Shown: piece after piece, positions 1 to 64,000 of the stretch
Layout of the letters: every line of letters starts with the position of its first letter
How positions within the stretch are numbered: position 1 is the stretch's first letter
Virus record (IMG/VR): IMGVR_UViG_3300009130_000005
Location: 1 to 64,000 of that record
DNA from: a virus
DNA length: 64,000 bases
Reading direction: 5' to 3' (one strand)
Notes under the pieces: generated by a model
What the model was told of the DNA's origin: nothing
The model's input: only the letters and a program-made list of their open reading frames with translations
Databases searched by the model: none
Position numbers and translations under genes: made by a program

Positions 1-297
1 TATAACGGAGGGCTAGTGGTATTAAATAAAAAATATAGAAATCCAAAAACTTATAACGATCTCAAAAATCAACCCGTAAGCAGACTACACGACCAAGATA
101 TAATTAACAATTTTTTTAAAGGTAAAATTACAAAACTTCCGACAGCATTTAATTTTTCAAAAAGAATGATAGACTGCGAAGAGCTGAACATAAAAGATGC
201 AAAAATAATACATTTTGTAGGAGAAAACCCTTGGGAAGATTACCCAGAAAAAGAAAAATTTAAACAACTAGAAAAAAGATGGCTTAGTTATGTATAA
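1..297 (+). CDS. Glycosyltransferase family 8-like, C-terminal part (gene starts before the window)
   Basis: Frame open from base 1 (YNGGLVVLN); HDQDIIN and IIHFVGENPW are GT8 motifs. Confidence 0.75.
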   Translation, partial: YNGGLVVLNKKYRNPKTYNDLKNQPVSRLHDQDIINNFFKGKITKLPTAFNFSKRMIDCEELNIKDAKIIHFVGENPWEDYPEKEKFKQLEKRWLSYV

Positions 298-1006
298 AAA
301 AGTTTACCTTATAACAACCACAACAGATAAAACAGGAGAGATGTGGAGAAAAGGCTTTCTATTAAATATTGGAATACAAGAAGATCTCCAAGACAAAAAC
401 AGCTTATTTCTATTTTGTCATACAGTAGATAGCAAAAGCAAAGAAGGCATTAAAGAATCAGAGTTTGAAGATACTATATTTAATCACTACAAAAACATAA
501 AAAACCTAAACATTCACTGCAGAGACGGATACATATATCTTGCAGAAAAAACTTTTCGAGCGATTTCTTGGATAAGTAAAAATCTTAAATTCGAATATTT
601 ACTAAAATGTGATGACAATAAACCTCCGCTTGTTGGGCTAACAACTCCAACAGGCAAAGATTTTTCAGGCGTAGCTATAAGCAGAAAACGAGAAATAGAT
701 GAAAAAGGAAGAGGTTGGTGGAATAAACACCACCAAGAGCAGGGACTTACTCCATGCAGGATTTCAAAATTTGAAAAATGGGCAAGACAAAGAAATATAA
801 AAGTAGATGTTGATTACTATGACTCATCGGTGTACTATTCAATATGGAAACCGTATATATTATCCTCGAGTTTTTGCAAGATTATAGCAAAGCATGGCAA
901 AAACTATTCAGACCTTTACTGTAAACACCTAGGGGGATGCGAAGACCATATGATAGGAAAGATCTGGAGAGACTTACAAATAACATATAACTTAACAATT
1001 CAATAA
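290..1006 (+). CDS. Galactosyltransferase (GT31)-like protein
   Basis: LAEKT, YLLKCDD, C-terminal GGCEDHMIG; paralog at 16743. Confidence 0.55.
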   Translation: MYKKVYLITTTTDKTGEMWRKGFLLNIGIQEDLQDKNSLFLFCHTVDSKSKEGIKESEFEDTIFNHYKNIKNLNIHCRDGYIYLAEKTFRAISWISKNLKFEYLLKCDDNKPPLVGLTTPTGKDFSGVAISRKREIDEKGRGWWNKHHQEQGLTPCRISKFEKWARQRNIKVDVDYYDSSVYYSIWKPYILSSSFCKIIAKHGKNYSDLYCKHLGGCEDHMIGKIWRDLQITYNLTIQ

Positions 1007-2010
1007 TGAAAATCAATATCATAGGATGCGGACTCTCAGGAGTAACGGCAGCAATCAAGCTCAAAGAAAAAGGGCACGATGTAGAAATATTTGAAACGCG
1101 AAATCACATTGCAGGAAACTGCTATGATCATAAAATAGACGGAGTAACAGTCCATGAGTACGGCTCTCACATCTTCCACACCAGCAACGAAAAGGTATGG
1201 GAGTTCCTTAACAGGTATACAAAGTTTAACAACTATAGCCATAAAGTTAGAGCAAACACAAAAGAAGGAAGATTATCAATTCCTTTTAGCAAAAAAACAG
1301 CAGAGGAACTGGGCAGAGACTTAAACCCAGAAGAAATCAAAGATTTACTCTTTAAAGAATATTCAGAACGTCACTGGGGAATACCTTGGGAGGAGCTACC
1401 AAAATCAATTTCTGGACGAGTTCCAAACAAGAGAGATAACTATGATGATAGATATTTTACTGACAAATATCAAGGGATCCCAGAACAAGGTTATACAAAA
1501 ATGTTTGAAGCAATGCTTGAAGGAATTAAGGTAAACTTGGGGGTAGATCCAGATGCATGGAAAAATTTAAAAGGCGACCTGATGATATGGACAGGCCGAA
1601 TATCTCAATATTTTGATATGTGCTACGGACACCTTCCTTACAGATCATTAAGGTTTGAACATACAAAAACAAAAAGAGACCCAAATGAATTCTCCTACGA
1701 GCTGGGAGCAGTAATCAATGAATGCAACACCCAACCTTTTAACAGAACAATGGACAGCGCAGTCTATCTAGATGAACGCCCAGAATACACAATACTAACA
1801 AGGGACCACCCAGAAGAATATGTCCAAGGTAAAAACGAGCCAATTTACCCTAAGACATTTGGAGAGGGGCCAGAGCTTTACAAAAAATATAAGGAACTAT
1901 CAAAAACAAAAAAAGATGTCATATTTCTTGGTAGGTTAGCGACTTATAAATACCTAGACATGCACCAAGCAGTCGGAGCAGCCCTCCAAGTTATTAACAA
2001 AATAAATTAA
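1006..2010 (+). CDS. glf: UDP-galactopyranose mutase
   Basis: GxGxSG FAD motif, HIAGNCYD, HEYGSHIFHT, YFTDKYQGIP, GRLATYKYLDMHQ. Confidence 0.93.
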   Translation: MKINIIGCGLSGVTAAIKLKEKGHDVEIFETRNHIAGNCYDHKIDGVTVHEYGSHIFHTSNEKVWEFLNRYTKFNNYSHKVRANTKEGRLSIPFSKKTAEELGRDLNPEEIKDLLFKEYSERHWGIPWEELPKSISGRVPNKRDNYDDRYFTDKYQGIPEQGYTKMFEAMLEGIKVNLGVDPDAWKNLKGDLMIWTGRISQYFDMCYGHLPYRSLRFEHTKTKRDPNEFSYELGAVINECNTQPFNRTMDSAVYLDERPEYTILTRDHPEEYVQGKNEPIYPKTFGEGPELYKKYKELSKTKKDVIFLGRLATYKYLDMHQAVGAALQVINKIN

Positions 2011-2013
2011 GCC

Positions 2014-2042
2014 TTGCAGTACACCCAAATTGATGCTATAAT
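2014..2042 (+). promoter_or_regulatory. sigma70-like promoter upstream of nrdA
   Basis: TTGCAG-17 nt-TATAAT. Confidence 0.5.
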
Positions 2043-2090
2043 AACAAAATTATAGCAATTAACAAATTTTTTAAAACCGTAAAAACAGCA

Positions 2091-2105
2091 GTGTACCATT
2101 AAAGC
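2091..2105 (+). promoter_or_regulatory. GTGTA motif (putative phage promoter) before nrdA
   Basis: GTGTA 10 nt before ATG; one of ~20 such sites. Confidence 0.55.
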
Positions 2106-4541
2106 ATGGAAGATATAAAAGTCAAAAAAAGAAACGGCAGACTAGAAGACTTTAACGTACAAAAAATTAACGCCAGCGCAGAAAGAGCGTGCGAAGGAAT
2201 AGAAGAAGTTTCGGCTAGTGAAATAGTGCTAGACGCTCAACTACAACTATTCAATAAAATCACCTCGCAGGAAATAGACGGCGCCTTAATTTTTTCAGCA
2301 AGACAGAAGATAGAAAAAGAACCAAACTATTCGTACGCTGCAGCAAGATTACTCTTAAACAATTTATACAAAGAGGTATTCAGGGAGGGCGTTGATTCAG
2401 ACCTATTCAGCCTTCAATACAAGAAAGCTTTTGTGCAAAACATTAAGAAGATGGTTAAGTCAGAAAAAATTAACCCTGAACTTTTAAAGTTTGACCTTGT
2501 ACATTTAGCAGAAAATCTCAATTTAGAAAGAGACAAAAAATTTAAATACCTAGGAGCTCAAATTCTTTATGATAGATACCTGATCAGGGAAGATGGCAAA
2601 GCCATGGAGTCCCCACAAGCGTTTTGGATGAGGGTAGCAATGGGTTTATCAATTAACGAAAAAGATAAAAACAAAAAAGCAATAGAGTTTTATAATCTAA
2701 TTAGCGAAATGAGGTATACCCCCTCAACACCAACGCTTTTCAATAGCGGTACAACTCACTCACAATTAAGCTCTTGCTACCTAAATACTTTTGATGACAG
2801 TATAGACGGAATTTTCGACGGGGCATGGCAAGAAGCAAGAAAGTCAAAATATGCTGGAGGCCTAGGTCTTGACGTAACTCCGTTTAGATCAACAGGTTCC
2901 TATATCAAAGGAACGAACGGAATTTCTAGCGGACTAGTTCCTTGGCTTAAGATTTACAACGACCTTCTTGTGGCAGTTAATCAGGGAGGCAAACGCCCAG
3001 GAGCAGGATGTGCATACCTTGAGCCTTGGCACCTAGATTATGAAGAATTCTTAAATCTAAGGAAGAATACGGGAGACGATAGACTGAGGTGTCACGACAT
3101 GAATACAGCATCGTGGATTCCAGATGAATTCATGAGAAGAGTTCAAAATAATGATGACTGGTACTTCTTTGATCCAAGAGAAGCTGATCTTCACAATTGC
3201 TTTGGGGTAGAATTTGATAAAAAATATAACAAGCTAATAAAAATGGCAGAAAGCGGGCAAATCTCAAATTGGAGAAAAACTTCCGCTAAAGATCTTTGGA
3301 AAAAAATGCTTAAAGTTCTTTTTGAAACATCTCACCCTTGGAATACATTCAAAGACCCGTGCAATATTCGGTACACCAATCAGCACGAGGGTGTAGTTCA
3401 TAGCAGCAACCTATGCACAGAGATTACTCTACATACAAAGGCGTCAAAATACAACAAAGGCGAAAAAACAGATGTAGGAGAAACGGCGGTTTGCAACCTT
3501 GGATCAGTGAATTTATTAAACCATTTTGACGAAGAATCAAATTCAATCAATTTTACTAAACTAGAAGAAACAATACACACTGCCCTCAGAATTCTTGACA
3601 ACGTCATAGATCTAAACTTTTACCCAACCAAAGAAGCAGAAAACTCAAACCTAAAAAATAGACCTGTTGGCCTAGGAATGATGGCTCTTCATGACGTTTT
3701 ACATAAAATGAACATTAAAATTGACAGCAGTGAAGCTGTTGAATTTAGTGACAAACTTTTTGAGTTTTATTCGATGCATGCAATCTATGCAAGCTCTATT
3801 TTAGCTACAGAAAGAGGTCAATACGAAACATACAAAGGCTCACTGTGGGATAGAAATTTATTCCCAATCGATTCTTACAATAACCTAATGACTTACAGAG
3901 GCAAGAAGGCTGACTCAAAAACAGGCGAGGGTCAAACCCTAGAAGAGTGGGACAGAGTTCGCCAGCATGTTACTGAATTTGGCATGCGTAATTCCAATGT
4001 AATGGCTATTGCCCCTACAGCTACAATAGGATATATAAACGGCGTAGAGCAGAGCATTGAGCCTAATTTTTCCGTGCTTTTCGTGTACGAAAATAAAAGC
4101 GGAAACTTTTTTATCACAAACGAACACTTTGTTAACGACATGAAAGAAAGGGGATTATGGAATACCGAAATAGCAAATCTAGTAAAGCAGGCAGATGGAG
4201 ATTTATCACTACTTAACGGTTCAATCCCAGACGACCTAAAAGAAAAGTATAAAACTGCGTTTGATAGAGACATGTTTACACTTATCGAATCAAATGCAGC
4301 TAGACAAAAATGGATGGACCAATCTTTAAGTTTTAACCTTTACAATAAATCAACCTCCCTCAAGTATCTTAATGATATTTATATGGATTGCTGGGAAAAA
4401 GGCTTAAAAACAACTTATTATTTAAGAAATAGGGCTGCGACTAAAGTTGAAAAATCAACAACAGAAGAATCCACGAACGAACCCTCAGCTTGTAGCATTG
4501 AGGCTATGAAAAACGGAGAAGTTTGTGAGAGCTGCCAGTGA
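2106..4541 (+). CDS. nrdA: Ribonucleotide reductase class I alpha subunit with N-terminal ATP cone
   Basis: VKKRNG ATP cone, PSTPTLFNSGT, QLSSCY, SNLCTEI, APTAT, GLKTTYY, C-terminal CESCQ. Confidence 0.96.
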   Translation: MEDIKVKKRNGRLEDFNVQKINASAERACEGIEEVSASEIVLDAQLQLFNKITSQEIDGALIFSARQKIEKEPNYSYAAARLLLNNLYKEVFREGVDSDLFSLQYKKAFVQNIKKMVKSEKINPELLKFDLVHLAENLNLERDKKFKYLGAQILYDRYLIREDGKAMESPQAFWMRVAMGLSINEKDKNKKAIEFYNLISEMRYTPSTPTLFNSGTTHSQLSSCYLNTFDDSIDGIFDGAWQEARKSKYAGGLGLDVTPFRSTGSYIKGTNGISSGLVPWLKIYNDLLVAVNQGGKRPGAGCAYLEPWHLDYEEFLNLRKNTGDDRLRCHDMNTASWIPDEFMRRVQNNDDWYFFDPREADLHNCFGVEFDKKYNKLIKMAESGQISNWRKTSAKDLWKKMLKVLFETSHPWNTFKDPCNIRYTNQHEGVVHSSNLCTEITLHTKASKYNKGEKTDVGETAVCNLGSVNLLNHFDEESNSINFTKLEETIHTALRILDNVIDLNFYPTKEAENSNLKNRPVGLGMMALHDVLHKMNIKIDSSEAVEFSDKLFEFYSMHAIYASSILATERGQYETYKGSLWDRNLFPIDSYNNLMTYRGKKADSKTGEGQTLEEWDRVRQHVTEFGMRNSNVMAIAPTATIGYINGVEQSIEPNFSVLFVYENKSGNFFITNEHFVNDMKERGLWNTEIANLVKQADGDLSLLNGSIPDDLKEKYKTAFDRDMFTLIESNAARQKWMDQSLSFNLYNKSTSLKYLNDIYMDCWEKGLKTTYYLRNRAATKVEKSTTEESTNEPSACSIEAMKNGEVCESCQ

Positions 4542-4800
4542 TATCCTACTGAATAGGTTTAAAGAGGGAATAACAAGATCGTCTCTCATAAGAAAAGATA
4601 TGATCTTAATAAGATTTGACCCAGAAGAACATTCGGATATCAAAAAAATTAATAAACTAAAAGAGTTTTATAAAAAAACAATAGAAGACTTAATTTACAA
4701 CGGCAAAGAATATATAAGCATTTCTAGCGATGCCGAAGAGATGATTAGAGTCGCAATAGACCTAGATAAATACGAATCTATACTAAGAAGGATAAATTAG
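4525..4800 (+). CDS. Hypothetical protein
   Basis: GTG-start ORF overlapping the nrdA stop, fills the gap. Confidence 0.6.
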   Translation: MRAASDILLNRFKEGITRSSLIRKDMILIRFDPEEHSDIKKINKLKEFYKKTIEDLIYNGKEYISISSDAEEMIRVAIDLDKYESILRRIN

Positions 4801-4816
4801 TGTATAATATATTGCA

Positions 4817-5812
4817 ATGAATCTCCACGAATTAAATAGCTTAATACACTCTGCGACCAAAACAGAACTACTGACAAACCTCTCGGCATGGAAAGCAAGC
4901 ATCAAGAACCTATTAATTACAGGGACAAACGCAGATGAGCATTACTATGAAAATCACATAGGAAGAGAGCTATTTAGGAAGCTATACAATTTCGATCTAG
5001 AGTCAGAAATTAAAGATGATTATGATTCTGGATTTAGGCCAATTTCAGTAAAAAAGTGGAACCCGCTTTCAACGATACCTATCGTTGCTTGGTATGATGC
5101 AAGTGACTCTTCGACGATCACAAATAACGAATCAAATAAGGTGACCGCATGGGCTGACAAGTCAGGAAACTCCAATGATCTTACGGGGCAAGATAATCCG
5201 ATTACAGGAGTAAACACTCAAAATTCTTTAAATGTTATCGATCTCGATGGAGATGACTATTTTGAGAGAGATAATTTTTCGACACCTGCAAGCGCAGACC
5301 TTCAAGCTTTTATTGTCTGCAAGGTCACGACCGTAGATAACAATGCAGATTCAATTATGTCCATGGATGCGTCTTCAAACGATTGGCAGATAGGTGCGGG
5401 CAATCATACTCAATTTAGAGGAATTTTAACTTTTAATGATCAAACTCCTCATGGGTCTACTACCGTTGGGAGTAATGCAGGAATATCGGGATTTCACATA
5501 TTTTGTGCCGATCTTGATTTTACTGATGATGGGGAATACCAATTGTTCGTTGACGGCGAGACGCTTCCAGGAACTTATGTGCGGAACTACACTAGCGAAT
5601 TGGCATCAAATGTAGAGTTCTATCTTTTTGCAAATCGGCAGAGAAACAGGTTTCCCGAAGGTGCGGTTGCCGAAGTCATTCTTTTGGACTCAACAAGCGA
5701 CACTGATCGACAAAAGGTCGAAGGCTACCTCGCACACAAATGGGGCCTTGTATCAGAACTGCCCGTATTGCACCCCTACAAGGATCTTGAGCACAAAACC
5801 TTGAATCCTTAA
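4817..5812 (+). CDS. LamG/concanavalin-like domain protein (possible virion or adhesion protein)
   Basis: AWYDASD...WADKSGNSND...AEVIL...RQKVEGYLAHKWGL signature; GTGTA 12 nt upstream. Confidence 0.65.
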   Translation: MNLHELNSLIHSATKTELLTNLSAWKASIKNLLITGTNADEHYYENHIGRELFRKLYNFDLESEIKDDYDSGFRPISVKKWNPLSTIPIVAWYDASDSSTITNNESNKVTAWADKSGNSNDLTGQDNPITGVNTQNSLNVIDLDGDDYFERDNFSTPASADLQAFIVCKVTTVDNNADSIMSMDASSNDWQIGAGNHTQFRGILTFNDQTPHGSTTVGSNAGISGFHIFCADLDFTDDGEYQLFVDGETLPGTYVRNYTSELASNVEFYLFANRQRNRFPEGAVAEVILLDSTSDTDRQKVEGYLAHKWGLVSELPVLHPYKDLEHKTLNP

Positions 5813-5821
5813 TTTTTTTTC

Positions 5822-5850
5822 TTGCAAATGGTCCCGATATGTGTTAATAT
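5822..5850 (+). promoter_or_regulatory. sigma70-like promoter of nrdB
   Basis: TTGCAA-17 nt-TAATAT. Confidence 0.5.
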
Positions 5851-5862
5851 CGTTATATAAAT

Positions 5863-6876
5863 ATGAGCGATAAAACAGGAGAACTATTAACAAAAAATAT
5901 AGCTGGAGTAAATAGAATTTTACCCCATAAACACAAATATGCTTGGGATTTATTCATAAAGAGCTGCGCAAACAACTGGATGCCAACAGAAATCTCAATG
6001 CAAAACGACATCAAGCAATGGAAGAATAATGAAATCACAGAAGATGAAAAACTCCTCGTCAAAAGATGCCTCGGATTCTTTGCTGGAAGCGAGTCTTTGG
6101 TGGGCAATAACCTTTTGCTTTCTGCTTTCAGATATATTACGGATGCTGAATGCCGCCAATACATTTTGCGTCAGGCTTTTGAAGAAAGTCTTCACAACCT
6201 TACGGTAGTATATATATGTGACAGCTTAGACCTTGATATAGATGAAGTATTTAATGCCTACGAAACAATTCCAAGTATTAAAGCCAAAGACGATTTCCTC
6301 ATGGAGATCACTAATGATATTAGCAGGCAAGACTTTAACCCTCACAACAAAGAAGGCAAGCAAGAAATACTTAGAAACTTTTTAACTTATTGGATTGTTT
6401 GCGAAGGAACCTTTTTCTTTAGTGGTTTTGCTATGCTTCTAGCTCTAGGGAGGCAAAATAAACTTCAAGGAATTTCTGATCAAATCAAATATACATTACG
6501 AGATGAAAGTTCGCATATTGCATTCGGAACATATTTAATCAATACTTTAATTGAACAAAACCCATCTATTTGGACGAAAAAAATACAAGAAGAATTTGTA
6601 GAACATATTAAAAAGGCTGTAGACCTAGAGATCGCATATGCAAAAGACGTACTTCCAACTGGAATCTTAGGGCTTAATGCAGATATGTTTATTGATTATA
6701 TGCATTATATAGGAAACAGAAGACTAGAAGCAATTGGTTTAGATTACCGCTTTCCTAGTGACACAAATCCTTTCCCTTGGTTAGGAGAAGTGGTAGACGT
6801 GCAAGCAATGGGCAACTTTTTTGAGAGAAGAGTTAGAGAATATCAGCAGAGTGGAACACTTGAAGACGACTTTTAA
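5863..6876 (+). CDS. nrdB: Ribonucleotide reductase beta subunit, class Ic (R2c, Mn/Fe)-type
   Basis: ANNWMPTE, GSESLVGNN, EESLH, EGTFF, RDESSH, NFFE; Val at the radical-Tyr position. Confidence 0.93.
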   Translation: MSDKTGELLTKNIAGVNRILPHKHKYAWDLFIKSCANNWMPTEISMQNDIKQWKNNEITEDEKLLVKRCLGFFAGSESLVGNNLLLSAFRYITDAECRQYILRQAFEESLHNLTVVYICDSLDLDIDEVFNAYETIPSIKAKDDFLMEITNDISRQDFNPHNKEGKQEILRNFLTYWIVCEGTFFFSGFAMLLALGRQNKLQGISDQIKYTLRDESSHIAFGTYLINTLIEQNPSIWTKKIQEEFVEHIKKAVDLEIAYAKDVLPTGILGLNADMFIDYMHYIGNRRLEAIGLDYRFPSDTNPFPWLGEVVDVQAMGNFFERRVREYQQSGTLEDDF

Positions 6877-7294
6877 AAAAGCAGCGGGCGTTTTAATAAC
6901 CTGCAATAACTGCGTAGTTTTAACAAAAAGAATTAAAAACTACAAAGGTCAAAAAGTTCCCTATGGGGGTTATTGGTCTCCTTTTGCAGGCATAATCGAA
7001 GAAGGAGAAGATCCAAGAGATACGGCAATAAGAGAGCTTAAAGAAGAATCGGGAGTAAAAGCAGAAAAAAAAGATTTAGTTTTCTTAGATGACTTCAGTT
7101 CTCCTGAAAGATTTTTTACATTATACGCTTTAGAAGTTAAAGAATTTCCCAAAATTACTCTTTGCGAGGAACATACAGACTTAGGTTATTTTGTTATAGA
7201 TTCCCTGCAAGAACTGCCACTAGAGTACAAAATAGATCCAGAGATAGCTAAATCTATACAGCGGTATAAAAAAATATTCCCAAAAAAGATTTGA
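6821..7294 (+). CDS. NUDIX hydrolase (true start probably near 6850-6860)
   Basis: Nudix box GIIEEGEDPRDTAIRELKEESG. Confidence 0.88.
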   Translation: MREELENISRVEHLKTTFKKAAGVLITCNNCVVLTKRIKNYKGQKVPYGGYWSPFAGIIEEGEDPRDTAIRELKEESGVKAEKKDLVFLDDFSSPERFFTLYALEVKEFPKITLCEEHTDLGYFVIDSLQELPLEYKIDPEIAKSIQRYKKIFPKKI

Positions 7295-7331
7295 ATTTGT
7301 ATCTTTAAAGGTTAAAATCCCCTTTTATATT

Positions 7332-7991
7332 ATGAAAACTAAACTAGTATCATTAATTGTAGCCCTATTGGGACTAAATATTAACGTCGCTTCAGCCATT
7401 AATGGCAACGCAGGAGGAGAGTTTTCCTCTGAGTATCACAGAAGAGGAGCTGTAGTCTCTCAGGACGCTATTCAGGCCCGTATTGGGGCAAATACCGACC
7501 TAGGAGGACTGGATGTATCTCTAGACTTCTTTTCCAACCAAGGAACAGAAAGCGGAGCAACAAACTCTAACGAGCTCACCCTGTCAGCAGGAGGCTCCCT
7601 GTTTGGAGATAAGATGTCGGCTTATATTGGGGTTTATAATACCGATATGAGCAACGCCGATGCAGTGCTAGAAGGATTCCTTCAGCTTGGGGTAGATGCC
7701 CCCTTGAACCCTACTGTTAGGGTCTTTAGAGGAGCTTCCAATAACCTTAATACCTTCGAAGGTCAGCTAAGTCATAGTCTTGACCTAAAGGTTGTTAACC
7801 TAGGCTTAACAGGAGTTCTGGGTAATACGGAAACCTCGCAAACGGCAGATTCAACCTATACCTTGGTAACGGGAACAGTATCTAAGGATGTTTCAGAAAA
7901 TTTCAGTATTTACGCAGACCTCTCGCTGTCTGACACAAATTCCAGAGATTCGGAATTGTTTTGGGGAGCTGGAGTAAGCGTGAAGTTCTAA
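7332..7991 (+). CDS. Outer-membrane beta-barrel protein
   Basis: Signal peptide, amphipathic beta strands, SEYHRRG near N-terminus, C-terminal WGAGVSVKF beta-signal. Confidence 0.75.
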   Translation: MKTKLVSLIVALLGLNINVASAINGNAGGEFSSEYHRRGAVVSQDAIQARIGANTDLGGLDVSLDFFSNQGTESGATNSNELTLSAGGSLFGDKMSAYIGVYNTDMSNADAVLEGFLQLGVDAPLNPTVRVFRGASNNLNTFEGQLSHSLDLKVVNLGLTGVLGNTETSQTADSTYTLVTGTVSKDVSENFSIYADLSLSDTNSRDSELFWGAGVSVKF

Positions 7992-8009
7992 AAAACTAAA
8001 TTAATTATT

Positions 8010-8267
8010 ATGAATAAAGTAGTAACAACAATTAAGGCCTCCATCGGCGGTCTATTCGCAGTGTTAACGTCAGTCGTCGGACTCCTTGTGCTTTCGCAAG
8101 TTGTGTTTGGCGAAGCAGCAGGAATGAATGTCATCGGAAACCTGCAAAACATCGTAAACGGATTCGTTGGTGAAGGCGCAAGCCTTGCAGGACTGATCAC
8201 CCTTTTATTGATCGTAGGCCTACTCCAAAAGCAATCTTGTTGCGCCTCGGACGAGGACAAGAAGTAA
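8010..8267 (+). CDS. Small membrane protein
   Basis: Two hydrophobic helices; follows the barrel gene and precedes a terminator. Confidence 0.75.
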   Translation: MNKVVTTIKASIGGLFAVLTSVVGLLVLSQVVFGEAAGMNVIGNLQNIVNGFVGEGASLAGLITLLLIVGLLQKQSCCASDEDKK

Positions 8268-8290
8268 TAACATCTAACCCTCAATAAATT

Positions 8291-8322
8291 AAGCCGTGTC
8301 AGTTATCTGGCGCGGCTTTTTT
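8291..8322 (+). terminator. Rho-independent terminator
   Basis: AGCCGTGTCAG-TTAT-CTGGCGCGGCT hairpin followed by a T run. Confidence 0.8.
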
Positions 8323-8356
8323 GTCTAAAAATAGTGTATATACTATATAATATATA

Positions 8357-10411
8357 ATGAAAAAGATTCTCATATTTCTATTCAGTACAGTAAGCTGCAT
8401 AGCTTCTGATAAACTTTTTTTTAACGATGGAAACAGCTTAGAGGCAGAGATAGTAGAGGCAAACGAAACCCACGTAACAATCAAAAGAGCGGAAGATTTA
8501 CAACTTTTCAGATTTGAAATATCTTTACTAACAAAAGACACTCAAAAACAAATAGAGCTTTACCACTCAAAAGATAGATATAGCTCGATTCCATCTGTAA
8601 AAACTCCATTAGACGACAGAACCTTAAATTCTTATGTAAATTTTATAGACACACTAATAGACAACAACCTAAGAAACAAAAGACTGCAAAAGACAAGGGA
8701 AGCTAATGATAATGTATACGTCAGAAGATTATACCTAACAACAATAGGAAGAATCCCAACACAATCAGAACTATTAGAATTTACAAACGACAGAAGTAGA
8801 AATAAAAAAGATAAATTAATACAAAAATTATTAAATTCTCAAGGTTACATCAATCACCAAATGAATTGGTGGAGTGATATGCTTAGGATAAAAGATAGAG
8901 TCAACGGAACAAATATTAACGTTGGGGCAGTTTACAGAAAATGGCTAAGAGAATCCTTGCAGTCAAAAAAACCTTACGACCAAATAGTTAGAGAGCTTGT
9001 GGGTAGTACTGGCAGGCTTTTTGAAACTAACGAAGGAGCGGCGGTAAGCTATTACCTAAGAGATAGAGGGATGCAAGCAGACAATCTATCTCACACCGTA
9101 AGGATATTTCTAGGTACGCAACTGCAATGCGCAATGTGCCACAATCATCCTTTTGACAGATGGACACAGAAAGAATTTTACCAAATGACTGCCTTTACAG
9201 AAGGAATAGGAAACGTTAGAATTAACGAGCAGAATAAAAAAATAGGACAGTTAAGCAGAGAGATAAGTAAAGACGGAGACGAGAGATCAGGAACCTTTAA
9301 CAACTGGAGAAATCAAGTTAGGGACTCTTTAATTTTTGGACTAGACAATGAAGGAGAAGGCAAGATGAAATTGCCAAAAGAATACGAAGAGCCCGACGCA
9401 AAACCAGGAGACACAGTAATGGCCAAGGCAATCTTTACTCCAAAACCAATACTTAATCATGAGAGCGGAGACACAAAAAGCCGCACGGTCTTTGCAGAAT
9501 GGATAACAAGCAAAGATAACCCTCGTTTTACAACAATGATTGCCAACAGAGCTTGGAAGCATGTTTTTGGAGCAGGACTTATAGAACCTATTGACACAAT
9601 GATGGATGACACGCTAGCAAGCAACCAAGAACTAATGAAATACCTAGAGAGGTTAATGGTTAGCGTTAATTACGACCTAAGAGAGTATAAAAGAATCTTA
9701 CTGAACACAAAACTTTTTCAAAGACAAAGCAAGAAAGAAGACTACAAAAGTTTAGAAGAATATGCTTTTGAAGGGCCGATACTCAGAAGAATGACTGGAG
9801 AGCAGCTTTGGGACTCTCTAGTAACACTAGTATATAATGACATAGACGAACCAAATAGGCTTTACCTCCACAACCAACCAGACTACTCAGTTATATTTAA
9901 TAGATATAACGAAAAAAATGCCACAGACATTTATCAAGACTTTAAAACTCTTGCAGATAAATACCCAAAAGAAAGAAACTTCTTAAAAATAGTCATGCAA
10001 GAAGAAGAATCAACCCAAGAAGTTAAAAAAGTAAAAGATAATCGTCTAGTTAGAAGCAGCTACCTTCAATATCCTGCGCCAGGAGGACATTTAATTAGGC
10101 AATTCGGAGGGAGTGATAAAGAACAAATAGATAATAGTAACTCTGAAGCCAATACCCCTCAAGTATTAAATCTTCTCAATGGCTTCGTAGAAACAAATAT
10201 TCTGAATAAGAAAGATGCGGATTTTATTAAACAAATCACGGAAGAAAAAGTAAAAACAAAAAGAATCGAAAGCGTTTTCTTATCAATTCTAGGCAGAAAA
10301 CCCACAGGAATTGAAGTTCAACAATTAAAAAACATTATTGACAAAAAAGATGGCTTTAAGCATGTCTCATGGATCTTATTAAACAGTCATGAATTTATAT
10401 TTATACAATAA
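8357..10411 (+). CDS. DUF1549/DUF1553 (planctomycete PSD1-type) exported protein with CxxCH
   Basis: VRRLYLTTIGRIPT, FLGTQLQCAMCHNHPFD, NRAWKHVFGAGLIEP, ILGRKP, LLNSHEF; signal peptide. Confidence 0.88.
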   Translation: MKKILIFLFSTVSCIASDKLFFNDGNSLEAEIVEANETHVTIKRAEDLQLFRFEISLLTKDTQKQIELYHSKDRYSSIPSVKTPLDDRTLNSYVNFIDTLIDNNLRNKRLQKTREANDNVYVRRLYLTTIGRIPTQSELLEFTNDRSRNKKDKLIQKLLNSQGYINHQMNWWSDMLRIKDRVNGTNINVGAVYRKWLRESLQSKKPYDQIVRELVGSTGRLFETNEGAAVSYYLRDRGMQADNLSHTVRIFLGTQLQCAMCHNHPFDRWTQKEFYQMTAFTEGIGNVRINEQNKKIGQLSREISKDGDERSGTFNNWRNQVRDSLIFGLDNEGEGKMKLPKEYEEPDAKPGDTVMAKAIFTPKPILNHESGDTKSRTVFAEWITSKDNPRFTTMIANRAWKHVFGAGLIEPIDTMMDDTLASNQELMKYLERLMVSVNYDLREYKRILLNTKLFQRQSKKEDYKSLEEYAFEGPILRRMTGEQLWDSLVTLVYNDIDEPNRLYLHNQPDYSVIFNRYNEKNATDIYQDFKTLADKYPKERNFLKIVMQEEESTQEVKKVKDNRLVRSSYLQYPAPGGHLIRQFGGSDKEQIDNSNSEANTPQVLNLLNGFVETNILNKKDADFIKQITEEKVKTKRIESVFLSILGRKPTGIEVQQLKNIIDKKDGFKHVSWILLNSHEFIFIQ

Positions 10412-10488
10412 CTTTTACAAGAAAAACAGAACCTTACCGTGTACTATATAAAAGCGGATATAAAAAGAAAAAGAAAGGATACTAATAT

Positions 10489-11757
10489 ATGAACGAGCTG
10501 AGCAGAAGAAATTTTATGGCAGGAGTCGCCAAGAGTTGCCTAGGGGTAACTGCAATTGTTCACGGTTCAGAGCTATTTGGAATCAGCCCGACCAAGAGGC
10601 CACCAACAGCGAAGAGCGTGATCTTTTTGTACATGAATGGAGGAATGACTCATCTAGATACCTTTGACCCTAAACCAGAAAACAAAGATGTTATGGGGGA
10701 AACTACGGCTATTAATACATCCGCAGATGGCATTCAGCTAGGTCACTGGCTACCAAAAACAGCCCAACAAATGCACAGCGCTTCATTAGTTCGCTCGCTT
10801 AATACCAACCAAGGGGCCCACGAACAGGCTAGATACCTTTTACACACAAGCTATCAAAAAAGAGGAACAATTATCCACCCAACGTTAGGAAGCTGGATCA
10901 CAAAATTAAGAGGCCCAATGAATAAAAGCCTCCCAGCTAACGTAAAAATTAACGGCGGTAGCGATGTACTAGGAGCAGGATATTTTGAAAGCAAGTATGG
11001 CCCGTTGCCACTCGGCAACCCCAATGCAGGAATTCAAAATGTCAAAAAGGCTGGCTATGTAGATCAAGACTTTTACAATGAAAGACTTTCAATTTCTCAA
11101 AAATTTAACTCAAGCTTCATGAATAGCTTTCCCCAAAAACAGGTTAGAGCATATACAGACCTGTATGATGACGCAGTTAAATTAATGAAGAGTAAAGACC
11201 TTGAGTCCTTCGATTTATCAAAAGAACCCCAAGATCTTAGAGATCAATATGGCGATAACAATTTCGGACAAGGCTGCCTATTAGCAAGAAGGCTTGTAGA
11301 AAATAACGTGAGATTCGTAGAAGTCGTTTACGGAGGCTGGGACATGCACAACGACGTGTTTGGCAACATGGAAGATAAAGGTGCTGTTTTAGATAGCGGC
11401 CTATCAACCTTACTTATAGACCTAAACAGAAGAGGCTTACTAAAAGAAACAATGGTTGTTGTAGCCAGTGAATTCGGCCGCACACCAGAAGTTAAAGCTG
11501 GCAGAGTTGGAAGAGATCACCATCCATCGTCCTTCAGTGCTCTTCTTGCTGGAGGAGGAATAAAGGAAGGTTATGTTCACGGAAAATCTGATAAGCGAGC
11601 CCATTATGTTGAAGAAAACGGGGTAGGCATGGACGACCTCAACGCAACAATAGCGTGGGCAATGGGTATAGATATTCATAAAATTACATACTCTCCCAGT
11701 GGACGACCTTTTAAGATCGCTCGAGACGGAGAACCAATTATAGATATATTATCATAA
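10489..11757 (+). CDS. DUF1501 family protein with Tat signal
   Basis: SRRNFM Tat motif, GGMTHLDTFDPKP, GQGCLLARRLVE, GGWDMH, SEFGRTP, GRDHH. Confidence 0.92.
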   Translation: MNELSRRNFMAGVAKSCLGVTAIVHGSELFGISPTKRPPTAKSVIFLYMNGGMTHLDTFDPKPENKDVMGETTAINTSADGIQLGHWLPKTAQQMHSASLVRSLNTNQGAHEQARYLLHTSYQKRGTIIHPTLGSWITKLRGPMNKSLPANVKINGGSDVLGAGYFESKYGPLPLGNPNAGIQNVKKAGYVDQDFYNERLSISQKFNSSFMNSFPQKQVRAYTDLYDDAVKLMKSKDLESFDLSKEPQDLRDQYGDNNFGQGCLLARRLVENNVRFVEVVYGGWDMHNDVFGNMEDKGAVLDSGLSTLLIDLNRRGLLKETMVVVASEFGRTPEVKAGRVGRDHHPSSFSALLAGGGIKEGYVHGKSDKRAHYVEENGVGMDDLNATIAWAMGIDIHKITYSPSGRPFKIARDGEPIIDILS

Positions 11758-11775
11758 AGTAAAGGGTGGCGAGTA

Positions 11776-13167
11776 ATGAAAATAGGATTCTGCTTCCTGC
11801 TTTATAAAGGAGTCACCCAACAAAAAGCTTGGCATAGGTTTTTTAAAAATGTAAAAGAAGAAGATTTTGGGATTTATTTCCACTCAAAGGAACCTAAAAA
11901 AGCCAATAGACAAAAACTACTTAAAGGTAAAGGCATACCATTTCAGATAAAAACTAACTGGGCAGACGTTAGCTTAGTAGAAGCTTCTATTGAATTATTT
12001 AGAGCGGCACTAAAAGACAATTGCGATTACGTGTTTTTACTTTCAGATAAGTGTGTGCCTATTCAGACCTTTAGTTTTATAAAATCTAACATATCAGATA
12101 ATTGTAGCATAATACATTATGGAATGAATGAGCCCCTATCAGGAACACAAAAAGGATACTTTGACAATAATGAAACCTCAAGAAGATACGAAGAATCAAA
12201 AAGCATAAAACATTATGTTAAAAAGAAAGACTTTATAAAGGCAGATCAATGGGTCGGATTAAACAGAGAACACGCAAGCTTACTAACAGAAAACGACCAC
12301 GCCCTCGAACACTTCAATGACGTTTTCGCCGCAGACGAACATTTTGTAGCGACAGTCCTTAATCAAAAAGGAAAATTAACAAACTGCAAAAACAAAAAAA
12401 TTACATTCACAGATTGGAGCTCAAAAAAAGAATGGAGGCACCCTAAAACATACTTCAAAGTAAGCTTTTCGGAATTTGGTTTAGCAAAAAGCTCTGGAGC
12501 ATTTTTCTTGAGGAAAATTCCTTGGATTTCAAATTTTAACATCATAAATAAATTTTATGGCAAATGTACTTTTCGCCTCCCAAGAGGCAAAAAGTATATA
12601 GCCTTTATTCATATACCAAAAAATGGTGGATGCAGTATAAAAAAATACCTTAAAAATGATGGAAGATTCCTAAAGCACCACCACCAAACAGCAAAAGAAA
12701 TAAAAAAACAATTAGGAGAAAACCTATGGAGGGAGACTTTTGTCTTTGCAACAGTAAGAAACCCTTGGTCAAGAGTAGTTTCTGCTTTTACATTCCTTCA
12801 GGCAGGAGGACTCCCTCAGTTTCAGGACAAAATAAAAGCAATTGAACTTGGGATAAAAAAAGACACAGACATTAACGAATGGATAAAAGAAAACAAAGAA
12901 AACTTTCTAAAAAGCGAACCCTTTGAGGGTACAGCAGGATGGATGCATTTCAAAAAACAAACTTCTTATATAAACGAAGACATAGATAAAATAATTAAAC
13001 TGGAAGACGAAGAACAAAAAAGAAAACTTTTTAAAAAAACAATTCCCGTCGAAAACAAATCAACAAAAAAAGATTCCAGACCCAAATTAAACAAAGAATC
13101 AAAAAAAATAATTAGCAAAGCCTACTCTCAAGACATAAAGGTTTTTGGCTACAGATTTCACGATTAA
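11776..13167 (+). CDS. GT14/core-2 branching-like glycosyltransferase fused to a sulfotransferase domain
   Basis: N-half TNWADVSLV, LLSDKCVPI, DQWVGL, DEHF, FLRK; C-half FIHIPKNGGCS and VRNPWSRVVS. Confidence 0.8.
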   Translation: MKIGFCFLLYKGVTQQKAWHRFFKNVKEEDFGIYFHSKEPKKANRQKLLKGKGIPFQIKTNWADVSLVEASIELFRAALKDNCDYVFLLSDKCVPIQTFSFIKSNISDNCSIIHYGMNEPLSGTQKGYFDNNETSRRYEESKSIKHYVKKKDFIKADQWVGLNREHASLLTENDHALEHFNDVFAADEHFVATVLNQKGKLTNCKNKKITFTDWSSKKEWRHPKTYFKVSFSEFGLAKSSGAFFLRKIPWISNFNIINKFYGKCTFRLPRGKKYIAFIHIPKNGGCSIKKYLKNDGRFLKHHHQTAKEIKKQLGENLWRETFVFATVRNPWSRVVSAFTFLQAGGLPQFQDKIKAIELGIKKDTDINEWIKENKENFLKSEPFEGTAGWMHFKKQTSYINEDIDKIIKLEDEEQKRKLFKKTIPVENKSTKKDSRPKLNKESKKIISKAYSQDIKVFGYRFHD

Positions 13168-13191
13168 GACAAAATAAGTGTACAATATATT

Positions 13192-13542
13192 ATGAGTTGC
13201 AATACCAAGAAAGTAAAAAATTTCCAGTTCTCAACTACATCCCCGCAGGACCTAGTAACCGTGCCTAGTTCTAAACAGGTAATTGTAAAACACATAAGCG
13301 TTACAGATACTAATACAAGCATGGCGACAGACAGAAATGGCAACTGTGTAGACATCATAATTAATGACTCAGACGGAATAGGCGACATCATATATCATCA
13401 AGCAGTGGAAGTTCCTTGGGGATCTTCCGTTACCCCACTAATGGGATATATTAATTTAGAAGAATCAGACAAACTCAAGATTCAACCGCATAAAAACACA
13501 AGAATAGACGTTTCAATACACTACATAGAAGAAGACGCCTAA
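13192..13542 (+). CDS. Hypothetical beta-rich protein (possibly structural)
   Basis: GTGTA 9 nt upstream; INLEESDKL-type C-terminus. Confidence 0.65.
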   Translation: MSCNTKKVKNFQFSTTSPQDLVTVPSSKQVIVKHISVTDTNTSMATDRNGNCVDIIINDSDGIGDIIYHQAVEVPWGSSVTPLMGYINLEESDKLKIQPHKNTRIDVSIHYIEEDA

Positions 13543-13547
13543 AAAAA

Positions 13548-13865
13548 ATGAACCTTATCATAGAAGCGCCGCTATGCGAGCCTCCAAGTGAAATTTCATG
13601 CTTCAGAGACATAACGCTTTATGGTAAAACATTTATTTTTGATGATGTTTTACTTGAATGCCCAAAGGGAACTCGATCTATATACTGGAACTGGCTGAAG
13701 CGACATGGAGCACACGATTTTATTTCTCAGTTAGTAAAAGAAACTGAAGGGGTTGGTGGATTTAAAATTGCAACAATACAAGGAAACTATATAATAGATA
13801 GAATTTGTTGTGAAAACTTACCAAAAATAATAACCACATTAACTAGGTTTCAGAAGTATTTATAG
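13548..13865 (+). CDS. Hypothetical protein
   Basis: ORF in operon context. Confidence 0.65.
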   Translation: MNLIIEAPLCEPPSEISCFRDITLYGKTFIFDDVLLECPKGTRSIYWNWLKRHGAHDFISQLVKETEGVGGFKIATIQGNYIIDRICCENLPKIITTLTRFQKYL

Positions 13866-13878
13866 TGTATAATATATT

Positions 13879-13965
13879 ATGTGTACCCCATGGTCATTAA
13901 AACAGATAGCGCTACTGTTGGCAATTGCCGCGCTACTACCAGTCTTAGATAAAATTATTTTTTAA
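13879..13965 (+). CDS. 28-aa membrane peptide MCTPWSLKQIALLLAIAALLPVLDKIIF
   Basis: Not in ORF track; GTGTA 9 nt upstream; one hydrophobic helix. Confidence 0.5.
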   Translation: MCTPWSLKQIALLLAIAALLPVLDKIIF

Positions 13966-13976
13966 CCAAATTCTGG

Positions 13977-15752
13977 GTGAAAAATAAGAGAAATCGCAAG
14001 ATATCTATCGCTAATCTTGTAGCGGGATATGTTTGCGCACTAATGTTTTTGTTTTTAGTTTTACTAAACATACAGGAAGCTAAAATCGAAGAACTTCAAG
14101 AAGTTGATGAAACTTTTGTGATTAAAGATGAAGAAAAAAACAAGGAAGATGGTGTCATTTTTGACGGAATATCTCCAAACAGTGTGTATATTAATGGCAA
14201 TCGCCCAGAAATCATTTCAACACATCCAAGAGTCATACGAGAGCCAAACGTAATTGTAGATCGCGACATTTCATTACCTAACAGGGATACAGTAATATAC
14301 GGACACAAACCAAACAGAGACTTGCTTATAGATGAAACGGTTATTAATAAAGAATACATTGGCGACGCTGTGGGACATAACGAAAGCCATATTGGCATTG
14401 GGGGCATACATAGGGGTAACCATTATGTTAATGAAGGCAGTAATATACATGGAAGACATAAAGTCAATCGCGACGAACCTGATAGAGATGTTGACATTGG
14501 CCTTCTAGACAGAAGACTTGCCGAGCTAGATAAAGAAACAGGCCTATTTGAGGAATTTGTCGAAAAAGACAGACTAAATCGACACGACAAGATTGGATTT
14601 CGCGAACATGACGATGATATCGACATGTCAAATATAACTTTAGCCAGAGACAATGAAGCAGAACTCGGGGAGATAGATTTAGATTTTGATAAAAACAACG
14701 GCAAAGATTATGGAGTAGGAAAAGGTGGAGAGCTCTATGCGTATAATTATCCTAGTAGGGGCGTTGGCGCAGGAATTGGTTCTTCTGCAATAGGTGCAGG
14801 GGCTGGAGGAGGAGCTGGGCTTGGAGCAGGCATAGGAGAAGGAATGCTTAATGGAGAAGCAGTGCCAACCCTAGGCGGCGTAGGAACGGGAACTGCACCT
14901 CTAGAAGGGCAGTCAGCAGATGCACCTCCTTCAGGAGGTGTTGGAGGCCTTGTAGGAGGCGCAGGAGCTGGAGGAGCAGCGGGCTTGACACAAGGCTACA
15001 TTACCGAAAAGCTAGGACTAGGATTGGGCGTAGGACAAGGAGCAGGATATGGAGGAAATGGAGGAAGAGAATACAACTATGACCACCTCCCTAAAAACGG
15101 CGCACTTCATATTATGATACATGTAGATGGCAGCGGTAGTATTTTAGCAACAAGAAAGCAGCTCGACATTATGAAAGACACTTTGCTAAAAGAAGCTTTA
15201 CTTCCCTATTATAACAACGACGAGAACCTATACAATAAAAGAGTTTCAATTATTGATGACTCAGGAGAAAGAAGCCTTCAGTTTTTTAAACAAGCAACAA
15301 AAAAAGATAATGTTTTAGCTATTGCATTTCAGGATGAAGCTGCCCCAGACTATCACCTTCCCAACTTTAATAAGAAGCCTCAAGATGCATACAGCTACGA
15401 CCTCTCTGGACTGAAAAACGGATTAAATGGCTATAACGGCTTATATAGAGGCATAATGTTTCAAGTTGATAGAGGGAGAGTCTTTTCTAAATCTTTCAAG
15501 GAGATGGTAGAGTGTGCATGGAACGGAGAAGGCTACCTATCAAAAGAAAATCTTAAAAAATATCATAGAGATAACAATTTATCCAATATTAAAAACAAAC
15601 AAGGTATAGTTTTTAGTGATGAATATCATGCTAGGTCAGAAGGTAACCCACAATACTATTTAGATTTAATCCTTAAAGCATCAAAAAGAGTTGGTTTAGA
15701 CCTAGATATTTACGGAGCAGGCCTAAAAGACGGCAAGCATACGAAGAATTGA
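13977..15752 (+). CDS. Membrane-anchored Gly-rich protein with C-terminal VWA-like domain
   Basis: N-terminal TM helix, GAGxG-rich linker, HVDGSGS MIDAS-like motif. Confidence 0.6.
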   Translation: MKNKRNRKISIANLVAGYVCALMFLFLVLLNIQEAKIEELQEVDETFVIKDEEKNKEDGVIFDGISPNSVYINGNRPEIISTHPRVIREPNVIVDRDISLPNRDTVIYGHKPNRDLLIDETVINKEYIGDAVGHNESHIGIGGIHRGNHYVNEGSNIHGRHKVNRDEPDRDVDIGLLDRRLAELDKETGLFEEFVEKDRLNRHDKIGFREHDDDIDMSNITLARDNEAELGEIDLDFDKNNGKDYGVGKGGELYAYNYPSRGVGAGIGSSAIGAGAGGGAGLGAGIGEGMLNGEAVPTLGGVGTGTAPLEGQSADAPPSGGVGGLVGGAGAGGAAGLTQGYITEKLGLGLGVGQGAGYGGNGGREYNYDHLPKNGALHIMIHVDGSGSILATRKQLDIMKDTLLKEALLPYYNNDENLYNKRVSIIDDSGERSLQFFKQATKKDNVLAIAFQDEAAPDYHLPNFNKKPQDAYSYDLSGLKNGLNGYNGLYRGIMFQVDRGRVFSKSFKEMVECAWNGEGYLSKENLKKYHRDNNLSNIKNKQGIVFSDEYHARSEGNPQYYLDLILKASKRVGLDLDIYGAGLKDGKHTKN

Positions 15753-15778
15753 AGGTAAAAAAGTGTATCCATATATAT

Positions 15779-16126
15779 ATGGATATACCCTTAATTAAAA
15801 CTGGACATTTCTTCGACACAACTGCCAATAACTACAAAGACTGGGTAGTAGGTCCGTTTGTAAAAGAAGAAGAATTTTGCACAAAAAATTTTGAACTTAA
15901 ATTTCAAAGAGGCGAACAGGGAACCATAAGAAAACCAAAAAAAGTCCTTAATCAAAACGTTCACACACTGGCAATAGCAGTGTATGGATGTATAAGGATG
16001 AATTTTGCTAAAGAAGATATATATTTAAAGGAAGAAGGGGACTATATATACTGGAGCCCAGACGCTCCACACGAATTTGAATTTCTAGAAGACTCGTTAG
16101 TAATAACATTGAGGTGGAAATCATGA
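15779..16126 (+). CDS. Cupin-like protein
   Basis: WVVGPF, LKEEGDYIYWSPDAPHEF; start moved to the ATG 11 nt after GTGTA. Confidence 0.7.
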   Translation: MDIPLIKTGHFFDTTANNYKDWVVGPFVKEEEFCTKNFELKFQRGEQGTIRKPKKVLNQNVHTLAIAVYGCIRMNFAKEDIYLKEEGDYIYWSPDAPHEFEFLEDSLVITLRWKS

Positions 16127-16746
16127 TAAGCCACAAACACAAATTTATATTCGTTCATATTCCAAAATGCGGAGGAACAACGATTGAAAAGTTTTTTCTA
16201 GATAAAGATGGCGTTGAGTGCGACTGGAGTCGTAACTCCCCATTAGGAAGTTTATCAGAAGAATCAAAAAAGAAATACAGACTTCAGCCTGGACAACACG
16301 CGCCATTTAATAGCTTCGAAAAAGAATTCAAGGAAAAATATTTTTCTTTTACATTTACCAGAAACCCTTGGTCAAAAATGGTAAGCGAATGGGCGTACTT
16401 CTATAAACAAAAAGACCCAATAACCTTTAAAGAGTTTATACAAAGAATGATAAGCCCAGAACACAACAACAAGCACCCTTATTCAGGGTGGCACTTCAAA
16501 AGCCAGCATATTTTTTCTGAAGGTTGCAAATTTATCGGAAGGTTTGAAAGCTTACAAAATGACTTTAATCACGTCTGTGATAATTTAAAAATACCTCGGC
16601 AAGAACTTCCTCACGAAAACAAAAGCAAACATAAGCATTACACCGAATACTATGATGACGAAACTCGTTCGATTGTTGCAGAAAAATGCGCAAAAGACAT
16701 TGAGTATTTTGGGTATGAATTTGGTGAACAACATAACCAGAAATGA
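16123..16746 (+). CDS. Sulfotransferase (Sulfotransfer_2-like)
   Basis: FVHIPKCGGTT (5'-PSB), RNPWSKMVS (3'-PB), IGRFE. Confidence 0.88.
   Translation: MISHKHKFIFVHIPKCGGTTIEKFFLDKDGVECDWSRNSPLGSLSEESKKKYRLQPGQHAPFNSFEKEFKEKYFSFTFTRNPWSKMVSEWAYFYKQKDPITFKEFIQRMISPEHNNKHPYSGWHFKSQHIFSEGCKFIGRFESLQNDFNHVCDNLKIPRQELPHENKSKHKHYTEYYDDETRSIVAEKCAKDIEYFGYEFGEQHNQK
16636..16728 (+). repeat. 93-nt sulfotransferase 3'-end repeat, copy 1 (others at 27974, 28553, 29181; diverged copy at 54163)
   Basis: Near-identical DNA encoding HYTEYYDDETRxIVAEKxAKDIEYFGYEFGE. Confidence 0.8.
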
Positions 16747-17411
16747 AAACAAAATGCGACGATATAGTTTGCGTGTACAGTTCCTGCGAGCACTTAAATT
16801 ACGCACTTAAATTATGTAAATCCTTTAAGTCCATAAACTATAAGACAATCATATTTCTAACAAAAGACTGTAAGAAAAAAAATCACAGTAAACAATTTGA
16901 AATAGTCTATTTAGACACTAAAGAAGGTTATACAAAACTTTCCTTAAAAACCTATGAAATGCTAAGGTATATCCATAAAAAATACGATTACAAAACGATA
17001 TACAAGATAGATGCAACAGTGGAATCTGGCGAAACATGTCAACAAAAAAAAGAGACCAAGAGCCAAATTTTCAAAAGGTTTTTCAATAGCATTTGGCGAA
17101 GAAAAAACGACTACGCAGGTGCGGGCAGAAGGCGCACAGATGAAGCAAGATTGCAAAGATGGGCAAACAAAAAACAAATTAAAATTAATTCTAAATTTTT
17201 TAAAGAAGTAGTTCCGAGTGATGAATTAACTTATTATAGCGGAAAATTTTATGTAATCGGATATGATTTCGCTAATTTTATAATTAAAAAATCAAACGCA
17301 AAACAATTAGCATTAAGGCTAGAAAAACATTTAGGAGGTACTGAAGATCTCATGATTGGGATTTTGTATCAAAATTATACTAACAATACACTAAAGAGCA
17401 AACAACAATGA
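16743..17411 (+). CDS. Galactosyltransferase (GT31)-like protein
   Basis: EGYTKLSLKT, YKIDA, GGTEDLMIG; paralog of 290..1006. Confidence 0.55.
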   Translation: MKTKCDDIVCVYSSCEHLNYALKLCKSFKSINYKTIIFLTKDCKKKNHSKQFEIVYLDTKEGYTKLSLKTYEMLRYIHKKYDYKTIYKIDATVESGETCQQKKETKSQIFKRFFNSIWRRKNDYAGAGRRRTDEARLQRWANKKQIKINSKFFKEVVPSDELTYYSGKFYVIGYDFANFIIKKSNAKQLALRLEKHLGGTEDLMIGILYQNYTNNTLKSKQQ

Positions 17412-18241
17412 ACCCACAAAAAATCCGCAAAAAAAATCCAGTAACTTTTTTTATTAATCAGCTAGCTGAAGAGCAATCAAACAATAACGCACCAATCATA
17501 GATGTAATTCCGCCTGACGGTAACAAAGGGGATGGCTTGATACACGAAGGATCATATCAACTTTTTAAAAAACATGAGTTAAAATACAACCGCATACCCT
17601 GGCGGAACGGAGAGCAGGCAGATAATAATTTTAAAAAAAGTTCTAACAACTTTAATACGCTTATAATTCTAGGAAGTGGCGCTTTTTCGAGAAACTATTA
17701 TAGAGGAGTCGAAATGCTTCAGACTGCGTCAGCAATCTATGATTTTGTATTTGTATTTCCTAGTACATATGACACAAGCTTTTTGCCCGTTCGATCCATG
17801 GTAACCAAAATTCCCAAGAACATGGTTTTATTTTGCCGCGAGCGCAAAAGCTATTACAATTTAAAAAAACTTTCTCCGCACCCAGGCAATATATACTTAG
17901 ATCATGATACTGCACTTTCACTAGATTATACGCCGTGGAAAAAAAAGGGTAAAGGAGTTTTATATGCATTTAGAAACGATGGAGAAAGCCCTAACTACAA
18001 ACTCCCCAAAGAAAATATAGACGTCTCGAAGGGTAAAGCTAAAGATTGGCGAATGCTGCTAGACGATATTAGTGGATATAGCGAGGTACATACCAATCGT
18101 GCCCACGGGATGATAGCATCAGCAATGCTCGGAAAAGAAACTCACGTATACAATTCAAACTACTTTAAACAACTCGCAATATACAAACACTCGTTACAGC
18201 ATCTACCTAATGTTCATTTTCACAAAAAGTATATTTGGTAA
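17408..18241 (+). CDS. Polysaccharide pyruvyltransferase-like protein
   Basis: GNKGDGLI, FCRERKSY, HDTAL, TNRAHG. Confidence 0.75.
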   Translation: MNPQKIRKKNPVTFFINQLAEEQSNNNAPIIDVIPPDGNKGDGLIHEGSYQLFKKHELKYNRIPWRNGEQADNNFKKSSNNFNTLIILGSGAFSRNYYRGVEMLQTASAIYDFVFVFPSTYDTSFLPVRSMVTKIPKNMVLFCRERKSYYNLKKLSPHPGNIYLDHDTALSLDYTPWKKKGKGVLYAFRNDGESPNYKLPKENIDVSKGKAKDWRMLLDDISGYSEVHTNRAHGMIASAMLGKETHVYNSNYFKQLAIYKHSLQHLPNVHFHKKYIW

Positions 18242-18247
18242 AAAAAT

Positions 18248-19093
18248 ATGAAAGCAAAAAACATGACAACACACGTACTTTGCGGAGGATTTAATAGAGA
18301 AGAATATCTTGAAGAGTTTTTCATTTACTATAAACATATACTTAAAGTAAATACCATAAAGTACTTCTTTAATAATAACGCTCTTGCTAAAAAATCAAGC
18401 AAACAAGCAACGGAAAAAATTTGCAAAAAACATGGTGTTATTTTTGAGTCTATAAGCGTAAGGCATACTCGAGGCGACTTCCAAACAAAGATATGCATGC
18501 AAAGAGTAAAAGAACTAAAAAGCTTAAAATCAAACGCCTGGCTCTTGTTTGTTGATGTAGACGAATTTTTAAACTGCAAAGGACTTACTCTTTCTAACGC
18601 CGTCAAGAAAACACTTTCACACAACCCTGATGCACAAGCAATAGGTTTTACCCAGAGAATATTTAAACCAATTAAAAGCGGCAATTTTAAAAAATTTTTA
18701 GTTACAGAATTATTAACCGATCACGTCGGTATGGGCTGGACGGCAGAACGCTTAAGTAGAGCCCTAAACTCCAACGGCTGGCCAGGCGGCCCGCGAAGAA
18801 CACAAAAATGCATATGCAATGTTCAGACGGCAACTCATTTTTTGCACCATACGGGTCCAGACATGGACAAAGCAGTACTCGAATTGGATTACTTCATACA
18901 TCATTATCAAATATACTCAATGAAACATATAGCCGAGCCTTGCTGGAAAACAAAAAGAAGCACAAAAGAAGATGAATTTAGAACGCTTCTTGCTCAAGAT
19001 TTACTAAGTTCAGAAGGAACAAATATCTTTGAAAACGATGAGCACTGGAGGAATGCTGTAGATTTAATCAAAAAAATTATTATAAAAAAATGA
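18248..19093 (+). CDS. Glycosyltransferase (GT92/GT2-like)
   Basis: YLEEFFIYY, WLLFVDVDEF, IHHY. Confidence 0.65.
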   Translation: MKAKNMTTHVLCGGFNREEYLEEFFIYYKHILKVNTIKYFFNNNALAKKSSKQATEKICKKHGVIFESISVRHTRGDFQTKICMQRVKELKSLKSNAWLLFVDVDEFLNCKGLTLSNAVKKTLSHNPDAQAIGFTQRIFKPIKSGNFKKFLVTELLTDHVGMGWTAERLSRALNSNGWPGGPRRTQKCICNVQTATHFLHHTGPDMDKAVLELDYFIHHYQIYSMKHIAEPCWKTKRSTKEDEFRTLLAQDLLSSEGTNIFENDEHWRNAVDLIKKIIIKK

Positions 19094-20202
19094 ACCAAGC
19101 AGAAAAAGAAGCAAAATACAGACTGGGAGATTTGTACAACAAAAAACTTAAAGCAAATAATAAATTATTATTTTGTAAAAAAAATGGGAAAACTTACTGG
19201 GTTAAAAATTCAAAATGCCCAATAAAGGGCAACCTTAAAGATGACCTATCCTACCTTGCTTCAATTAGCAACCAAGATATTGAAATCCCTATTGGAAGTG
19301 GGGACAGGGAGGAGTCTAGTAACGGTTACGTTTTTAGTTATGCGCGCTCGAACGGAGATAATTCCGTAGGACTGCTAAACGATCATTGGTCAAGCAATAC
19401 CAAATTTAACAACGAAGAACAGCATATATTGCGGCACTTGCACGATGTTCCAATTCCGTACCTAAAACATTCCTTAGGTTTCAAAAAAATGCCAAAACAT
19501 GCAAAGGAAGAATATATCAATTGGGCAAAAAAATACCCACTTCACCCAGAACTTCTCAACGTAGAAGGGCTAACCTTCAATACCTTAAAGTCGGCTTTTA
19601 TAAAAACAAAAAAATTTAAAGACAAAGCTCCCATATTACATTGGAGGGGGGCACCAACAGGAGGATTCAACAACTTTCAGCGCGAACAAGGCCATAATCA
19701 TAAAGCAGTAGAAAGAAAAGAAATAATAAAATATTTCAAAAACAACCCCTCTGGCTTTATTGATATCTCACTTAAGGGCGAACCAAAAGATGAAAGATTT
19801 AAACTTGAAAAAGGGAAGCCTTGGAACGGCGGTTTAAACATTTTTTACACAAAAGACTACGCAAGCAGGGGTCATAAATACCTCATAGAATTACAAGGTA
19901 ATGATTACGCAAGCAATACCTATTGGATATATAGCAAAGACTGTATAGTTTTTCGCCCAGATTTCCTTAAATCGTATACACCTTGGGATTGTCACCTGGA
20001 ACCATGGGTACACTATGTTCCATTTGATCACGCAAACTATGGAGACCTAGTAGACAAAATAAAATGGTGCGAAAAAAACACAGGCAAGTGCGAGATAATT
20101 ATTAAAAACGCAAACAACCTACATTCTTTAATGAATAACAATGAGCACAAAAAGAAAGTGTATACAATAATGCTAAACAAAATAACAAAAAATCTAAAAT
20201 GA
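19090..20202 (+). CDS. Glycosyltransferase family 90 (CAP10-like)
   Basis: WRGAPTG, KYLIELQGND, LEPWVHYVP, DLVDKIKW. Confidence 0.8.
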   Translation: MNQAEKEAKYRLGDLYNKKLKANNKLLFCKKNGKTYWVKNSKCPIKGNLKDDLSYLASISNQDIEIPIGSGDREESSNGYVFSYARSNGDNSVGLLNDHWSSNTKFNNEEQHILRHLHDVPIPYLKHSLGFKKMPKHAKEEYINWAKKYPLHPELLNVEGLTFNTLKSAFIKTKKFKDKAPILHWRGAPTGGFNNFQREQGHNHKAVERKEIIKYFKNNPSGFIDISLKGEPKDERFKLEKGKPWNGGLNIFYTKDYASRGHKYLIELQGNDYASNTYWIYSKDCIVFRPDFLKSYTPWDCHLEPWVHYVPFDHANYGDLVDKIKWCEKNTGKCEIIIKNANNLHSLMNNNEHKKKVYTIMLNKITKNLK

Positions 20203-20927
20203 AAAAAAATAAAATCAAAGCTTTTTATCTAAGAAATCAAAGGGTTGGTTCGACCAGCTTCCTAGGAACTTTCGGAGGACTCTCCCCACTAATGACTGAA
20301 TCCTGCCATGCTAGCTACGAATTCGCAGAGCATCGATATAATTTAAGAAAAAAAAACGAGAAAGGCTTTACAGAGTGGGAAGATTTACACAAGATTGTTT
20401 CAGTGAGAAATCCATTTGATCAGCATGTAGCACAATATTTCAAAAGGAAAGGTATTGGTACAAAAGAATTCGGTGCCCAGACCCCAAAAGTACAAAAAAG
20501 AATTATCGAAAACTTCATGATGCATGTTGATAGCCAATATATTTTTTTCAAGGACGCTATTGAAAACAAAATTACAAACAATGAATTAACTGGAAAATTC
20601 GCACGTAGTGCATTTTTGCAATGCTATATATGTTGGCCAATATATACATTTAAAAATGAAATCATGACATCCTTATGCATCAAAGGGGATGGCCCACACT
20701 TAGAAAAAGATTTACTGGAGATGCTAAAACTTCTAGACCTCCGAGATTGCCCTGATGCCAGGAAACGCTGCAGTATTTATCTAAAAAAATCCATTGAAAG
20801 GGGTTATACAGGAGGAAAGAGGCGGGAAGTTTTCAGAGATTATAAAAATTTTTATAACCCAGAAACAAAAAAGAAAGTCAGACAAATGAGAGCTATGGAA
20901 ATCAACGCACACAATTACAAATTTTAA
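20199..20927 (+). CDS. Divergent sulfotransferase-like protein
   Basis: LRNQRVGSTS, VRNPFDQHVA, YKNFYNPETKKKV...EINAHNYKF. Confidence 0.65.
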   Translation: MKKNKIKAFYLRNQRVGSTSFLGTFGGLSPLMTESCHASYEFAEHRYNLRKKNEKGFTEWEDLHKIVSVRNPFDQHVAQYFKRKGIGTKEFGAQTPKVQKRIIENFMMHVDSQYIFFKDAIENKITNNELTGKFARSAFLQCYICWPIYTFKNEIMTSLCIKGDGPHLEKDLLEMLKLLDLRDCPDARKRCSIYLKKSIERGYTGGKRREVFRDYKNFYNPETKKKVRQMRAMEINAHNYKF

Positions 20928-20929
20928 TC

Positions 20930-22075
20930 ATGATAGTTTCACACAAACATAAATTCATATTCATAAAAACACACAAGACTGCAACGCAAACTTTCCTCAA
21001 GTTTATTAAACCGCACCTTGGGCCAGATGATGTAATGGCAGGAGACCCAGAGCTTATAAACAAAGAAGGAGAACTAATAAATGCAGATACAAAAGTTAAC
21101 GTAGACAAAGTATTCGAAGCAACTGGAAAATGCGCGCAAGAATATCAAGAGATATACGGAAACCACTTGCCTTGGTTTGTAATCAAAGAGATTGTCGGAG
21201 AAGAATACTGGAACAGCTATACAAAATTTACAATAGAAAGAAGCCCGAAGGACAGATTGATGTCACTATTTTACTTTGTAAACCCAGTACTGACTACCAT
21301 AACTTCTCAAATGTGCCCAGATTTCCAGAAAGAAGTTTCCGAAAAAGTCAGAGAAGCTCCAAGACTAGAAAAAGAAGGTAAACTGAAAGAGGCAAAAGAA
21401 TTATACCAGTTAAAAGAAAAGTATATTAAATCAAGACAAACAATACTACAAAGATTCCCAGAAGAAACAAGAGAATATTTTGAAGAATGGTTAATAACGC
21501 AATTAGCAGCAGACCCTCAGCCCATAACCAACATCAGATCCTACGGCGTGGAGTGTCACGAGGACGAGATAAGTAGCTATATTCAAACCGCCAAAAAATT
21601 TAACTTCAATCGGTTTTTAGAACTAATGGACGCGGAAATCTTATTCAAGAAAGGTTCAAATAGCTATACTAAATTTCCTTATTTAAAAAATCAAGAGTTA
21701 AATAATTTTGGTGTCTTTGAAGAGCCTTTCAGGAGATCGAGGCACCTAACAGGGCAGTGCCGCTTTCTAAATTACGGAAACTATTACGACGGGAAAGAAA
21801 TGCAGGTAGATCATATTGTTAATTTCAAAAATATAGGAAACGAACTTGGAAATTTTTTCAAAAAATTTAATATAAAAATACAATGCAACAAAAACCTCTT
21901 TGACAAGTCCACTCAAAACGCTCACTACAGAAAAAATATTAGCGAAAAAAAGCCACTAGACTGGTGGTTCAAAGGAAAGCGTAGACAACTCTTAAACAAA
22001 CTAATTCAAAAAAGATTTTACAATAATTCGAATGGAGAAAAATCAATAAACCTACAACCTTTTAACATAAAATAA
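20930..22075 (+). CDS. Sulfotransferase-like protein with large insertion
   Basis: MIVSHKHKFIFIKTHKTATQT, ERSPKDRLMS. Confidence 0.7.
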   Translation: MIVSHKHKFIFIKTHKTATQTFLKFIKPHLGPDDVMAGDPELINKEGELINADTKVNVDKVFEATGKCAQEYQEIYGNHLPWFVIKEIVGEEYWNSYTKFTIERSPKDRLMSLFYFVNPVLTTITSQMCPDFQKEVSEKVREAPRLEKEGKLKEAKELYQLKEKYIKSRQTILQRFPEETREYFEEWLITQLAADPQPITNIRSYGVECHEDEISSYIQTAKKFNFNRFLELMDAEILFKKGSNSYTKFPYLKNQELNNFGVFEEPFRRSRHLTGQCRFLNYGNYYDGKEMQVDHIVNFKNIGNELGNFFKKFNIKIQCNKNLFDKSTQNAHYRKNISEKKPLDWWFKGKRRQLLNKLIQKRFYNNSNGEKSINLQPFNIK

Positions 22076-22079
22076 AAAC

Positions 22080-23939
22080 ATGACAAGCGAAAAACCATAC
22101 AACTCACACCTTTGCACATTTATGGGCAGAGAAGCCAACCTAGAAATACTATTGCCCTATATAGAGGGAGCGTTATTTAATAACGCCGTAGATAACTACT
22201 GGTTTATAGATATGACCCGCAAGCGAAGCGACCACGAACTTATCAAAAAAGAAAGCTCCAGACTCAACGGTCTGTTTCCAGGCAGAGTGCATCTTTATAA
22301 TAGTGAAGAGCGAGCAAAAATAATCGATGATCCCGAAAAGATAGCAGAAGTTGCATCAGACTGGAGCGTTTTTTATAAATTCTTGCTGAAATTTAAAGAC
22401 AATGATATAATCGCCAAATGTGACGATGACACATATTTTATTGATATCGCAACACTAGCATCAGCCTTTGAACTCAGATGGAACAATAAGAAACCTTTTC
22501 TTATGCATGCTAACGCAATTAATAATGGTGTTTGCGCATACCATCAAAACAAAAAGGGAATATGGAAAGACAAAGAAACAAAAACTTACCCGCCAGGAGG
22601 CTTATCTGGCCCTCTTTTCGCTCACCCTGAAGTAGCTTGCAGTCATCATAAAAAGTTTACCCAAGACATGATTGCAAATCCCGCAAACATAGATAAATAT
22701 AAACTTAAAGATAACATTCAATTCTGCAATCGAGTGAGTATCAATTTCATATTCATGTTAGGTAAAGATAGAAAAGCTTTATCAAAAATAACAAGACAAG
22801 ATGAATACGACACAAGCGTAAAAATTCCACAACAACAAGATAGACCGAATATGCTCATAGGCGATTTCATTATGGCACACCATACATACGGAAATCAAGA
22901 GCCAACAATGGAGAAGCTTAAAACAGATCAAGGGTATCAAAAACTTAAAAACAAACTTAAGCCAGCAACGACAAAAGTAGAACCACTAGACATAAACACT
23001 AAAGTTAATGCAGTATCAACCATCAGAGGCGAGGGAGGCCTACTAGGAAGAAGCTGGGTAGAAAGCGACACTTATGTTCTTAAAAACCCAGAGAATGGAG
23101 AATTCATTTCCTTGTCAGACGAAATTCAAGAAGCAAAGTATGGCGATATGTTAAAAAGAAAATTCTCTAGAACCAATAACATAAAAGAAGCAACATTGTT
23201 TAATATAAAAGCGGGGAAAGTCGAGTCCATATGGATAGAAAATTCAGCTCACATATTAAAATGCCCAGACGAAGAATCAATTAAAAAAGGAAAAAATTGC
23301 CTATGTTTTCTAAATTTAGGAATGTCAGGAAGAGCTATGTATCTAACCAACAAAGTTTTAGTCAAAAAGTCTGGCAAATTTATGACCATACAATCAAGCT
23401 TAGACAAAAGCCTGTATCTTGCCCCTAAAACAGTTTCAGAAAAAATGTTAAAAGATAGGCCTGAAGATGCAAAAAAAATTCTATCAATGAATCACTTTAC
23501 CAGAGACGCAGAATTTAAATGGGAAGCGATACCTATGAAAGATTTTGTCAACTTAGTAATTCCAATTAATATAAAAAGATGCAAGAATAAAAAACTTTCA
23601 AACGATTGCACAACAGCTTCTTCAAAAATTAAAGGTCTACCAGATTTAATTTCCTCTGTAGATTTTATATGGAACATAGGTCAATATATGTGGGAATTTA
23701 TTCCAACAAAAAAAGAAAACACATATCTTATAAAACTCATAGCGGACAACAAGCCAGACCTATATCTATCTTATAATAAAAAACAAGATAAAGTCCTAAC
23801 AACCAGCTTAAAAGACGAGTGGATCATTGAAAAACAATTCTTAAAACATCGAGCAAGCGGAAAATACTTAAACATTCAAAACGGCGAGGTAAAATTATTA
23901 CCAAAAAAATCTAAGCTAGTAATGTGTCCGCAAAAATAA
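22080..23939 (+). CDS. Glycosyltransferase-like N-domain plus beta-rich (trefoil/lectin-like) C-domain
   Basis: FMGREANL, AKCDDDTYFID, HANAINNG, RVSINFI. Confidence 0.55.
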   Translation: MTSEKPYNSHLCTFMGREANLEILLPYIEGALFNNAVDNYWFIDMTRKRSDHELIKKESSRLNGLFPGRVHLYNSEERAKIIDDPEKIAEVASDWSVFYKFLLKFKDNDIIAKCDDDTYFIDIATLASAFELRWNNKKPFLMHANAINNGVCAYHQNKKGIWKDKETKTYPPGGLSGPLFAHPEVACSHHKKFTQDMIANPANIDKYKLKDNIQFCNRVSINFIFMLGKDRKALSKITRQDEYDTSVKIPQQQDRPNMLIGDFIMAHHTYGNQEPTMEKLKTDQGYQKLKNKLKPATTKVEPLDINTKVNAVSTIRGEGGLLGRSWVESDTYVLKNPENGEFISLSDEIQEAKYGDMLKRKFSRTNNIKEATLFNIKAGKVESIWIENSAHILKCPDEESIKKGKNCLCFLNLGMSGRAMYLTNKVLVKKSGKFMTIQSSLDKSLYLAPKTVSEKMLKDRPEDAKKILSMNHFTRDAEFKWEAIPMKDFVNLVIPINIKRCKNKKLSNDCTTASSKIKGLPDLISSVDFIWNIGQYMWEFIPTKKENTYLIKLIADNKPDLYLSYNKKQDKVLTTSLKDEWIIEKQFLKHRASGKYLNIQNGEVKLLPKKSKLVMCPQK

Positions 23940-25735
23940 AAAAATATAGATCAAACTTCTGTACATTTTTAGGGCGCAGAGAAAACATAGAAATACTACA
24001 CGCCTATATAGAAAAAGCACTAGAGCTTTCGATTCTTGACAGGTACTTCATGATAGACATGACTAGGTCATTCCCTGACCATGAATTCCTAAAGCAAGAG
24101 TATGATAGATTATCAAAAAAATTCAACAAAAGAGTTTTTCTCAGAAATAGTGAAGAGCAATCTTTAAAGTTGACAAAAAAGAGAGAGCCCAACGATGTAG
24201 ACTGGGGGGTGTTTTACAAGATATTTGAAGAATTCTCGGACGAAGATGTCGTAATAAAGTGCGACGACGATATTCTATTTATTGACCTTGATCACCTAGA
24301 AGCTGCAATAGAGCTCAGGTATAAAAACAAAACCCCCTTCATTATGCATGCAAACTGCATCAACAATGGGTTATGCGCATACCATCAATACAAACAAAAA
24401 GTATGGAGATTTAATAGCGAACTACTAAATAGACACCCATCAGGAGGCCTAGCAGGCCCAATATTCATAGACAAAGGATCTCTTGCAAAGAAAATGCACA
24501 AACAATTTTCGAGAGATATAAATGAAGACTACAAGAACCTGCAGAGATATAAACTTAAGTCCAATCTATATTCAACAAACAGAATCTCAATTAATTTTAT
24601 TTTCCTTTTAGGTAAAGACAGAGCGGAGCTTAAGCCAATATCGCATCAGGATGAATATTTAGTTAGCTGCAAAATTCCCCAGAAAAAAAATAGGCCCAAC
24701 TTAATAATGCCAGACTTTATTGTTTCGCATTTTTCTTATGGAGCGCAAACTTCCCTTGGAAAAAGCGACAGGGAACCTTATAAAAAATTAGCACAGAAAG
24801 TTTTAAGAAAAAAAATTAGACATAAAAACATCAACACAAACATAAATCCCGCTACAGTAATAGGAGAAGACGACAACCTACTTATAGGTACATCCACCAA
24901 AGAAAGGTATTCCATAAAAAACGCAGCACACAATTGCTATATGTCAATAGACTTTTTAAAAATAGAAAAATTCACAACCAATTCTGATTCAGAAAAAACA
25001 TACACTGGTGAATTTTGGCTAACAAATAAACTAAAGGGAACCGAGCAAGTAGAAACACTGTTTGACCTAAAAGAAAAAACACTCAAAAACAAATCGCTTA
25101 TATTAAAAAGCTCAACCAGCAGTCAATCCCACACTCAATATTCCGCGTCTTTTTTAAATAATTTTCACGATTATAATTTCGAAAAAAATAAAGTATCCAT
25201 CACGACTGCAGGAAAAGTATCTTACATCCAAGACTGCCAAGGAAGATACCTAACATGTGGACAACAAAAAAATGGAAGCAAAATCTTTTACTTTCAAAGA
25301 GTTAAAAACACCAACAGAATAAGGAAGACGCAAGAATGGATTATAAAGGATCAATATAATGACGACCTATTTTCTGGAAAGATTGTAAGATGCACGGATT
25401 TTCTAGAAAACGACGGATCCTACATATCAACAAAAGATTTTAAAATAAAAAACTCCAGAGGGTTCATCTGGTCTCTGGAAAATTACATGTGGGAAATAGT
25501 TCCATGTAAAAACTTATTAAGTTTATTTGCCAAGAGTTACTATATAAAACTAATTAACGACGAAGAGGACAGATATATTTCCATACAAAAAGGAAAATTA
25601 AAACTAACAAAAAAGCCTTATCAATGGAAAATAAAAAACAAAAACTTTTTTGACCCCAAAACCAAGCAATACATAAACACAAAAGCAGAGACACTTTTAT
25701 CTAAAAATATTGAAGAATGCATGATCAAAGTGTAA
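23924..25735 (+). CDS. Tandem paralog of 22080..23939
   Basis: FLGRRENI, IKCDDDILFID, HANCINNG, RISINFI, YMWE. Confidence 0.55.
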   Translation: MSAKIKKYRSNFCTFLGRRENIEILHAYIEKALELSILDRYFMIDMTRSFPDHEFLKQEYDRLSKKFNKRVFLRNSEEQSLKLTKKREPNDVDWGVFYKIFEEFSDEDVVIKCDDDILFIDLDHLEAAIELRYKNKTPFIMHANCINNGLCAYHQYKQKVWRFNSELLNRHPSGGLAGPIFIDKGSLAKKMHKQFSRDINEDYKNLQRYKLKSNLYSTNRISINFIFLLGKDRAELKPISHQDEYLVSCKIPQKKNRPNLIMPDFIVSHFSYGAQTSLGKSDREPYKKLAQKVLRKKIRHKNINTNINPATVIGEDDNLLIGTSTKERYSIKNAAHNCYMSIDFLKIEKFTTNSDSEKTYTGEFWLTNKLKGTEQVETLFDLKEKTLKNKSLILKSSTSSQSHTQYSASFLNNFHDYNFEKNKVSITTAGKVSYIQDCQGRYLTCGQQKNGSKIFYFQRVKNTNRIRKTQEWIIKDQYNDDLFSGKIVRCTDFLENDGSYISTKDFKIKNSRGFIWSLENYMWEIVPCKNLLSLFAKSYYIKLINDEEDRYISIQKGKLKLTKKPYQWKIKNKNFFDPKTKQYINTKAETLLSKNIEECMIKV

Positions 25736-25746
25736 TATCATTAAGT

Positions 25747-27408
25747 ATGATTTCTGATAAAATCACAGTTGTCTATGCTACTAGTCCCCATAGATTTGGC
25801 GAGGAAGACTTAATGATAAATTTCTCAATAGAAAGCGTCAAGTCTTTTGGTCTTAAGGGTTGCGATATTATTATATGCGCAGACGGAATAAACCCAAATT
25901 CAAATTACGCCCGAAAAGAAGAGACAGAAAAATATAAAACCTATATTCAGAAATTGACGGACAGATATGGAGCAGACAATCTCTGCGTCTCAGATAAACA
26001 TATAGGCCTTACAAAAAACTACCTTCAGGCATGGGAACATAAAAAAATTAAAACAGAAAATGTCTTCTTCATGAATCATGATGTAGCCCTTTTGCCAACA
26101 TTTCTAGATCTAGACATAGAAGAAATAATCAATGACAGGCCAGACTTCGTGAACACTACAATATTTCCCAGAGATAGCTTTGACGCAGTTCCTGGAAAAA
26201 ACTGGTGGAGAGTCCAAGAGGTAAGCAAGCATCCGCTAAATAAACAATTTAAAAATGCTTGGGCAAAAGATTGCAAGATGGCCTTCGGCAACCAAGACCA
26301 CGGATGCATCATAAAAACCGACTTCTTTCAAGAATTTGTAAGCAGATTTTACGAGCCCAAAAAAACTTTCTTTCTTGAGGACTCTGTTCAGGATTACCTA
26401 AGAAAAATAGATAATGATGACTTTGAAAGTTGGGCCAAAGTAGGTGGTTGCGTATGGAAAGGGTCTTACACATTTCACCTTGATGGTCATAGTAAAGCTG
26501 GAGCGGAGCACAAACAAGAAAACAACAGAAAAGGAGAAAGTGTATGGAGTCCAGGAAATATTGTAACAAAAAATTTAAAATCAATAAAGACAAACAAAAA
26601 TTCCACAAAAGAACTTCTCGATACGCTACAAAAACTATTAGAGATTGAGAAAAAAGGTATTGCTATAAGAACCTACGAGAACTATAAAAAATTTGCATGG
26701 GATCTTTTTCACCTACATGCAATTAACCATACTCAAGGCGCAGGAATAGAAGAAAACTTAACACTAAATCCCACAACAAGCAAGGTCCCACTACCCCTAG
26801 AAGATGAAAACTATAAATTTAGCATCAATTACGGAATAGAAAGTTTTAAAATTTCATGGAAAAATCTGGAAAATGATAGGTTGATCCTAAACCTCAACGA
26901 GGGAAAAAGAAAAATTCGATGGGGAGGACACCAAAGAAATTGTATAAATTTATTCTACAAAGAAGAGGCTATATTTAGAAATTCGCTTATAAATCTAGAG
27001 GCGTTTAATTATTCCCAGGAAAGCAAACCCTCAATAGCTAAAGAAGACTTCGAAACAGCTCTGGTGTCCTCAGATAAAAAAGGTGGAATTTATATATCTT
27101 GGGAAAACCCTGAAGGCTTAGAGCTAAAAATGCATCTTAAGGATTCTTTTGGTAACATTCTAGAAGAACAGGCAAAAGAAGGTTTGTACAAATATAATGC
27201 AGCAAGCCTACTCCCAGCAGACTTTTTAATGGGGTGGTTTGACGTAAGTAGTAATAAAAATCAACTAGGTAAAACTTGGAATTTTATTATTGAAATAAAA
27301 GAGTACCTTTACTCTAACTTTAATCCAGTAGACCTGTGCTTATCTTGCTGCAGCGAAATAGAAAAAGCTTCTGGAGTTACCCAGCTTTTAAACCAAAAGG
27401 CCATATAA
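25747..27408 (+). CDS. GT-A-fold glycosyltransferase-like protein
   Basis: VVYATSP, IICADG, FFMNHD, FHLDG; start at the ATG 12 nt after GTGTA. Confidence 0.5.
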   Translation: MISDKITVVYATSPHRFGEEDLMINFSIESVKSFGLKGCDIIICADGINPNSNYARKEETEKYKTYIQKLTDRYGADNLCVSDKHIGLTKNYLQAWEHKKIKTENVFFMNHDVALLPTFLDLDIEEIINDRPDFVNTTIFPRDSFDAVPGKNWWRVQEVSKHPLNKQFKNAWAKDCKMAFGNQDHGCIIKTDFFQEFVSRFYEPKKTFFLEDSVQDYLRKIDNDDFESWAKVGGCVWKGSYTFHLDGHSKAGAEHKQENNRKGESVWSPGNIVTKNLKSIKTNKNSTKELLDTLQKLLEIEKKGIAIRTYENYKKFAWDLFHLHAINHTQGAGIEENLTLNPTTSKVPLPLEDENYKFSINYGIESFKISWKNLENDRLILNLNEGKRKIRWGGHQRNCINLFYKEEAIFRNSLINLEAFNYSQESKPSIAKEDFETALVSSDKKGGIYISWENPEGLELKMHLKDSFGNILEEQAKEGLYKYNAASLLPADFLMGWFDVSSNKNQLGKTWNFIIEIKEYLYSNFNPVDLCLSCCSEIEKASGVTQLLNQKAI

Positions 27409-27427
27409 ACTTTTTAAAATCGTTATC

Positions 27428-28069
27428 ATGATACTAGATAAGTGGAAAGCAATTTTTATACATATTCCAAGAACCGCAGGAGGAAGCACAGAAGTTGCTC
27501 TACTAAAAAAGTACTTTAAGAGGAATAGGGTTCCCTACAACCTAAAGGCTAGGCTAGACTTACTTACCCTAAATGAAGAATGGACACAGCATTATACAAT
27601 TCAAGAAACGATAGATGCGTTTAATATAAACCCCGAGGAATATTTTAAATTCTGCTTCACAAGAAACCCTTGGGATAAAGTTCTTAGCGAATACATGTAT
27701 ATTAAAAAAGAAAACGGGTGCCACTGCGCAAGAGAAGATGTCCCAAAGACTTTTAACGATTGGTGTGTAAACGGAATGCCATGCGCATACGAAAAACATC
27801 TTCAACCACAAATAGATTTTATTTTAGATGTAGATCAAAATTGCATAATGGACTTTGTTGGGAGTTATGAAAACCTAGAAAAAGATTTGCGGTTTATTTT
27901 TAATAAGTATAAAATAAAAGGCAAACCTCCCTACATGAACGAAACCAGAGATGCAGACTGCAAAAAAAAGAAGCACTACACCGAATACTACGATGACGAA
28001 ACTCGTCAAATCGTTGCGGAAAAATACGCAAAAGATATCGAGTACTTCGGGTATAAATTTGGAGAATAA
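27428..28069 (+). CDS. Sulfotransferase
   Basis: FIHIPRTAGGS, RNPWDKVLS. Confidence 0.88.
   Translation: MILDKWKAIFIHIPRTAGGSTEVALLKKYFKRNRVPYNLKARLDLLTLNEEWTQHYTIQETIDAFNINPEEYFKFCFTRNPWDKVLSEYMYIKKENGCHCAREDVPKTFNDWCVNGMPCAYEKHLQPQIDFILDVDQNCIMDFVGSYENLEKDLRFIFNKYKIKGKPPYMNETRDADCKKKKHYTEYYDDETRQIVAEKYAKDIEYFGYKFGE
27974..28066 (+). repeat. Sulfotransferase 3'-end repeat, copy 2
   Basis: First 32 nt identical to copy 4. Confidence 0.8.
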
Positions 28070-28072
28070 AAA

Positions 28073-28648
28073 ATGATAAACCACAAAGCTAATTTTATTT
28101 TTATTCATATTCCTAAAACAGGAGGAACATCAATCGAACAAGCCCTGCTGCGAGATAACCCCCTAAAATGGCAGTGGTGGAAAGCCAAGCATGAATACAT
28201 GTACCCCGACGTACTCAACAAAGTGGCAAAATGCAACGGGATTGAGAGTTACTTTTCATTTTCTTTCGTCAGAAATCCGTGGGACAAAATAGTATCGCAG
28301 TATCACTATAATCGAGACTGGTTTGGCATGGGGGATTATACATTTGACGAATATATTCGAGCGTTCAATAAAGGTAGAAAAATTTCTGCCAATAACCCCT
28401 ACCTTTTACCATGGATTACTGACAATAAAGGCAATGTGCTTGTGGATTTTATTGGAAGGTTTGAAAATCTTCAAGAAGATTTCGACACAGTTTGTGACAA
28501 AATAGGGACCAAACGACAACGCCTTCCCTATAAAAACAAAACAAAACACAAACACTACACCGAATACTACAATGATGAAACACGGGCTATTGTTGCAGAG
28601 AAATACGCAAAAGACATTGAATATTTCGGATATGAATTCGGAGAATAA
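28073..28648 (+). CDS. Sulfotransferase
   Basis: FIHIPKTGGTS, RNPWDKIVS, IGRFE. Confidence 0.9.
   Translation: MINHKANFIFIHIPKTGGTSIEQALLRDNPLKWQWWKAKHEYMYPDVLNKVAKCNGIESYFSFSFVRNPWDKIVSQYHYNRDWFGMGDYTFDEYIRAFNKGRKISANNPYLLPWITDNKGNVLVDFIGRFENLQEDFDTVCDKIGTKRQRLPYKNKTKHKHYTEYYNDETRAIVAEKYAKDIEYFGYEFGE
28553..28645 (+). repeat. Sulfotransferase 3'-end repeat, copy 3
   Basis: CACTACACCGAATACTAC...GAATTCGGAGAA. Confidence 0.8.
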
Positions 28649-28667
28649 ATTATGAACTTTATGAAAA

Positions 28668-29288
28668 ATGATAAATCATAAATATAAGTTTGTTTTCGTA
28701 TTGTTGCCAAAAACTGGCACAACAAGTATTCTTAATATGTTTAAAAATAACCACTATTTAAGTAAAGATACAATCGCGGGTACTGGAGCAGGACGACATT
28801 ATGATAAGTTGAGTGACGATGAATTAAATTATTTAAAAATAGCTACTTGCCGTAATCCATTTTCAAGAGTTGTTTCGCTGTGGAAATACTGGAACATGAG
28901 ACTGCGCTGGGAAAAAATCCCAACTGTAGGATTTTCGTACTTTGTAAAAAATTATACAAAGATGCAGAAAAAAATATGTCTTGCTTTTGATAAAATGACA
29001 GAAATACATTTCTATACCTGCGTTGATGGCATTACTTTATCTACGGGCGGTAGTTTATCTTGCACTGATATAGATCTTTGGATCAAAACTGAAAATCTTA
29101 AAAAAGATATTAATATTGCCTGCGACAAAATCGGAATTCCGCGAGACCAACCTCCACACAAAAACCAAACAAAACATAAACACTACACCGAATACTACGA
29201 TGACGAAACTCGCCAAATCGTTGCAAAGAAATACGCAAAAGACATTGAATACTTCGGATATGAATTCGGGGGATTAACAAATGAATAA
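28668..29288 (+). CDS. Sulfotransferase
   Basis: LPKTGTTS, RNPFSRVVS. Confidence 0.85.
   Translation: MINHKYKFVFVLLPKTGTTSILNMFKNNHYLSKDTIAGTGAGRHYDKLSDDELNYLKIATCRNPFSRVVSLWKYWNMRLRWEKIPTVGFSYFVKNYTKMQKKICLAFDKMTEIHFYTCVDGITLSTGGSLSCTDIDLWIKTENLKKDINIACDKIGIPRDQPPHKNQTKHKHYTEYYDDETRQIVAKKYAKDIEYFGYEFGGLTNE
29181..29273 (+). repeat. Sulfotransferase 3'-end repeat, copy 4
   Basis: Near-identical to copies 1-3. Confidence 0.8.
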
Positions 29289-30051
29289 TCAAATAAAAAT
29301 TGAGTACAACGGAATGAATTGCATACTGACAGATGCCGACGAACAATTTAATACGATTAAAGATCTCACGCTAAAAAGAATGGAAAAATCTAGACGGCTT
29401 AATGAAATTTTTTACTTACAAGCGTTAAGGGAAGAAGGTAAAGATTTTCAAGGAGAAAAAATTCCTGAGACCATAAAGTATTCCAACAACTCAAGACTGG
29501 CACAATACCCAAAGCTAGAAAAAACAATAGACTATTCTTTTGTTGGTCAAGTGCAATGCTATTGGGACGCATCCAGAATTTTGCCAATGAGACACTGGAT
29601 ACTTGAATACATAGAAAAATTTTTCACAAAAGACTCTTTTCTGCAATTCACAATCAACAAGGGAAGCAGAATGAGTAAAAAAAATAAAAAAGTATTATCA
29701 AAATTTAAAAACAAAGCCTACAATAAGAGCTCCCGTCCGATATTTAAAAAAATAGATAAAAGCCCAGAGAAATTAAACACCTACTTTGGTCCAGACGAAA
29801 AATATTTAGAAGTACTGGCTTCGAGTAAGTTTAGTCTTTGTCCAGGAGGAGACGCCCCTTGGAGCATTAGGTTCTACGAATCAATCGCCCTCGGGGCAAT
29901 CCCAATATTAAAAGACAAAAAAGAAGCTTTTTATTCAAACAATACATCAGGACCAAACTACAAATTCTATCTCAATACAGAAAAGCCGAAATATAAAAAG
30001 TCTTGGGCGAAGCACAATTTAGAACTATTTCAACAAGAACATTTAGTGTAA
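29281..30051 (+). CDS. Exostosin (GT47)-like glycosyltransferase
   Basis: SSKFSLCPGGDAPWSIRFYESIALGAIP. Confidence 0.8.
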   Translation: MNNQIKIEYNGMNCILTDADEQFNTIKDLTLKRMEKSRRLNEIFYLQALREEGKDFQGEKIPETIKYSNNSRLAQYPKLEKTIDYSFVGQVQCYWDASRILPMRHWILEYIEKFFTKDSFLQFTINKGSRMSKKNKKVLSKFKNKAYNKSSRPIFKKIDKSPEKLNTYFGPDEKYLEVLASSKFSLCPGGDAPWSIRFYESIALGAIPILKDKKEAFYSNNTSGPNYKFYLNTEKPKYKKSWAKHNLELFQQEHLV

Positions 30052-30059
30052 CTTAAAAG

Positions 30060-30908
30060 GTGAACGCAAAACAAAAAACAGACCAAGCAGCCAAATCAAT
30101 AGAAGATTTAGGATATGCAGTAATTAAAGATGTTTTTAGCGATAATCTTACAAGCGAATTCTTAAATAAACTAGAAGACATTCCAAAAAAGCGCATAGGT
30201 TACGGGGGAGTCAATATATGTCACACAAAATTCCTTCACACCTCTGAAAGCTTTATGAATATCTTAAGTAAAGACGAAATTTTCATGCTATCGCAAAGAA
30301 TTTGTGGAGATAGATGCAGGTTGGATCATGCTTTTTACCATGATTGTAAAAAAAACGAAGGCTTAAAAAAAGGAGAGTCATTAATCAACAAAAATATAGG
30401 CGCAGGAATTCATGGAGGAGTCAATTGTTGCTGGGGGATGAATTTTTATAGAAGCGGTTATCCAATCAATATAAATTTTCCAAGAACGAATAGATTAAAC
30501 TTTCATATTACCCTTACAGACACTGGACCCTTCAGAGGGGGACCTCAGCTAATACCATCAACACACATTGGAGATTATAATTACCCAATGTGCGGGGGAG
30601 ATAATGTTAAGGTAAAGGCAAACGGAGAGGCTGATGTAGATTTTAATAAAATGATCATACCTCAGTCAAGAAAAGGAGATGTAATAGTTTTTTTAGACTC
30701 TCTATTGCACGGAACTTCGTTCCACAGGTTCGAAAGAAGGAACTTGTACTTGATGGTAACATCTGCTTTTACATCAATGTACCCTTATAGTATGTTAAAC
30801 AAAGAAATAGCACATTTAGCAAAAAATGAGAGGCAAAAACAGATGCTTGCTGAACCATGCGCTGTACCACAAGACTCATTAAAGCGAACACTAGAATCAA
30901 TAAAATGA
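30060..30908 (+). CDS. PhyH-family 2OG-Fe(II) dioxygenase
   Basis: LGYAVIKDV, LTDTGP..GGPQLIPSTH, KGDVIVF...LLHG. Confidence 0.75.
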   Translation: MNAKQKTDQAAKSIEDLGYAVIKDVFSDNLTSEFLNKLEDIPKKRIGYGGVNICHTKFLHTSESFMNILSKDEIFMLSQRICGDRCRLDHAFYHDCKKNEGLKKGESLINKNIGAGIHGGVNCCWGMNFYRSGYPININFPRTNRLNFHITLTDTGPFRGGPQLIPSTHIGDYNYPMCGGDNVKVKANGEADVDFNKMIIPQSRKGDVIVFLDSLLHGTSFHRFERRNLYLMVTSAFTSMYPYSMLNKEIAHLAKNERQKQMLAEPCAVPQDSLKRTLESIK

Positions 30909-31534
30909 ATCAAACAAATTTATTATTAAATAACTATAAAATAAGAAACAGGATGGGGTGGACCGAAAAAGGTATGAGGTTTTTATTGAATAGTCTCGAG
31001 AAAACCTTAAAGCTTAAAATTAAGGGTGATATAGTTGAGATGGGGTGCAACAGAGGAGCGTCATCAGTTTTTATTAAAAGAATGCAAGAGATTTATGAAC
31101 CCCAAAAAAACTTTCATGTTTATGATTCCTTTGAAGGCATACCTCAACTGACGGATCAAGATAAAAGCACAGGAACTAAAATACGTCAAGGGCATTGCTG
31201 CAGGACAAAAGATGATTTCAAACAGACCTTTAAAGAAGAAAAAGTGAAACTCCCGTATATTCACGAAGGATGGTTTAAGGATATTTCAGACGATGAGTAC
31301 CCATCAAAAATTTGTTTTGCCTTTCTTGATGGAGATTTATATTCATCTATTACTGACAGTTTTGAGAAAATTGGCAACAAAATAACTCAGGGAGGTAGGA
31401 TAGTCGTGCATGACTGGTTAAACCCAAATCTCAAAAAAGGCGTAAGAAAGGCTTGTTATGAATTTCTAGAAGCAAACGCTTCGTTTGATTTGATTCTTAC
31501 GGATGAAAATATGGCGGTAATACATAGGAGTTAG
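30905..31534 (+). CDS. TylF/MycF-family sugar O-methyltransferase
   Basis: GDIVEMGCNRGAS, YDSFEG, GWFKD, LDGDLYSS. Confidence 0.88.
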   Translation: MNQTNLLLNNYKIRNRMGWTEKGMRFLLNSLEKTLKLKIKGDIVEMGCNRGASSVFIKRMQEIYEPQKNFHVYDSFEGIPQLTDQDKSTGTKIRQGHCCRTKDDFKQTFKEEKVKLPYIHEGWFKDISDDEYPSKICFAFLDGDLYSSITDSFEKIGNKITQGGRIVVHDWLNPNLKKGVRKACYEFLEANASFDLILTDENMAVIHRS

Positions 31535-31547
31535 TGTAATACATATT

Positions 31548-31763
31548 ATGTTAACTCCACAACAAAAAAACGCCATCGAAAACCTTCTTATACTAGTTGA
31601 TTATGTAAAAGATAATAGCGTTTACTCAGACAAAGATGCCAAATTAATTGATAAATCCATAGCGATAGCAGAAGAACTTATTGGCATTAGAAATTCTAAA
31701 GAGGGAGATAATGGGGCTGCAGATTTTGTCGTAAATGAGATAAAAAACAGGTTTAAGTCTTGA
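31548..31763 (+). CDS. Hypothetical protein
   Basis: GTGTA 9 nt upstream of ATG. Confidence 0.65.
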   Translation: MLTPQQKNAIENLLILVDYVKDNSVYSDKDAKLIDKSIAIAEELIGIRNSKEGDNGAADFVVNEIKNRFKS

Positions 31764-31788
31764 CATTGTGAAGATTAATTGGTATTAT
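31760..31788 (+). promoter_or_regulatory. sigma70 promoter of the polymerase operon
   Basis: TTGACA-17 nt-TATTAT, preceded by TGG. Confidence 0.75.
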
Positions 31789-31799
31789 GTTAGGCATAC

Positions 31800-32543
31800 A
31801 TGATACCGCTTTTTAAATCTCACTTTAGTATAGGAAAGAGCATCTTAACCCTAGGGGACGAGTCTCCAGAAGGGGGTTCAGACGGAATCTTCGAGATCGC
31901 TAAAACCAATAACCTTAGTGAAGTTGTATTAGTTGAAGATTCCCTAACAGGATTTCTTGAGGCAGCAAAAAAGAGCGAATCCTTGGGAATAAAACTAATC
32001 TTTGGCCTAAGACTAACAGCTTGCGAGGGAACTTCGACTGAAAATAATTGCCATAAAATAATCGTTTTTGCTAAGAATGATTCAGGATGCAAGCTATTAA
32101 ACAAGGTATACAGTGAAGCATTCAAAGGGGAGACGCCAGCAATAGACATCAGAAAACTTAAAGAAGTCTGGAACGAAGAAAGCCTAAAGCTTGCGATACC
32201 CTTTTATGATTCTTTTATATTTAACAACACAATGTCTTTTGCAAATTGTGTGCCAAGCTTTAATTTTACAAAGCCAACGCTTTTTATAGAGAACAATCAA
32301 CTACCATTTGATGGTCTGATCAAGGAAAGGGTAGAGAGGTTTGCGTCTCAAAAAAATCTTGATACAGAAAAAGTAAAGACAATTTATTATAAAAACAGAG
32401 AAGACTTTGAGGCATTCCAAACATATAAATGTATTTGCAATAGAACAGGATGGGGAGGAAGGGCCGTATCAATACAAAAGCCAAACTTAGACCATTGCGG
32501 TAGTAGAGAATTCTGCCTAGAAAGCTGGAAGGAGCAAGTATGA
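31800..32543 (+). CDS. Stand-alone PHP domain of DNA polymerase III alpha (metal ligands degenerate)
   Basis: KSHFS, GIKLIFGLRL, IVFAKNDSGCKLL, match the DnaE N-terminus. Confidence 0.8.
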   Translation: MIPLFKSHFSIGKSILTLGDESPEGGSDGIFEIAKTNNLSEVVLVEDSLTGFLEAAKKSESLGIKLIFGLRLTACEGTSTENNCHKIIVFAKNDSGCKLLNKVYSEAFKGETPAIDIRKLKEVWNEESLKLAIPFYDSFIFNNTMSFANCVPSFNFTKPTLFIENNQLPFDGLIKERVERFASQKNLDTEKVKTIYYKNREDFEAFQTYKCICNRTGWGGRAVSIQKPNLDHCGSREFCLESWKEQV

Positions 32544-33181
32544 AAGAAAACCTATTAAGATTTAAGAAGTCACAAAAGTATGTGATATTTGACTATGAAA
32601 CTTGTCACTTAAATTTGGCGAGCAGCGACAACAAACCTTGGCAACTTTCATTCATAGTTGCAGACCTTAACAAGGTTTACGAAAAACAAGATTATTATCT
32701 TAAATGGGATAATTTAAACATCTCAGACGAAGCAGCGAGAATTACTGGGTTTTCAAAAAAAACCTACGAAAAAAAGGCGGTTTGCCCCAAGAAAGCTTTA
32801 GATCATTTTGAAAAGTATCTTTATGATGACGATATTATCCCTCTGGGCCACAACGTTCTAGGCTTTGATGTTTATATTCACAATATCCACAGAAAGCTTT
32901 GCGGACAAAAACCAAACTTTTCTTACATTAAAAAAATAATTGATACGAATTGTTTGGCAAAAGCATCTGCAGAAAAAATTAAACTACCAGAACATGAAGA
33001 CAGAATAGCATGGCAGTATAGCTTGAATGGGTATATAAAGAGGGGTCTTAAGACAAGCCTGCAATTTTGTGCAAAAAAATATGGTATAGATTTTGACCCT
33101 AAAAAATTACATAACGCCTTGTATGATATATCAATAAACTACGAGGTATTCAAGAAACAGCTTTGGGATATAGAAATATGA
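32540..33181 (+). CDS. DEDDh 3'-5' exonuclease (DnaQ-like)
   Basis: FDYET, GHNVLGFD, LHNALYD. Confidence 0.88.
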   Translation: MKENLLRFKKSQKYVIFDYETCHLNLASSDNKPWQLSFIVADLNKVYEKQDYYLKWDNLNISDEAARITGFSKKTYEKKAVCPKKALDHFEKYLYDDDIIPLGHNVLGFDVYIHNIHRKLCGQKPNFSYIKKIIDTNCLAKASAEKIKLPEHEDRIAWQYSLNGYIKRGLKTSLQFCAKKYGIDFDPKKLHNALYDISINYEVFKKQLWDIEI

Positions 33182-35736
33182 GTTTCACAAAAGAATTCGA
33201 ACAATACTCAGACTACGCTCCTCCAGGAGTTAGGCTACCAAAAATTAAGATCGAGAGTAGATACTACAAGCAACTAGGAACTTCTTCAGATATATCTAAC
33301 TACGAATTCCTGAGAGAGCTTTGTCTAAAAGCGGTAAAGGACAAGAAGATTTCCAAGCTTCCCAATAAAAAAGTTTACTACGAAAGAATAAAGGAAGAAC
33401 TCTCTATATTGCAAGAGCTTGGATTTGTTGACTACATATTACTTAACTGGGATATTCTAAACTTTTGCCACGAAAGCAACATACCAACAGGTCCAGGCAG
33501 AGGCTCAGCAGCAGGCTCTTTAATTTTATTTTTAATTGGAGTTACTCAAGTAGACCCTATTAAATACGATTTGTTTTTCGAGAGGTTTGTGTCTAAAAGT
33601 AGAGCAAAGAAGGTTGAGAAAGATGGAGTGACCTACCTTGATGGCAGCTTGCTTGCAGATGTTGATAATGACATAGCTTATGAACATAGGCAAAAAGTAA
33701 TCAAATACATTGAAGACAAGTATCCCAGCAGAACTTGTAAAATTTTAACACTTAATACTCTAACAGCAAAGCTTTGCGCTAAAGAGTGCGGTAAGATTGT
33801 TGGAGGCTTTTCAGAGCAAGAGGTTAACGAGGTGAGCGATTTAATTCCAAAAAAGTTTGGAAAAGTTGCTCCATTAAAAGATGCAGAGAAAGAGAGTGAG
33901 CCATTCGCAAAATGGGCAAAAGAAAACCCTCAAGTATTTAAAATCGCAAAAAAGATAGAGGGCTTAAATAAAAATACTGGCGTACACCCAAGTGGAATAG
34001 CAATCTCTTACCAAAAGCTAGAGGAAATATGCCCACTTCAGACTACATCAGACGGAGACATTGTAAGCGGGTACGATATGAACTGGGTAGCAGAGCTCAT
34101 GGTCAAGTTTGATATTTTAGGGCTCAGGACTCTCAGTGTTATTTATAATACATGCCAAGAAATAGGCATTAACCCCAACGATATTAACCTTGAGAGCAAG
34201 GATATATATTCAAATTTGCAAAACTTAATTACGCCACACGGAATATTTCAAATTGAGGCTGACACAGATTTCAGGGTATGCAGGAAGCTTAAACCCAGAA
34301 ACCTAGATGAATTGAGTGCAGTAATAGCAATTGCTAGGCCAGGAGCATTAGACTTCTTAGATAACTATTCTCGCTATAGAGAGACTTCTGAGTTTCAAAG
34401 CGTACATAGTTTATTTGACGATATATTGAGAAGCACGGCGGGAATACCATTATACCAAGAGCAGCTCATGCAAATGGCTGTAAAGGTAGGCTTTACTCTT
34501 GATGAAGCGGAGCAATTGAGAAGAATTGTAGGAAAGAAAAAGGTTGACAAAATGCCAGCGTGGAAAAAGAAAATTAAAGACAAGATAGAAGAAGGAGGCT
34601 TCGATGAAGAAGCAGGAGAAATACTATGGAGGGTTGCAGAGGATAGCGCAAACTATTCATTTAATAAATCTCACAGCATAAGCTATTCTTTTTTGGCTGC
34701 ATGGACGACTTACCTAAAATTTAAATACCCTCAGGAATTTTTCTTAAGTCTACTTAAAATGACCAAATTTGAACCTTCACCCCAAGAAGAAATCAATAAA
34801 GTTTGTCAGGAGTTGCCAAGATTTAACTTTGAATTATTACCGCCCGATCTAGGGCTGTCTCGAATGGATTTCTCTAGAGAAGGGGACAATATAAGGTTTG
34901 GACTAAATAGCATCAAAGGGGTTAGCGAGAAGTCTCTAGAAGCCTTAAGGAGTTTCAGAGAGACAGAAACTCCCAACAAATACGATGTCTTTATGTCTGC
35001 AAAGCAAGCAGGACTCAACATAGGAATACTCTCAGCACTCATACAAGCGGGAGCACTTTCATCCTACAAGCAAAATAGGTCACTGCTGGTTCTAGAAGCG
35101 CAAGCATTCAACCTATTAACTGAAAGAGAAAAAAGAAACGTCTATATCTTGGGAGAAAAGTACGATTATAAACTTTTAAAATGTATTGCTGATGCAAAAA
35201 ACAATGAACTAATAGGGGATGACGGCAGAAAAATTATGACCCTAAAGCGCTTCGAAACATTCAGAAAAAAGTTTGATCTTTATAAGAAAATATACGAAAA
35301 GAATAAAAAGTATGAGAGTTTTGCCAACTGGTATTTTGAAAATAAGCTATTAGGATATAGCTACACAAGCCGACTTAAAGATATATTCCAAAGCGATATA
35401 GCAAAATTTAAAGACACAATCTGTTTTGAATCCATGGAGAAAGATTCTAGAGATAGGTTCATAGGAACAATAACAGATGTTTTCAAGAAAAAGTCTCAAA
35501 ACGGCAACTCTTATTTAAAACTAACGCTTTCTGATGAAGTGGGAAGCATGCAGGCTATTATAGGAGACTGGGGCAACAGACAAAAACTAACAAACTACCT
35601 TAATAAAGGAAATGCTATGCCCGAAAAAGGTAATATAGTTAGCGTACTGGGAGCAAAAGGAGACGACATTCTTTTTATGGATGACATTAATATATTAGAT
35701 AAGAAAATTTATATGAAGCTCAGCGAGCTAAAGTAA
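33178..35736 (+). CDS. dnaE: DNA polymerase III alpha catalytic core lacking PHP
   Basis: GPGRGSAAGSL, LFFERF, ADVDND, GVHPSG, VKFDILGL, YQEQLM, YSFNKSH. Confidence 0.93.
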   Translation: MSFTKEFEQYSDYAPPGVRLPKIKIESRYYKQLGTSSDISNYEFLRELCLKAVKDKKISKLPNKKVYYERIKEELSILQELGFVDYILLNWDILNFCHESNIPTGPGRGSAAGSLILFLIGVTQVDPIKYDLFFERFVSKSRAKKVEKDGVTYLDGSLLADVDNDIAYEHRQKVIKYIEDKYPSRTCKILTLNTLTAKLCAKECGKIVGGFSEQEVNEVSDLIPKKFGKVAPLKDAEKESEPFAKWAKENPQVFKIAKKIEGLNKNTGVHPSGIAISYQKLEEICPLQTTSDGDIVSGYDMNWVAELMVKFDILGLRTLSVIYNTCQEIGINPNDINLESKDIYSNLQNLITPHGIFQIEADTDFRVCRKLKPRNLDELSAVIAIARPGALDFLDNYSRYRETSEFQSVHSLFDDILRSTAGIPLYQEQLMQMAVKVGFTLDEAEQLRRIVGKKKVDKMPAWKKKIKDKIEEGGFDEEAGEILWRVAEDSANYSFNKSHSISYSFLAAWTTYLKFKYPQEFFLSLLKMTKFEPSPQEEINKVCQELPRFNFELLPPDLGLSRMDFSREGDNIRFGLNSIKGVSEKSLEALRSFRETETPNKYDVFMSAKQAGLNIGILSALIQAGALSSYKQNRSLLVLEAQAFNLLTEREKRNVYILGEKYDYKLLKCIADAKNNELIGDDGRKIMTLKRFETFRKKFDLYKKIYEKNKKYESFANWYFENKLLGYSYTSRLKDIFQSDIAKFKDTICFESMEKDSRDRFIGTITDVFKKKSQNGNSYLKLTLSDEVGSMQAIIGDWGNRQKLTNYLNKGNAMPEKGNIVSVLGAKGDDILFMDDINILDKKIYMKLSELK

Positions 35737-35750
35737 GTGTAAAAATGAGT

Positions 35751-38201
35751 ATGGAACTAAAACCTAATTTCACGCCAAGAGCGCAAGAAGCAATTATTGG
35801 ATCAAGAACCATTGCGGAGAAATTCAACAAAAGAATGATTACAGAAAATCATTTATGCTTAAGCGTGGCGAGCACTCAAAGCATCAGCATAGCTGAGTTT
35901 TATGCGGCCTGCGGAATAGATCCTAAAAAAATTATAAAATTTATAAAAAGCAAACTTCAAAAAGGCCCTAAGCCACCAACAAACAAATCTTATTTTTCAA
36001 AGAAGTTTAAAGAAATACTCAACGGAGCAATCAAAGAAGCTCAAAAGTATGAACACGATTATGTTGGGGTAGAACACATCCTCCTATCTATTCTTGACAT
36101 GGAAAGCTCCTTGTTCTGTTTATTTTTAAGGTCAGAGGGTCTCGACTCTGATCAAGCAAAGCTAGCAATCAGGGCAAGATTTCTTGTTAGTGAGATGGAA
36201 AAAGAGCCATCGCGAGCCAGAGCAGAAAACATAATTCAATCTGAAGCTGCAACCATGTCGAACCCAAGCCAAAATGCGAACCTGTTAAAGTATTCCGTTA
36301 ACTTTAATTCCCTCGCGCAAGAGGGTAGATTTGATAATGTAATAGGAAGAGATCAAGAGATTAAAGATATGGCTGAAGTCCTATGCAGGAGATCAAAAAA
36401 CAACCCAATACTGCTAGGAGAACCTGGGGTAGGCAAAACTGCAGTTGTTGAAGGTCTAGCACAGGCAATAGTTGGTGGAAATGCTACAGATTTTCTTTTA
36501 AATAAAACAATATACTCTCTTGACCTTGCAGGAATGATCGCTGGAACAAAGTATAGAGGACAATTCGAGGAAAGATTAAAAAAAGTAATGGAAGAGATTG
36601 CAAATGATTCCACTGCAATTTTATTTATTGACGAAATACACACTTTAGTTGGAGCGGGAAGCGCAGAGGGAACTATGGATGCAGCAAACATACTCAAACC
36701 CTTGCTAGCGAGAGGAGAAATAATGTGTATTGGAGCTACAACAAGGGGTGAGTACAGAAAATCTATATTAAAAGATGGCGCCCTAGACAGAAGATTTCAA
36801 CCAATCTTAGTCGAAGAACCTTCGGAAGAAGAGTGCATTGAAATTCTAGAGGGTATAAAAGATAGGTATGAAAAGTTTCACGGGGTAGCTTATTCGAAAG
36901 AAGCATTAAGTAGAGCGGTTAAATTATCTAGTAGATACATTTTGGACAGACAACTTCCCGACAAAGCAATTGACCTTCTGGATCAAGCAGGATCCAAAGC
37001 GAAAATTAGAGGCTTCAAGAGGCCTCAGGAAGCAATTGCAATTGAACAAGAAATTACAGAGCTATATAAAAGTGAAGAAACTTCTAGTGAACCTCATATT
37101 GTAATCAGAAAAAGGGAAGAGTTACTAGAAAAGTATACCAAACTTATAGAAGACTGGGCAAACGAAGCGGTGAAAAAGAAAATTGACGTAGAAGAAGGTG
37201 ACATATATAAAGTTTTAACCCAAAAAACAGGAATCCCAACCGACGATCTTTCACAAACAGACAAAGATAGGGTATTAAAGTTACAACCAAACCTAAAAAA
37301 ATCAGTAATCGGCCAAGATGAAGCTGTCGAACAAATATGCAAATCAATTTTAAGAAATAAAGCTGGCTTAAACGATTCATCTCGACCCATTGGCTCCTTT
37401 TTATTCCTAGGGTCTAGTGGTGTAGGAAAAACTTATTTAGCAAAAAGGCTTTCAAGCCTTATGTTTGGGGGCGAAGACAACGTCATACAATTAGATATGT
37501 CTGAGTTCGGAGAAAAAGCCTCAACTTCTAAAATTTTAGGGTCTGCACCAGGCTATGTTGGCTACGAAGAAGGGGGTTCAATTATTGAAAAAATCAAAAA
37601 GAAACCTCATAGCGTTGTACTTTTTGATGAAATAGAAAAAGCTCACCCTGAAGTCACCAACTTATTACTTCAAATATTAGAAGAAGGAAAACTGACAGAT
37701 AGCTCAGGAAGACAGGCAAGCTTTCGCAATTGTATAATTATTATTACAGGCAATATCGGCTCTGGATTAACAAAGAAAACGAATCAAGTTGGCTTCGGCG
37801 CAAAAGATATCTCCAGCAAAGAAATCAAACAATCAATTATTGAAGAATCAAAGAAAATTTTAAAACCTGAATTAATAAATAGAATAGAATCGCCAATTAT
37901 ATTTAATAATTTTACAGAAAAAGAGCTTAAATTAATTGCTAACTTAGAACTGCAGTCCCTCGCACGAAGGGCAGAGGATAAAGCTGGCAAACTAAAATTC
38001 AATCCAAGCATAATAAACTATTTGTCAAAAAAAGCTTCAGCCATGAACGATGGAGCACGACCCATAAGGAAAATTATAAAAGACGAAATAGAAAACCCTC
38101 TTGCGGAATTACTAATGAAAGGAGACCTTGTGTCGGCAAATTTAACAACAGTTTCTTATTATAAAACCAAACAAGAGGTAAAATTCTCAATTAAAGAGTA
38201 A
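35751..38201 (+). CDS. clpC: ClpC/ClpA-family AAA+ unfoldase (alternative start 35745)
   Basis: Clp N-domain, GEPGVGKT, FIDEIH, LPDKAIDL, GSSGVGKT, PGYVGY, VGF ClpP-docking loop. Confidence 0.9.
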   Translation: MELKPNFTPRAQEAIIGSRTIAEKFNKRMITENHLCLSVASTQSISIAEFYAACGIDPKKIIKFIKSKLQKGPKPPTNKSYFSKKFKEILNGAIKEAQKYEHDYVGVEHILLSILDMESSLFCLFLRSEGLDSDQAKLAIRARFLVSEMEKEPSRARAENIIQSEAATMSNPSQNANLLKYSVNFNSLAQEGRFDNVIGRDQEIKDMAEVLCRRSKNNPILLGEPGVGKTAVVEGLAQAIVGGNATDFLLNKTIYSLDLAGMIAGTKYRGQFEERLKKVMEEIANDSTAILFIDEIHTLVGAGSAEGTMDAANILKPLLARGEIMCIGATTRGEYRKSILKDGALDRRFQPILVEEPSEEECIEILEGIKDRYEKFHGVAYSKEALSRAVKLSSRYILDRQLPDKAIDLLDQAGSKAKIRGFKRPQEAIAIEQEITELYKSEETSSEPHIVIRKREELLEKYTKLIEDWANEAVKKKIDVEEGDIYKVLTQKTGIPTDDLSQTDKDRVLKLQPNLKKSVIGQDEAVEQICKSILRNKAGLNDSSRPIGSFLFLGSSGVGKTYLAKRLSSLMFGGEDNVIQLDMSEFGEKASTSKILGSAPGYVGYEEGGSIIEKIKKKPHSVVLFDEIEKAHPEVTNLLLQILEEGKLTDSSGRQASFRNCIIIITGNIGSGLTKKTNQVGFGAKDISSKEIKQSIIEESKKILKPELINRIESPIIFNNFTEKELKLIANLELQSLARRAEDKAGKLKFNPSIINYLSKKASAMNDGARPIRKIIKDEIENPLAELLMKGDLVSANLTTVSYYKTKQEVKFSIKE

Positions 38202-38207
38202 AAAAAC

Positions 38208-38236
38208 TTGACTTTTGTCTATTTTTCGGGTAATCT
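38208..38236 (+). promoter_or_regulatory. sigma70-like promoter of tmRNA
   Basis: TTGACT-17 nt-TAATCT, followed by boxA-like AGATCTTTGAAAA. Confidence 0.6.
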
Positions 38237-38259
38237 ATAATAGATCTTTGAAAATTTAT

Positions 38260-38657
38260 GGGGGTGTTCTGGATTCGACTGATGTTGGATTCCTGCACCG
38301 CAAGTCGGAGATGCACTTGGCTTCGATACAAATGTGCAAAGCTTTACATGGCGCTAAAAACCGTGTTAGAGCCCTCGGTCTTAAGAACCGTCTCGCTGCA
38401 AAGCGTTTCGGCTTCAAGAGCCGTAAGCTCGCCTTAGCAGCTTAACCTGCTAACCTCTTACCTTTTGACGCAGATAAGGAGGATAAGGGGTCATCGATCT
38501 GCAAAACAGAAAAGGTTTACCTGTTAATAAACTGTAAATAATTGTAACAGGAAGTTCGATGTTAGTATCAACAACTCAAAAAGAAACTAACTAAACTTGT
38601 AGACGTGCTTGATTGAAGGCACTCAGGACGCGGGTTCAACTCCCGCCACCTCCACCA
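38260..38657 (+). ncRNA. ssrA: tmRNA
   Basis: GGGGGTG/CACCTCC acceptor stem with G3:U, GGATTCGAC, T-arm GCGGGTTCAACTCCCGC, ACCA end, pk1 (TGCAC/GTGCA + GCTT/AAGC), tag frame ending LALAA-stop. Confidence 0.95.
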
Positions 38658-38669
38658 TTTTTATTTTAT

Positions 38670-39473
38670 TTATTTATTTATTGGTAAAACAAAATGAGGC
38701 GAAGATACAATAAAAAATGGGTTCAATAAATTTTCTTTGTTATATTGCATTTTTTTTCCTAAGTTTTCTCCTTCGGCAATGTATACAGCTGCTCCACTTT
38801 CCTCAGCTATTACCTGCGGGGCACCAGTATCCCATTCCATCGTCGGACCAAACCTTGGGTAGACATCAGCAGCTCCTTCAGCAATAATACAAAACTTAAG
38901 AGAGCTTCCAATATTTAAAGTTTCTACTTGGTATTGACGCTCGACTTTTTCTATGAAATTTGCGGTAGCCTCATTCATATGAGACTTGCTGGCGACAATT
39001 TTAATTTTTTTTCCATATGGATTGATAGAATATTTTGAATAGATTCTTTCTTTATTCTTAAAAGCGCCACAACCCTTTATTGCATGGTATTGGTCTTGCT
39101 TTTTTGGGCAAGCGACATAGCCAAAGATTGGCTCGTGACCCTTACATAAAGCTATATTAACGCAGAAGTCATCCCCTCCTTTTATAAATTCCTTCGTGCC
39201 ATCAATTGGATCTATTAGCCAATAATAATCCCATTTAGAACGCTCTTCAAAAGGAACTTGCTTATCTTCTTCGGATATTATATTTTTTATATCGGAATGC
39301 TTCTCCAAAAAATTTCTTATTCTTCCATTAGAATGAATGTCAGCAATAGTTAGAGGGCTTTGATCTTCCTTATATGAAACAGCACCTTTTTGACCTTGAA
39401 TAGCCACAATCTCTTCAGAAAGTTCTTTTCCAAATTCATGAAGAGAGTCAATAAAAGACTCAGTTATATCCAT
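38670..39473 (-). CDS. cysQ: 3'(2'),5'-bisphosphate (PAP) nucleotidase
   Basis: KEDQSPLTIAD, ISEE, WLIDPIDGTKEF, GSSLKFC, YPRFGPTMEWDT. Confidence 0.92.
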   Translation of the reverse strand: MDITESFIDSLHEFGKELSEEIVAIQGQKGAVSYKEDQSPLTIADIHSNGRIRNFLEKHSDIKNIISEEDKQVPFEERSKWDYYWLIDPIDGTKEFIKGGDDFCVNIALCKGHEPIFGYVACPKKQDQYHAIKGCGAFKNKERIYSKYSINPYGKKIKIVASKSHMNEATANFIEKVERQYQVETLNIGSSLKFCIIAEGAADVYPRFGPTMEWDTGAPQVIAEESGAAVYIAEGENLGKKMQYNKENLLNPFFIVSSPHFVLPINK

Positions 39474-39475
39474 TA

Positions 39476-40303
39476 TTACTCTGGTCGTTTGCCTAAAGGC
39501 TTACCATCTTGCCCAATTTCGCCTGCTCGTATTTTTGTAGCAGATACGGATTGTAATTCCTTACTAAGTTCAAGTTGTTCAATATTATAACCAACTCCTC
39601 TGCCGTAAAAGACATCGGTAATGTTAGGAAGCTCTACGACTTTTATTTTATCACCGAATTCTACGCAAGCCGCATGAATTTCAGCTTTAACTTTTTCAAA
39701 ATCATAAGGGTTTGAATCGTCTATCCCAGCAACATCTCTTAAGGCTATACAGCATTGACCGCTACGTTTAATAGATTCCGCTACCAAAGTTTTATGACCA
39801 ACATGAAATGGCTGATACCTTCCAATTAATAAGGCTGTTGGAGCTTGATTATCCCATTTTTCTGTTTTGTATATATTTTTCAATGCTATTTCGCACCACT
39901 CATCAGGAGTACCTTCCCTTAAAATAAGGTCGTGTTCGTCCCATCTTTTATCTTTGGTTGGGTCTTCGAATAATTTATTCGTATCTTCATATCTTCCTTC
40001 TTTAATTCTGTCTACCCATATAACAAAGTCAGGATTAAAAAGTTTTCGAGCCTCTTCTGTTGGGCAACAAAAGTCAGAGATTACATAACCTCCTCCAAGT
40101 TTTGCCCAATCAGCAAGTTTCCCCATTCTTCTGGCATGCTCATTTCTGTCGTCTTCAGAGAATCCAAGATCTTTATGAATTTCTTGACGAACTGCGTCAG
40201 CATTATACCACACGGCGTTTAATCTAGGAACAAGCTTTTCAGCAAGCGTTGTCTTTCCAGAACCTGGAAGACCCATGATAAGTATTTTTCTTTTAGGTTT
40301 CAT
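39476..40303 (-). CDS. Adenylylsulfate kinase-like domain fused to an HxGH nucleotidyltransferase
   Basis: GLPGSGKTT, NADAVR, DLGFSEDDR (CysC-like); GRYQPFHVGH...SATKIR; start at MKPKRK, 9 nt after ATGTA. Confidence 0.82.
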   Translation of the reverse strand: MKPKRKILIMGLPGSGKTTLAEKLVPRLNAVWYNADAVRQEIHKDLGFSEDDRNEHARRMGKLADWAKLGGGYVISDFCCPTEEARKLFNPDFVIWVDRIKEGRYEDTNKLFEDPTKDKRWDEHDLILREGTPDEWCEIALKNIYKTEKWDNQAPTALLIGRYQPFHVGHKTLVAESIKRSGQCCIALRDVAGIDDSNPYDFEKVKAEIHAACVEFGDKIKVVELPNITDVFYGRGVGYNIEQLELSKELQSVSATKIRAGEIGQDGKPLGKRPE

Positions 40304-40433
40304 GCTACTATATACATTAAAATTTTTCAAAAAGGAACTGTAAAAAGTCGCTTGAGCAGAAAAAAAATAAAAACGAAAATCAAACAACAGTGGACGATAT
40401 ACAAAACAACCCTATTTGTTTTTGAAAAATAAC

Positions 40434-40462
40434 TTGACAAATTAATACATATATGGTAAAGT
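40434..40462 (+). promoter_or_regulatory. sigma70 promoter
   Basis: TTGACA-17 nt-TAAAGT, preceded by TGG. Confidence 0.7.
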
Positions 40463-40471
40463 ATATACATA

Positions 40472-41008
40472 ATGAATTTACTAGAGAAAACAAAAACTTA
40501 CCTCGTAGGACATATGCAATATGTTAGCGGAAGAAATTGGAGGGAAGAAGTTACTGATCAATTAAAGCCTCTAAGCATTACTTGTTTTGATCCTTACAAA
40601 AAACCATTCATGAAAGATGTCGAAGAAGACGAAGCATCTAGACAAGAAATGGAGACTTGGATGAAGACAAAGCAGTACGACAGAGTGACAGAAAGAATGA
40701 AGACAGTTAGGGCATATGATCTAAACTTGGTAGATAGAAGCGACTTTATTGTTGCGCACCTTGTGCCTGATGTAGCCTCTTGGGGTAGCGCAGAGGAAAT
40801 TGTCACGGCAGTGAGAATGAAGAAGCCTGTGTTTGTCAGTATGGAAGGTGGAAAATCAAAGACTCCACTATGGATGCTAGGAATGTTTCCTCATAAATAT
40901 ATTTATAATAGTCTTGACGAAATCATCGAAATGTTGTATGCTATAGACAGTGGAAATAAACCGATAGACTCCGATAGATGGAGGCTTCTTAGAAAAGAAT
41001 TTAGATAA
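40472..41008 (+). CDS. Nucleoside 2-deoxyribosyltransferase-like protein
   Basis: YLVGHM, WREEV, FDP, DLNLVDRSD, GSAEE, KKPV. Confidence 0.65.
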   Translation: MNLLEKTKTYLVGHMQYVSGRNWREEVTDQLKPLSITCFDPYKKPFMKDVEEDEASRQEMETWMKTKQYDRVTERMKTVRAYDLNLVDRSDFIVAHLVPDVASWGSAEEIVTAVRMKKPVFVSMEGGKSKTPLWMLGMFPHKYIYNSLDEIIEMLYAIDSGNKPIDSDRWRLLRKEFR

Positions 41009-41029
41009 ACAATAATATTATAGAATAAA

Positions 41030-41101
41030 ATGCTAATTGAACTAATATCAATTTTAATCTTAAGTTACTTATTATATCAACGATGGGAGTACGGTAGTTA
41101 A
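41030..41101 (+). CDS. 23-aa membrane peptide
   Basis: MLIELISILILSYLLYQRWEYGS fills the intergenic gap. Confidence 0.4.
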   Translation: MLIELISILILSYLLYQRWEYGS

Positions 41102-41103
41102 TT

Positions 41104-41460
41104 ATGAAAAATCAAGGAATTCCAAAAGGACAAAAAGTTACAATGGGCGAGAGCATTCCCGCCCCTCAGCTAGGGAGCTCTTTCAAGGCTCCATCAATGC
41201 AATATATTCAAGCGATATATAATCAGTTCGCGGGGGCCAGAGAAGAAGCTCTAGCAGACCTAACTGTTTATTTACAAAACCCTGTTGGCGTGGGAGAGCA
41301 TCCACATATCGGTGAAGAAATTAAAAACCTAGTGAAAAGGGTGGATGAATACGATTCTCTTGTAGAATGTATGGAAAAGCATTTTGTACAAGGAAAAGCT
41401 ACAGATGCTAACCAGCAAAATAACACTGAAGACACGAACACTCCAAGCGAAGCGCCTTAA
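41104..41460 (+). CDS. Hypothetical phage protein
   Basis: YLQNPVGVGEHP motif resembles small phage proteins. Confidence 0.7.
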   Translation: MKNQGIPKGQKVTMGESIPAPQLGSSFKAPSMQYIQAIYNQFAGAREEALADLTVYLQNPVGVGEHPHIGEEIKNLVKRVDEYDSLVECMEKHFVQGKATDANQQNNTEDTNTPSEAP

Positions 41461-41630
41461 TGAACGGAAAAACAGCAAAGGCATTAAGAAATTTATTCAA
41501 TCCCAAAGAGGGAGATGAAGTTAGCAAAAAAGCTTACAGAGTAGCGAAGAGAAATTACCAAAAACTTAATCAGGAACAAAGACGAGAATTTATTAAAAAT
41601 TTAGAAACAGTACAAAATTCAAACAAATAA
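41460..41630 (+). CDS. Small basic hypothetical protein
   Basis: MNGKTAKALR..., TAATG coupling; below the ORF-track cutoff. Confidence 0.6.
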   Translation: MNGKTAKALRNLFNPKEGDEVSKKAYRVAKRNYQKLNQEQRREFIKNLETVQNSNK

Positions 41631-41635
41631 AAAAT

Positions 41636-41935
41636 ATGAGCGATACAAATACATCGGATAATGAGTGGAAAGAACGTGAGCTTGGCGCCCTTTGGCGCAG
41701 AAGCGGAAAGAACCAGAAGTACCTTTCTGGTTATATTAAGCTTGGAGACGAGCTAGAAGAGAGGGAAGTTAGACTTATTGTCTTTACCAATAAGTACAAG
41801 AGTGAGAATGAAAAGGCTCCAGATTTTGTTATCTACGAGTCAACTCCAATGGAACAGCCTGCGAAGACTACTTCCTCGGCAAAATCGGAGACGACTGAAG
41901 AGGAGGACGAAGAGCTCGCAGAACTCCTCAAGTAG
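41636..41935 (+). CDS. DUF736-like small protein with acidic tail (possible SSB)
   Basis: LGALW, YLSG, KAPDF; tail TTEEEDEELAELLK. Confidence 0.55.
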   Translation: MSDTNTSDNEWKERELGALWRRSGKNQKYLSGYIKLGDELEEREVRLIVFTNKYKSENEKAPDFVIYESTPMEQPAKTTSSAKSETTEEEDEELAELLK

Positions 41936-41996
41936 GATGTCACAAATTAAATTTTGTTGTGTAACTTAAATCAACAACCTTTAATTTATAAATATT

Positions 41997-42347
41997 ATGG
42001 CAATTGACGTAAATCCAACAGGAGTATTTAACGACTACGAGTACACATTAGACGCAAGCTCTGGGCTTCCAGCATCAGAAGGAATTTTTATTCCTCTGGC
42101 GGATATTCCAGAATTTGAAACGGCTGAAGCTAACGAAGCTCTTGGAACAGCTGATTACAGAAAGCTGCTCTGGGGCATGCTTGATGCAACCTACGATCAT
42201 ATTGATGCGCTGGACGATGATGATCAGCCCACCAAATTGACGATCTCAAGAGGAAGTTTGTCTTTTATTGACGACAATACAGCTCAAAGAAGTTATACTC
42301 TTACTTTTAAGTACGACGTACCTGCGATTGAAGTAGACGACGAGTAA
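41997..42347 (+). CDS. Acidic hypothetical protein, paralog of 56710..57096
   Basis: NPTG, IPLAD, ADYRKLL, PTKLTIS shared. Confidence 0.75.
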   Translation: MAIDVNPTGVFNDYEYTLDASSGLPASEGIFIPLADIPEFETAEANEALGTADYRKLLWGMLDATYDHIDALDDDDQPTKLTISRGSLSFIDDNTAQRSYTLTFKYDVPAIEVDDE

Positions 42348-42354
42348 TCTAGTC

Positions 42355-42723
42355 ATGGAGGTAGAGTACGGCTTAGTGACGAGTTCCGCTCTTCCTGACA
42401 AGATTAGGGATAGCGAAAACTTTCTTGAAGTAGATGCTTCTCAGTGGTTTGACTTGGTTGAGTATTCAAAAAAGCTAGAACCTCTAAAGGAGAGTGAAAA
42501 GGTTATGGTTCTTTGCGTGGCGCACGGAACACCTGAACAAGAAGCAAGAGAAAGAGAAAGGGAGAAGGCTGAGGCAGAAAAACTTGCTCGGTTAGAAGCT
42601 AAGGAACAAGAAGAAGAAAGAGAAAGGTTGATTAGCGAAGAGATGAAAGAAAAAGAAAATAGGGAAAAGGCTCGATTAAGAGCGAGATCTAGGGAAATAA
42701 TGAACGCTTTATATGGTAGATAG
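42355..42723 (+). CDS. Hypothetical protein with charged coiled coil
   Basis: ORF in operon. Confidence 0.65.
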   Translation: MEVEYGLVTSSALPDKIRDSENFLEVDASQWFDLVEYSKKLEPLKESEKVMVLCVAHGTPEQEAREREREKAEAEKLARLEAKEQEEERERLISEEMKEKENREKARLRARSREIMNALYGR

Positions 42724-42726
42724 AAA

Positions 42727-43029
42727 ATGAACAAAGACATAGAGGTAAGGGCCGATTTTATTAGGGAAGAATGCGGCAAAAGAGGGGTAAAACTCATGAT
42801 GGATGAATGGCATGATCCTGTATCATTTATTTCATTAACGAATGAACGCGGAGACATGGCATCGGTTTCGACCAAAGGTGCTGTTTTTGAGAAAGTTTCC
42901 TACGTTCCACAGTGGACTCCTGAAATTGAAAACTGGGCAAGACAAGAAGGCTTTTCTGAGGAAAGAATTAAAGCCCAGAATTTAATCCAGAACGTATCCC
43001 TCAAAGAGGCTGTAGAGTTACTATCATGA
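42727..43029 (+). CDS. Hypothetical protein
   Basis: ORF in operon. Confidence 0.65.
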   Translation: MNKDIEVRADFIREECGKRGVKLMMDEWHDPVSFISLTNERGDMASVSTKGAVFEKVSYVPQWTPEIENWARQEGFSEERIKAQNLIQNVSLKEAVELLS

Positions 43030-43232
43030 TCTCAAAAGATAAAACAGTTACGTTTTATAAGTGGAGTAGGAATAATTCCGAGACTTACAATGTACTAGGA
43101 GAAAGAGCGGGAGAGAAAGGAGCTTTAATTTTTTCAGTATACAAGGGTAAAGAAAAGATTGAAGATCAAAATGGTGAACTGGCAATGGAATTTGTTAAAG
43201 AGTTAGCAAAGTCCATTAAGCAATTTAATTAG
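43026..43232 (+). CDS. Hypothetical protein
   Basis: ATGA coupling. Confidence 0.6.
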   Translation: MISKDKTVTFYKWSRNNSETYNVLGERAGEKGALIFSVYKGKEKIEDQNGELAMEFVKELAKSIKQFN

Positions 43233-43240
43233 GAAAAAAA

Positions 43241-44239
43241 ATGGGAAAACTATTGACTTACGATGACGTGTGCCTAGTGCCTAGGTTTTCGGAGTGTGCT
43301 TCAAGAAGCGAGTGCGATGCTTCTACAGAATTTCTTGGCTTCAGGTTTAAACTTCCAGTCATGGCTGCAAACATGAAAGCGGTCATCGACGAAGATTGGG
43401 CAAGGTTCTTTTCTGAAAATGGATATATGTACTCAATGCATAGGTTTGACATTGATATACAAAAATTCATAGAAAATTGCAACCGAGATAATTTTAAACT
43501 AATATCAGCGTCTTTCGGAGTAAAAGACAACGACAAGAGAATCATAGACAACCTTAGGTCTTCTGGCGCGAGGCTTGATATAGCTACCCTAGATATCGCC
43601 CATGGTCACTCACAATCAATGAAGGAAATGCTTAAGTATTTTAAGAAACACTTGCCGAATACAAAGCTAATTGCTGGCAATGTAGCGACGACTGAAGCAG
43701 TAAGAGACCTATACAAATGGGGAGCAGATGCAGTTAAGGTTGGAATCGGTCAAGGAAGCCCATGTACCACAAAAAATAAAACTGGATTTACTATGCCAAT
43801 GTTTTCTTGTGTCAGAAAATGTTCAGGTATGAGTGGTGGAGATACAATTTTTGATGACTGCGGAAGCAATATAGAAGACCACGAAGACATTCCAATCGTA
43901 GCAGATGGAGGGGTCAGATATAATGGAGACATTGCTAAAGCTCTTGTTGCTGGGGCAGATTTCGTAATGGCAGGAGGAATTTTTGCAGCTTGCGCAGATA
44001 GCCCAGCAAAGGAAGTTGAAGTGGATGGAGTTTGGCATAAAGCTTATTTTGGTTCAGCTTCTTTTGAAAACAAAAAAATCAAAAGAAACATTGAAGGAAG
44101 ACTTAGAAAGCTTTCTCAAAATGGTATGTCCCTCAAAGAAAAGCTTGAGGAGATTAAGCAAGATTTACAAAGTGCAGTATCCTATGGGGGAGGAAAAACC
44201 CTTCAAGCATTAAACAGTGTTGACTACGAGATTGTTTAA
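43241..44239 (+). CDS. guaC: GMP reductase
   Basis: AANM, DIAHGHS, AGNV, KVGIGQGSPCTT, ADGG, YFGSAS; no CBS domains. Confidence 0.85.
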   Translation: MGKLLTYDDVCLVPRFSECASRSECDASTEFLGFRFKLPVMAANMKAVIDEDWARFFSENGYMYSMHRFDIDIQKFIENCNRDNFKLISASFGVKDNDKRIIDNLRSSGARLDIATLDIAHGHSQSMKEMLKYFKKHLPNTKLIAGNVATTEAVRDLYKWGADAVKVGIGQGSPCTTKNKTGFTMPMFSCVRKCSGMSGGDTIFDDCGSNIEDHEDIPIVADGGVRYNGDIAKALVAGADFVMAGGIFAACADSPAKEVEVDGVWHKAYFGSASFENKKIKRNIEGRLRKLSQNGMSLKEKLEEIKQDLQSAVSYGGGKTLQALNSVDYEIV

Positions 44240-44252
44240 CCTTTTATAATTT

Positions 44253-45167
44253 ATGAAAAAAGCTGTAGTAACAGGTGGTGCAGGATTCATAGGAAGCAAT
44301 TTAAGTAAAGAATTGTTAGACCAAGATTGGCAGGTAAACATTATAGACAATTTTGAGGCAGGAAAAATGTCCAATGTTCCGCTTGGAGCAAAAATTTACC
44401 AAACAGATTTAAGATACGAAGAAAACGAAGAAACAATTCTATCTTGTCTCAAAGGTGCGGATTGCGTTTTCCATCTTGCAGCCCTACCAAGGGTACAACC
44501 ATCTATTGACCACCCAATTGAATACCATGACGCAAATGTTAATGCAACATTAAATATTTTAAACCTATCCAAAGAATCAGGTGTTAAAAAGTTTGTTTTT
44601 AGTTCAACTTCTGCTGTATATGGAGACACAAATCAATTCCCAACTTCAGAGAGTGCGAATATAGAACCTTTAAGTCCTTATGGTTTACATAAATTGGTGG
44701 GAGAAGAGTATTGTTCTTTATTCTCAAAGCTTTATGACATAAAAACAGTATGCCTAAGATACTTTAATGTGTTTGGCAATAATATGCCCCTAGAAGGCGC
44801 GTACACGCTTGTTATGGGCGTTTTCGCAGAACAAATGAGACAAGGTAAACCAATGACAATTAGAGGTGATGGAGAACAAAGGAGAGACTTTGTTCACGTC
44901 AAAGATGTTGCTAGAGCAAACATTCTCGCAGCAACTTCTAAAAAGGTCGGAAAGGGAGAGTGTATAAATATAGGTAGCGGGACAAATCGAAGCGTTAATG
45001 AGATTGCAGACTTAATGGGAAGTAATAAAGTTTTTGTTGATCCAGTTGTTGAACCCAGAATTACATTATGTGATAATTCCTTAGCTCAAAAGCTCTTAGA
45101 CTGGAGCCCAGAGTTTTCCGTAGAGGATTTTATGCCTTGGTGGCTCAAGGAATTAGGTTTGGCATAA
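44253..45167 (+). CDS. NAD-dependent nucleotide-sugar epimerase/dehydratase
   Basis: TGGAGFIG, HLAA, SPYGLHK, LRYFNVFG, RDFVHV. Confidence 0.92.
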   Translation: MKKAVVTGGAGFIGSNLSKELLDQDWQVNIIDNFEAGKMSNVPLGAKIYQTDLRYEENEETILSCLKGADCVFHLAALPRVQPSIDHPIEYHDANVNATLNILNLSKESGVKKFVFSSTSAVYGDTNQFPTSESANIEPLSPYGLHKLVGEEYCSLFSKLYDIKTVCLRYFNVFGNNMPLEGAYTLVMGVFAEQMRQGKPMTIRGDGEQRRDFVHVKDVARANILAATSKKVGKGECINIGSGTNRSVNEIADLMGSNKVFVDPVVEPRITLCDNSLAQKLLDWSPEFSVEDFMPWWLKELGLA

Positions 45168-45634
45168 TGGCAAATCTTAAAGATTTAGATTTAGCTTATT
45201 TAGACATGGCTTCTAGGTGGGCAGAACTATCAAAAGCTGTAAGAAAAAAGGTTGGATGCCTTATAGTTAAGGATGGAATGATTATTTCTGATGGTTACAA
45301 TGGAACCCCTAGCGGCTTTGATAATGTTTGTGAAACTAGCATTATGCCAGATTCTATAGCTCCAAAAGATTTAAACGATCACCCTGCAAACGCCTTAATA
45401 ACAAGGCCAGAAGTTCTTCATGCAGAAAGCAATGCAATCACAAAACTTGCAAAATCAACTCAGTCCAGTAACGGAGCAACAATGTATATAACAATATCTC
45501 CTTGTATGGATTGTGCAAAGCTAATAATACAATCGGGAATATCAAGGGTTGTTTACGGTAAATTTTACAAAAATGACAGTGGAATTAAATTATTAAAACA
45601 AGCCAACATAGAAATAATTAATTATGAAAATTAA
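45167..45634 (+). CDS. dCMP deaminase
   Basis: GYNGTPSG, HAESNAI, SPCMDC. Confidence 0.92.
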   Translation: MANLKDLDLAYLDMASRWAELSKAVRKKVGCLIVKDGMIISDGYNGTPSGFDNVCETSIMPDSIAPKDLNDHPANALITRPEVLHAESNAITKLAKSTQSSNGATMYITISPCMDCAKLIIQSGISRVVYGKFYKNDSGIKLLKQANIEIINYEN

Positions 45635-46055
45635 ATTCAAAAAACTTCACCCTAAGGCGAGAACCCCAGAGCAAGCGCATGAGCATGATGCAGGCTTTGA
45701 CCTTTATGCTTGTAGCATGGACTGGTCAGTTAACGAGGCTAGCGGTCTTTATACTGAGTACGGAACAGGTTTAGCTTTTGAGATTCCAAAAGGTTATGCA
45801 GGCTTTTTATTACCTAGGTCAAGCATATCAAAAACACATCACATGCTAAAGAACTCTGTTGGCTTAATAGACTCTGGGTACAGGGGAGAGGTAAAATTTA
45901 GATTCTCTCCAGATTCAACTAGAAACGCATATGTTGCAGGAGATAAGATTGGCCAAATAGTTTTCTTGAAGCTGCCAGCAGTTCAACTAGAAGAGTCAGA
46001 AGAACTTTCTAATTCTCTTAGGGGAGATGGTGGCTTTGGTTCAACAGGCAAATAA
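45624..46055 (+). CDS. dut: dUTPase
   Basis: AGFDL, PRSS, GLIDSGYRGE, RGDGGFGSTG. Confidence 0.95.
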   Translation: MKIKFKKLHPKARTPEQAHEHDAGFDLYACSMDWSVNEASGLYTEYGTGLAFEIPKGYAGFLLPRSSISKTHHMLKNSVGLIDSGYRGEVKFRFSPDSTRNAYVAGDKIGQIVFLKLPAVQLEESEELSNSLRGDGGFGSTGK

Positions 46056-46071
46056 TTTTTAAAATTTTTCC

Positions 46072-46100
46072 TTGACCATTTATATAATATATGGTATTAT
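46072..46100 (+). promoter_or_regulatory. sigma70 promoter
   Basis: TTGACC-17 nt-TATTAT, preceded by TGG. Confidence 0.65.
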
Positions 46101-46109
46101 TATTCCATA

Positions 46110-46292
46110 ATGAAAAACCAAACTTTAAACAAAGATGGATCTGTCAGGAAACAAGGAAGCGGCAGAACAAAAGGTTCCACTTCTTTTACGACAGTAACTC
46201 TTGGAGAACTCAAACCATTCATCGGAGACAGAACACCTATTGTCGTTAGTAGAGTTTGGCTCCAAAAAATTGGATTTATTAAAAATGTATAG
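46110..46292 (+). CDS. Small basic hypothetical protein
   Basis: GRTKGSTSF; directly after the promoter. Confidence 0.65.
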   Translation: MKNQTLNKDGSVRKQGSGRTKGSTSFTTVTLGELKPFIGDRTPIVVSRVWLQKIGFIKNV

Positions 46293-46821
46293 AAACAAAT
46301 TCGACAAGGACGGAAAGTGTTCGAGGGAAGGTCATTCAGCAGAAGATCTTTTTGAAGAACTGGCAAAAACAAAAGGTTATCTCACAAGAAGGGCAACGAG
46401 AGAAGAAAACATGCACAAACATATTGACATGTTCCTCGAAGGCAGAGACTCCAAAAGCAAAAAGTCCACAGAGGTTTCTGTGGACATAAAAGCCAGAAAA
46501 AGAACATCTCGCAGGGATAAAAAGTTTAATGATGAATGGATTTGGGTAGAACTCAAAAATGTCCAAGGAAGAAAGGGTTGGATTTACGGAGATGCCAACT
46601 TCATAGTCTTCGAAAGAGAAAAAGATTTTGTAGTAGCCTCAAGGCGAAGCATTATTGAATTAATCGAATCAAAAGTTAGGTTTGATTTAGGCTTTGTTGA
46701 TAGGGCTTATCAAGCAAAATATCAAGTCTACCAAAGAAGGGGGCGTAGAGACCAGATTACACAAGTAAAAATGTCAGATATATTAAAACTAAAAAATGTT
46801 TCAAAATGGAACAAAAACTAA
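46285..46821 (+). CDS. PD-(D/E)xK-like nuclease / phage protein
   Basis: AE...HIDMF...VDIKA, WVELKNVQGRKGW. Confidence 0.55.
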   Translation: MYRNKFDKDGKCSREGHSAEDLFEELAKTKGYLTRRATREENMHKHIDMFLEGRDSKSKKSTEVSVDIKARKRTSRRDKKFNDEWIWVELKNVQGRKGWIYGDANFIVFEREKDFVVASRRSIIELIESKVRFDLGFVDRAYQAKYQVYQRRGRRDQITQVKMSDILKLKNVSKWNKN

Positions 46822-46822
46822 A

Positions 46823-47014
46823 ATGAGTCTAAATAATAAAATGATGTATGTAGTAACAAGAGGAGGCAGAAGAGTAGAGCCCAATAATTACGACAACGAA
46901 GAAGATGCTCAAGTCAGAGCTTCCAAATTGGTTGAAATGCTCAAGAAGTGTTCGCCACGCTGTGCTGGAAAGGTTGGAATCGTTAAAACAAAAAACCCTA
47001 ATACAATTACATGA
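46823..47014 (+). CDS. Hypothetical protein
   Basis: ORF in operon. Confidence 0.6.
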   Translation: MSLNNKMMYVVTRGGRRVEPNNYDNEEDAQVRASKLVEMLKKCSPRCAGKVGIVKTKNPNTIT

Positions 47015-47205
47015 AAACAGGAATGATAGACTATATACTTAACAAGTTCTGCCCACTTCTTATTGTTGCAGTGCTATGTTTTTTAAAAATGGGCGCAAAT
47101 ACCTTTGAGCCATATATTATACTAGGTTTAATGCTTTATGCTTCTTACTTTAATTATAAAGTCGGATACGCAATGGGCATTTGCGAGAGCAGAGGATTGA
47201 TTTGA
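47011..47205 (+). CDS. Small membrane protein
   Basis: Two hydrophobic segments. Confidence 0.6.
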   Translation: MKTGMIDYILNKFCPLLIVAVLCFLKMGANTFEPYIILGLMLYASYFNYKVGYAMGICESRGLI

Positions 47206-47206
47206 A

Positions 47207-47347
47207 ATGAAAGGTAAATACTATTCCCCAGACCCTTCTAAAGAAGTAAAACTTCTCTCAGATAAGGTAGAGTACCTTGAGAAAAAAATAAGGTCAAAAC
47301 TAGATTATCTACTCAAAGAAATTCAAAAACTCAGGGATAAAAAATAA
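47207..47347 (+). CDS. Small coiled-coil hypothetical protein
   Basis: MKGKYYSPDP..., fills the gap. Confidence 0.5.
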   Translation: MKGKYYSPDPSKEVKLLSDKVEYLEKKIRSKLDYLLKEIQKLRDKK

Positions 47348-47706
47348 GCCCAACAACAATATCTTTAATTATTGCAGTCATTGTTTTAGTTGCATTGGCG
47401 ATAAACCTTAATGTCAGACTAAAAAAACTTACAGAAAAACAAAAGAAAGATCTGTCTCAAAGAAAAAGCAGAGAAGTTTTATTTGGACAGTCTGCAGAAA
47501 AAATTGCCCCTTTTCTAGATGAGTTTGGATTTGACCCAAGAGACTCTCAGTTCTTAGGCCAACCAATTGATTATGTAGTTTTCGACGAAGAAGAAGTTTG
47601 TTTTGTTGAAATAAAAACTGGCCAAGCTCGACTAACTACAAAACAAAGAAGAATAAAAAAACTCATAGAAAACAAGAAAGTTTCTTGGAAAGAATTAAGG
47701 ATATGA
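47344..47706 (+). CDS. Holliday-junction-resolvase-like endonuclease (Endonuc_Holl) with N-terminal TM helix; start uncertain
   Basis: GQSAEKIAPF, FLGQPIDYVVF, FVEIKTG, QRRIK; frame open from 47341. Confidence 0.75.
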   Translation: MSPTTISLIIAVIVLVALAINLNVRLKKLTEKQKKDLSQRKSREVLFGQSAEKIAPFLDEFGFDPRDSQFLGQPIDYVVFDEEEVCFVEIKTGQARLTTKQRRIKKLIENKKVSWKELRI

Positions 47707-48290
47707 TTAGTCATGAGCGCAAGTGCATATTTATACATATCCCCAGATGCGGAGGAAGCTCCATGGAACTTGCTCTCGAGGGAAAATCTGCATTTAATCG
47801 CAAAGAAAAGCATCTTATAGCAACAACAGCAAAAAGAATATACAAAGATTATTGGGATGATTATTTTAAATTCTCTTTTATAAGAGACCCTTGGGATAGG
47901 ACAGTTTCATTGTCAAGATGGCCATGGTTTTATGGGTGCAGAGTTAGAAAAGGAAAACTATTAATAAAAGGTTTAAAAAACCTAATAATAGACCCAAGAT
48001 CCAAGAGCAGATTTGACAGAAAAAAACTAAAATTTAAAAAAAACGCAGTCTATTTAAATATCCTTAACGAAGAAATTGACTTTATAGGTAGGTTTGAAAA
48101 TCTACAAGAAGACTGGTTGTACGTCTGCAAGCAAATAGGCTTAGAGCAAAAACCTTTAGGTAATATAAAAAAGTACAAAACCAAATTGAAATATCCACAC
48201 AGGAGCTACTATACTACAGAAACAAAAAATATTGTACAACAAATACACCAAGAAGATATAAATTATTTTAATTATAAATTTGAATATTAA
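47703..48290 (+). CDS. Sulfotransferase
   Basis: FIHIPRCGGSS, RDPWDRTVS, IGRFE. Confidence 0.87.
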   Translation: MISHERKCIFIHIPRCGGSSMELALEGKSAFNRKEKHLIATTAKRIYKDYWDDYFKFSFIRDPWDRTVSLSRWPWFYGCRVRKGKLLIKGLKNLIIDPRSKSRFDRKKLKFKKNAVYLNILNEEIDFIGRFENLQEDWLYVCKQIGLEQKPLGNIKKYKTKLKYPHRSYYTTETKNIVQQIHQEDINYFNYKFEY

Positions 48291-48316
48291 CTTTGCGCAG
48301 TGTACATAACATAGAT

Positions 48317-49036
48317 ATGGCTAAGAAAAAACGTCCAGCGTTTAATATACCACAGCTCAAACAGAATATTGTCGTAAATTCACTAAAGCTCGACGACAAG
48401 CAATTACATTTTCTAGAAAAGTCTTTATCAAAAAAGACTAAGATAATGTTTGTAAATGGGCCAGCAGGAACGAGCAAGACATACATGGCGGTTTACTCTG
48501 CTTTAAGGTTACTTTCATCTGAAGATGATTTAGATCTTGTTTATGTAAGAACCGTTATAGAAAGTGCCGATAAAGGACTAGGAGCATTGCCAGGAGACCT
48601 TGCAGAGAAATTTAATCCGTACATGATGCCCTTGATGGATAAGTTAGATGAAATGCTACCTCAAAATACATCACTAAAGCATGACTTGTTGGAAAAGGGT
48701 AGAATATCAGCTATGCCAATAAATTTTCTGAGAGGCGCGAGCTGGATTAACAAAGTTATTGTTGCAGATGAAGCGCAAAACTTCACCTTTAAAGAGCTAG
48801 TAACTTTAGTTACAAGAATAGGGGAAAACACAACCCTATTTATATGTGGAGACACAATGCAGAGTGACATAAATGGAAAGAGTGGCTTTGACACGATGTG
48901 TAATATATTCAACAATTACAAGAGCAGACAAAAGGGAATAGAGCATTTCCAATTTACAGAAGATGACATAAAGAGAAGCTCTATATTAAAATATATCATA
49001 TCTACAATTAACGAACACAATGAAAAGAACAGGTAG
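48317..49036 (+). CDS. phoH: PhoH-family ATPase
   Basis: GPAGTSKT, LGALPGDL, FLRG, DEAQN, GDTMQSD; start 12 nt after GTGTA. Confidence 0.92.
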   Translation: MAKKKRPAFNIPQLKQNIVVNSLKLDDKQLHFLEKSLSKKTKIMFVNGPAGTSKTYMAVYSALRLLSSEDDLDLVYVRTVIESADKGLGALPGDLAEKFNPYMMPLMDKLDEMLPQNTSLKHDLLEKGRISAMPINFLRGASWINKVIVADEAQNFTFKELVTLVTRIGENTTLFICGDTMQSDINGKSGFDTMCNIFNNYKSRQKGIEHFQFTEDDIKRSSILKYIISTINEHNEKNR

Positions 49037-49604
49037 ATATTCATCCATGCCAGATGGATACAGAAGCTCGGATTGGGGCAATAATCACTCGTGTATACCT
49101 GTAAATATGTCAAGATACGCTATAGAAAAATACATTTCGAACAACAAAAAAGGTTTTCTTGGCAAAATTAGCAATTCCTATTGGGACCACTGGGATGCAG
49201 CAGTTTGTGTTAAATTAAAATTTAAAGAATGCGAAGCATTAGCTTTTGCAAATTTAGAACCCTATAGATTTCAAAAATTAACCGATAAAGAAATGAGGAG
49301 CAAAAGTGTAGTCTCGGCAAAATATGCCTTTGCTGAAGCAGCCACTATTGCGATAGAAAGATTATGCTTAAAGGCATTAATCAAGCTTGAGGATGCAGAT
49401 AATATAGACATAACATGCTTCCACTTTAGAAGAATTGACTCAAAAGCAGATGGCTTGATTTTTTTTGGAAGCAATGAGGACGCTTCGATTATAATAAATC
49501 CAACGGCAGAAGAATTAGAAAGAGCGGAAGGATTTGAGAGTTACAATATAGAGTTTAACAAATATAAAGGTCAATCACGCAACGGAAAATATATTTATTC
49601 CTAA
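49020..49604 (+). CDS. Hypothetical protein
   Basis: 194-aa ORF. Confidence 0.6.
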   Translation: MKRTGRYSSMPDGYRSSDWGNNHSCIPVNMSRYAIEKYISNNKKGFLGKISNSYWDHWDAAVCVKLKFKECEALAFANLEPYRFQKLTDKEMRSKSVVSAKYAFAEAATIAIERLCLKALIKLEDADNIDITCFHFRRIDSKADGLIFFGSNEDASIIINPTAEELERAEGFESYNIEFNKYKGQSRNGKYIYS

Positions 49605-49613
49605 AAAAAAGAC

Positions 49614-49642
49614 TTGACTAAATCACATTTATCAGCTATAAT
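49614..49642 (+). promoter_or_regulatory. sigma70 promoter driving the orphan RNA
   Basis: TTGACT-17 nt-TATAAT, followed by boxA-like TGTTCTTTTTAAA. Confidence 0.75.
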
Positions 49643-49686
49643 ATAACTCATATTTCAAACTGTTCTTTTTAAATTTTATTGACTTT

Positions 49687-49896
49687 GGAAGTTCTCGACG
49701 GAGGCTTCCTGTGGGTGACCGAACAAGCCTGTCGTTAGCGGGCTAAGGTATGCAGATTCCCTGTGGTGGGGTAGCAGAGTCCAATCGGATGAGCTAAAGA
49801 CCATATACCGAGTCTAATCTGTGGTTCGAAGTAGGAAAACATTGAACTGATGTTAACGCCGAAAAGTTGGAGGTATTCAGTAGTCCTTCCCCACAC
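49687..49896 (+). ncRNA. Unassigned structured non-coding RNA (~210 nt)
   Basis: GC-rich island without a long ORF between promoter and terminator; multiple helices, long-range TGTGGG/CCCACA pairing, possible pseudoknot. Confidence 0.72.
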
Positions 49897-49903
49897 TTAT
49901 TTT

Positions 49904-49932
49904 AAAACCCCCTAGAAATAGGGGGTTTTTTT
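49904..49932 (+). terminator. Rho-independent terminator
   Basis: AAAACCCCCTA-GAAA-TAGGGGGTTTTTTT. Confidence 0.9.
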
Positions 49933-49945
49933 ATTATTATATTTA

Positions 49946-50200
49946 ATGTTTTACATCAAGAAAGATCAGGATAATAGAGACGCAATTTCCTTAATAGAAG
50001 AAGTTATAACTGCGCACAAATCCCTTAAAAAAGAAAAAGAAAAAAGGGTTCTTGATTTATACATGGAATTGCCCAACGAAAAGCTTTTCGAAGAAATTTA
50101 CCTAGAGGAAGAGGAAATACGAAATATAGATATTCAAATTTCTGGAATAGAATACGCAAGAGATTACATTAAGCTAATGACAAAGATTTCAAAAAAATAG
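49946..50200 (+). CDS. Hypothetical protein
   Basis: ORF. Confidence 0.55.
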   Translation: MFYIKKDQDNRDAISLIEEVITAHKSLKKEKEKRVLDLYMELPNEKLFEEIYLEEEEIRNIDIQISGIEYARDYIKLMTKISKK

Positions 50201-50242
50201 CAGAGAATACTCAAGAATAAAAATCTTCGTGTAATAAAATAT

Positions 50243-50524
50243 ATGAGCAAAGAACCTAATTACTTTATAATCTTCTTAATAGTAATTATTATAGGAATTT
50301 ACTCAATATATGAAAAATGTAATGCTAAAAACAAAGAACTAATGAATATTATCGAACAACAGGATCAAGTTATCCTGCAACAAGATAGCGCGATAAAAAA
50401 ACAAGGAGACCTTATATTGTTCTACAATATATTCTACGAACAAAACCGAAACAACCAATACCCTCTTTTCAACCATGACTTTAAGGCAAGCCCTAAGGAA
50501 ATACAATTACAAAACCGTATTTAA
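50243..50524 (+). CDS. Membrane-anchored coiled-coil protein
   Basis: N-terminal TM; GTGTA 9 nt upstream. Confidence 0.6.
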   Translation: MSKEPNYFIIFLIVIIIGIYSIYEKCNAKNKELMNIIEQQDQVILQQDSAIKKQGDLILFYNIFYEQNRNNQYPLFNHDFKASPKEIQLQNRI

Positions 50525-50975
50525 TATTATATTTAAAATTTTTTTGCAAAACAAATCATATTCAGAAGTATATGCCCTAGATGTAAATTTTCTTAATGCG
50601 TGGAATAATCTAGTTAATACAGAAAGTTACGACAACTATAAAAATTGCTCTATCTATTTGGTTGAGATTGAGGATGACCTAGAAGATCCTCCTGAGCAAA
50701 TCGTAGATGTTTGCCTAATAGATTCCGCCGAAGATGCGCTTCAGGCTTTAGATTTTTTATCTTGGGGAGAAATAATTGACTTGGATATTAAAAATTCCAC
50801 CGACCTTTCGGATAAGGAATGCTTGGCATACATTCTTTGGGAAATCACTTTCTGGGGCTTTAGCGACAGTTCGATTGCAGAACAAAAAGCTAAGTTAAAA
50901 AAGTCTCAAAAAGACTGGGAGCGGGTTGAAAAAGAGCTCAAGGATTTATATAATCCAAGAGATGAATCTTTATAA
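50475..50975 (+). CDS. Hypothetical acidic protein
   Basis: LDFLSWGE, ILWEITFWGF. Confidence 0.65.
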   Translation: MTLRQALRKYNYKTVFNIIFKIFLQNKSYSEVYALDVNFLNAWNNLVNTESYDNYKNCSIYLVEIEDDLEDPPEQIVDVCLIDSAEDALQALDFLSWGEIIDLDIKNSTDLSDKECLAYILWEITFWGFSDSSIAEQKAKLKKSQKDWERVEKELKDLYNPRDESL

Positions 50976-51459
50976 AATCCCAACTCACAAGAATTGTCCC
51001 AAAAAAGTTTACGCAGTAGTCGAGATTCCTAAAGGCACCAGCGCAAAATACGAGTATGACCCAGAAATAGGAGTCTTTTTTTATGACAGAAGCCTGCTAA
51101 GTGCAATGACATACCCTGCGAGTTATGGTTTTATCCCAATGACTAAAGCAGAAGATGGAGATGCGCTTGATATTTTAGTTTATAATGCAGTACCCATCGC
51201 AAGAGGTACGGTTGTTGAATGCTTAGTATTAGGAGTGCTAGATATGAATGACGATGGAGAAAAAGATTACAAAATACTTGGCGTCCCTACATCACACGTT
51301 CGATCATATGAAAGCCTTGATGATATTGACCCGCTTTTCTTAGAGGTATCTAAAAACTTTTTCCAACACTACAAAGACCTAAATGGTAAAGATGTCGAAA
51401 TACTTAACTGGCACGACAAACATACTGCAAGAAAAATTATAAATGAAAACTTAATATAA
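50962..51459 (+). CDS. ppa: Family I inorganic pyrophosphatase
   Basis: EIPKG, KYEYD, YPASYGFIP, DGDALD, DYKILGVP, FFQHYK. Confidence 0.93.
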   Translation: MNLYKIPTHKNCPKKVYAVVEIPKGTSAKYEYDPEIGVFFYDRSLLSAMTYPASYGFIPMTKAEDGDALDILVYNAVPIARGTVVECLVLGVLDMNDDGEKDYKILGVPTSHVRSYESLDDIDPLFLEVSKNFFQHYKDLNGKDVEILNWHDKHTARKIINENLI

Positions 51460-51466
51460 AAATCAA

Positions 51467-51700
51467 ATGAATAATTCAATGAAAGATGTAAGAAAATACT
51501 ATAAGGAAGAGGTTGATCGGCTAACTGGCGCAGATTTCATGCTGGAGTCGCTCGCTCGGCACTGCGCTTCAAGCATTAACTTGATAGACAGCATAATGGA
51601 CAAAGATAGATTTGCAAAAAATAATAGCGCCAAAGACACTAAAGATTTACTTCTCAGTGTAAGTAATAATATCAATAAGTTAAAACATCTACACAAATGA
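51467..51700 (+). CDS. Hypothetical protein
   Basis: ORF in operon. Confidence 0.55.
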   Translation: MNNSMKDVRKYYKEEVDRLTGADFMLESLARHCASSINLIDSIMDKDRFAKNNSAKDTKDLLLSVSNNINKLKHLHK

Positions 51701-51828
51701 AATATTTAAATTTTTTATTATTTTTTATTTTTTCTGGCTGCACCCCAAATTGCAACGAAAATAATTGCGCATGCAATACCTGCAACGACGAGTGCAAAAA
51801 CTGCGAATGCAATAAAGAAAGTGTCTAA
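51697..51828 (+). CDS. 43-aa Cys-rich lipopeptide (metallothionein-like)
   Basis: MKYLNFLLFFIFSG-C lipobox followed by TPNCNENNCACNTCNDECKNCECNKESV; ATGA coupling. Confidence 0.6.
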   Translation: MKYLNFLLFFIFSGCTPNCNENNCACNTCNDECKNCECNKESV

Positions 51829-51952
51829 ATCCTCAGCAGGAAAGGGTGACTCCCCTAGAAATAATTTTTCCAAAAATTTTCAAACAAATTATGAAAAAAT
51901 AAATTGGAAAAACCGAAGAGCCAAAAAAAAATTAAAAAAGAAAAAGGATTAA
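51821..51952 (+). CDS. Small basic phage protein (GKG.SPR type)
   Basis: GTG start; SAGKGDSPR...NYEKINW. Confidence 0.5.
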   Translation: MSKSSAGKGDSPRNNFSKNFQTNYEKINWKNRRAKKKLKKKKD

Positions 51953-51954
51953 CA

Positions 51955-52122
51955 GTGGACGATAGACAGAAGAAATACGTTGAAAGCACCAAAGGTCAAG
52001 AAGCTCTTTCTCGTGCGAGAAAGAAATACGATGAATCAGACAAAGATAGGCGCAGACAACAAAAAAGAGATTACATGAGAAGAAAGCGCGAGCAAGACCC
52101 AAACTACTGTAAATGGAAATAA
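51955..52122 (+). CDS. Basic hypothetical protein (start uncertain)
   Basis: R/K-rich helix. Confidence 0.5.
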   Translation: MDDRQKKYVESTKGQEALSRARKKYDESDKDRRRQQKRDYMRRKREQDPNYCKWK

Positions 52123-52126
52123 ATTT

Positions 52127-52942
52127 ATGAAATACATATTAATAGCTATAGCCTTATTGGCATCAAACTGTCTAGCCGCAAGAGATAAAAATCCCTTGCC
52201 AGAAAAGCCAAAGATTGAAAAACCTTCAAAGCCAAAGCATTTTCCCAAGCATTGGGGTCGCCCTCCTCAAATCCAATTAAAGGATTACGTAACTCTTCCT
52301 AATGGATTCGGAAAGGGGAGCTCAACTCTCGCAAACTGGATTAAGGAAAATTTAAAAAAAGACGCAGAAAATAAAAAGCCTGAGACTAAGCCTAAGCCCG
52401 AAATTAAGCCCAAGCCCAAGCCTAACAGGCCTTCAAGGCCAAATCCAAGACCTGAACCCCCTAAAGAGGTAAAAGACAAGATGGAAGCCTACAAGGAGGC
52501 ACAAAAAACCCTTCAAGAAGGTTTGAAAAAGAGACTCAAGGATTTAGGAGAAAAACCCTCAAGAGAAGCAGTAAGAAAGGAAGTTGAGAAATTTAAAGCA
52601 GAAAACAAATCAGCAATAGATTCTCAAAAATCTTTAGGTAAGGATATTCAAGATTGGCATAAAGACAATAGACCCGAGAGGCCAAAAAGACCCGAACCAA
52701 GCGAAGATGTAAAAAATAAAATGAATGCCCTCAAAGAGCAACAAGAAGCTTTTAAGGGTGTTAGAGACGCTTTCAGGCAAGCAATGGAGCGATCAAAAGA
52801 TATGAGCAAAGAAGATAGAGATGAATTAATTAAACAATTTAAAGAAGCGAGCGCTGAAAATCATAAAGCAATCAAAGAAGCTCACAAAGCTTTACAAAAA
52901 GAAATAAGAGAAATAAAACAAGAAGGTGATCGTAGACAATAA
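52127..52942 (+). CDS. Secreted Pro/Lys-rich helical protein
   Basis: Signal peptide; HWGRPP...GKGSSTL motif; internal duplication RPEPPKEVKDKM / RPEPSEDVKNKM. Confidence 0.7.
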   Translation: MKYILIAIALLASNCLAARDKNPLPEKPKIEKPSKPKHFPKHWGRPPQIQLKDYVTLPNGFGKGSSTLANWIKENLKKDAENKKPETKPKPEIKPKPKPNRPSRPNPRPEPPKEVKDKMEAYKEAQKTLQEGLKKRLKDLGEKPSREAVRKEVEKFKAENKSAIDSQKSLGKDIQDWHKDNRPERPKRPEPSEDVKNKMNALKEQQEAFKGVRDAFRQAMERSKDMSKEDRDELIKQFKEASAENHKAIKEAHKALQKEIREIKQEGDRRQ

Positions 52943-52959
52943 TTAAAACAAGGATAGAT

Positions 52960-53601
52960 ATGAAAAAGTTGTGGATAGTAATACTGGCTGTGTTGTGTAC
53001 AAATTTGTACGCACAAAAAAATAATAACAAACCCAAGGACGAAGAACCTGATCAATTACCTACGCAAACTGAAGAACCTACTAAAGAAGAACCTTCGGTT
53101 GATGATAACACAAAACCATCATTACCACCAATTGATTTTGTAGATGAGGTTGAAAACAGTGGAGGTCCTGAAGTTATTGAAGAACTTGAGAAGGTTAAAA
53201 AAGAGAAAGATGATTTGGCAAAGATCATTGTTGATAAAGAGGAAAACGAAGGCAAGTTACTTAAGAGAATAGAAGAACTTCGTGTTTCAAAGGAATCACT
53301 TGAAAAAAACCTTGAAGCTGCAAGTGATTTGATTGACGAACTCAACAAAGAAAAAAAGCAATTGAAATCAAACATCTCGGATTTACAAACAGAACTTGAT
53401 AAACCTGTTGGTTCTTTATTTGATGGTTGGGTTTACTTACCCAAGTCTGGTTGGATTTATACTTCACCTAAAATTTATCCGTATGCGTTTTCTCAAAATG
53501 ACGGATGGTTAAAATACGAACTTGGTACAGACCCAAGACGAGTATTTTATTTTAAGGAAGATGCTTGGAAAGTTTTGAATAAAAAGAAAAACAAATTATA
53601 G
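52960..53601 (+). CDS. Secreted coiled-coil protein with C-terminal GW-rich domain
   Basis: Signal peptide; GWVY..GWIYTS..YPY..GWLKY. Confidence 0.7.
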   Translation: MKKLWIVILAVLCTNLYAQKNNNKPKDEEPDQLPTQTEEPTKEEPSVDDNTKPSLPPIDFVDEVENSGGPEVIEELEKVKKEKDDLAKIIVDKEENEGKLLKRIEELRVSKESLEKNLEAASDLIDELNKEKKQLKSNISDLQTELDKPVGSLFDGWVYLPKSGWIYTSPKIYPYAFSQNDGWLKYELGTDPRRVFYFKEDAWKVLNKKKNKL

Positions 53602-53640
53602 AGACAAGACAAGACGGGGATAGAAGAAAATAATTAGCAA

Positions 53641-54252
53641 ATGATAGATCATCAGTATAAATGCATTTTTATTCATATTAACAAATGCGGAGGAACAACC
53701 TTAGATAGATTATTTAAGGCAAACGCTCGTGGACACAAATCCATTCTATCATACCAAAAGGCTTACCCAAAAAAATTTGACTCTTATTTTAAATTTTCTT
53801 TTACGAGAAATCCATGGGACAAAATGGTGTCGTTTTACCATTACCATGTCAGAAGAGGGTGGCCTTTTAACTGGGATTGGAATAAGAATAACGCCCCTAA
53901 CTTTGAAGATTTCATTAAAATAATTCACACTTATTCAGAAGAAAAAGAAAAAAAGATATGGCCGAAGAAACAGATTCGAAAGCATAAGACAACAACTATG
54001 CGCATGAGTAATCATTTAGATTGGCTGTGTAGTGATAGTGGAGAGATATTAGTTGACTTTATAGGCAAATTAGAGAATTTTCAATCAGATTTCGATCAAG
54101 TCTGCGACAAAATAGGAATGCCAAGGCGAAATCTACCGCACAAAAACAAAAGCAAACACAAGCATTATAGAACTTACTACAACGATGAAACGATTCAAAT
54201 CGTTGCAGAACGATTCTCAAAAGATATTGATTATTTTGGATATCAATTTTAA
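53641..54252 (+). CDS. Sulfotransferase
   Basis: FIHINKCGGTT, RNPWDKMVS, IGKLE. Confidence 0.88.
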   Translation: MIDHQYKCIFIHINKCGGTTLDRLFKANARGHKSILSYQKAYPKKFDSYFKFSFTRNPWDKMVSFYHYHVRRGWPFNWDWNKNNAPNFEDFIKIIHTYSEEKEKKIWPKKQIRKHKTTTMRMSNHLDWLCSDSGEILVDFIGKLENFQSDFDQVCDKIGMPRRNLPHKNKSKHKHYRTYYNDETIQIVAERFSKDIDYFGYQF

Positions 54253-54274
54253 TTTTAAATTAAACCTATGAAAG

Positions 54275-54301
54275 AACCGCTGTGATTACGGCGGTTTTTT
54301 T
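54275..54301 (+). terminator. Rho-independent terminator
   Basis: AACCGCTGT-GATT-ACGGCGGTTTTTTT. Confidence 0.85.
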
Positions 54302-54315
54302 GTGTAATACATTAT

Positions 54316-54567
54316 ATGTTAAGGTTTTTGCCTGTTTTATTGCTCCTTGGCTGCGTTTCTACGCGTGGCCCACAGCCTTCTGATACCGAATTTAAAGAAG
54401 AAGACAGAAACTGGAAACAAGTGTATGTAGAAGAAATGGAAATTGCCAACGAAAACAACGACACAGAGGCTTATTATTTTTTTCTACAAGAGATTGTCAA
54501 AGAAGAATATAAATTAAAATTCGGAAAAGATCTACCCCCCAATCCTGTTATAAAAATATTAAATTAA
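54316..54567 (+). CDS. Small lipoprotein
   Basis: LLLLG-C lipobox; GTGTA 9 nt upstream. Confidence 0.7.
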   Translation: MLRFLPVLLLLGCVSTRGPQPSDTEFKEEDRNWKQVYVEEMEIANENNDTEAYYFFLQEIVKEEYKLKFGKDLPPNPVIKILN

Positions 54568-54571
54568 AGCG

Positions 54572-54997
54572 ATGAAAACTGGAATTACCTTCTCAACTTT
54601 CGACTTGCTTCATGCGGGCCATGTAATGATGCTGCAAGAAGCTAAAAGCGTATGCGATTATTTAATTTGCGGCTTACATGTTGACCCGAAAATAGAAAGA
54701 CCTCAAAAAAATTCTCCGACACAATCTCTCCCAGAAAGATATATGCAGCTTTCTTCAGTAAAATATGTTGACGAGATTATACCCTATCAATACGAACAAG
54801 ACCTTTGGGATATTTTAAAAGCATACCAAATAGATATTAGAATAGCTGGAGCAGACCATAAGGGTACAGAATTTAGCGGTTTAGATATTTGCAGGAATTT
54901 AGGAATAGAAGTTTACTATAATCACAGAGACCACGATTTCTCAAGCACAGAACTAAGAAAAAGAATAGCTCAAGCAGAAAAAGAAAAAGATGTTTGA
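54572..54997 (+). CDS. Glycerol-3-phosphate cytidylyltransferase (TagD)-like
   Basis: TFDLLHAGH, YVDEIIPY, SSTELR. Confidence 0.85.
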   Translation: MKTGITFSTFDLLHAGHVMMLQEAKSVCDYLICGLHVDPKIERPQKNSPTQSLPERYMQLSSVKYVDEIIPYQYEQDLWDILKAYQIDIRIAGADHKGTEFSGLDICRNLGIEVYYNHRDHDFSSTELRKRIAQAEKEKDV

Positions 54998-55022
54998 CAT
55001 TTAAAGGCTAAAATGATAAAAT
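54994..55022 (+). promoter_or_regulatory. sigma70 promoter
   Basis: TTGACA-17 nt-TAAAAT, 6 nt before ATG. Confidence 0.7.
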
Positions 55023-55028
55023 GCCTTT

Positions 55029-55430
55029 ATGTTAAACTTAAAGTACTTAATTGTGGTAATGATAGCTTTTTTATTGGGAACGCAATCAAATTTCAATAAA
55101 CCTATTGCAAAACAAAAGCAAGAACCAAAGATTCTTGAATCAAACAAGCTCAAGGTTTTAGTTACTCATACGGAAGGTTCATACCTCATGGAAATCAATA
55201 GTGTTCCCAAACCGTTTGACGTTGATGGTAGTTACCCTTATGTATTATGGGTTAACGGGAAAAGGTTTAAATTGCCAATGAAAGACCTCAAGGAAATGAT
55301 TGCGAAAATTGGAGAAGAAAATATACCACCTATAGATAATAATGATATACACAAAGGCTGGATGAGATCCTTTTTTGCTGTAGATAACGCAGATTTTCTT
55401 GAATCTAAGGAAAAAATGGCAAGGCAGTGA
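55029..55430 (+). CDS. Hypothetical exported protein
   Basis: N-terminal hydrophobic segment. Confidence 0.6.
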   Translation: MLNLKYLIVVMIAFLLGTQSNFNKPIAKQKQEPKILESNKLKVLVTHTEGSYLMEINSVPKPFDVDGSYPYVLWVNGKRFKLPMKDLKEMIAKIGEENIPPIDNNDIHKGWMRSFFAVDNADFLESKEKMARQ

Positions 55431-55436
55431 AAGATA

Positions 55437-55691
55437 ATGAACATTACAAAAAAATTAAAACATATTAATTTTGAATGGAGTGAGTCAGAAAAAACTTTTA
55501 CAATTACAGAAGAAGATGGCAACAGAGTAATCTTAAATAAAGTTTACGCTTTTGCTTTTATGCGGTTTGTGGTTCGTATGGCTCAGAGAAACTGGCTCAG
55601 AACAGGAATGCAGAAAAATAACGATAGCGACACAAGTATAAAAGATGAACTTTTAGAAAATCCAAAGCAAATTGAGTTTAACTACGAATAA
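55437..55691 (+). CDS. Hypothetical protein
   Basis: ORF in operon. Confidence 0.6.
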   Translation: MNITKKLKHINFEWSESEKTFTITEEDGNRVILNKVYAFAFMRFVVRMAQRNWLRTGMQKNNDSDTSIKDELLENPKQIEFNYE

Positions 55692-56461
55692 TGTCTTACA
55701 AACTAACAAGGTACCATAATCGCTTGGGCAACAATATAAGGCAGGTAATTAATGCTTGCACGGCTGCACACAAAGACGGGGCTCATGGGGTAATAATACC
55801 TCGACACAGATGTTTTAAAAAAACATTCATACCAATACATAACAATAATTCCGAAAAAAGAAAAAGAAAAACATGGTTCCATACACCCAAACAAAGAAAA
55901 TGCATGGACCACGAGATGACATCACCGAAGAAAATAGTCGACTTATACCTTCAAGACTTTCTCTGGACTTCTCCAGAATATAACAATACAAAAGATTTAG
56001 TTTTGCACGTAAGAAGCGGTGATATTTTTCGAGGGAAAGGCGCGAGCAGGCATTACCTTCAACCGCCTTATTCTTTTTATGTTAAATGCATAGAGTCTTC
56101 GGAAAAAAATCACATACTTTTAGTTACGGAAAAAGATAGAAGAAATCCAATTATCAATCAGCTTGAGAAAGACTTTTCAAATAACATATCAATACAAACC
56201 TCTAGCCTAAAAGAGGATGTTAAAGCAATTCTGCAGGCAGAAGAGCTTGTGCTAGCAAAATCCAGCTTTTCTAGACAGTTAAGTTTATTCTGCCCCTTCT
56301 TAAAGAAGGTTCATTCTCCATTTTGGCCGTATTCAGTAGGCGGTATAGATTCAATTAACTATAAGTTTCCTAATTATAAAACAGAACCTTGGAAAAATTC
56401 CAAGGAACAGCGCGAAAAAATAATGAGTTACAAAAAAGAGAACATAAAGTTATTCACTTAG
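55691..56461 (+). CDS. GT11 (alpha-1,2-fucosyltransferase)-like protein
   Basis: RLGNN, LHVRSGD, SSFS. Confidence 0.6.
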   Translation: MSYKLTRYHNRLGNNIRQVINACTAAHKDGAHGVIIPRHRCFKKTFIPIHNNNSEKRKRKTWFHTPKQRKCMDHEMTSPKKIVDLYLQDFLWTSPEYNNTKDLVLHVRSGDIFRGKGASRHYLQPPYSFYVKCIESSEKNHILLVTEKDRRNPIINQLEKDFSNNISIQTSSLKEDVKAILQAEELVLAKSSFSRQLSLFCPFLKKVHSPFWPYSVGGIDSINYKFPNYKTEPWKNSKEQREKIMSYKKENIKLFT

Positions 56462-56624
56462 CTAAATATTTACCCATATTTTCTGAAAAAAAGTAAACTT
56501 GTTGCATTAATTCTTCTCGCTTCTTACCTTTTTCTTTCTTTGCCTTTTCGTATAAATTCAACACAAAGTCTGCATCTATCTTATATTTAATCTTAACTTC
56601 TTTTGTTTGTTTTTTGTCTTTCAT
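56454..56624 (-). CDS. 56-aa basic hypothetical protein
   Basis: MKDKKQTKEV...; minus-strand GTGTA 9 nt upstream; not in ORF track. Confidence 0.55.
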   Translation of the reverse strand: MKDKKQTKEVKIKYKIDADFVLNLYEKAKKEKGKKREELMQQVYFFSENMGKYLAK

Positions 56625-56709
56625 AAATAATATTACACCTTAAAATTTCTAATTTAAAGATTGTCCGTGTATAATTAATTACAAGACAAAAACCCTTAAT
56701 TATAAGAAT

Positions 56710-57096
56710 ATGCCTATAAATACAAACCCAACTGGATTATTTCCTAAAGCTCAGCTCGGAAGTGATTCACCGTATACTTACCTTGCTGACGGCGATAACA
56801 TTACGTCCACGGGGGGAGGAGTTTACATTCCTTTAGTCGATCTCGATGACTATATTCCCTCAGCAGATGTACTTGACGAGAATCATGGTGATGCAGACTA
56901 CAGATATCTTTTATTAGCTCTAAATGAGGCTGTAATGGACCATCACGGAAGCTTGTCTGCATTAGACAAACCTAAAAATGCCACTCTTACGGAAGGAAAT
57001 TTGCAAACTTCGAAAGATGGTAAAACTACGAAAGTATTCACTCAAAAATTCTTCTATGATACTTCGGACTTAAGGCTGAAGCCAGGCGACGAATAA
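56710..57096 (+). CDS. Hypothetical protein, paralog of 41997..42347
   Basis: NPTGLF, IPLVD, ADYRYLL. Confidence 0.75.
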   Translation: MPINTNPTGLFPKAQLGSDSPYTYLADGDNITSTGGGVYIPLVDLDDYIPSADVLDENHGDADYRYLLLALNEAVMDHHGSLSALDKPKNATLTEGNLQTSKDGKTTKVFTQKFFYDTSDLRLKPGDE

Positions 57097-57115
57097 GTAA
57101 ACTTTTAATTTAACC

Positions 57116-57147
57116 AAAAAAAGCCCAAGATTTTCTTGGGCTTTTTT
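57116..57147 (+). terminator. Rho-independent terminator (bidirectional-type)
   Basis: AAAAAAGCCCAAGA-TTT-TCTTGGGCTTTTTT. Confidence 0.85.
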
Positions 57148-57148
57148 A

Positions 57149-57177
57149 TTGACTTTTTTGCTAATCAATGCTATCAT
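57149..57177 (+). promoter_or_regulatory. sigma70 promoter
   Basis: TTGACT-17 nt-TATCAT, 6 nt before ATG 57184. Confidence 0.65.
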
Positions 57178-57183
57178 TTACCC

Positions 57184-57429
57184 ATGAAATTAAATGCAAA
57201 ACAAAAAAAAGTCTTACTTAAGTGCGCAGAAGAACTTAACGAACTATCAACAGTTTTGCTACAGGAAGTTAATAAAAGAAAATGCAAATACAATGATATT
57301 GTCTCAGAAATGCGAGATGTAGAAGCAAGAATTATGGATTTAAGAGACATGCTTATGCCTGACAAAAATTACCCTAACTACAACACCAAGAGTTTAAAGC
57401 TTGGAGATGCAAAAAAATTTCCTTTTTAA
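57184..57429 (+). CDS. Hypothetical protein
   Basis: MKLNAKQ..., start moved to after the promoter. Confidence 0.6.
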   Translation: MKLNAKQKKVLLKCAEELNELSTVLLQEVNKRKCKYNDIVSEMRDVEARIMDLRDMLMPDKNYPNYNTKSLKLGDAKKFPF

Positions 57430-57651
57430 CTATAATGTATAAAACCTTTTTTCCCACCAAGGCTTTTTTGTAGACTGCTTGTCTAAATATTCCAATATTT
57501 GTGTTTTTAGGACTTGACCTTCTACTGAATTTTTGATATAGTTATCCAATGATTGATTCTTTAATTTGGCCATTCCGCTCCAGTCTTCAAACTGAGCCTC
57601 AGTTAGCCTTAAATATATTTCTTTAAATTTAATTTTATCATCAGGGTCCAT
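57430..57651 (-). CDS. Ribbon-helix-helix-like small protein
   Basis: IYLRLTE...AKLKNQSLDNYI; minus-strand GTGTA 12 nt upstream. Confidence 0.5.
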   Translation of the reverse strand: MDPDDKIKFKEIYLRLTEAQFEDWSGMAKLKNQSLDNYIKNSVEGQVLKTQILEYLDKQSTKKPWWEKRFYTL

Positions 57652-57669
57652 ATCATAAATATATACACA

Positions 57670-57909
57670 ATGAAAGACGAAAAAGACAGATTATATGAGT
57701 TCAGAGTATGCTACAATGAAGGAGCATATCACTCAGCGGTAAACAGTTATCACTATTATCAAGCCTATAACGCTTATGATGCATTACATTTTCATTGCAA
57801 AATGATGGAAAGGCGAAATATTGACTGTCAAATAATTTCAGTTGAAAGAAAATGTCCTTGGAGAAACAACTGGGTAGACGAAAGTGCAGTTATCCACAAT
57901 GAGCATTAA
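57670..57909 (+). CDS. Hypothetical protein
   Basis: ORF. Confidence 0.6.
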   Translation: MKDEKDRLYEFRVCYNEGAYHSAVNSYHYYQAYNAYDALHFHCKMMERRNIDCQIISVERKCPWRNNWVDESAVIHNEH

Positions 57910-58450
57910 AATTATAGAGGGTAATCTTTTAGATTTCCCGCCATATTGCAAAATTGACCCTAATAAATATTTAGGAATAAATAATATTGCTCATTCTTGT
58001 AATACTAGGAATATTATGGGAGGAGGAATTGCTTTGCAAATAAAGAACAGGTATCCCCAAGCGTATGAAGCGGATACCGAGGCTTACAATAAAGAGTACG
58101 ACAAAAATGGTCAGTACATTAATTGGTTAGGTAAATATTCAAAAGTCGAGATTGAAAGCAAATTTCTTCCGAACAACAAAGGAAGAATTTACAATCTATA
58201 TACTCAAGCTAGTGTGGGAAGAGATAAAAGACAGGTCAGCTACGAAGTATTTTGGAGAGCATTAAAAAATATGCAAGAAGATTTGCTCTTTATTCAGCAT
58301 GAAACAGGAGAACCTCAAGTATTAGGTTTACCTTACGGAATTTCCTGTGGACTTGCAGGAGGTAGTTGGAAAATAATAAAAGCAATTATTGAAGATATTT
58401 TTATTGATTGTTTAGTAAAATGTTACATAGTTAAATTTGAATATGCATAA
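57899..58450 (+). CDS. Macrodomain (ADP-ribose binding/hydrolase) protein
   Basis: EGNLL, AHSCN, MGGGIA, NLYTQ, PYGISCGLAGGSW. Confidence 0.85.
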   Translation: MSIKIIEGNLLDFPPYCKIDPNKYLGINNIAHSCNTRNIMGGGIALQIKNRYPQAYEADTEAYNKEYDKNGQYINWLGKYSKVEIESKFLPNNKGRIYNLYTQASVGRDKRQVSYEVFWRALKNMQEDLLFIQHETGEPQVLGLPYGISCGLAGGSWKIIKAIIEDIFIDCLVKCYIVKFEYA

Positions 58451-58451
58451 A

Positions 58452-58527
<76 letters not shown>

Positions 58528-58533
58528 TTTTAT

Positions 58534-58619
58534 GCGGATGTGGCGGAATCGGTAGACGCTACGGACTTAAAATCCGTTGCCCATAGGGCGTGTGGGTTCA
58601 ATTCCCACCATCCGTACCA
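58534..58619 (+). tRNA. tRNA-Leu(TAA)
   Basis: GCGGATG/CATCCGT acceptor, ACGGA-CTTAAAA-TCCGT, long variable arm, encoded CCA. Confidence 0.93.
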
Positions 58620-58792
58620 TTTTTTCTCATTGAAATATACGCCTTTAGTTCGCTTCGTTCTTTCTCGCTCATTTCAGAGAAAGCCTTCTTAGCTTGCAAA
58701 AAGGCAATTTTAACCCTTCTTCCGACTGGCGCATCAAAATTTGGATCACTCATATATTTCAATGTAAGATAATCAATAATATCATTATTCAT
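58598..58792 (-). CDS. Hypothetical protein (3' end overlaps tRNA-Leu)
   Basis: Coupled to the upstream minus-strand gene. Confidence 0.45.
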   Translation of the reverse strand: MNNDIIDYLTLKYMSDPNFDAPVGRRVKIAFLQAKKAFSEMSEKERSELKAYISMRKNGTDGGN

Positions 58793-59153
58793 AAAATAAT
58801 CCAAAACCCAACTTTTCAAGTATATAATTTTTTTGTTTTTCTCCCATGTTCCTTACTAAATAATGAACGTAATCCCTTATCCTCATTTCTCTTTTTTTAG
58901 GATCTCCATTCACAAAATACATAAACATCGAACGATTATATAGCTCATCGAAAAGATATTCTTTTATTTTGAGATTTAATGACTTTTTGTATATTTCCAT
59001 TTTTTCATTTTGTGTCATGGCTTCGTAAGTCTCAGAAGCCTCTGTGGTAGCTTTCATTTGATTAACAATAACAAAGCGACCATCCATAGCATTTAATTTT
59101 CTTTGATATATATATTCAAGTATCAAAGATCTTTCTTTGTAAGTAATTTTCAT
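58785..59153 (-). CDS. Hypothetical protein
   Basis: MKITYKE...; minus-strand GTGTA at 59177-59181. Confidence 0.55.
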   Translation of the reverse strand: MKITYKERSLILEYIYQRKLNAMDGRFVIVNQMKATTEASETYEAMTQNEKMEIYKKSLNLKIKEYLFDELYNRSMFMYFVNGDPKKREMRIRDYVHYLVRNMGEKQKNYILEKLGFGLFYE

Positions 59154-59257
59154 AAGCAATAGTTCTTTATAATTTATACACGCCAACAAACATAAACTGA
59201 CTTAAAAATCAAAAAAAACTTGACTTTGAACAGGAATTATGAGACAATATAAAAATA

Positions 59258-59443
59258 ATGAACAAAACAAGATACACAGAATTTATTATTCTCACAGAAA
59301 TGTGGCAAGACGGAAAATATATAGAGGTTTCAGAAACTATTTTTGAAGAAGATTGGCCTCATGGAAAAGTTGCCAGATTTTGCGCATATATAGCTAAGCA
59401 CCTCGGGTTAAACGAGCTTAATATTTTTTCAAGAATGATATAA
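59258..59443 (+). CDS. Hypothetical protein
   Basis: Follows TTGACT-17-GACAAT. Confidence 0.55.
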   Translation: MNKTRYTEFIILTEMWQDGKYIEVSETIFEEDWPHGKVARFCAYIAKHLGLNELNIFSRMI

Positions 59444-59445
59444 AT

Positions 59446-59619
59446 ATGAATTCATACATTAAAGAGTTAGCAATAAAACTAGACGTACTTAACGAAGAAA
59501 TTAAGGTAATTGAGTCACGAATCCAACCTCACGATTGCGGTCATCTCAAAACAGCGGTAAGCGTAATGAAGGAGAGAGCAAAGGAAATTAGAGAAGAGCT
59601 TTATAATTTTAATGAGTAA
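59446..59619 (+). CDS. Hypothetical phage protein
   Basis: PHDCGHLKTAV motif; not in ORF track. Confidence 0.55.
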   Translation: MNSYIKELAIKLDVLNEEIKVIESRIQPHDCGHLKTAVSVMKERAKEIREELYNFNE

Positions 59620-59998
59620 ATATGATTCAGTATGGGAAACTCATGATTTTGTAATAAAAAAGCTTACGATCAATGAGGATAAATACAATAACCTTCTAGC
59701 AAACATGAATAGCTATGTCGTAATGTTTAAGAAGGGAGCAATAAAAAGAGAAGAAATCCTAAAAATACTAAAAGAAGGCAGGAAAGTATGTAGCGCATTA
59801 GATAGCCTATACAAGAAACATTTATTAAGTATTAGGGAAATCAGAGAATTAATTAAAGATGACGATGTTCCTAGAGAGCGAGTACCCACGGCAGAAGTGG
59901 TAGATGAACTAGAATCGAGCACTAGAGAGCTTATGACAACTATGGCTCAATCTAGAGAGCTTTTTGACATTATAGAAGAGGAGATTAATTATGGATGA
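59612..59998 (+). CDS. Hypothetical protein
   Basis: ORF in operon. Confidence 0.6.
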   Translation: MSKYDSVWETHDFVIKKLTINEDKYNNLLANMNSYVVMFKKGAIKREEILKILKEGRKVCSALDSLYKKHLLSIREIRELIKDDDVPRERVPTAEVVDELESSTRELMTTMAQSRELFDIIEEEINYG

Positions 59999-60284
59999 TA
60001 ACATTTGCCCAGTCACAGATAGAGAAGATGTAATAGATGATTGCTATATTACTATCGAGTTCGGCTACGGAAGCGATAAAGACATGATGACTTATAATTT
60101 TAATACTGTACATGATATCGTGGGAAAAAAGGTTCTAGAGGCGATACAATCGCTTATGCCAAAAGGTAGGTCTGTTGAAGATTTCGGCAGAAATACGATG
60201 GAAGAACTATTTAATGAAAACTGGTGGGAAGAACTTTCTAAAGAAGAAAGAGAAGACTACAGAAAAAGATGGGGGTTAAAATAA
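59991..60284 (+). CDS. Hypothetical protein
   Basis: ORF in operon. Confidence 0.6.
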   Translation: MDDNICPVTDREDVIDDCYITIEFGYGSDKDMMTYNFNTVHDIVGKKVLEAIQSLMPKGRSVEDFGRNTMEELFNENWWEELSKEEREDYRKRWGLK

Positions 60285-60285
60285 T

Positions 60286-60459
60286 ATGAGAGAAGATAAT
60301 ACGACAACAAGAACTTATTTATTAATTGACTATGGAAGACCCCATGCCCATGAATATACAGGCAAGAAGGTTAAAATGACAGAGCAAGAAGCTCATGACA
60401 GAAATTATGCTTTTGCGATAAACAGGGCAAATAAAAGATATATTAAAGATGTTGGGTAA
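60286..60459 (+). CDS. Hypothetical protein
   Basis: 57-aa ORF filling the gap. Confidence 0.5.
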   Translation: MREDNTTTRTYLLIDYGRPHAHEYTGKKVKMTEQEAHDRNYAFAINRANKRYIKDVG

Positions 60460-60655
60460 TTTTAACCCAAAAGCAATTCAAGAACTTGGCAACCTAAGAG
60501 CAGAGGTTGAAGTGAATGATCCTTTATTTAATTTTGCTAAAACGCATCTTAAAAAAACCTCTTTTAATACCGAACAAGAACTAATTGAATTTTTAAAAAA
60601 ATTACCAGACGATGAATGTGATAGGTTCATATCCATGCTCACCTCCGTACAGTGA
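60449..60655 (+). CDS. Hypothetical protein
   Basis: ORF. Confidence 0.5.
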   Translation: MLGNFNPKAIQELGNLRAEVEVNDPLFNFAKTHLKKTSFNTEQELIEFLKKLPDDECDRFISMLTSVQ

Positions 60656-60908
60656 GTACAGGAAAAAAGTGAAATCAAAGCTAGATAAAAAAGCTCCCAA
60701 ACTCCCAACAGATACCTGTATGTATATAAATTTCGTCCAAGAGGTATTACAGGATTTGTATGATGATACGGATTGCAAATTATTAGAAGGTAAAATAAAG
60801 TTAATGAATGAAACATTAGAGTATGTGAGAGGAGCCAACGAATCACTTAGGTCCAATGCTTCATTTTGGCGAAATAAGTATATAGACAAATATGAAAAAA
60901 AATCTTGA
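60612..60908 (+). CDS. Hypothetical protein
   Basis: PDTC...LEYVRGANESLR-type phage motif. Confidence 0.55.
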   Translation: MNVIGSYPCSPPYSEYRKKVKSKLDKKAPKLPTDTCMYINFVQEVLQDLYDDTDCKLLEGKIKLMNETLEYVRGANESLRSNASFWRNKYIDKYEKKS

Positions 60909-60933
60909 CAAATATAATTTAAAGTGGTACTAT
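60905..60933 (+). promoter_or_regulatory. sigma70 promoter
   Basis: TTGACA-17 nt-TACTAT, 6 nt before ATG. Confidence 0.75.
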
Positions 60934-60939
60934 TAAGGC

Positions 60940-61215
60940 ATGTCAAACAAAAAAGGATATTCAACCATAGAAGGATGTATTAGACAGTCTTGCGATTTAC
61001 CATTAGATAAATGGAGAATAGAAACCCGAAAAGGTGGAGCTGAGATTTATGTTGAATGCGCAAATCGGTCTATTTTCATTGGAGAAGGTTATAGTCATCA
61101 AGAATATGGCGAAAGCATGGTTCTTGCAAGCGTTATTGAAAAAGCATTAAATGAATACGAAGAAGAGTACGAATGCCACGACAAAGGAACAAACTCTCAC
61201 TTTGATGGACATTGA
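60940..61215 (+). CDS. Hypothetical protein
   Basis: ORF after promoter. Confidence 0.6.
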   Translation: MSNKKGYSTIEGCIRQSCDLPLDKWRIETRKGGAEIYVECANRSIFIGEGYSHQEYGESMVLASVIEKALNEYEEEYECHDKGTNSHFDGH

Positions 61216-61429
61216 GCAAAGAAGTCTTAAGTATGTTGAATTTCATATGTTTGAAACATTCAAACCTGTTTTTTTAGAACAAATGCAAGCTCACGGATTA
61301 TGGCATGATTCAGAAGGTTATCCTAGATACGAGAGCATTCTCGAAAATAACATAAGCTATCTTTTCCCACCTTTTGATCCAGATAGCGATGAGTATGATA
61401 CATATCAATTTGGAGAAAACGAAGATTAA
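61151..61429 (+). CDS. Hypothetical protein (start uncertain)
   Basis: ORF. Confidence 0.5.
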   Translation: MNTKKSTNATTKEQTLTLMDIEQRSLKYVEFHMFETFKPVFLEQMQAHGLWHDSEGYPRYESILENNISYLFPPFDPDSDEYDTYQFGENED

Positions 61430-61432
61430 TAC

Positions 61433-61633
61433 ATGAAAGAAGAAATAGCAGAAAACGTTTATTTTAATAGAGGCTATGAAAAAGGATATTCAGAAGCACA
61501 GGAATATCTTTCAAAAAAGTTTGAAAAAATTTTAAGTAAAAACGCACATCAATCATACGAAAAAGGCTTTAGAGAGGGAGCAAATCAAAAAGACAATAAA
61601 CCATGCGTTTGCGGTTTTTGGGGAGATAAATAA
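61433..61633 (+). CDS. Hypothetical protein
   Basis: GYEKG repeats. Confidence 0.55.
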   Translation: MKEEIAENVYFNRGYEKGYSEAQEYLSKKFEKILSKNAHQSYEKGFREGANQKDNKPCVCGFWGDK

Positions 61634-61900
61634 ATGAAAATATCAATTACAACAAATAATAAAGTATTTACTGTTGAAGATGAACTTGGTTTTGACTGCA
61701 CAGGCATAAATGAAGCAGTAGAAATGTTCAAGGGTTTACTGGTGTGTGCAGGATTTCACCCCAGCAATGTTGACGATGCTTTTAATACAGAATATCAATG
61801 GTTTACCGAAGAGGAAAGAAATGACAATATGCAAGGTCATCTAAGTCACTCAAATAAAATAGTTAAAGATTGGCATGAAGATTGTCTGAATGGAAAATGA
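61634..61900 (+). CDS. Hypothetical protein
   Basis: ORF in operon. Confidence 0.6.
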   Translation: MKISITTNNKVFTVEDELGFDCTGINEAVEMFKGLLVCAGFHPSNVDDAFNTEYQWFTEEERNDNMQGHLSHSNKIVKDWHEDCLNGK

Positions 61901-62193
61901 TTAATTGGATTAAAGTTGCAGATGAAATTCCCGAAGAAGGTGTAAGATTGCTTTACTTTTTTGAAGGCACAGGAGTATGGACAGGTTTTTACTATGGCAG
62001 AGACGAAGACTACCCCGATTCAAATGACCATATATTTGGTAGCAATGCAGGATTTTTGACAGGTGATGTGACTCATTATTGTTACATTAATTACCCCGAA
62101 GGTGAAGATGCAGAGTGGAGAGTTGACGCAGATAGAGAATTTTTTGAAGAAACTAAATTTCAAATCAACAAAATGAAAGAACCCATTGGCTAA
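61897..62193 (+). CDS. DUF551-like phage protein
   Basis: WIKVADEIPE...VTHY pattern. Confidence 0.55.
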   Translation: MINWIKVADEIPEEGVRLLYFFEGTGVWTGFYYGRDEDYPDSNDHIFGSNAGFLTGDVTHYCYINYPEGEDAEWRVDADREFFEETKFQINKMKEPIG

Positions 62194-62256
62194 TCATGTT
62201 TGCAATATCGACACATTTTTAAAATATGTCGATAAAACTGAAAAATATGTACATAT

Positions 62257-62553
62257 ATGAAAACATTACATAATACTAAAAATTGCAATTACAGAAGATT
62301 CTTGCATAAAAAATTAAAGCACGGCAAAATAAGCGGTAAGTTTTATAAGTTTCTTTGCAGAAATTTTCCCTATCGAGTTACCGCAAGAGAGGTACAAATT
62401 TGTGTCACACAAGTTCTTAATGGTAAAATGACTGAAAATAAAGCTATTTCTACCCTGCAAGGAGCAAGTAATGAACTTAGACGGCAACAAGAGATGTACA
62501 AATCAAATGTAGAGTGCAGAAAGAAAACAGGATTGAAACAAATAAATAAATGA
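62257..62553 (+). CDS. Basic hypothetical protein
   Basis: ORF. Confidence 0.55.
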   Translation: MKTLHNTKNCNYRRFLHKKLKHGKISGKFYKFLCRNFPYRVTAREVQICVTQVLNGKMTENKAISTLQGASNELRRQQEMYKSNVECRKKTGLKQINK

Positions 62554-62640
62554 AACTGCTAAAATGGGTGTGGGAATCAATTTGCGTAATATTAATTCTT
62601 TTTTATTGCATTTGCGCGAGTTTTATGCTAATATTTAATA

Positions 62641-62949
62641 ATGAATAAATACGAAGTAGAAATACAAGAAAACAAAGAAGGTGAACTATACTTTCAAATT
62701 CCAGAAGAGTTACTTGATAAGTTGGGGTGGAAAGAAGGCGACGAACTGAAGTTTATTGAAAAAGGAAATAGCGCATTTCAAATAAAGAAAATGCGCTATG
62801 AGTCAATTGAACTTGATTTCACAGAAGAAGAGTTATACAAATATATGCTTGCAGCTCACGAAAACAAAATGAGCTTCGATGAGTGGGTAGAGATGGCTAT
62901 ATCATCATTCCTAAAGGCTTATGACTCAGATGAGTCAAATAATAAGTAA
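62641..62949 (+). CDS. AbrB/MazE-like DNA-binding protein
   Basis: FQIPEELLDKLGWKEGDEL. Confidence 0.7.
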   Translation: MNKYEVEIQENKEGELYFQIPEELLDKLGWKEGDELKFIEKGNSAFQIKKMRYESIELDFTEEELYKYMLAAHENKMSFDEWVEMAISSFLKAYDSDESNNK

Positions 62950-63053
62950 GATTTTATATCACATAGGTGATTGTATTAGCCTATTACTTAAGTTAAATTT
63001 CTTTAGTTGGCTTTATCCAATTTACAATAAAATAATGTTATTAAGTTGTAGGC

Positions 63054-63082
63054 TTGACAAACACGGAAAAATATGGGAGAAT
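63054..63082 (+). promoter_or_regulatory. sigma70-like promoter of uvsE
   Basis: TTGACA-17 nt-GAGAAT, 6 nt before ATG. Confidence 0.5.
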
Positions 63083-63088
63083 AAATAA

Positions 63089-64000
63089 ATGATATTAGGA
63101 CTTACATGCATTAGCGAACACCTCAAAGACAAGGATAAGAAAAAATATTCTTTTCGTACTATGACCCGAAAGCGGTTTCATCAACTTGAGAGGCATGACG
63201 CAATCAATCAGTTATCAGAAAGAATTCTGCACAATGTAAGAACTACGAGATACATAATCAACCATTGTATATCTCATAACATACTTCATTACCGCTTAAG
63301 TTCTGCTCTATTTCCCTTAATCACTGACAGTCAAACAGATGTAAATCTCGACGACCTTGATCCCATTTGCTTAACTCAAATTAAAGAAGAGTTAGAATTT
63401 GCAGGCAAAATAGCATATAAACATAATTTATCTATTGGCTCTCATCCCGATCAGTTCAATGTTCTTGCCTCCACCAATGAAGATGCAGTAAACAGAACAA
63501 TTAACGAACTAAATTTTCAAGCAAGCGTTCTTGATATGCTAGGTCTTCCGCAAGACCATACCACCCCAATGAACATTCATATTAATTATACTCCAAAAAT
63601 GGATGAAGGCTACGGAATGGTTGCAGATAGATTTTACAAGAATCTTATGCGTTGCGATGCAGGAGTATTCAATCGACTAACTATCGAGAACGAAGATAAA
63701 GGCTTCTTCAATGTAGATAATTGCATTAATTTTAGCGAATATTTACTTGATACATATGATTTTAATTTGCCTGTATGCTACGATAACTTGCACGACTTCT
63801 GCAATCCATCAGAAGAGCGTAATCTTACATTTCAAGCAGAGCGTTGTGCATATACATGGGTAAGCACAAGACAGCCCACAGAAGCTCCTTATAATAACTT
63901 TATTTCTCCTGTCTTTCATTGGTCTGAAGGTAGACCCGATAAGCCAAGAGCTCATGCAGATTATTTTGCACTAGGCAACCTACCGCCTCATATAGCAATT
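63089..64000 (+). CDS. uvsE: UV DNA damage endonuclease (runs off the window end)
   Basis: MILGLTCIS, YRLSSALFP, HPDQFNVL, RLTIENED, YDNLH, FHWSE, AHAD. Confidence 0.9.
   Translation, partial: MILGLTCISEHLKDKDKKKYSFRTMTRKRFHQLERHDAINQLSERILHNVRTTRYIINHCISHNILHYRLSSALFPLITDSQTDVNLDDLDPICLTQIKEELEFAGKIAYKHNLSIGSHPDQFNVLASTNEDAVNRTINELNFQASVLDMLGLPQDHTTPMNIHINYTPKMDEGYGMVADRFYKNLMRCDAGVFNRLTIENEDKGFFNVDNCINFSEYLLDTYDFNLPVCYDNLHDFCNPSEERNLTFQAERCAYTWVSTRQPTEAPYNNFISPVFHWSEGRPDKPRAHADYFALGNLPPHIAI

Follow-up and report, generated by a model that had tools for sequence, protein, structure and literature searches.

Comparisons of sequence, fold and gene context support, with high confidence, the conclusion that the genes described here from an uncultured marine phage serve sulfation and not sulfur assimilation. 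On balance, we favor the fuller explanation that the phage runs this sulfation itself, with a small kinase/nucleotidyltransferase fusion as its source of PAPS. The source record is a single virus assembly of 116,466 bases, of which the first 64,000 nucleotides form the window analyzed here, and it is a piece of a marine phage of roughly 150-220 kb. The first-pass annotation had allowed for the rest of the contig being a cellular chromosome. A Pfam scan of 117 ORFs (65 in the window and 52 beyond it) found a large terminase (Terminase_6N match). The contig also has a RIIB match, preceded by a HATPase_c_3 protein of 745 aa, which we read as putatively rIIA-like; with a tmRNA and two tRNAs also present, the contig is phage.

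Sulfotransferases and glycan-building enzymes

The nine sulfotransferase domains previously named in the window all held up: seven of the ORFs exceed the Pfam Sulfotransfer_2 cut-off of 22 bits, and two divergent ones were confirmed by profile comparison. With two more beyond the window, the contig carries at least 11 sulfotransferases (bit scores are for Sulfotransfer_2 unless otherwise named).

11776..13167, + strand: bifunctional protein by Pfam, with a GT14 (Core-2/I-branching) glycosyltransferase N-half ("Branch," 98.7 bits, residues 3-226) and a Sulfotransfer_2 C-half (28.9 bits, residues 272-459)
16114..16746, + strand: sulfotransferase of the short phage type, ~200 aa (70.1 bits; motifs present in alignment)
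20199..20927, + strand: divergent sulfotransferase
20930..22075, + strand: 381-aa protein with a divergent sulfotransferase-like N-terminal part and a further C-terminal part
27428..28069, + strand: sulfotransferase, first of three in tandem (51.4 bits)
28073..28648, + strand: sulfotransferase, middle of the three (55.6 bits; phrog_3347, 95.8 bits)
28668..29288, + strand: sulfotransferase, last of the three (45.1 bits)
47685..48290, + strand: sulfotransferase (44.7 bits, in two stretches)
53641..54252, + strand: sulfotransferase (63.4 bits)
L003:5211-5840, beyond the window: sulfotransferase (56.8 bits)
L003:8189-8818, beyond the window: sulfotransferase (75.4 bits)

The aligned sulfotransferases of the contig have the motifs IPKxGGTS and RNPWDRxxS in common. 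The divergent pair was compared by hhalign with a profile of the nine robust contig sequences, seven in the window and two beyond. The product of 20199-20927, which has no Pfam match, aligned over its full length (probability 92%, E 6.5e-7, 197 columns), and that of 20930-22075, whose 19.9 bits fall under the Pfam cut-off, aligned over 76 N-terminal columns spanning both PAPS-binding motifs (probability 88%, E 3e-6).

The contig also encodes over 10 enzymes for building or tailoring glycans. These and the larger proteins of the sulfotransferase/glycan island are as follows.

1006..2010, + strand: UDP-galactopyranose mutase, sugar-nucleotide supply (GLF, 166.7 bits)
13977..15752, + strand: 591-aa protein inside the island
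16743..17411, + strand: GT31-like glycosyltransferase (Galactosyl_T, 26 bits)
17408..18241, + strand: polysaccharide pyruvyl transferase (PS_pyruv_trans, 40 bits)
18248..19093, + strand: GT2/GT92-like glycosyltransferase (Glyco_tranf_2_4, 30.3 bits; Glyco_transf_92, 26.5 bits)
19090..20202, + strand: GT90-like glycosyltransferase (Glyco_transf_90, 29.8 bits)
22080..27408, + strand: three large proteins of 619, 603 and 563 aa
29281..30051, + strand: GT47/RXYLT1-like glycosyltransferase (Exostosin_GT47, 43 bits; RXYLT1_C, 33.2 bits)
30060..30908, + strand: PhyH-type dioxygenase (PhyH, 28.2 bits)
30857..31534, + strand: TylF-type O-methyltransferase (TylF, 77 bits)
44253..45167, + strand: NAD-dependent sugar-nucleotide epimerase/dehydratase, GalE-like (Epimerase, 203.9 bits; TIGR01179, 177.4 bits, under its NCBIfam cut-off)

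None of the four glycan enzymes at 16743-20202 contains a hydrophobic 19-residue window. The three large proteins have no Pfam match; the first two match the phrog_4447 glycosyltransferase over their first ~155-175 residues (35.2 and 50.2 bits), and their N-terminal parts are thus putatively phage glycosyltransferase-like. The 591-aa protein, without a match in Pfam, NCBIfam or PHROG, is alone among the island proteins in having an N-terminal hydrophobic segment (Kyte-Doolittle 19-residue maximum of 2.54 at residue 14) and may therefore act in anchoring or export or itself be a substrate. The clustering of these genes makes it plausible that sulfate is placed on glycans from the phage's own glycosyltransferases.

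No match to PAPS_reduct (CysH/CysD) or ATP-sulfurylase was found anywhere on the 116-kb contig, and no sulfite reductase was among the Pfam matches of the 117 ORFs scanned. Sat and CysD/CysH were likewise found in none of 13 phage genomes (this contig and 12 relatives), all picked for having the fusion and 11 of them rated at least 90% complete. It is because these genes are missing where sulfotransferases and glycan enzymes are so numerous that we uphold the first-pass annotation in reading the system as sulfation rather than sulfur assimilation. Sulfotransfer_2 occurs in 11 of the 13 genomes; G002 has a Sulfotransfer_1/3 gene instead, and in G008 a 204-aa ORF that overlaps the fusion stop has a weak Sulfotransfer_3 match and viral sulfotransferase clusters as its atlas neighbors. 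Among 50,697 isolate records, 4 of the 16 that match the kinase are among the 19 that match a sulfotransferase (hypergeometric p = 2.6e-11, which, like the other p-values given here, overstates independence, since the compared genomes are related).

The kinase/nucleotidyltransferase fusion, CysQ and pyrophosphatase

Three genes proposed to form a PAPS cycle were found where the first-pass annotation had placed them.

39476..40303, - strand: kinase/HxGH fusion of 275 aa (from ATG), candidate one-protein PAPS synthase
38670..39473, - strand: CysQ-type 3'(2'),5'-bisphosphate nucleotidase (PAP phosphatase), directly downstream of the fusion (Inositol_P, 154.9 bits; TIGR01331, 219.3 bits, slightly under its NCBIfam cut-off of 228.8)
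50926..51459, + strand: family I inorganic pyrophosphatase, ppa (PF00719 Pyrophosphatase, 161.8 bits)

The kinase occupies approximately residues 1-148 of the fusion and the HxGH nucleotidyltransferase (NT) domain approximately residues 150-275. Judged by its sequence, the N-terminal domain is a trimmed APS-kinase-like P-loop kinase: it matches Pfam APS_kinase with 48.4 bits over profile positions 5-90 of 152 only, lacks much of the lid region, and scores far under the cut-off of the NCBIfam equivalog (45.7 versus 138.7 bits). In a PDB sequence search, the best 22 matches were APS kinases or proteins with an APS-kinase-type domain; conserved in the alignment were GLxxSGKxTLA, DxxR and KDLGFSExDRNE..RR, the APS-binding block DLGFSxxDRxE..RR being retained. 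When the AF2 model of the fusion (pLDDT 92.2) was searched with Foldseek, ranks 1-34 among the matches listed were all APS kinases. We consider it likely that the kinase acts on APS.

The C-terminal domain is a minimal HxGH nucleotidyltransferase of ~120 aa with the motif GRYQPFHVGH...SATKIR. Its nearest relatives in sequence and fold are NadM-type NMNATs and PPAT, and it aligns with only ~115 residues of the ~165-residue NMNATs. In the fold comparison (VIA), NadM NMNAT (Z 11.5) and PPAT (Z 11.2) stand above Thermus ATP sulfurylase, which ranks sixth with a Z of 9.3, a value only moderately informative by the tool's own note. Some database sources label relatives of the domain "phosphopantetheine adenylyltransferase." The domain is not a detectable member of the canonical ATP sulfurylase family: against four SAR11 Sat proteins, hhalign detected no homology (probability 7%), with the HxGH region alone aligning and the invariant YGRxVGY block of the NT family out of register with the GRDHAG of Sat.

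The description of the PAPS cycle as self-contained consequently depends on this 120-aa domain; CysQ and ppa fit it, but a canonical ATP sulfurylase is missing and the HxGH domain lies nearest to NMNATs. CysQ occurs in 4 of the 13 related genomes, those with 11, 10, 7 and 6 Sulfotransfer_2 matches (one-sided Mann-Whitney p = 0.01), and ppa occurs in 10. Both appear to travel with the fusion module. The cysQ-fusion tandem, present here as previously described, is not a conserved arrangement: cysQ lies within 10 kb of the fusion in 2 of 46 related loci and next to it in none, while ppa is its neighbor, within ~400 bp, in 5 of the 46 (L010, L039, L013, L035 and L043).

Gene context in phages and cellular genomes

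The fusion is apparently a core gene of its phage clade at any sulfotransferase number (1-11 Sulfotransfer_2 matches; none in two genomes), and in most relatives it lies between clpB-like and nucleoside-deoxyribosyltransferase-like genes, outside the sulfotransferase islands. In Xylella phage Bacata, where the sole sign of a sulfotransferase is a sub-threshold Sulfotransfer_4 match (19.5 versus 22.8 bits), it comes after a NADAR gene, a neighbor that hints at NAD metabolism.

In several phyla, APS kinases are fusion partners or direct neighbors of the NT domain, and both domain orders are seen. Kinase-NT proteins encoded by a single ORF occur in phages and alphaproteobacteria, and in 45 of 80 cellular loci, of which most are from SAR11 and one is from SAR86, the two are adjacent genes. 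The reverse order occurs in fusions from a gammaproteobacterium (L127) and from Peribacteria (L132), with strong APS_kinase scores of 136 and 91 bits, respectively, and in the gene pairs of L129-L131, of which the Peribacteria locus L130 holds a sulfotransferase, NT and APS kinase within a GT cluster. Locus L124, from a Flavobacteriaceae genome, holds a canonical APS kinase gene (97 bits) followed by NT, PK-barrel protein, Sulfotransfer_3 and ABC transporter, all after a divergent gene for a TauE/SafE-family permease.

Three SAR11 loci (L107, L114 and L116) read NT, AprM-like ORF, aprB, aprA, and a fourth (L115) reads kinase, NT, CADD, AprM-like, aprBA. The NT gene thereby takes the slot of sat, which leads the A. 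vinosum operon sat-aprMBA as given in part of PMC3779200. Among 81 Pelagibacteraceae genomes, 28 have aprB and 37 have NT, which is found in 27 of the 28 aprB-bearing genomes versus 10 of the 53 others (Fisher p = 3.5e-12); in 11 genomes, NT lies at most 3.6 kb from aprB on the same strand. Canonical Sat is present in 4 of the 81 and in 2 of the 28 with aprB, and a passage of PMC10356861 states that "most SAR11 lack ATP sulfurylase." Three of the four Sat-bearing genomes carry NT too, so Sat and NT do not complement each other. Gene context of this kind appears to tie the NT domain strongly to APS, and it is from this context that we regard APS synthesis by the domain as somewhat probable.

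Alternative readings and proposed mechanism

We think it unlikely that the phage relies on host APS, its kinase making PAPS and its NT domain being an NMN-type adenylyltransferase fused for an unrelated reason, for instance NAD salvage in infected cells. The NadM-type best matches, the NADAR gene of Bacata and the frequent nucleoside-deoxyribosyltransferase-like neighbor all agree with such a role, and parts of bioRxiv 10.1101/2024.02.11.579819 describe phage NAD reconstitution pathways. It would nevertheless leave unexplained why NT precedes aprM-like/aprBA and co-occurs with aprB in SAR11, why operons joining NT to APS kinase and sulfotransferase genes exist in Peribacteria and Flavobacteriaceae, and why fusions arose in both orders; a domain that covers so little of an NMNAT and is accessory in SAR11 (37/81) also fits a housekeeping NAD enzyme poorly. 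A SAR11-type host would mostly be without ATP sulfurylase to supply APS, yet AprBA could give APS from sulfite.

In CoA synthesis, an adenylyltransferase acts before a ribose-3'-kinase. The fusion could follow this logic, as an analogue of PPAT plus dephospho-CoA kinase, and make some other 3'-phosphorylated adenylate, with CysQ acting on a breakdown product. PPAT as second-best fold match and the database label accord with this, but the specific match of the kinase to APS kinases, APS-binding block included, and the sulfur contexts (aprBA, sulfotransferases and TauE/SafE permease) make it very improbable. Scarcely credible here is the role that publications assign to viral cysC, with the kinase as an ordinary auxiliary gene boosting assimilatory sulfate reduction in the host. 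Passages of PMC10914622 and bioRxiv 10.1101/2021.01.05.425418 describe marine and freshwater viral cysC as widespread, associated with larger genomes and transcribed; the word "sulfotransferase" is absent from both main texts, which to that extent did not weigh sulfation. Against assimilation stand the lack of cysH and cysD matches in the 13 genomes and of sulfite reductase matches in the ORFs scanned, the 11 sulfotransferases of the contig and a CysQ that follows sulfotransferase number.

In light of the genes, families, folds and co-occurrence observed, we favor phage-run sulfation, a scheme in which we infer every enzymatic activity, that of the NT domain as a sulfurylase most of all. That domain would adenylylate sulfate (ATP + sulfate -> APS + PPi), the phage pyrophosphatase would pull this unfavorable first step, the trimmed kinase would turn APS into PAPS, and CysQ would hydrolyze the inhibitory by-product PAP. 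The fusion has the domain order of animal PAPS synthase with an unrelated, much smaller putative sulfurylase module, and it probably makes PAPS via an undescribed, very small type of ATP sulfurylase. Sulfation would in this way be carried out by the phage within the cell it infects: a glycan would be assembled by phage-encoded soluble glycosyltransferases together with tailoring enzymes, and 11 or more PAPS-type sulfotransferases would sulfate it, with virion proteins and host envelope glycan as candidate acceptors.

Sulfotransferase islands of the phage contig

The window covers the initial 64 kb of one 116,466-base virus record, the completeness of which CheckV estimates at 76%. Its GC content ranges from 33 to 41%, and the plus strand holds nearly all of its genes. 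Pfam scans of 65 window open reading frames (ORFs) and 52 ORFs of the remaining contig revealed the replication and nucleotide genes class I RNR, a split DnaE-type polymerase, a ClpB-like ATPase, PhoH, dUTPase, and dCMP deaminase, together with a DNA ligase gene past the window end and a T4-type large terminase close to the contig end. An RIIB match adjoins a 745-aa HATPase_c_3 protein that, from its sequence, we read as rIIA-like. Two tRNAs, a tmRNA, and a manA RNA motif complete this set. The first-pass annotation had treated the window as part of a phage-like genome, and examination of the rest of the contig bears this out: because it carries phage replication genes, a terminase, putative rIIA/rIIB-like genes (with the RIIB match), tRNAs, and a tmRNA, the contig is not a cellular chromosome.

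Phage and accessory features of the window
8357-11757, plus strand: PSCyt2 (DUF1549) plus PSD1 (DUF1553) protein, 684 aa, and DUF1501 protein, 422 aa (364 bits)
31800-35736, plus strand: DnaE-type replicase in three split genes (PHP-domain, RNase_T-type exonuclease, Pol III alpha core)
38260-38657, plus strand: one-piece, phage-encoded tmRNA (Rfam RF00023, 132 bits, full length)
49687-49899, plus strand: manA RNA motif (RF01745, 83.4 bits versus a gathering score of 55.2)
62641-62949, plus strand: MazE-type antitoxin-like ORF (28 bits)
63089-64000, plus strand: UvdE UV-damage endonuclease (122 bits)

The Pol III alpha core piece comprises NTPase, finger, and HhH domains, and the MazE-type ORF and the UvdE gene lie within a small-ORF region of the phage. 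The manA motif is intergenic, 5' of a DUF6557 gene and ppa. The PSCyt2/PSD1 and DUF1501 genes, an unusual cargo in phage, are directly upstream of the glycan island; these domains are presumably typical of Planctomycetes and Verrucomicrobia. The tmRNA, which ends 13 bp from the cysQ stop codon on the opposite strand, was detected by Rfam RF00023, while ARAGORN made no tmRNA call on the contig. Three studies have marine metatranscriptome contigs with pieces nearly identical to it (0 to 2 differences over ∼200 to 270 nt). Since alphaproteobacterial tmRNAs are generally two-piece, this one-piece form argues against an alphaproteobacterial origin of the tmRNA gene.

Nine sulfotransferase domains had been named in the window, and all nine are real. 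Seven pass the gathering score of Pfam Sulfotransfer_2 (PF03567), as do two more beyond the window, and a divergent pair (starting at 20199 and 20930) was recognized by hhalign profile comparison alone, with probabilities of 92% and 88%; the profile search gives a contig total of 11 Sulfotransfer_2 matches. IPKxGGTS-type and RNPWDRxxS-type motifs are common to all nine window proteins. In their alignment, the RNP Arg and Pro are invariant and the Ser is almost invariant, and IPKxGGTS appears in the consensus, with degenerate versions in the divergent pair. We take PKxGxT/S and RxPxxRxxS to be the 5'-PSB and 3'-PB PAPS-binding motifs of sulfotransferases, respectively. HMM searches likewise found CysQ, the 275-aa fusion, and ppa as first described.

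Features of the proposed sulfation module
13977-15752, plus strand: 591-aa protein of no known family, mid glycan island
38670-39473, minus strand: cysQ
39476-40303, minus strand: fusion of a trimmed APS kinase-like domain and an HxGH nucleotidyltransferase domain
50926-51459, plus strand: ppa
8853-9545 of L003, part of the contig beyond the window (contig ∼106.9 to 107.5 kb): GT29 (sialyltransferase family) homologue (65.8 bits)

By Pfam, the glycosyltransferases around the window sulfotransferases are GT14 (fused to a sulfotransferase), GT31-, GT2/GT92-, GT90-, and GT47/RXYLT1-like, accompanied by tailoring and supply genes for a pyruvyl transferase, a PhyH dioxygenase, a TylF O-methyltransferase, a UDP-galactopyranose mutase, and a GalE-like epimerase. 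The same scan beyond the window found two more sulfotransferases, a GT29-like gene, a UDP-glucose dehydrogenase, and another epimerase. A second glycan island, in which the GT29 homologue stands beside the two sulfotransferases and the UDP-glucose dehydrogenase, is near the terminase.

A Kyte-Doolittle scan of 27 proteins with a 19-residue window detected no hydrophobic window in the 20 family-assigned or sulfotransferase-like island enzymes, CysQ, or the fusion. Within the island, an N-terminal hydrophobic segment was seen solely in the 591-aa protein at 13977, which could therefore act as a membrane anchor, as an exporter, or as the acceptor of the glycan. No flippase or polymerase was found among the 65 window ORFs and 52 ORFs of the rest of the contig. 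Given the soluble enzymes, the eukaryote-like glycosyltransferase families, and the lack of a flippase or polymerase in these ORFs, the data are compatible with sulfation of virion proteins; a host envelope glycan is another possible acceptor.

CysQ scored 219.3 bits against TIGR01331 (cutoff, 228.8), covering positions 3 to 249 of 250. This is by far its best NCBIfam family (next, HisN at 97.6 bits), and the protein is clearly recognized by Pfam Inositol_P. The ppa product scored 161.8 bits against PF00719 (gathering score, 23.5) and 156.5 bits against NF002317, under the cutoff of 200. From established enzymology and co-occurrence with the module, it follows that CysQ would remove PAP and ppa would provide a thermodynamic pull. 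The emphasis first placed on the cysQ-fusion tandem was misplaced, and a conserved adjacency was rejected: among 46 related viral loci, cysQ was within 10 kb of the fusion in 2 and adjacent in 0. A tblastn search of isolates with the phage CysQ returned mostly bacterial-looking or fragmentary records, none of them a fusion-carrying phage.

A trimmed APS kinase-like domain fused to an NMNAT-like domain

The 22 top PDB sequence matches of the kinase half are APS kinases or contain a domain of the APS kinase type. Its Walker A motif is GLPGSGKTT, the Lys of which is invariant in 56 family members. YNADAVR and KDLGFSEDDRNEHARR of the fusion align with LDGDNIR and KDLGFSEADRNENIRR of the Penicillium chrysogenum APS kinase, and only the final Asp of the DGD motif is kept. 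An APS-binding block of the DLGFSxxDRxENxRR type is present; KDLGFSExDRNE..RR is conserved in the alignment and relaxed to DFSxEGR..QA.RM in the wider family. Pfam APS_kinase (PF01583) matches at 48.4 bits against a gathering score of 21.1, but over profile positions 5 to 90 of 152 only, and TIGR00455 scores 45.7 bits against a cutoff of 138.7; the kinase lid half is trimmed. In a Foldseek search with an AF2 model of the fusion (pLDDT, 92.2), ranks 1 to 34 among the matches listed were all APS kinases, many with APS or PAPS bound, and target-normalized TM was 0.5 to 0.7 against stand-alone APS kinase chains. Sequence and model thus lead us to predict that the kinase half phosphorylates APS at the 3'-OH.

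The C-terminal 120 residues, here called NT (a name also used for stand-alone genes of the same family), carry GRYQPFHVGH...YGRGVGY...SATKIR. By sequence and fold, NT is nearest to NadM/archaeal-type NMNAT (PDB 2qjt, 1f9a, and 1ej2; Z scores of 11.5 and 11.1), with which it has the GRxQPxHxGH and SxTxxR ATP-binding motifs in common, and to PPAT (Z, 11.2). Unlike NadM-type NMNAT, however, NT is accessory in distribution and its gene contexts are sulfur related. It is also ∼40 to 50 residues shorter, ∼115 NT residues aligning to NMNAT domains of ∼165 residues, and all NCBIfam NMNAT scores of the fusion are far below cutoff (NF003786, 30.3 versus 397; TIGR01527, 20 versus 181). A small nucleotidyltransferase encoded at 54572-54997 was ruled out as an NT paralogue (3% probability by profile comparison); its product resembles glycerol-3-phosphate or heptose-1-phosphate nucleotidyltransferases in NCBIfam.

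Canonical Sat (PF01747) belongs to the same nucleotidyltransferase superfamily as NT, with HxxH/HxGH and (I/V)SGTxxR/SATxIR motifs, but is ∼350 aa long versus ∼120 aa. Thermus ATP sulfurylase 1v47 ranked 6th of 48,161 chains (Z, 9.3), and other Sat chains had Z scores of 5.7 to 6.8; on the model, this likeness is at the superfamily level and common also to NMNAT and PPAT. Family-level homology was undetectable: hhalign of the NT alignment against four SAR11 Sat proteins gave a probability of 7% (E, 0.005) over 48 columns around HxGH only, and NT is therefore placed outside the known ATP sulfurylase family. The Sat motifs TRNxPxHxxH and GRDHAG, both seen in the SAR11 Sat proteins, are missing from NT. 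NT has GRxQPxHxGH and YGRxVGY in their place, hhalign does not align the GRD-like blocks, and NT has invariant blocks of its own (RD, NP, and YGRxVGY). A profile search found no PF01747 on the contig.

Phage and cellular contexts of the fusion

The best 120 homologues of the fusion are all at least 73% identical to it, some on marine contigs of up to 208 kb. A library clustered at 50% identity held 2,794 representatives at an E value of ≤0.001, among them full-length fusions (31 to 53% identity) and proteins that have either the kinase or NT alone. Invariant across the family are the P-loop Lys, the NADxVR Arg, and, within NT, GRxQPxHxGH, GRxxG, and the SATxIR Arg. Of the 46 related viral loci, 19 had sulfotransferases within 10 kb of the fusion and 14 had ppa within this distance (directly adjacent in 5). 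In most relatives, the fusion lies between clpB-like and nucleoside-deoxyribosyltransferase-like genes, outside sulfotransferase islands, and it looks like a core gene of the clade regardless of sulfotransferase number. A terminase scan confirmed 588 stretches as relatives, of which 80 loci, most of them fragments, were kept; three of its largest contigs (L189, L200, and L215) were already known fusion carriers. In four marine metatranscriptome runs (Logan contigs), coverage was mainly of the tmRNA, with DNA carry-over possible; the fusion appeared as low-depth pieces ∼90% identical and cysQ as a single bin at a depth of 0.77 in one run.

We compared 13 fusion-bearing phage genomes, of which 11 have a rated completeness of at least 90%. 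Sulfotransfer_2 was present in 11, with 1 to 11 matches each, while PF01747 and PAPS_reduct (the CysD/CysH family) were found in 0 of 13 each. Together with the 11 sulfotransferases of the contig, these counts support the part of the original proposal, a self-contained PAPS cycle, that favored sulfation over sulfur assimilation; the part in which the genome makes its own PAPS is plausible, with the lack of Sat homology in NT counting against it. The four genomes with CysQ are those with 11, 10, 7, and 6 sulfotransferase matches (one-sided Mann-Whitney P = 0.01, genome kinship ignored). ppa occurs in 10 of the 13 and is 0.4 to 0.9 kb from CysQ in two of them (G011 and G004). Both genomes that lack Sulfotransfer_2 are less of an exception than at first sight. 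One, G002, has a Sulfotransfer_1/3 gene above both cutoffs; in the other, G008, a 204-aa ORF that overlaps the fusion stop codon has Sulfotransfer_3 as its best Pfam match (14.2 bits, subthreshold) and viral sulfotransferase clusters as its nearest atlas neighbors (scores of 0.94 to 0.98).

Among isolates, siphophages of Xylella, Xanthomonas, and Stenotrophomonas and phage DLP_6 carry the full fusion; only the kinase is present in phiRSL1, RsoM2USA, and a 462-kb uncultured phage. Across 50,697 records, 4 of the 16 matching the kinase were also among the 19 with the sulfotransferase type (hypergeometric P = 2.6e-11, kinship ignored); the two phiRSL1 records among the isolates duplicate each other, both being of the same phage, in which the kinase and sulfotransferase genes are ∼5 kb apart. 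Of all contexts of the fusion, the three-gene block of Xylella phage Bacata (L004) is the hardest to explain.

Neighbor of the fusion in Xylella phage Bacata
L004, 8559-9002: NADAR-domain gene (94.8 bits), overlapping the start of the kinase-NT fusion

The sole sign of a sulfotransferase in Bacata is a subthreshold Sulfotransfer_4 match in a 192-aa ORF two genes upstream of the fusion; a Sulfotransfer_2 match (13.6 bits) was read as a false positive because the ORF has no RNP..R motif.

A scan of cellular genomes, one per species, with an 11-sequence alignment yielded 324 relatives, and the top 80 were retained. These 80 are mostly from Pelagibacteraceae, with one each from SAR86, Flavobacteriaceae, and Woesearchaeota, and soil Alphaproteobacteria, Peribacteria, and others; the closest to the fusion (44 to 59% identity) are from SAR11, SAR86, and soil Alphaproteobacteria. 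Eighteen of the 80 loci encode a single-ORF fusion and 45 encode adjacent kinase and NT genes in that order; the kinase is ∼2.4 kb from NT in 3, NT precedes APS kinase in 3, and in 11 the query used detected NT without a kinase.

Genes interleaved with NT in cellular loci
L116 (SAR11), 7134-7964, and also L115 (SAR11): CADD-family gene (TIGR04305, 305 bits), putative folate metabolism
L124 (Flavobacteriaceae MAG), 1716-2723: pyruvate-kinase barrel-domain protein (205.7 bits), between the NT and Sulfotransfer_3 genes

Four cellular contexts are the key evidence tying NT to APS. In three SAR11 loci (L107, L114, and L116), NT is followed by a 264-aa ORF, aprB, and aprA in turn, and in L115 the order is kinase, NT, CADD, AprM-like, aprB, aprA. 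The 264-aa ORF is plausibly AprM-like because of a weak QmoC-type similarity (31.8 bits). In L116 and L115, the CADD-family gene is interleaved with the NT and aprM-like/aprBA genes. Since sat lies immediately 5' of aprMBA in Allochromatium vinosum and is cotranscribed with it (PMC3779200), NT of SAR11 stands in the sat slot. In the second context, from Peribacteria (L130), a sulfotransferase, NT, and an APS kinase (71.7 bits) follow one another within a glycosyltransferase cluster. The third, from Flavobacteriaceae (L124), runs from a divergent TauE/SafE-family permease through a canonical, full-length APS kinase (97 bits), NT, and the pyruvate-kinase barrel protein to Sulfotransfer_3 and an ABC transporter. 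The fourth consists of fusions with the reversed domain order, NT-kinase (L127 and L132; APS_kinase scores of 136 and 91 bits).

Of 81 Pelagibacteraceae genomes sampled, 4 have canonical Sat, 28 have aprB, and 37 have NT. Among the 28 with aprB, 27 also carry NT, versus 10 of the 53 others (odds ratio, ∼116; Fisher P = 3.5e-12, genome kinship ignored), whereas Sat is present in 2 of the 28. In 11 genomes, coordinate comparison placed NT and aprB 1.1 to 3.6 kb apart on one contig, in the same orientation. The distributions of NT and Sat in SAR11 do not complement each other, as 3 of the 4 Sat-bearing genomes also have NT. PMC10356861 states that "most SAR11 lack ATP sulfurylase" and that SAR11 oxidizes sulfite via AprBA, mostly without this enzyme; a 2026 preprint (10.64898/2026.04.03.716430) reports sulfotransferases in the SAR11 hypervariable region.

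A candidate sulfate adenylyltransferase among known systems

ATP sulfurylase is the partner repeatedly fused to APS kinase in evolution (PAPSS, Sat-CysC, and CysN-CysC), and adenylyl transfer between PPi and an oxyanion is the chemistry of this nucleotidyltransferase superfamily. Because NT is fused to an APS kinase, occupies the sat slot before aprBA, and is found in sulfotransferase operons, and because the genomes that carry it mostly lack Sat and CysD and the required chemistry is that of its superfamily, we consider it fairly probable that NT is an analogous, independently derived sulfate adenylyltransferase. Counting against this assignment are the lack of Sat homology, NMNAT as the nearest family, the trimmed kinase lid, the NADAR neighbor in Bacata, the presence of the fusion in the clade regardless of sulfotransferase number and mostly outside the sulfotransferase islands, and the co-occurrence of NT with Sat in SAR11. 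If NT does make APS, the fusion would be a miniature PAPS synthase supplying phage sulfation, with sulfate and ATP as the external needs; such self-sufficiency of the module is plausible.

Metazoan PAPSS1/2 (PDB 1x6v, 1xjq, and 2ofw) resembles the fusion in having, in one chain, an N-terminal APS kinase and a C-terminal sulfate-activating module; its kinase domain is the top fold match of the fusion, and the proposed chemistry is identical. The PAPSS1 chains among the matches listed have 586 to 590 residues versus 275, however, and the C-terminal part is a PF01747 ATP sulfurylase rather than a 120-aa NMNAT-like domain behind a kinase with a trimmed lid. Rhizobial NodPQ-NodH and Xanthomonas RaxPQ-RaxST also encode a private PAPS supply beside the sulfotransferases served, using CysD/CysN-CysC-type enzymes in cellular genomes, typically with one sulfotransferase; here, by comparison, a phage contig combines 11 sulfotransferases with a noncanonical activating domain. 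Chloroviruses and Megavirinae, the hosts of which are eukaryotes, encode their own virion glycosylation machinery, and like them the contig encodes many soluble eukaryote-like glycosyltransferases (GT14, GT31, GT47, GT90, GT92, and GT29-like). Our search of the openly accessible literature (main texts) returned no report of sulfation for chloroviruses, Megavirinae, or any phage and none of NT as a sulfurylase, a phage PAPS synthase, or phage glycan sulfation. We regard the system as a new version of a familiar type of pathway, the core of which is a candidate new enzyme class.

Viral cysC genes are, like the fusion, APS-kinase-like and found on large aquatic phage genomes. Established as auxiliary metabolic genes, they are interpreted as serving assimilatory sulfate reduction in PMC10914622 and in the preprint by Kieft et al. 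(10.1101/2021.01.05.425418); "sulfotransferase" occurs 0 times in the main texts of both. Unlike these published genes, the kinase described here is linked to sulfotransferases, CysQ, and ppa and is fused to a candidate sulfurylase, and some published viral cysC genes are probably the fusion itself.

Taken jointly, and with our preference only leaning this way, NT may represent a third, undescribed class of ATP sulfurylase, minimal and NMNAT-like, that with the trimmed APS kinase would form the smallest known PAPS synthase and allow host-independent glycan sulfation by a very abundant ocean phage clade, and stand-alone NT before aprM-like/aprBA would be the "missing" SAR11 ATP sulfurylase for sulfite oxidation. 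If so, sulfate activation would have evolved for the third time, on an NMNAT-like scaffold about one-third the size of Sat, and genome annotation would systematically miss this type of sulfurylase, the family of which is large. Enzymatic sulfation would also benefit in practice from a PAPS synthase consisting of a single 275-aa chain. The widespread viral "cysC" would mark phage-driven glycan sulfation and not an input to sulfur assimilation, and the sulfite oxidation gap in SAR11, the most abundant marine bacterium, would become directly testable.

What the first reader, a model, noticed from the sequence alone, without database searches (positions are those of the whole stretch)
35751..38657. 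tmRNA with a 31-aa, highly basic, acid-free tag directly downstream of a Clp unfoldase
Seen: after pk1, TACAT-GGC fits the UA-N3-resume spacing, giving the tag (A)GAKNRVRALGLKNRLAAKRFGFKSRKLALAA (38350-38445): 10 K/R, no D/E, LAA end. Established: typical tags are ~10 aa with acidic residues (ANDENYALAA) and go to ClpXP/ClpAP. Inference: the tmRNA and adjacent ClpC-like ATPase (with a ClpP-docking VGF loop) may form a private ribosome-rescue and proteolysis circuit, with a tag tuned to the phage unfoldase or with a second role such as nucleic-acid or membrane binding.
Basis: partly seen in the sequence, partly recalled or inferred. Interest (0 to 1): 0.8.

Follow-up and report, generated by a model that had tools for sequence, protein, structure and literature searches.

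The report
Phage tmRNA with long basic tag
An uncultured marine phage carries its own ribosome-rescue RNA (tmRNA) that adds a 31-residue, strongly positive tail to unfinished proteins; the RNA and tail are real and conserved, but similar positive tails also occur in some bacteria and a working link to the neighbouring ClpC unfolding enzyme is not shown.

Summary
Observation confirmed. Rfam places a full-length one-piece tmRNA at 38260-38657 (132 bits). Its resume codon is GGC at 38350. The tag is GAKNRVRALGLKNRLAAKRFGFKSRKLALAA: 31 residues, 10 K/R, no D/E. The gene 58 nt upstream is a ClpC-type double AAA+ ATPase with a VGF loop.

I found 13 more phage or metagenome contigs with this tmRNA family. 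Eleven tags have 31 codons, one has 32, and two have a 20-codon near-neutral version. Changes are mostly synonymous and indels stay in frame, so the tag is read as a peptide. Short contigs from four RNA libraries lie on the tmRNA.

The "private circuit" reading is weak. ClpC is directly upstream in 4 of 13 assessable contigs, always behind PolIII-alpha, and also beside the short near-neutral tag. Four of five such genomes tested have ClpX.

This scan flagged the same kind of tmRNA before, in at least 14 other genomes. Verdict: new variant of a known kind, moderate interest.

The parts
35745..38201 (+). ClpC-type class I AAA+ unfoldase gene, 818 aa (alternative start at 35751). It has an N-domain, D1, a short M-domain, D2 and a VGF loop at residues 682-684.
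   Evidence: Pfam domains. phrog_4871, E 6e-237. One ungapped-type stretch against B. subtilis ClpC, 8-796 to 5-787, E 1.3e-194, whereas ClpB hits split in two. Walker A/B, pore-loop residues and G-F of the loop are invariant in 6 phage ClpCs.
38208..38239 (+). Upstream region of the tmRNA: a -35-like TTGACT (38208-38213) and a CTATA box (38235-38239) 21-25 nt before the mature 5' end. Possible own promoter (inference).
   Evidence: CTATA is invariant in the window, L018 and L019; TTGACT is shared with L018 only. The sigma-70 consensus scan did not flag a site here.
38260..38657 (+). One-piece tmRNA (ssrA) gene, 398 nt, with encoded CCA.
   Evidence: RF00023 at 132.1 bits, model 1-374. 87-93% identical copies in L018-L021.
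38260..38266 (+). 5' strand of the acceptor stem (GGGGGUG). It pairs with 38647-38653 and gives a G3-U70 wobble, the alanine identity pair by established knowledge.
   Evidence: Read from the sequence and the Rfam structure line.
38312..38338 (+). Hairpin of pseudoknot 1.
   Evidence: Rfam alignment. Both arms are changed in L020/L021 with pairing kept.
38345..38352 (+). U-A at -5/-4, a 3-nt spacer, and the resume codon GGC (38350-38352).
   Evidence: Rfam aligns model positions 93-95 here. ARAGORN calls the same start in 8 relatives. TACATGGC is kept in all 14 family members.
38350..38448 (+). Tag reading frame: 31 codons plus TAA.
   Evidence: Translation. Codon-position pattern and in-frame indels in relatives.
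38369..38430 (+). Long imperfect hairpin (21 pairs) inside the tag frame. It accounts for the 60-nt excess over the Rfam consensus.
   Evidence: RNAalifold and MFE folds. 96.7-100% of cells are paired in 9 distinct sequences, with no double compensatory change.
38434..38453 (+). Helix 5, with the stop codon in its loop.
   Evidence: Rfam structure line. 7 invariant pairs.
38626..38657 (+). T-arm, 3' acceptor strand and CCA.
   Evidence: Rfam. This 32-mer recurs in tmRNAs of many phyla.

Best explanation
This is a working phage-encoded one-piece tmRNA.

Inferred mechanism, from established tmRNA biology:
- It is probably made from its own start just after clpC and trimmed to the 398-nt form.
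- Host AlaRS charges it with alanine (the G3-U70 pair is present).
- Host SmpB brings it to ribosomes stalled on broken mRNAs, which should be plentiful in an infected cell.
- Translation resumes at GGC and adds (A)GAKNRVRALGLKNRLAAKRFGFKSRKLALAA.
- The ribosome is freed for phage protein synthesis.
- The tagged chain is most likely destroyed through its C-terminal L-A-A by the host's ClpXP, and perhaps also by the phage ClpC working on host ClpP.

The long basic middle of the tag is a lineage trait, not a phage invention. Related basic tags exist on chromosomal tmRNAs of one verrucomicrobial order, the likely source and host lineage. The phage version is the extreme case.

Shown here: the RNA family, the reading frame, selection on the peptide, and presence in RNA libraries. 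Inferred: charging, use of SmpB, and which protease reads the tag.
For: - Full-length RF00023 match; tRNA-like end with G3-U70 and CCA.
- 13 further contigs carry the family.
- Among 11 tags of 31 codons (9 distinct DNAs), 22 sites vary: 12 at codon position 3, 8 at position 1, 2 at position 2. Of 14 variable codons, 7 are purely synonymous and the rest are mostly conservative (L/F, L/I, S/G, K/Q).
- By my count of steps, 14 of 25 changes are synonymous (binomial p 0.0009 against 25%).
- Length changes stay in frame: +3 nt in L231, -33 nt in L229/L230.
- pk1 changes on both arms in L020/L021.
- Contigs of 258-423 nt from 4 marine metatranscriptome libraries lie on 38268-38645. Two of them differ at only 2-3 letters.
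- Bacterial parallel: in the order of G004, 8 of 70 examined tmRNAs have tags with net charge of +4 or more. They sit in chromosomal contexts: cinA next door, a class I aminoacyl-tRNA synthetase, gpsA, PFOR.
- L180 and L181 tmRNAs are 83% identical, yet their tags differ by 4 synonymous and 0 non-synonymous codons.
- ClpX is over its cut-off in 4 of 5 such genomes.
Against: - No SmpB was found in the phage record, which is 76% complete, so function depends on an unknown host's SmpB.
- The host is not identified. No sampled genome has a close DNA match: only the 3' end matched, in 88 of 301 genomes of the phylum. In the tmRNA tree the phage clade sits on a long branch (0.75) without resolved kin.
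- The tag region also folds into a 21-pair hairpin that is kept in all 9 distinct sequences. Unpaired columns vary more than paired ones (10 of 20 against 10 of 42, p 0.048). Part of the conservation may therefore be structural rather than peptide-level.
- RNA-library contigs cannot prove transcription (the tool's own caveat).
- No experiment shows which protease reads a polybasic tag.
Confidence: 0.62

Rival explanations
1. Private tag-and-destroy circuit. The basic tag is tuned to the adjacent phage ClpC, which docks on host ClpP and selectively destroys chains tagged by the phage tmRNA, for instance to recycle amino acids.
For: - clpC ends 58 nt before the tmRNA on the same strand.
- The order PolIII-alpha, ClpC, tmRNA recurs in L226, L228 and L229. 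ClpC lies one gene away in L227 and 6.1 kb away in L231.
- The [VLIF]-G-F loop, Walker motifs and pore-loop residues are kept in all 6 phage ClpCs.
- ClpC forms a phage clade of about 25 clusters at 56-82% identity, followed by a drop to 48%.
Against: - Adjacency holds in only 4 of 13 assessable contigs. In 7 contigs other genes lie upstream.
- L229 pairs ClpC with a 20-residue near-neutral tag, so ClpC does not track the basic tag.
- The ClpCs are only 41-67% identical to the window's while the tmRNAs are 80-93% identical.
- None of 14 more distant viral ClpC loci has a tmRNA within 4 kb.
- No ClpP or ClpS was found in the record.
- By my reading, the ClpC N-domain is itself lysine-rich, not an obvious partner for a +10 peptide.
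- Bacteria with basic tags keep ClpX.
Confidence: 0.12
2. The polybasic tag has a second or different role. It makes rescued chains stick to nucleic acid, membranes or polyanions, or it acts as a small cationic peptide module, with degradation secondary.
For: - All ten basic positions are kept in 10 of 11 31-codon tags; only K26Q changes, in L223/L224.
- The tag is the most basic seen here: net +10, against at most +8 in bacteria.
Against: - No test bears on it.
- The C-terminal LALAA is invariant in all 14 family members, as expected for a degradation signal.
- Bacterial basic tags also end in [LM]AA.
Confidence: 0.1
3. Passenger gene. A host ssrA was picked up by a phage (for example through imprecise excision at an ssrA attachment site) and is carried without function.
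For: Prophages often integrate at ssrA and carry fragments of it, as stated in passages of PMC9004378.
Against: - The gene is full length, not a 3' fragment.
- It is kept in 14 contigs with a coding-type substitution pattern.
- It has no close counterpart in 301 sampled genomes of the phylum.
- It is present in RNA libraries.
Confidence: 0.05
4. The real tag is short. Translation resumes much further 3', and the 60 extra nucleotides are only a structural hairpin insert.
For: The extra 60 nt fold into a conserved hairpin.
Against: - Rfam and ARAGORN both place the resume codon at GGC.
- The UA-N3 context is invariant.
- The substitution pattern is frame-specific and indels are multiples of three.
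- The other two frames hold 1 and 4 stops.
Confidence: 0.03

Closest known systems
Bacterial one-piece tmRNA (SsrA, Rfam RF00023), E. coli type with a 10-residue acidic tag
   Same: Full covariance-model match, tRNA-like domain with G3-U70 and CCA, pk1, resume-codon context, stop codon in the helix 5 loop, tag ending L-A-A.
   Different: The tag is three times longer, net +10, without acidic residues, and begins with Gly. It contains a 21-pair hairpin. The gene is on a phage, with no SmpB found in the record. In a cross-phylum sample, 0 of 109 ARAGORN-read tags had a net charge of +4 or more, and the median length was 10.
Chromosomal tmRNAs of unnamed small-genome members of the GTDB order that holds G004 (Verrucomicrobiota; named members are labelled Opitutales or Puniceicoccales): G027, G045, G061, G072, G085, G094, G106, G115
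   Same: Gly-first tags of 21-24 residues with 6-8 K/R and 0-1 acidic residue, ending [LM]AA, on 392-411-nt tmRNAs. One of them, GKKNVIRGLKFGKSKSYAMAA, resembles the phage tag by eye.
   Different: The tags are shorter. Whole-RNA identity to the phage tmRNA is only about 66-69% among the best rows. The tree does not join them to the phage clade. They lie in chromosomal contexts.
Previously reported phage tmRNAs: mycobacteriophages of the Bxz1 type and Bacillus phage G (PMC4131195), two-piece tmRNA of OM43 phage Melnitz and pelagimyophages (PMC9004378), huge phages (PMC7162821)
   Same: A phage-encoded ssrA, thought to keep the translation apparatus running or to tag host proteins (passages read).
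   Different: - Melnitz-type RNAs are two-piece.
- PMC9004378 says only 2.5% of one-piece phage tmRNAs in its survey were marine.
- None of the passages I read mentions a polybasic tag or a ClpC neighbour.
- Those surveys used ARAGORN, which misses this window's copy.
ClpC of Bacillus subtilis / Staphylococcus aureus and ClpC1 of Mycobacterium tuberculosis (PDB 3j3s, 6em8, 8a8u)
   Same: Same domain order, a short M-domain, and a VGF loop aligned with that of B. subtilis ClpC. E 1e-194 to 2e-185.
   Different: It is phage-encoded, in a clade of its own (56-82% identity inside, about 48% to the next proteins). No ClpP or ClpS was found in the record. MecA or McsB were not searched for.

Membership tests
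tmRNA (SsrA), Rfam RF00023, one-piece form | Full-length match to the covariance model above the gathering score | tested here: met
   132.1 bits against a gathering score of 47, model positions 1-374 of 374. Relatives score 135-153 bits.
tmRNA (SsrA), Rfam RF00023, one-piece form | tRNA-like domain: 7-bp acceptor stem with G3-U70, T-arm, 3' CCA | tested here: met
   GGGGGUG (38260-38266) pairs with CACCUCC (38647-38653), giving G3-U70; CCA is encoded. That this pair is the identity element for AlaRS is established knowledge, not tested here.
tmRNA (SsrA), Rfam RF00023, one-piece form | Pseudoknot 1 just 5' of the resume codon | tested here: met
   Rfam structure line. The hairpin arms differ on both sides between the window and L020/L021 with pairing kept.
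tmRNA (SsrA), Rfam RF00023, one-piece form | Resume codon in the standard context (U-A at -5/-4, about 11 nt after pk1) | tested here: met
   ARAGORN gives the same start in 8 of 8 full-length relatives carrying a 31-codon tag in which it finds the gene.
tmRNA (SsrA), Rfam RF00023, one-piece form | Tag frame ending in hydrophobic X-A-A, with the stop codon in the helix 5 loop | tested here: met
   LALAA then TAA at 38446-38448, inside the loop of the 7-pair helix.
tmRNA (SsrA), Rfam RF00023, one-piece form | Tag evolves as a peptide | tested here: met
   12 of 22 variable sites are at codon position 3; 7 of 14 variable codons are purely synonymous; indels are +3 and -33 nt. Caveat: an overlapping hairpin.
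tmRNA (SsrA), Rfam RF00023, one-piece form | Acts with SmpB and tags stalled nascent chains | not testable with these tools
   No SmpB was found in the 76%-complete phage record; a host SmpB would be needed.
ClpC-type class I Clp/Hsp100 unfoldase | Clp N-domain plus two AAA+ modules with Walker A/B and pore loops | tested here: met
   Pfam Clp_N, AAA, AAA_lid_9, AAA_2 and ClpB_D2-small. GxxGxGKT, DE, KYRG and GYVG positions are invariant in 6 phage copies.
ClpC-type class I Clp/Hsp100 unfoldase | Short M-domain (ClpC) rather than the long coiled coil of ClpB | tested here: met
   One continuous stretch to ClpC chains (query 8-796 to chain 5-787), whereas the ClpB and Hsp104 hits split into two stretches.
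ClpC-type class I Clp/Hsp100 unfoldase | ClpP-docking hydrophobic-Gly-Phe loop in D2 | tested here: met
   VGF at 682-684 aligns with VGF of B. subtilis ClpC. G and F are invariant in 6 phage ClpCs. That this loop docks ClpP is recalled knowledge.
ClpC-type class I Clp/Hsp100 unfoldase | Works with ClpP and an adaptor (MecA, McsB or ClpS) | not testable with these tools
   No ClpP or ClpS was found in the record. MecA and McsB were not searched.

The most novel reading that the evidence does not exclude
A worldwide group of large marine phages with a PolIII-alpha-ClpC module carries a viral tag-and-destroy system. The phage tmRNA marks chains from ribosomes stalled on degraded host mRNA with a polybasic tail. 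That tail is read by a recognition code different from the classical acidic-tag/SspB/ClpX route. Amino acids and ribosomes would thus be redirected to the phage.
Probability: 0.12. Interest if true: 0.75.

Novelty: new variant of a known kind. Interest (0 to 1): 0.45.

Why it matters
Work on tmRNA tags has centred on short acidic tags read by ClpX, ClpA and SspB. This finding shows a conserved phage tmRNA family, present in marine samples of several studies, with a net +10, 31-residue tag. It also shows that comparable basic tags are kept by selection on chromosomal tmRNAs of a verrucomicrobial order. That makes a concrete question testable: what reads a polybasic ssrA tag, and does the basic part change the fate of rescued proteins?

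There is also a practical point. ARAGORN, the program used in the published phage surveys I read, misses or misreads several of these genes, so such tags are probably under-counted. If a link to ClpC were shown, it would be the first viral tag-and-degrade module. On present evidence that link is only a possibility.

Tried and rejected
- GenBank phage collection: blastn with the tmRNA gave no match. tblastn with ClpC gave at most about 43% identity, mostly in records that look like host DNA.
- IMG/VR ClpC relatives L004-L017 (at most 45% identity): 0 of 14 have a tmRNA within 4 kb. They are too distant to say much.
- ClpC and PolIII-alpha in the records of L018, L019 and L021: neither was found. 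Because the polymerase is missing too, and the records are 24%, 76% and 11% complete, I do not claim these phages lack ClpC, only that it is not next to their tmRNA. The record of L020 is not held. ClpP was also not found in these three records.
- Internal duplication of the tag: the best self-match (offset 33 nt, 13 of 18) is reached by 237 of 2000 codon shuffles, so it is not significant.
- Donor or host by DNA identity: only the conserved 3' end matches, in 88 of 301 genomes of the phylum and in 5 of 5 genomes of other phyla. In the tree of 79 tmRNAs the phage clade sits on a long branch without resolved kin. The 3' 32-mer occurs in many phyla, so it names no host. Only the 5' 94 nt align, at 72-73%, with three Opitutia-type tmRNAs.
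- Promoter and terminator consensus scan: nothing flagged between clpC and the tmRNA.
- Covariation in the tag hairpin: no pair changes on both sides.
- RNA libraries: over clpC the four runs gave only pieces of about 40-50 nt at conserved AAA+ motifs, with loose ends on both sides, and nothing downstream of the tmRNA. Shares under 0.2 are not used.
- SmpB, ClpP and ClpS were not found in the window's own record, which is 76% complete.
- No complex-prediction job was sent. The report does not claim binding, and a ClpC hexamer with substrate exceeds the size limit. No structure prediction or fold search was needed.
- Literature: three full-text searches listed no paper on polybasic tmRNA tags or on a phage ClpC-tmRNA pair. 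I read only passages of PMC9004378, PMC7162821 and PMC4131195. The supplementary tables, such as the phage tmRNA list of PMC9004378, were not seen and may hold such tags. I did not consult the tmRNA Website data.
- Sampling caveat: of 111 tmRNAs found in 121 genomes of the order, I read 70. These were the 30 best-scoring, then the longest, then nine shorter ones. The 41 unread ones are all 359 nt or shorter, so they are unlikely to hold long tags.


Full report
**What is there.** The window is the first 64 kb of a 116,466-bp IMG/VR virus record that CheckV rates 76% complete. Rfam's tmRNA model (RF00023) matches 38260-38657 on the + strand over its whole length, at 132.1 bits and E 2e-51. The sequence shows a 7-bp acceptor stem with a G3-U70 wobble, a T-arm and an encoded CCA. 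Rfam aligns the model's resume codon to GGC at 38350-38352. This is 11 nt after pk1, with U-A at -5/-4. It shows a 60-nt excess over the consensus, entirely inside the tag frame. The frame reads GAKNRVRALGLKNRLAAKRFGFKSRKLALAA (5 K, 5 R, no D/E), and its TAA stop lies in the loop of helix 5. ARAGORN finds no tmRNA in the window. On near-identical relatives it does, and it calls the same start and the same tags in 8 of them.

**A family, and the frame is read.** DNA patterns from the RNA found 4 IMG/VR contigs (L018-L021) and 9 metagenome contigs (L223-L231). Eleven members, the window included, have 31-codon tags (9 distinct DNAs). L231 has 32 codons, from a 3-nt insertion. L229 and L230 carry a 363-nt tmRNA that is 80% identical to the window's. 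Its tag is 33 nt shorter and near neutral: GNKSRIQAYSPQSESLALAA. Among the 31-codon tags, 22 sites vary: 12 at codon position 3, 8 at position 1 and 2 at position 2. Seven of 14 variable codons are purely synonymous, and the others are mostly conservative. The only basic residue that changes is K26 to Q, in L223/L224. By my count of steps, 14 of 25 changes are synonymous (p 0.0009 against 25%). pk1 changes on both arms in L020/L021 with pairing kept.

One caveat applies. The extra 60 nt also fold into a 21-pair hairpin (38369-38430). It is paired in 96.7-100% of cells in all 9 distinct sequences, without any double compensatory change. Unpaired columns vary more than paired ones (p 0.048). Structure and peptide may therefore both be constrained. 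An internal duplication of the tag is not supported: 237 of 2000 shuffles reach the observed self-match.

**Expression hint.** Six marine metatranscriptome runs hold a small share of the words of the 2,956-nt query. I laid four of them. Each has contigs of 258-423 nt on 38268-38645, and two of these differ from the window at only 2-3 letters (X16, X19). Others match the 418-420-nt variant seen in L223-L225. Contigs cannot prove transcription, so this is a hint only.

**The neighbour.** ORF 35745-38201 (818 aa) has Clp_N, two AAA+ modules, AAA_lid_9 and the D2-small domain. It matches phrog_4871 over its full length. It aligns in one stretch with B. subtilis ClpC (E 1.3e-194), S. aureus ClpC and M. 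tuberculosis ClpC1, whereas ClpB hits split in two, so the M-domain is short. VGF at 682-684 lies under ClpC's VGF. That this loop docks ClpP is recalled knowledge. The protein belongs to a clade of about 25 clusters at 56-82% identity, on contigs of up to 207 kb, followed by a drop to 48%. No ClpP, ClpS or SmpB was found in the record.

**Synteny.** With the tmRNA on the + strand, the order PolIII-alpha, ClpC, tmRNA is found in four contigs:
- the window (gap 58 nt);
- L226 (ClpC 66-67% identical, gap 111 nt);
- L228 (59%, gap 264 nt);
- L229 (48%, gap 255 nt, short tag).

In L227 one 444-aa gene lies between ClpC and the tmRNA. In L231 six ORFs (6.1 kb) lie between. In L018, L019, L020, L021, L223, L224 and L225 other genes lie upstream. 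L230 is too short to tell. That gives 4 of 13 assessable contigs with direct adjacency and 6 of 13 with ClpC within 6.2 kb.

The records behind L018, L019 and L021 show neither ClpC nor PolIII-alpha, so absence of ClpC cannot be claimed for them. The genes more often kept near the tmRNA are the downstream APS-kinase fusion (5 contigs) and a nucleoside-deoxyribosyltransferase-like gene (7 contigs). The ClpCs are far more diverged (41-67%) than the tmRNAs (80-93%). L229's ClpC lacks the last approximately 70 residues. Nothing links the basic tag to ClpC beyond shared gene order in one part of the family.

**Host-lineage tags.** Only three Opitutia-type tmRNAs align over the 5' 94 nt, at 72-73%. 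In the GTDB order of one of them (G004), RF00023 hit 111 of 121 genomes, and I read 70 of those. Gly-first tags are the rule (41 of 70), the median length is 17 residues, and 13 have 20 or more. Eight have a net charge of +4 or more:
- L180 and L181: GIRNRRNRKVMKLSFGNKAKLAA
- L184 and L185: GVTSRKRRRVMKLCFS[GS]KAKLAA
- L183: GKNNKKNRRTTFRLLPKAAVRMAA
- L188: GKNKIRDGRNAFRRAAKLPAKLAA
- L186: GKKNVIRGLKFGKSKSYAMAA
- L179: GKNKKGKLVKGLFGRKARMAA

ARAGORN misreads three of these and misses two. They fall in two separate clades. Two that I checked lie in chromosomal contexts. L180 and L181, whose tmRNAs are 83% identical, differ by four synonymous and no non-synonymous codons in the tag. In the cross-phylum sample, 0 of 109 ARAGORN tags are that basic. 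Of five basic-tag genomes tested, four have ClpX over its cut-off, and all five have one ClpC/ClpB-like protein at 41-44% identity to the phage ClpC.

So long basic tags are a rare but real trait of a bacterial lineage, and the phage tag is its extreme. No sampled genome holds a close copy of the phage RNA, and its place in the tree is unresolved.

**Reading.**
- Best explanation (0.62): a functional phage tmRNA that relies on host AlaRS, SmpB and proteases. It frees ribosomes stalled on broken mRNA during infection. Its tag keeps the L-A-A degradation end, and its basic body is inherited from, and exaggerated relative to, a verrucomicrobial type.
- The private ClpC circuit (0.12) and a second role for the cationic tail (0.10) remain open but untested.
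- A passenger gene (0.05) and a short-tag reading (0.03) are unlikely.

**Known or new.** Phage tmRNAs are in print. PMC4131195 lists mycobacteriophages and Bacillus phage G. PMC9004378 counts 402 of 18,146 phage genomes with a tmRNA and describes two-piece forms in marine myophages. PMC7162821 reports tmRNA and SmpB in huge phages. I read passages only. Three full-text searches listed nothing on polybasic tags or on a ClpC-tmRNA pair, and supplements were closed.

This scan itself has flagged the same kind of tmRNA in at least 14 other genomes, and earlier follow-ups reached a like verdict.

I file the finding as a new variant of a known kind, interest 0.45.

Noticed in passing
window 38369-38430: The 60 extra nucleotides of the tag frame form a 21-pair imperfect hairpin kept in all 9 distinct family sequences. 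L229's short tag has a 6-bp hairpin at the same place by eye. A ribosome would have to unwind it. Whether it has a role of its own (processing, protein binding, pacing of translation) is unknown.
   Followed up: partly
window 38260-38657; L018; L179-L185; L229, L230: ARAGORN misses the tmRNA in the window, in L018 and in two bacterial genomes. It assigns wrong frames in three bacterial copies and two phage copies. Published phage tmRNA surveys that rely on it would under-count or misread this kind of tag.
   Followed up: yes
window 38453-38520, in RNA runs X15, X16, X19, X20: RNA-library contigs of 207-231 nt share the pk2 region (4-7 differences in 68 nt) but continue 5' into a different tag end, for example one reading ...ELALAA. 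A related tmRNA with another tag, from a host or another phage, is in the same waters.
   Followed up: no
L223 1255-1672; L224 3073-3490; L225 2345-2764 (-): A 418-420-nt variant of the family carries an insertion of about 20 nt in the 3' pseudoknot region (near window 38536-38542). The same variant appears as RNA-library contigs in X15 and X20.
   Followed up: no
L229 6700-8946: The ClpC next to the short-tag tmRNA ends about 70 residues early and lacks the end of the D2-small domain. This could be a real truncation, a frameshift or an assembly error.
   Followed up: no
window 31800-35736: The replicative polymerase is split into three genes: a PHP-like domain, an RNase T-type exonuclease, and a PolIII-alpha core. 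They sit directly ahead of clpC. The block PHP, exonuclease, PolIII-alpha, ClpC is kept in L228, L229 and L231.
   Followed up: partly
L219 762-1781; L220 6073-7178: In two bacterial genomes with basic tags, ssrA lies head to head with a cinA-like gene. One contig also holds a PFOR gene, which suggests an anaerobic or host-associated way of life for these roughly 0.9-1.0-Mb assemblies.
   Followed up: no
window 49687-49899 and 58452-58619: A manA RNA (RF01745, 83 bits) and tRNA-Thr(UGU) and tRNA-Leu(UAA) genes lie in the same window.
   Followed up: no

Follow-up and report, generated by a model that had tools for sequence, protein, structure and literature searches.

Metazoan PAPS synthases (PAPSS1/2; 1x6v, 1xjq) contain an N-terminal APS kinase followed by a C-terminal sulfate-activating nucleotidyltransferase (NTase) of the Sat family, in one polypeptide of ~620 aa. 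In the fungal and bacterial Sat-APS kinase fusions (1m8p, 2gks, 3cr8), sulfate activation is likewise joined in one chain to APS phosphorylation or to a kinase-like regulatory domain; the sulfurylase comes first in these proteins, and both domains are canonical and full-size (~550-570 aa). Sat itself (PF01747) has ~340-400 aa or more, with extra domains, and the sat gene often occupies the genomic position beside aprBA. In Campylobacter jejuni, a cytidylyltransferase and an APS-kinase homologue (Cj1416 and Cj1415, the latter a cytidine diphosphoramidate 3'-kinase) reportedly build a PAPS-like, 3'-phosphorylated donor, 3'-phospho-CDP-amidate, for the decoration of surface glycans.

In our study, a phage gene with the domain order of PAPSS1/2, kinase first and then NTase in one chain, was found in the window (the whole stretch of 64,000 nucleotides analysed). 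From gene context, fold and conservation compared across homologues, we infer both activities: the fusion is probably a bifunctional PAPS synthase in miniature, whose sulfate adenylyltransferase would be of a new class, and, like PAPSS1/2, it would convert sulfate to PAPS. The kinase halves of the two are structurally similar. The fusion differs from PAPSS1/2 in its size (275 aa instead of ~600 aa), in its NTase, which is not a Sat-family domain and gave no PF01747 match, and in its kinase, which is devoid of the lid half. A literature search, supplementary gene tables left out, found no earlier description of such a PAPS synthase or sulfurylase. The gene and its two domains were placed as follows.

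39476..40303, minus strand: kinase-NTase fusion gene, candidate one-gene PAPS synthase (275 aa plus stop; ATG at 40303, stop at 39476-39478)
39863..40303, minus strand: truncated APS-kinase-like P-loop kinase (residues 1-147)
39479..39862, minus strand: minimal HxGH NTase, proposed sulfate adenylyltransferase (residues 148-275)

Domains of the fusion protein

The initial annotation had described a CysC-like kinase followed by a ~120-aa domain with GRYQPFHVGH and SATKIR, and this was confirmed by the open reading frame, by the PF01583 match and by the positions of the motifs in the translation (residues 161-170 and 254-259, respectively). The phage family phrog_10255 covered residues 6-260 in a profile search (E 2.1e-51); since this match spans the whole fusion, the kinase and the NTase are no chance juxtaposition. 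Across phages and bacteria, the two were found either fused or as neighbouring genes. The AF2 model of the full fusion had a mean pLDDT of 93.0 and a pTM of 0.77. The current labels of the gene in marine genomes and metagenomes are 'cytidyltransferase', 'kinase' or 'Kti12'.

The kinase domain contained the P-loop GLPGSGKT and matched PF01583 (APS_kinase) at residues 7-87 (E 1.1e-12; 48.7 bits against a cut-off of 21.1), which were also matched by the solved APS kinases 3cr7 and 1d6j (E 3e-7). The PF01583 match was limited to profile positions 5-90 of 152, the canonical lid half being missing, and the score for TIGR00455 (APS kinase) was 45.5 bits against a cut-off of 138.7. The best Foldseek matches were all APS kinases (1d6j, 2ofw and 1m7g; E ~1e-7, TM to target 0.6-0.7). 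The D36, R39, F48 and R53 residues were aligned opposite D63, R66, F75 and R80 of 1d6j, respectively; among 47 fused homologues, R39 was invariant and the other three were at least 90% conserved. We take D-x-x-R ... LGFS-x-x-DR-x-E to be the APS-binding motif. The fold and this motif were found in the fusion kinase, whereas the full length with the lid half and a score over the curated cut-off were not; judged by these matches, the kinase is APS-kinase-like and trimmed.

Three motifs were common to the NTase and to NadM and archaeal NMNAT (1f9a, 2qjt, 2qjo, 1ej2): GRxQPFHxGH, an NP that follows strand 2, and S-x-T-x-I-R at the end. In 151 distinct domain sequences (78 viral and 73 cellular), the family-invariant residues were G161, R162, Q164, P165, H167, G169 and H170, followed by R189, P199, P226 and N227, then Y233, G234, R235, V237, G238 and Y239, and S254, A255, T256 and R259. 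A search of structures with the NTase profile (A3) matched NadM 2qjt (E 3.9e-9) and NMNAT 1f9a (E 2.1e-8) at profile positions 7-70 of 121; the NMNAT alignment was confined to this first half, and the second half was without significant alignment. The matches to PPAT were marginal (E 0.013 and worse), and no Sat was found at E<=10.

The AF2 model of the NTase domain alone had a pLDDT of 88.8, and its closest folds by VIA Z were NMNAT 1f9a (10.7), NadM 2qjt (10.1), PPAT 4nah (10.0) and Sat 1v47 (7.9). For 1v47, 119 residues were aligned with an rmsd of 3.7, and a second Sat, 1r6x, had a Z of 6.5, both Z scores being below that of the NMNAT; Sat was not among the Foldseek matches listed for the NTase (ranks to 50). 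The NTase belongs to the same HxGH/HxxH nucleotidyltransferase superfamily as Sat (1v47, 1j70 and eight SAR11 proteins), and, like it, has an HxGH motif; a G-R-D-like loop (VGRDHAG in Sat, YGR(D/G)VGY in the NTase family) and a C-terminal S-x-T-x-x-R-like motif may also be common to both. The spacing from HxGH to GRD was 86-93 residues in Sat and 67 in the NTase. The phage NTase carries HVGH, YGRGVGY and SATKIR, and the SAR11 Sat proteins carry HxGH and VGRDHAG; when the NTase was aligned with the eight SAR11 Sat proteins by hhalign, 22 columns around HxGH were aligned with a probability of 8%, the other motifs remaining unaligned. The PF01747 profile had no match at E<=1 across the whole phage record of 116 kb. 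The NTase is therefore not a Sat-family member, as its nearest relatives in sequence and fold are NadM-type NMNATs and PPAT. The initial annotation had considered the motif more like those of NadM and cytidylyltransferases than like that of Sat, and had proposed a structural comparison with Sat and NMNAT; the profile search, Foldseek, VIA Z and hhalign all bore this out.

This closeness to NadM-type NMNATs in sequence, fold and motif, together with the overlap of the fusion with a NADAR-domain gene in Casjensviridae phages, would fit an NAD-related enzyme, either NadR-like with nicotinamide riboside kinase and NMNAT fused in reverse, or consisting of NMNAT and a nucleotide kinase, which phages would use to restore NAD. 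We regard this as highly improbable. The GRxQPFHxGH motif and the N-terminal Rossmann half of NadM were found, but not a full domain over a curated cut-off: the NCBIfam NMNAT profiles scored 20-30 bits against cut-offs of 127-418 (NF002243, 22 bits against 127; TIGR01527, 20.1 against 181.2; NF003786, 30.5 with E 2e-7 against 397). The NTase domain has 128 aa compared with 164-168 aa in NadM, and 110 of the 164 residues of 1f9a were aligned, ~40 residues of the NMNAT fold being missing. The second half of the NadM/NMNAT domain holds NMN; the NTase lacks the NMNAT middle segment and contains the invariant R189 and YGRxVGY instead. Moreover, the kinase is APS-kinase-like and not RNK-like, and neither Nampt nor NAPRTase (none over cut-off) was found in the phage record.

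Sulfation genes of the phage and its relatives

The record (116 kb; CheckV completeness 76%) comes from a large uncultured phage of marine origin and was searched as a whole for PF01747 and PF01507. The following genes, besides the fusion, bear on sulfation.

11776..13167, plus strand: 463-aa protein with a sulfotransferase-like domain (local HMM, E 5.6e-48)
16114..16746, plus strand: Sulfotransfer_2 sulfotransferase (PF03567, 70.1 bits; IPKCGGT and RNPWxxxxS motifs)
27428..29288, plus strand: three tandem Sulfotransfer_2 genes at 27428-28069, 28073-28648 and 28668-29288 (PF03567; 51.4, 55.6 and 45.1 bits, respectively)
38670..39473, minus strand: CysQ-like 3'(2'),5'-bisphosphate nucleotidase (ATG 2 nt after the fusion stop, co-directional)
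47685..48290, plus strand: sulfotransferase paralogue (local HMM from phage paralogues, E 2.4e-59)
50926..51459, plus strand: inorganic pyrophosphatase (PF00719 at 51013-51450; 161.8 bits, E 7.6e-49)
53641..54252, plus strand: sulfotransferase paralogue (local HMM, E 7.8e-68)

Four Sulfotransfer_2 genes of the record were over the Pfam cut-off, and at least nine paralogues were found with the local HMM. The R-N/D-P-x5-S motif was present in all nine phage paralogues (9/9), and each of the three tandem genes contained R-N-P-(W/F)-x4-S. No Sulfotransfer_1 or Sulfotransfer_3 gene was over the cut-off in the record. The CysQ-like protein matched PF00459 with 154.9 bits and scored 219.3 bits for TIGR01331 (CysQ), just below the cut-off of 228.8. 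A scan of 38300-40600 for promoters and terminators is uninformative: no terminator was returned, and the 7 promoter-like sites compare with 6.9 expected. A tmRNA was detected by Rfam in 38100-38800; ARAGORN returned nothing for the same interval.

The initial annotation had noted cysQ next door and no cysD, cysN or sat in the window. The first holds on the same strand and at 2 nt, and the second extends beyond the window, PF01507 (PAPS_reduct, the CysD/CysH family), like PF01747, having no match in the whole 116-kb record. As predicted from these genes, the sulfation pathway of the phage is complete save for a recognised sulfurylase.

Similar gene contents were found in related phages. Neither Sat nor the PAPS_reduct family was found in the records of five relatives (0/5), including three CheckV-100% genomes that carry the fusion; two of these complete genomes were searched for Sulfotransfer_2, and 7 and 10 matches were found. 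Of 83 phage loci, 13 had sulfotransferase-like genes no more than 8 kb from the fusion. In 2 of 2 Casjensviridae phages with the fusion, no sulfotransferase was found, which speaks against a role in sulfation. No homologue of the CysQ of the window was present within 8 kb of the fusion in 81 other phage loci, and Inositol_P was found in one of the five relatives' records, at a distance of ~9 kb; we therefore reject the idea that cysQ and the fusion are linked in a conserved way. The initial annotation had deduced a sulfurylase from this adjacency and the missing sat, cysD and cysN: the deduction is supported by other context, whereas the adjacency adds little to it.

The gene most often found next to the fusion in phages (45 of 82 loci) codes for a DUF2061 membrane protein, which is absent from the phage record studied here. 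Of 49 longer DUF2061 proteins, four were fusions with the APS-kinase family; all others were tandem DUF2061. According to one paper, a DUF2061 gene sits in a nod locus alongside nodH, nodP and nodQ. The DUF2061 neighbourhood is suggestive, yet uninformative on the substrate.

Homologues in SAR11, SAR86 and other bacteria

In SAR11 genomes, a standalone, kinase-free NTase was found directly upstream of aprM-aprB-aprA-TauE, and the one-strand gene order NTase-aprM-aprB-aprA-116aa-TauE was present in genomes G181, G129 and G171. In seven genomes, the NTase and aprB lay ~1.1 kb apart on one strand, six of the seven being without the mini-kinase; in four other genomes the kinase and NTase pair was convergent with aprBA. 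The NTase is here in the position often taken by sat. Among 201 Pelagibacterales genomes at least 80% complete, 164 had the NTase, 165 had AprB and 8 had Sat; as raw counts in which kinship is ignored, NTase and AprB were both present in 154 and both absent in 26, with 10 and 11 discordant genomes, and the NTase was present in 148 of the 158 genomes with AprB and without Sat. The position in the apr operon and the co-distribution with AprB tie the NTase to APS itself. Six of the eight genomes with Sat also carried the NTase, so that there is no clean pattern of Sat replacement. According to a preprint, most SAR11 are without ATP sulfurylase despite having AprAB (bioRxiv 10.1101/2022.09.23.509140).

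The same genomes bear on the NAD-related reading. The NTase was missing from 37 of the 201 genomes and tracked AprB, 13 of the 15 genomes tested contained canonical NadD, irrespective of whether they had the NTase, and the gene contexts of the NTase were related to sulfur and not to NAD.

A different product is suggested by other cellular loci. Cellular members of the family are often part of surface-polysaccharide loci, together with GT2, carbamoyltransferase, ABC exporter, epimerase and TPR-GT9 genes, and a pyruvate-kinase-barrel gene adjoins the NTase in two loci (L158 and L143), which hints at other substrates. The fusion could then be a synthase for a non-sulfate, PAPS-like 3'-phospho-NDP-X donor, the NTase linking a phosphorylated small molecule with a nucleotide, and the 3'-phosphate coming from the kinase. 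The term 'cytidine diphosphoramidate kinase' is in use in the literature, and MeOPN-like SAR11 clusters, look-alikes of the C. jejuni pair, couple an APS-kinase homologue with a cytidylyltransferase. Since sulfotransferase-fold genes also occur in the MeOPN-like SAR11 cluster, such enzymes might use PAPS analogues. We consider this explanation unlikely. The MeOPN-like clusters contain a different NTase family (CTP_transf_3), full-length kinases, a PPDK-like kinase and a GATase, none of which accompanies the phage fusion; no PPDK-like or GATase family match was found among ~25 ORFs of the window scanned with Pfam. The standalone NTase within the aprM-aprBA-TauE operon, co-distributed with AprB, also argues against it.

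The commonest SAR11 locus was surrounded by genes for glycine-betaine catabolism, for enoyl-CoA hydratase and for CoA-binding proteins, and not by sulfur genes. Out of 80 cellular loci, 39 had an enoyl-CoA hydratase gene after the kinase-NTase pair and 36 had a CoA-binding gene; most of these loci belong to closely related SAR11. These neighbours, together with the near-tie of PPAT by fold, would suit a reading in which only the kinase acts on APS, supplied by the host. The NTase would then be another APS-handling enzyme, e.g., an APS:phosphate adenylyltransferase, or one unrelated to APS, such as a PPAT-like member of a CoA-synthase-like pair with the kinase; 3',5'-ADP is also produced by phosphopantetheinyl transfer. 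We judge this group of explanations very unlikely. Shared gene order in closely related SAR11 says little about a link to CoA, the profile matched PPAT marginally, and the apr-operon position fits a Sat-like role. The likely hosts are mostly without Sat and CysD, so that it is not obvious how a host would provide APS made from sulfate: in 21 NTase-bearing genomes examined, Sat was found in one, CysD in two and sulfotransferases in 15. Sat and CysD were both missing from a complete SAR86 chromosome that contained the kinase and NTase gene pair together with two strong sulfotransferases. In SAR86, the gene upstream was PF03601, and a Flavobacteriaceae MAG contained a full-length APS kinase (97 bits) followed by the NTase; both observations count in favour of the PAPS synthase reading. 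No neighbour was strongly common to distant cellular lineages.

Proposed sulfation cycle and its meaning

The reading of the NTase as a sulfurylase is supported by the at least nine sulfotransferases and the pyrophosphatase of the phage, by the relatives without Sat or CysD, by the NTase of the apr operon and by its co-distribution with AprB. In the proposed cycle, the C-terminal HxGH NTase of ~120 aa would adenylylate sulfate (ATP + sulfate -> APS + PPi), and the N-terminal trimmed APS kinase would phosphorylate the 3'-OH of APS, giving PAPS. The phage pyrophosphatase may pull the sulfurylase step forward, the sulfotransferases would consume PAPS, and the CysQ encoded 2 nt downstream would clear PAP, an inhibitory product. 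The NTase, a minimal domain similar to NadM and PPAT, would have lost the segment holding the large substrate and gained the family-invariant R189 and R235, which may bind a small anion. In SAR11, the NTase of the apr operon presumably runs in the reverse direction (APS + PPi -> ATP + sulfate) during sulfite oxidation.

On balance, we also favour a broader proposal: the ~120-aa NadM-like domain would be a third class of ATP sulfurylase besides Sat and CysDN, and the 'missing Sat' of most SAR11 and of SAR86, serving AprBA-linked sulfite oxidation and, with the mini-kinase, the supply of PAPS to sulfotransferases. The fused form would have been captured by large marine phages for self-contained glycan sulfation, and no smaller PAPS synthase would be known.

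SAR11 bacteria, which carry APS reductase, rank with the ocean's most abundant cells. If the proposal is true, an overlooked tiny enzyme fills the sulfurylase gap of SAR11, in which Sat was found in 8 of 201 genomes, and the reading of sulfite and organosulfur oxidation and of sulfation in marine genomes and metagenomes would change. A PAPS synthase of 275 aa would also be useful for PAPS regeneration in enzymatic sulfation, and phages would be able to carry a complete sulfation cycle, consisting of donor synthesis, transfer and PAP removal.

The fusion gene and its kinase domain

The fusion lies on a phage contig of 116 kb from IMG/VR with a completeness rating of 76%, which also encodes Pol III alpha, a ClpC-like ATPase, dUTPase, dCMP deaminase and a GMP-reductase-like protein.

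Features around the fusion gene
35745-38201: ClpC-like ATPase, just upstream of the tmRNA
38260-38657, plus strand: phage tmRNA (Rfam RF00023, 132.1 bits, full-length model)
38670-39473, minus strand, as the fusion: CysQ-like gene, starting 2 nt past the fusion stop
39476-40303, minus strand: fusion ORF, 275 aa (ATG at 40303, stop 39476-39478)
40472-41008, plus strand, divergent from the fusion: nucleoside 2-deoxyribosyltransferase-like gene (PF15891, 33.8 bits)

The tmRNA was convergent with cysQ and directly 3' of the ClpC-like gene; an ARAGORN scan of the slice 38100-38800 missed it. Among related phage loci, a homologue of the PF15891 neighbour (87% identity) was found only in L004.

The whole protein was matched by phrog_10255, a phage family annotated as 'kinase', over residues 6-260 (E 2.1e-51). 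Pfam APS_kinase matched residues 7-87 (E 1.1e-12), covering only profile positions 5-90 of 152, and the same residues resembled solved APS kinases (E 3e-7). The initial annotation described a CysC-like kinase followed by a small domain with GRYQPFHVGH and SATKIR, and an adjacent cysQ; the kinase match, the motifs (residues 161-170 and 254-259) and the CysQ-like gene on the same strand agree with this description. The AlphaFold2 model, built from 47 homologues, had a mean pLDDT of 93.0 and a pTM of 0.77, and its best Foldseek matches, among them 1d6j, 2ofw and 1m7g, were without exception APS kinases (E about 1e-7). In the HMMER alignment, D36, R39, F48 and R53 stood opposite D63, R66, F75 and R80 of 1d6j, residues that bind APS and its 3'-OH. 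R39 was invariant and the other three were at least 90% conserved in 47 fused homologues, and a set of 15 kinase-only sequences showed no variation at any of the four. Where a canonical APS kinase has its second half, this domain has a short conserved stretch, G-R-(F/Y)-x-D-T-N-x-x-F-x-x-P, and the NCBIfam score (45.5 bits) was far below the cut-off of 138.7. Because the APS-kinase fold and motifs are kept, whereas the second half is replaced and the NCBIfam cut-offs are missed, the domain is APS-kinase-like and not a canonical CysC.

The nucleotidyltransferase domain and its family

A profile of 35 NTase (nucleotidyltransferase domain) sequences was run against solved proteins and placed NMNATs of the NadM type at the top (2qjt, E 3.9e-9; 1f9a, E 2.1e-8), followed by NadR and PPAT, with only positions 7-70 aligned; no ATP sulfurylase was found among solved proteins at E<=10. 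The domain model (pLDDT 88.8) was closest in fold to NMNAT 1f9a (Z 10.7), NadM 2qjt (Z 10.1) and PPAT 4nah (Z 10.0), whereas Sat folds were further away (1v47, Z 7.9; yeast Sat, Z 6.5); the Foldseek search was in agreement. The motif had been judged nearer to NadM than to Sat, and both profile and structure comparison bear this out. PF01747 (Sat) had no match anywhere in the 116 kb, and when hhalign was given eight canonical Sat proteins of SAR11, the HxGH region alone could be aligned (22 columns, probability 8%). Across 78 viral and 73 cellular versions of the domain (151 distinct sequences), the invariant or nearly invariant residues were G161, R162, Q164, P165, H167, G169, H170, R189, P199, P226, N227, Y233, G234, R235, V237, G238, Y239, S254, A255, T256 and R259. 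Unlike NMNATs, the NTase was about 40 residues shorter and contained two additional invariant arginines, R189 and R235, which would fit a small anionic substrate.

The family was found to be large, with 6193 of 8000 scored candidates significant and 2794 representatives (50% identity) at E<=1e-3. Its members occurred as fusions, with kinase and NTase encoded separately, and as kinases joined to a DUF4118 membrane domain. The last form, in either order, was present in seven of ten odd-length representatives scanned (P0122, P0217, P0201, P0239, P0206, P0190, P0253), which suggests that some mini-kinases may act at the membrane. Sixteen cultured-phage records matched, 12 of them with 80% or more of the length covered, including Xylella phages Sano and Salvo and Stenotrophomonas phage DLP_6. 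Chromosomal copies were found in Pelagibacteraceae, SAR86, soil Alphaproteobacteria and one Flavobacteriaceae MAG. The SAR11 form was usually two abutting genes (fused in 11 of 80 cellular loci), and its NTases shared about 50-53% identity with the phage domain. In the Casjensviridae Xylella phage Bacata and Stenotrophomonas phage Bhz60, the fusion overlapped the 3' end of a NADAR-domain gene (L001 5559-6735; L002 5559-6735).

The NadM likeness and the NADAR neighbour would both suit an NAD-related enzyme. However, the kinase is not RNK-like, 13 of the 15 genomes tested for canonical NadD have it, whether or not they carry the NTase, and the NTase was dispensable in 37 of 201 Pelagibacterales genomes and tracked AprB. 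We consider this reading very improbable; it also does not account for the place of the NTase in the apr operon.

Sulfation genes in the phages

In this phage, four ORFs matched Sulfotransfer_2 over the Pfam cut-off (45-70 bits), and a local HMM found nine strong and two weaker sulfotransferase paralogues in the 116-kb record. All nine strong paralogues contained R-(N/D/H)-P-x5-S, which we take to be the 3'-phosphate-binding motif of PAPS-dependent sulfotransferases. The four Sulfotransfer_2 genes lie in one island:

16114-31534, plus strand: glycan-building and -decorating island

It also contained Galactosyl_T-, GT2/GT92- and GT47-like glycosyltransferases, a polysaccharide pyruvyl transferase, a PhyH-like dioxygenase and a TylF-type O-methyltransferase. 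The phage encodes an inorganic pyrophosphatase (161.8 bits). No cysD, cysN or sat had been seen in the window, and profile searches extended this to the whole 76%-complete record, where no Sat, CysD/CysH-family gene or Nampt was found. Sat and the PAPS_reduct family were likewise not found in the records of five fusion-bearing relatives; three of these are CheckV-100% genomes, complete relatives that share the gaps of the 76%-complete record. The two CheckV-100% relatives searched for Sulfotransfer_2 had 7 and 10 matches. This phage encodes PAPS consumers, PAP phosphatase, pyrophosphatase and an APS-kinase-like domain, and the fused NTase is the sole candidate for the first, sulfate-activating step. 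No sulfotransferase was found in two Casjensviridae phages with the fusion.

In 45 of 82 phage loci (e.g., L025 4578-4790) the gene immediately 3' of the fusion encoded a DUF2061 two-helix membrane protein, and four of 49 longer DUF2061 proteins were joined to the APS-kinase family. One paper puts a DUF2061 gene within a nodH/nodP/nodQ locus.

Cellular loci and the apr operon

The cellular gene context gave the strongest evidence for an APS/sulfate role of the NTase. In three SAR11 genomes the same-strand order was standalone NTase, a 263-aa protein, aprB, aprA, a 116-aa ORF and a TauE/SafE exporter. The 263-aa protein had no Pfam match; its gene occupies the position expected of aprM, which, according to PMC2211403, is invariably located ahead of aprBA in this Apr lineage, including Pelagibacter. 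By coordinates, seven genomes have the NTase on the strand of aprB, at a distance of about 1.1 kb. Because six of them yielded no mini-kinase, the NTase is tied to APS reductase independently of the kinase. The apr-linked NTase was 78% identical to the kinase-linked SAR11 NTase, and in four further genomes the kinase and NTase pair was convergent with aprBA.

A sample of 201 genomes of Pelagibacterales was searched (completeness 80% or more, the SAGs and MAGs being incomplete; unpublished genome G101 included): 164 yielded the NTase, 165 AprB and 8 Sat. NTase and AprB were both present in 154 and both absent in 26, with 10 and 11 discordant (odds ratio 36 on raw counts ignoring phylogeny), and 148 of 158 AprB-positive, Sat-negative genomes contained the NTase. 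The low Sat count agrees with the statement in bioRxiv 10.1101/2022.09.23.509140 that most SAR11 lack ATP sulfurylase. In 21 NTase-bearing genomes from several lineages, Sat was present in one, CysD in two and a Sulfotransfer_2/Sulfotransfer_3 match in 15. One of them, a complete SAR86 chromosome, matched none of Sat, CysD and PAPS_reduct but encoded two strong sulfotransferases (161 and 149 bits). The kinase and NTase pair of SAR86 was preceded by a gene of PF03601, which NCBI names a putative sulfate exporter family; in the Flavobacteriaceae MAG a full-length APS kinase was followed by the NTase.

A synthase for a PAPS-analogue donor, for which Campylobacter jejuni Cj1416/Cj1415 is reportedly a precedent, was also considered, as SAR11 itself carries clusters like the MeOPN (O-methyl-phosphoramidate) pathway of Campylobacter:

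L166 (G001:C2:16000-23173): SAR11 MeOPN-like cluster
L167 (G007:C6:24000-37000): SAR11 MeOPN-like cluster

In addition to a full-length homologue of APS kinase, their genes encode a PPDK_N/PEP-utilizer protein of 775 aa, a GATase (Peptidase_C26), a cytidylyltransferase (CTP_transf_3), a methyltransferase and two proteins of sulfotransferase fold, but these families differ from those of the fusion. A pyruvate-kinase-barrel neighbour in two loci keeps the analogue alive for part of the family: a barrel-only protein (PF00224, 205.7 bits) adjoins the NTase in the Flavobacteriaceae MAG (L158 1716-2720), and a 326-aa homologue lies upstream of the fused form in a SAR11 SAG (L143). Overall we regard an analogue donor as unlikely. 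A CoA-synthase-like pair would fit the PPAT fold tie and the enoyl-CoA hydratase and CoA-binding genes that are syntenic with the pair in SAR11. However, both proposals leave the apr-operon place of the NTase unexplained.

The unrecognised minimal ATP sulfurylase first suggested is thus supported: the sulfotransferase-rich phage and the apr-operon context favour such an activity, which we infer, and the domain does not belong to the Sat family. No description of this fusion or NTase family was found in the main texts of the literature searched. The fusion shares its domain order and proposed product with metazoan PAPS synthase, whereas its first domain is a trimmed APS kinase and its second lies outside the Sat family. 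Judged from sequence, fold and gene context, it is a probable PAPS synthase that would represent a new enzyme family in the HxGH superfamily, with a known reaction.
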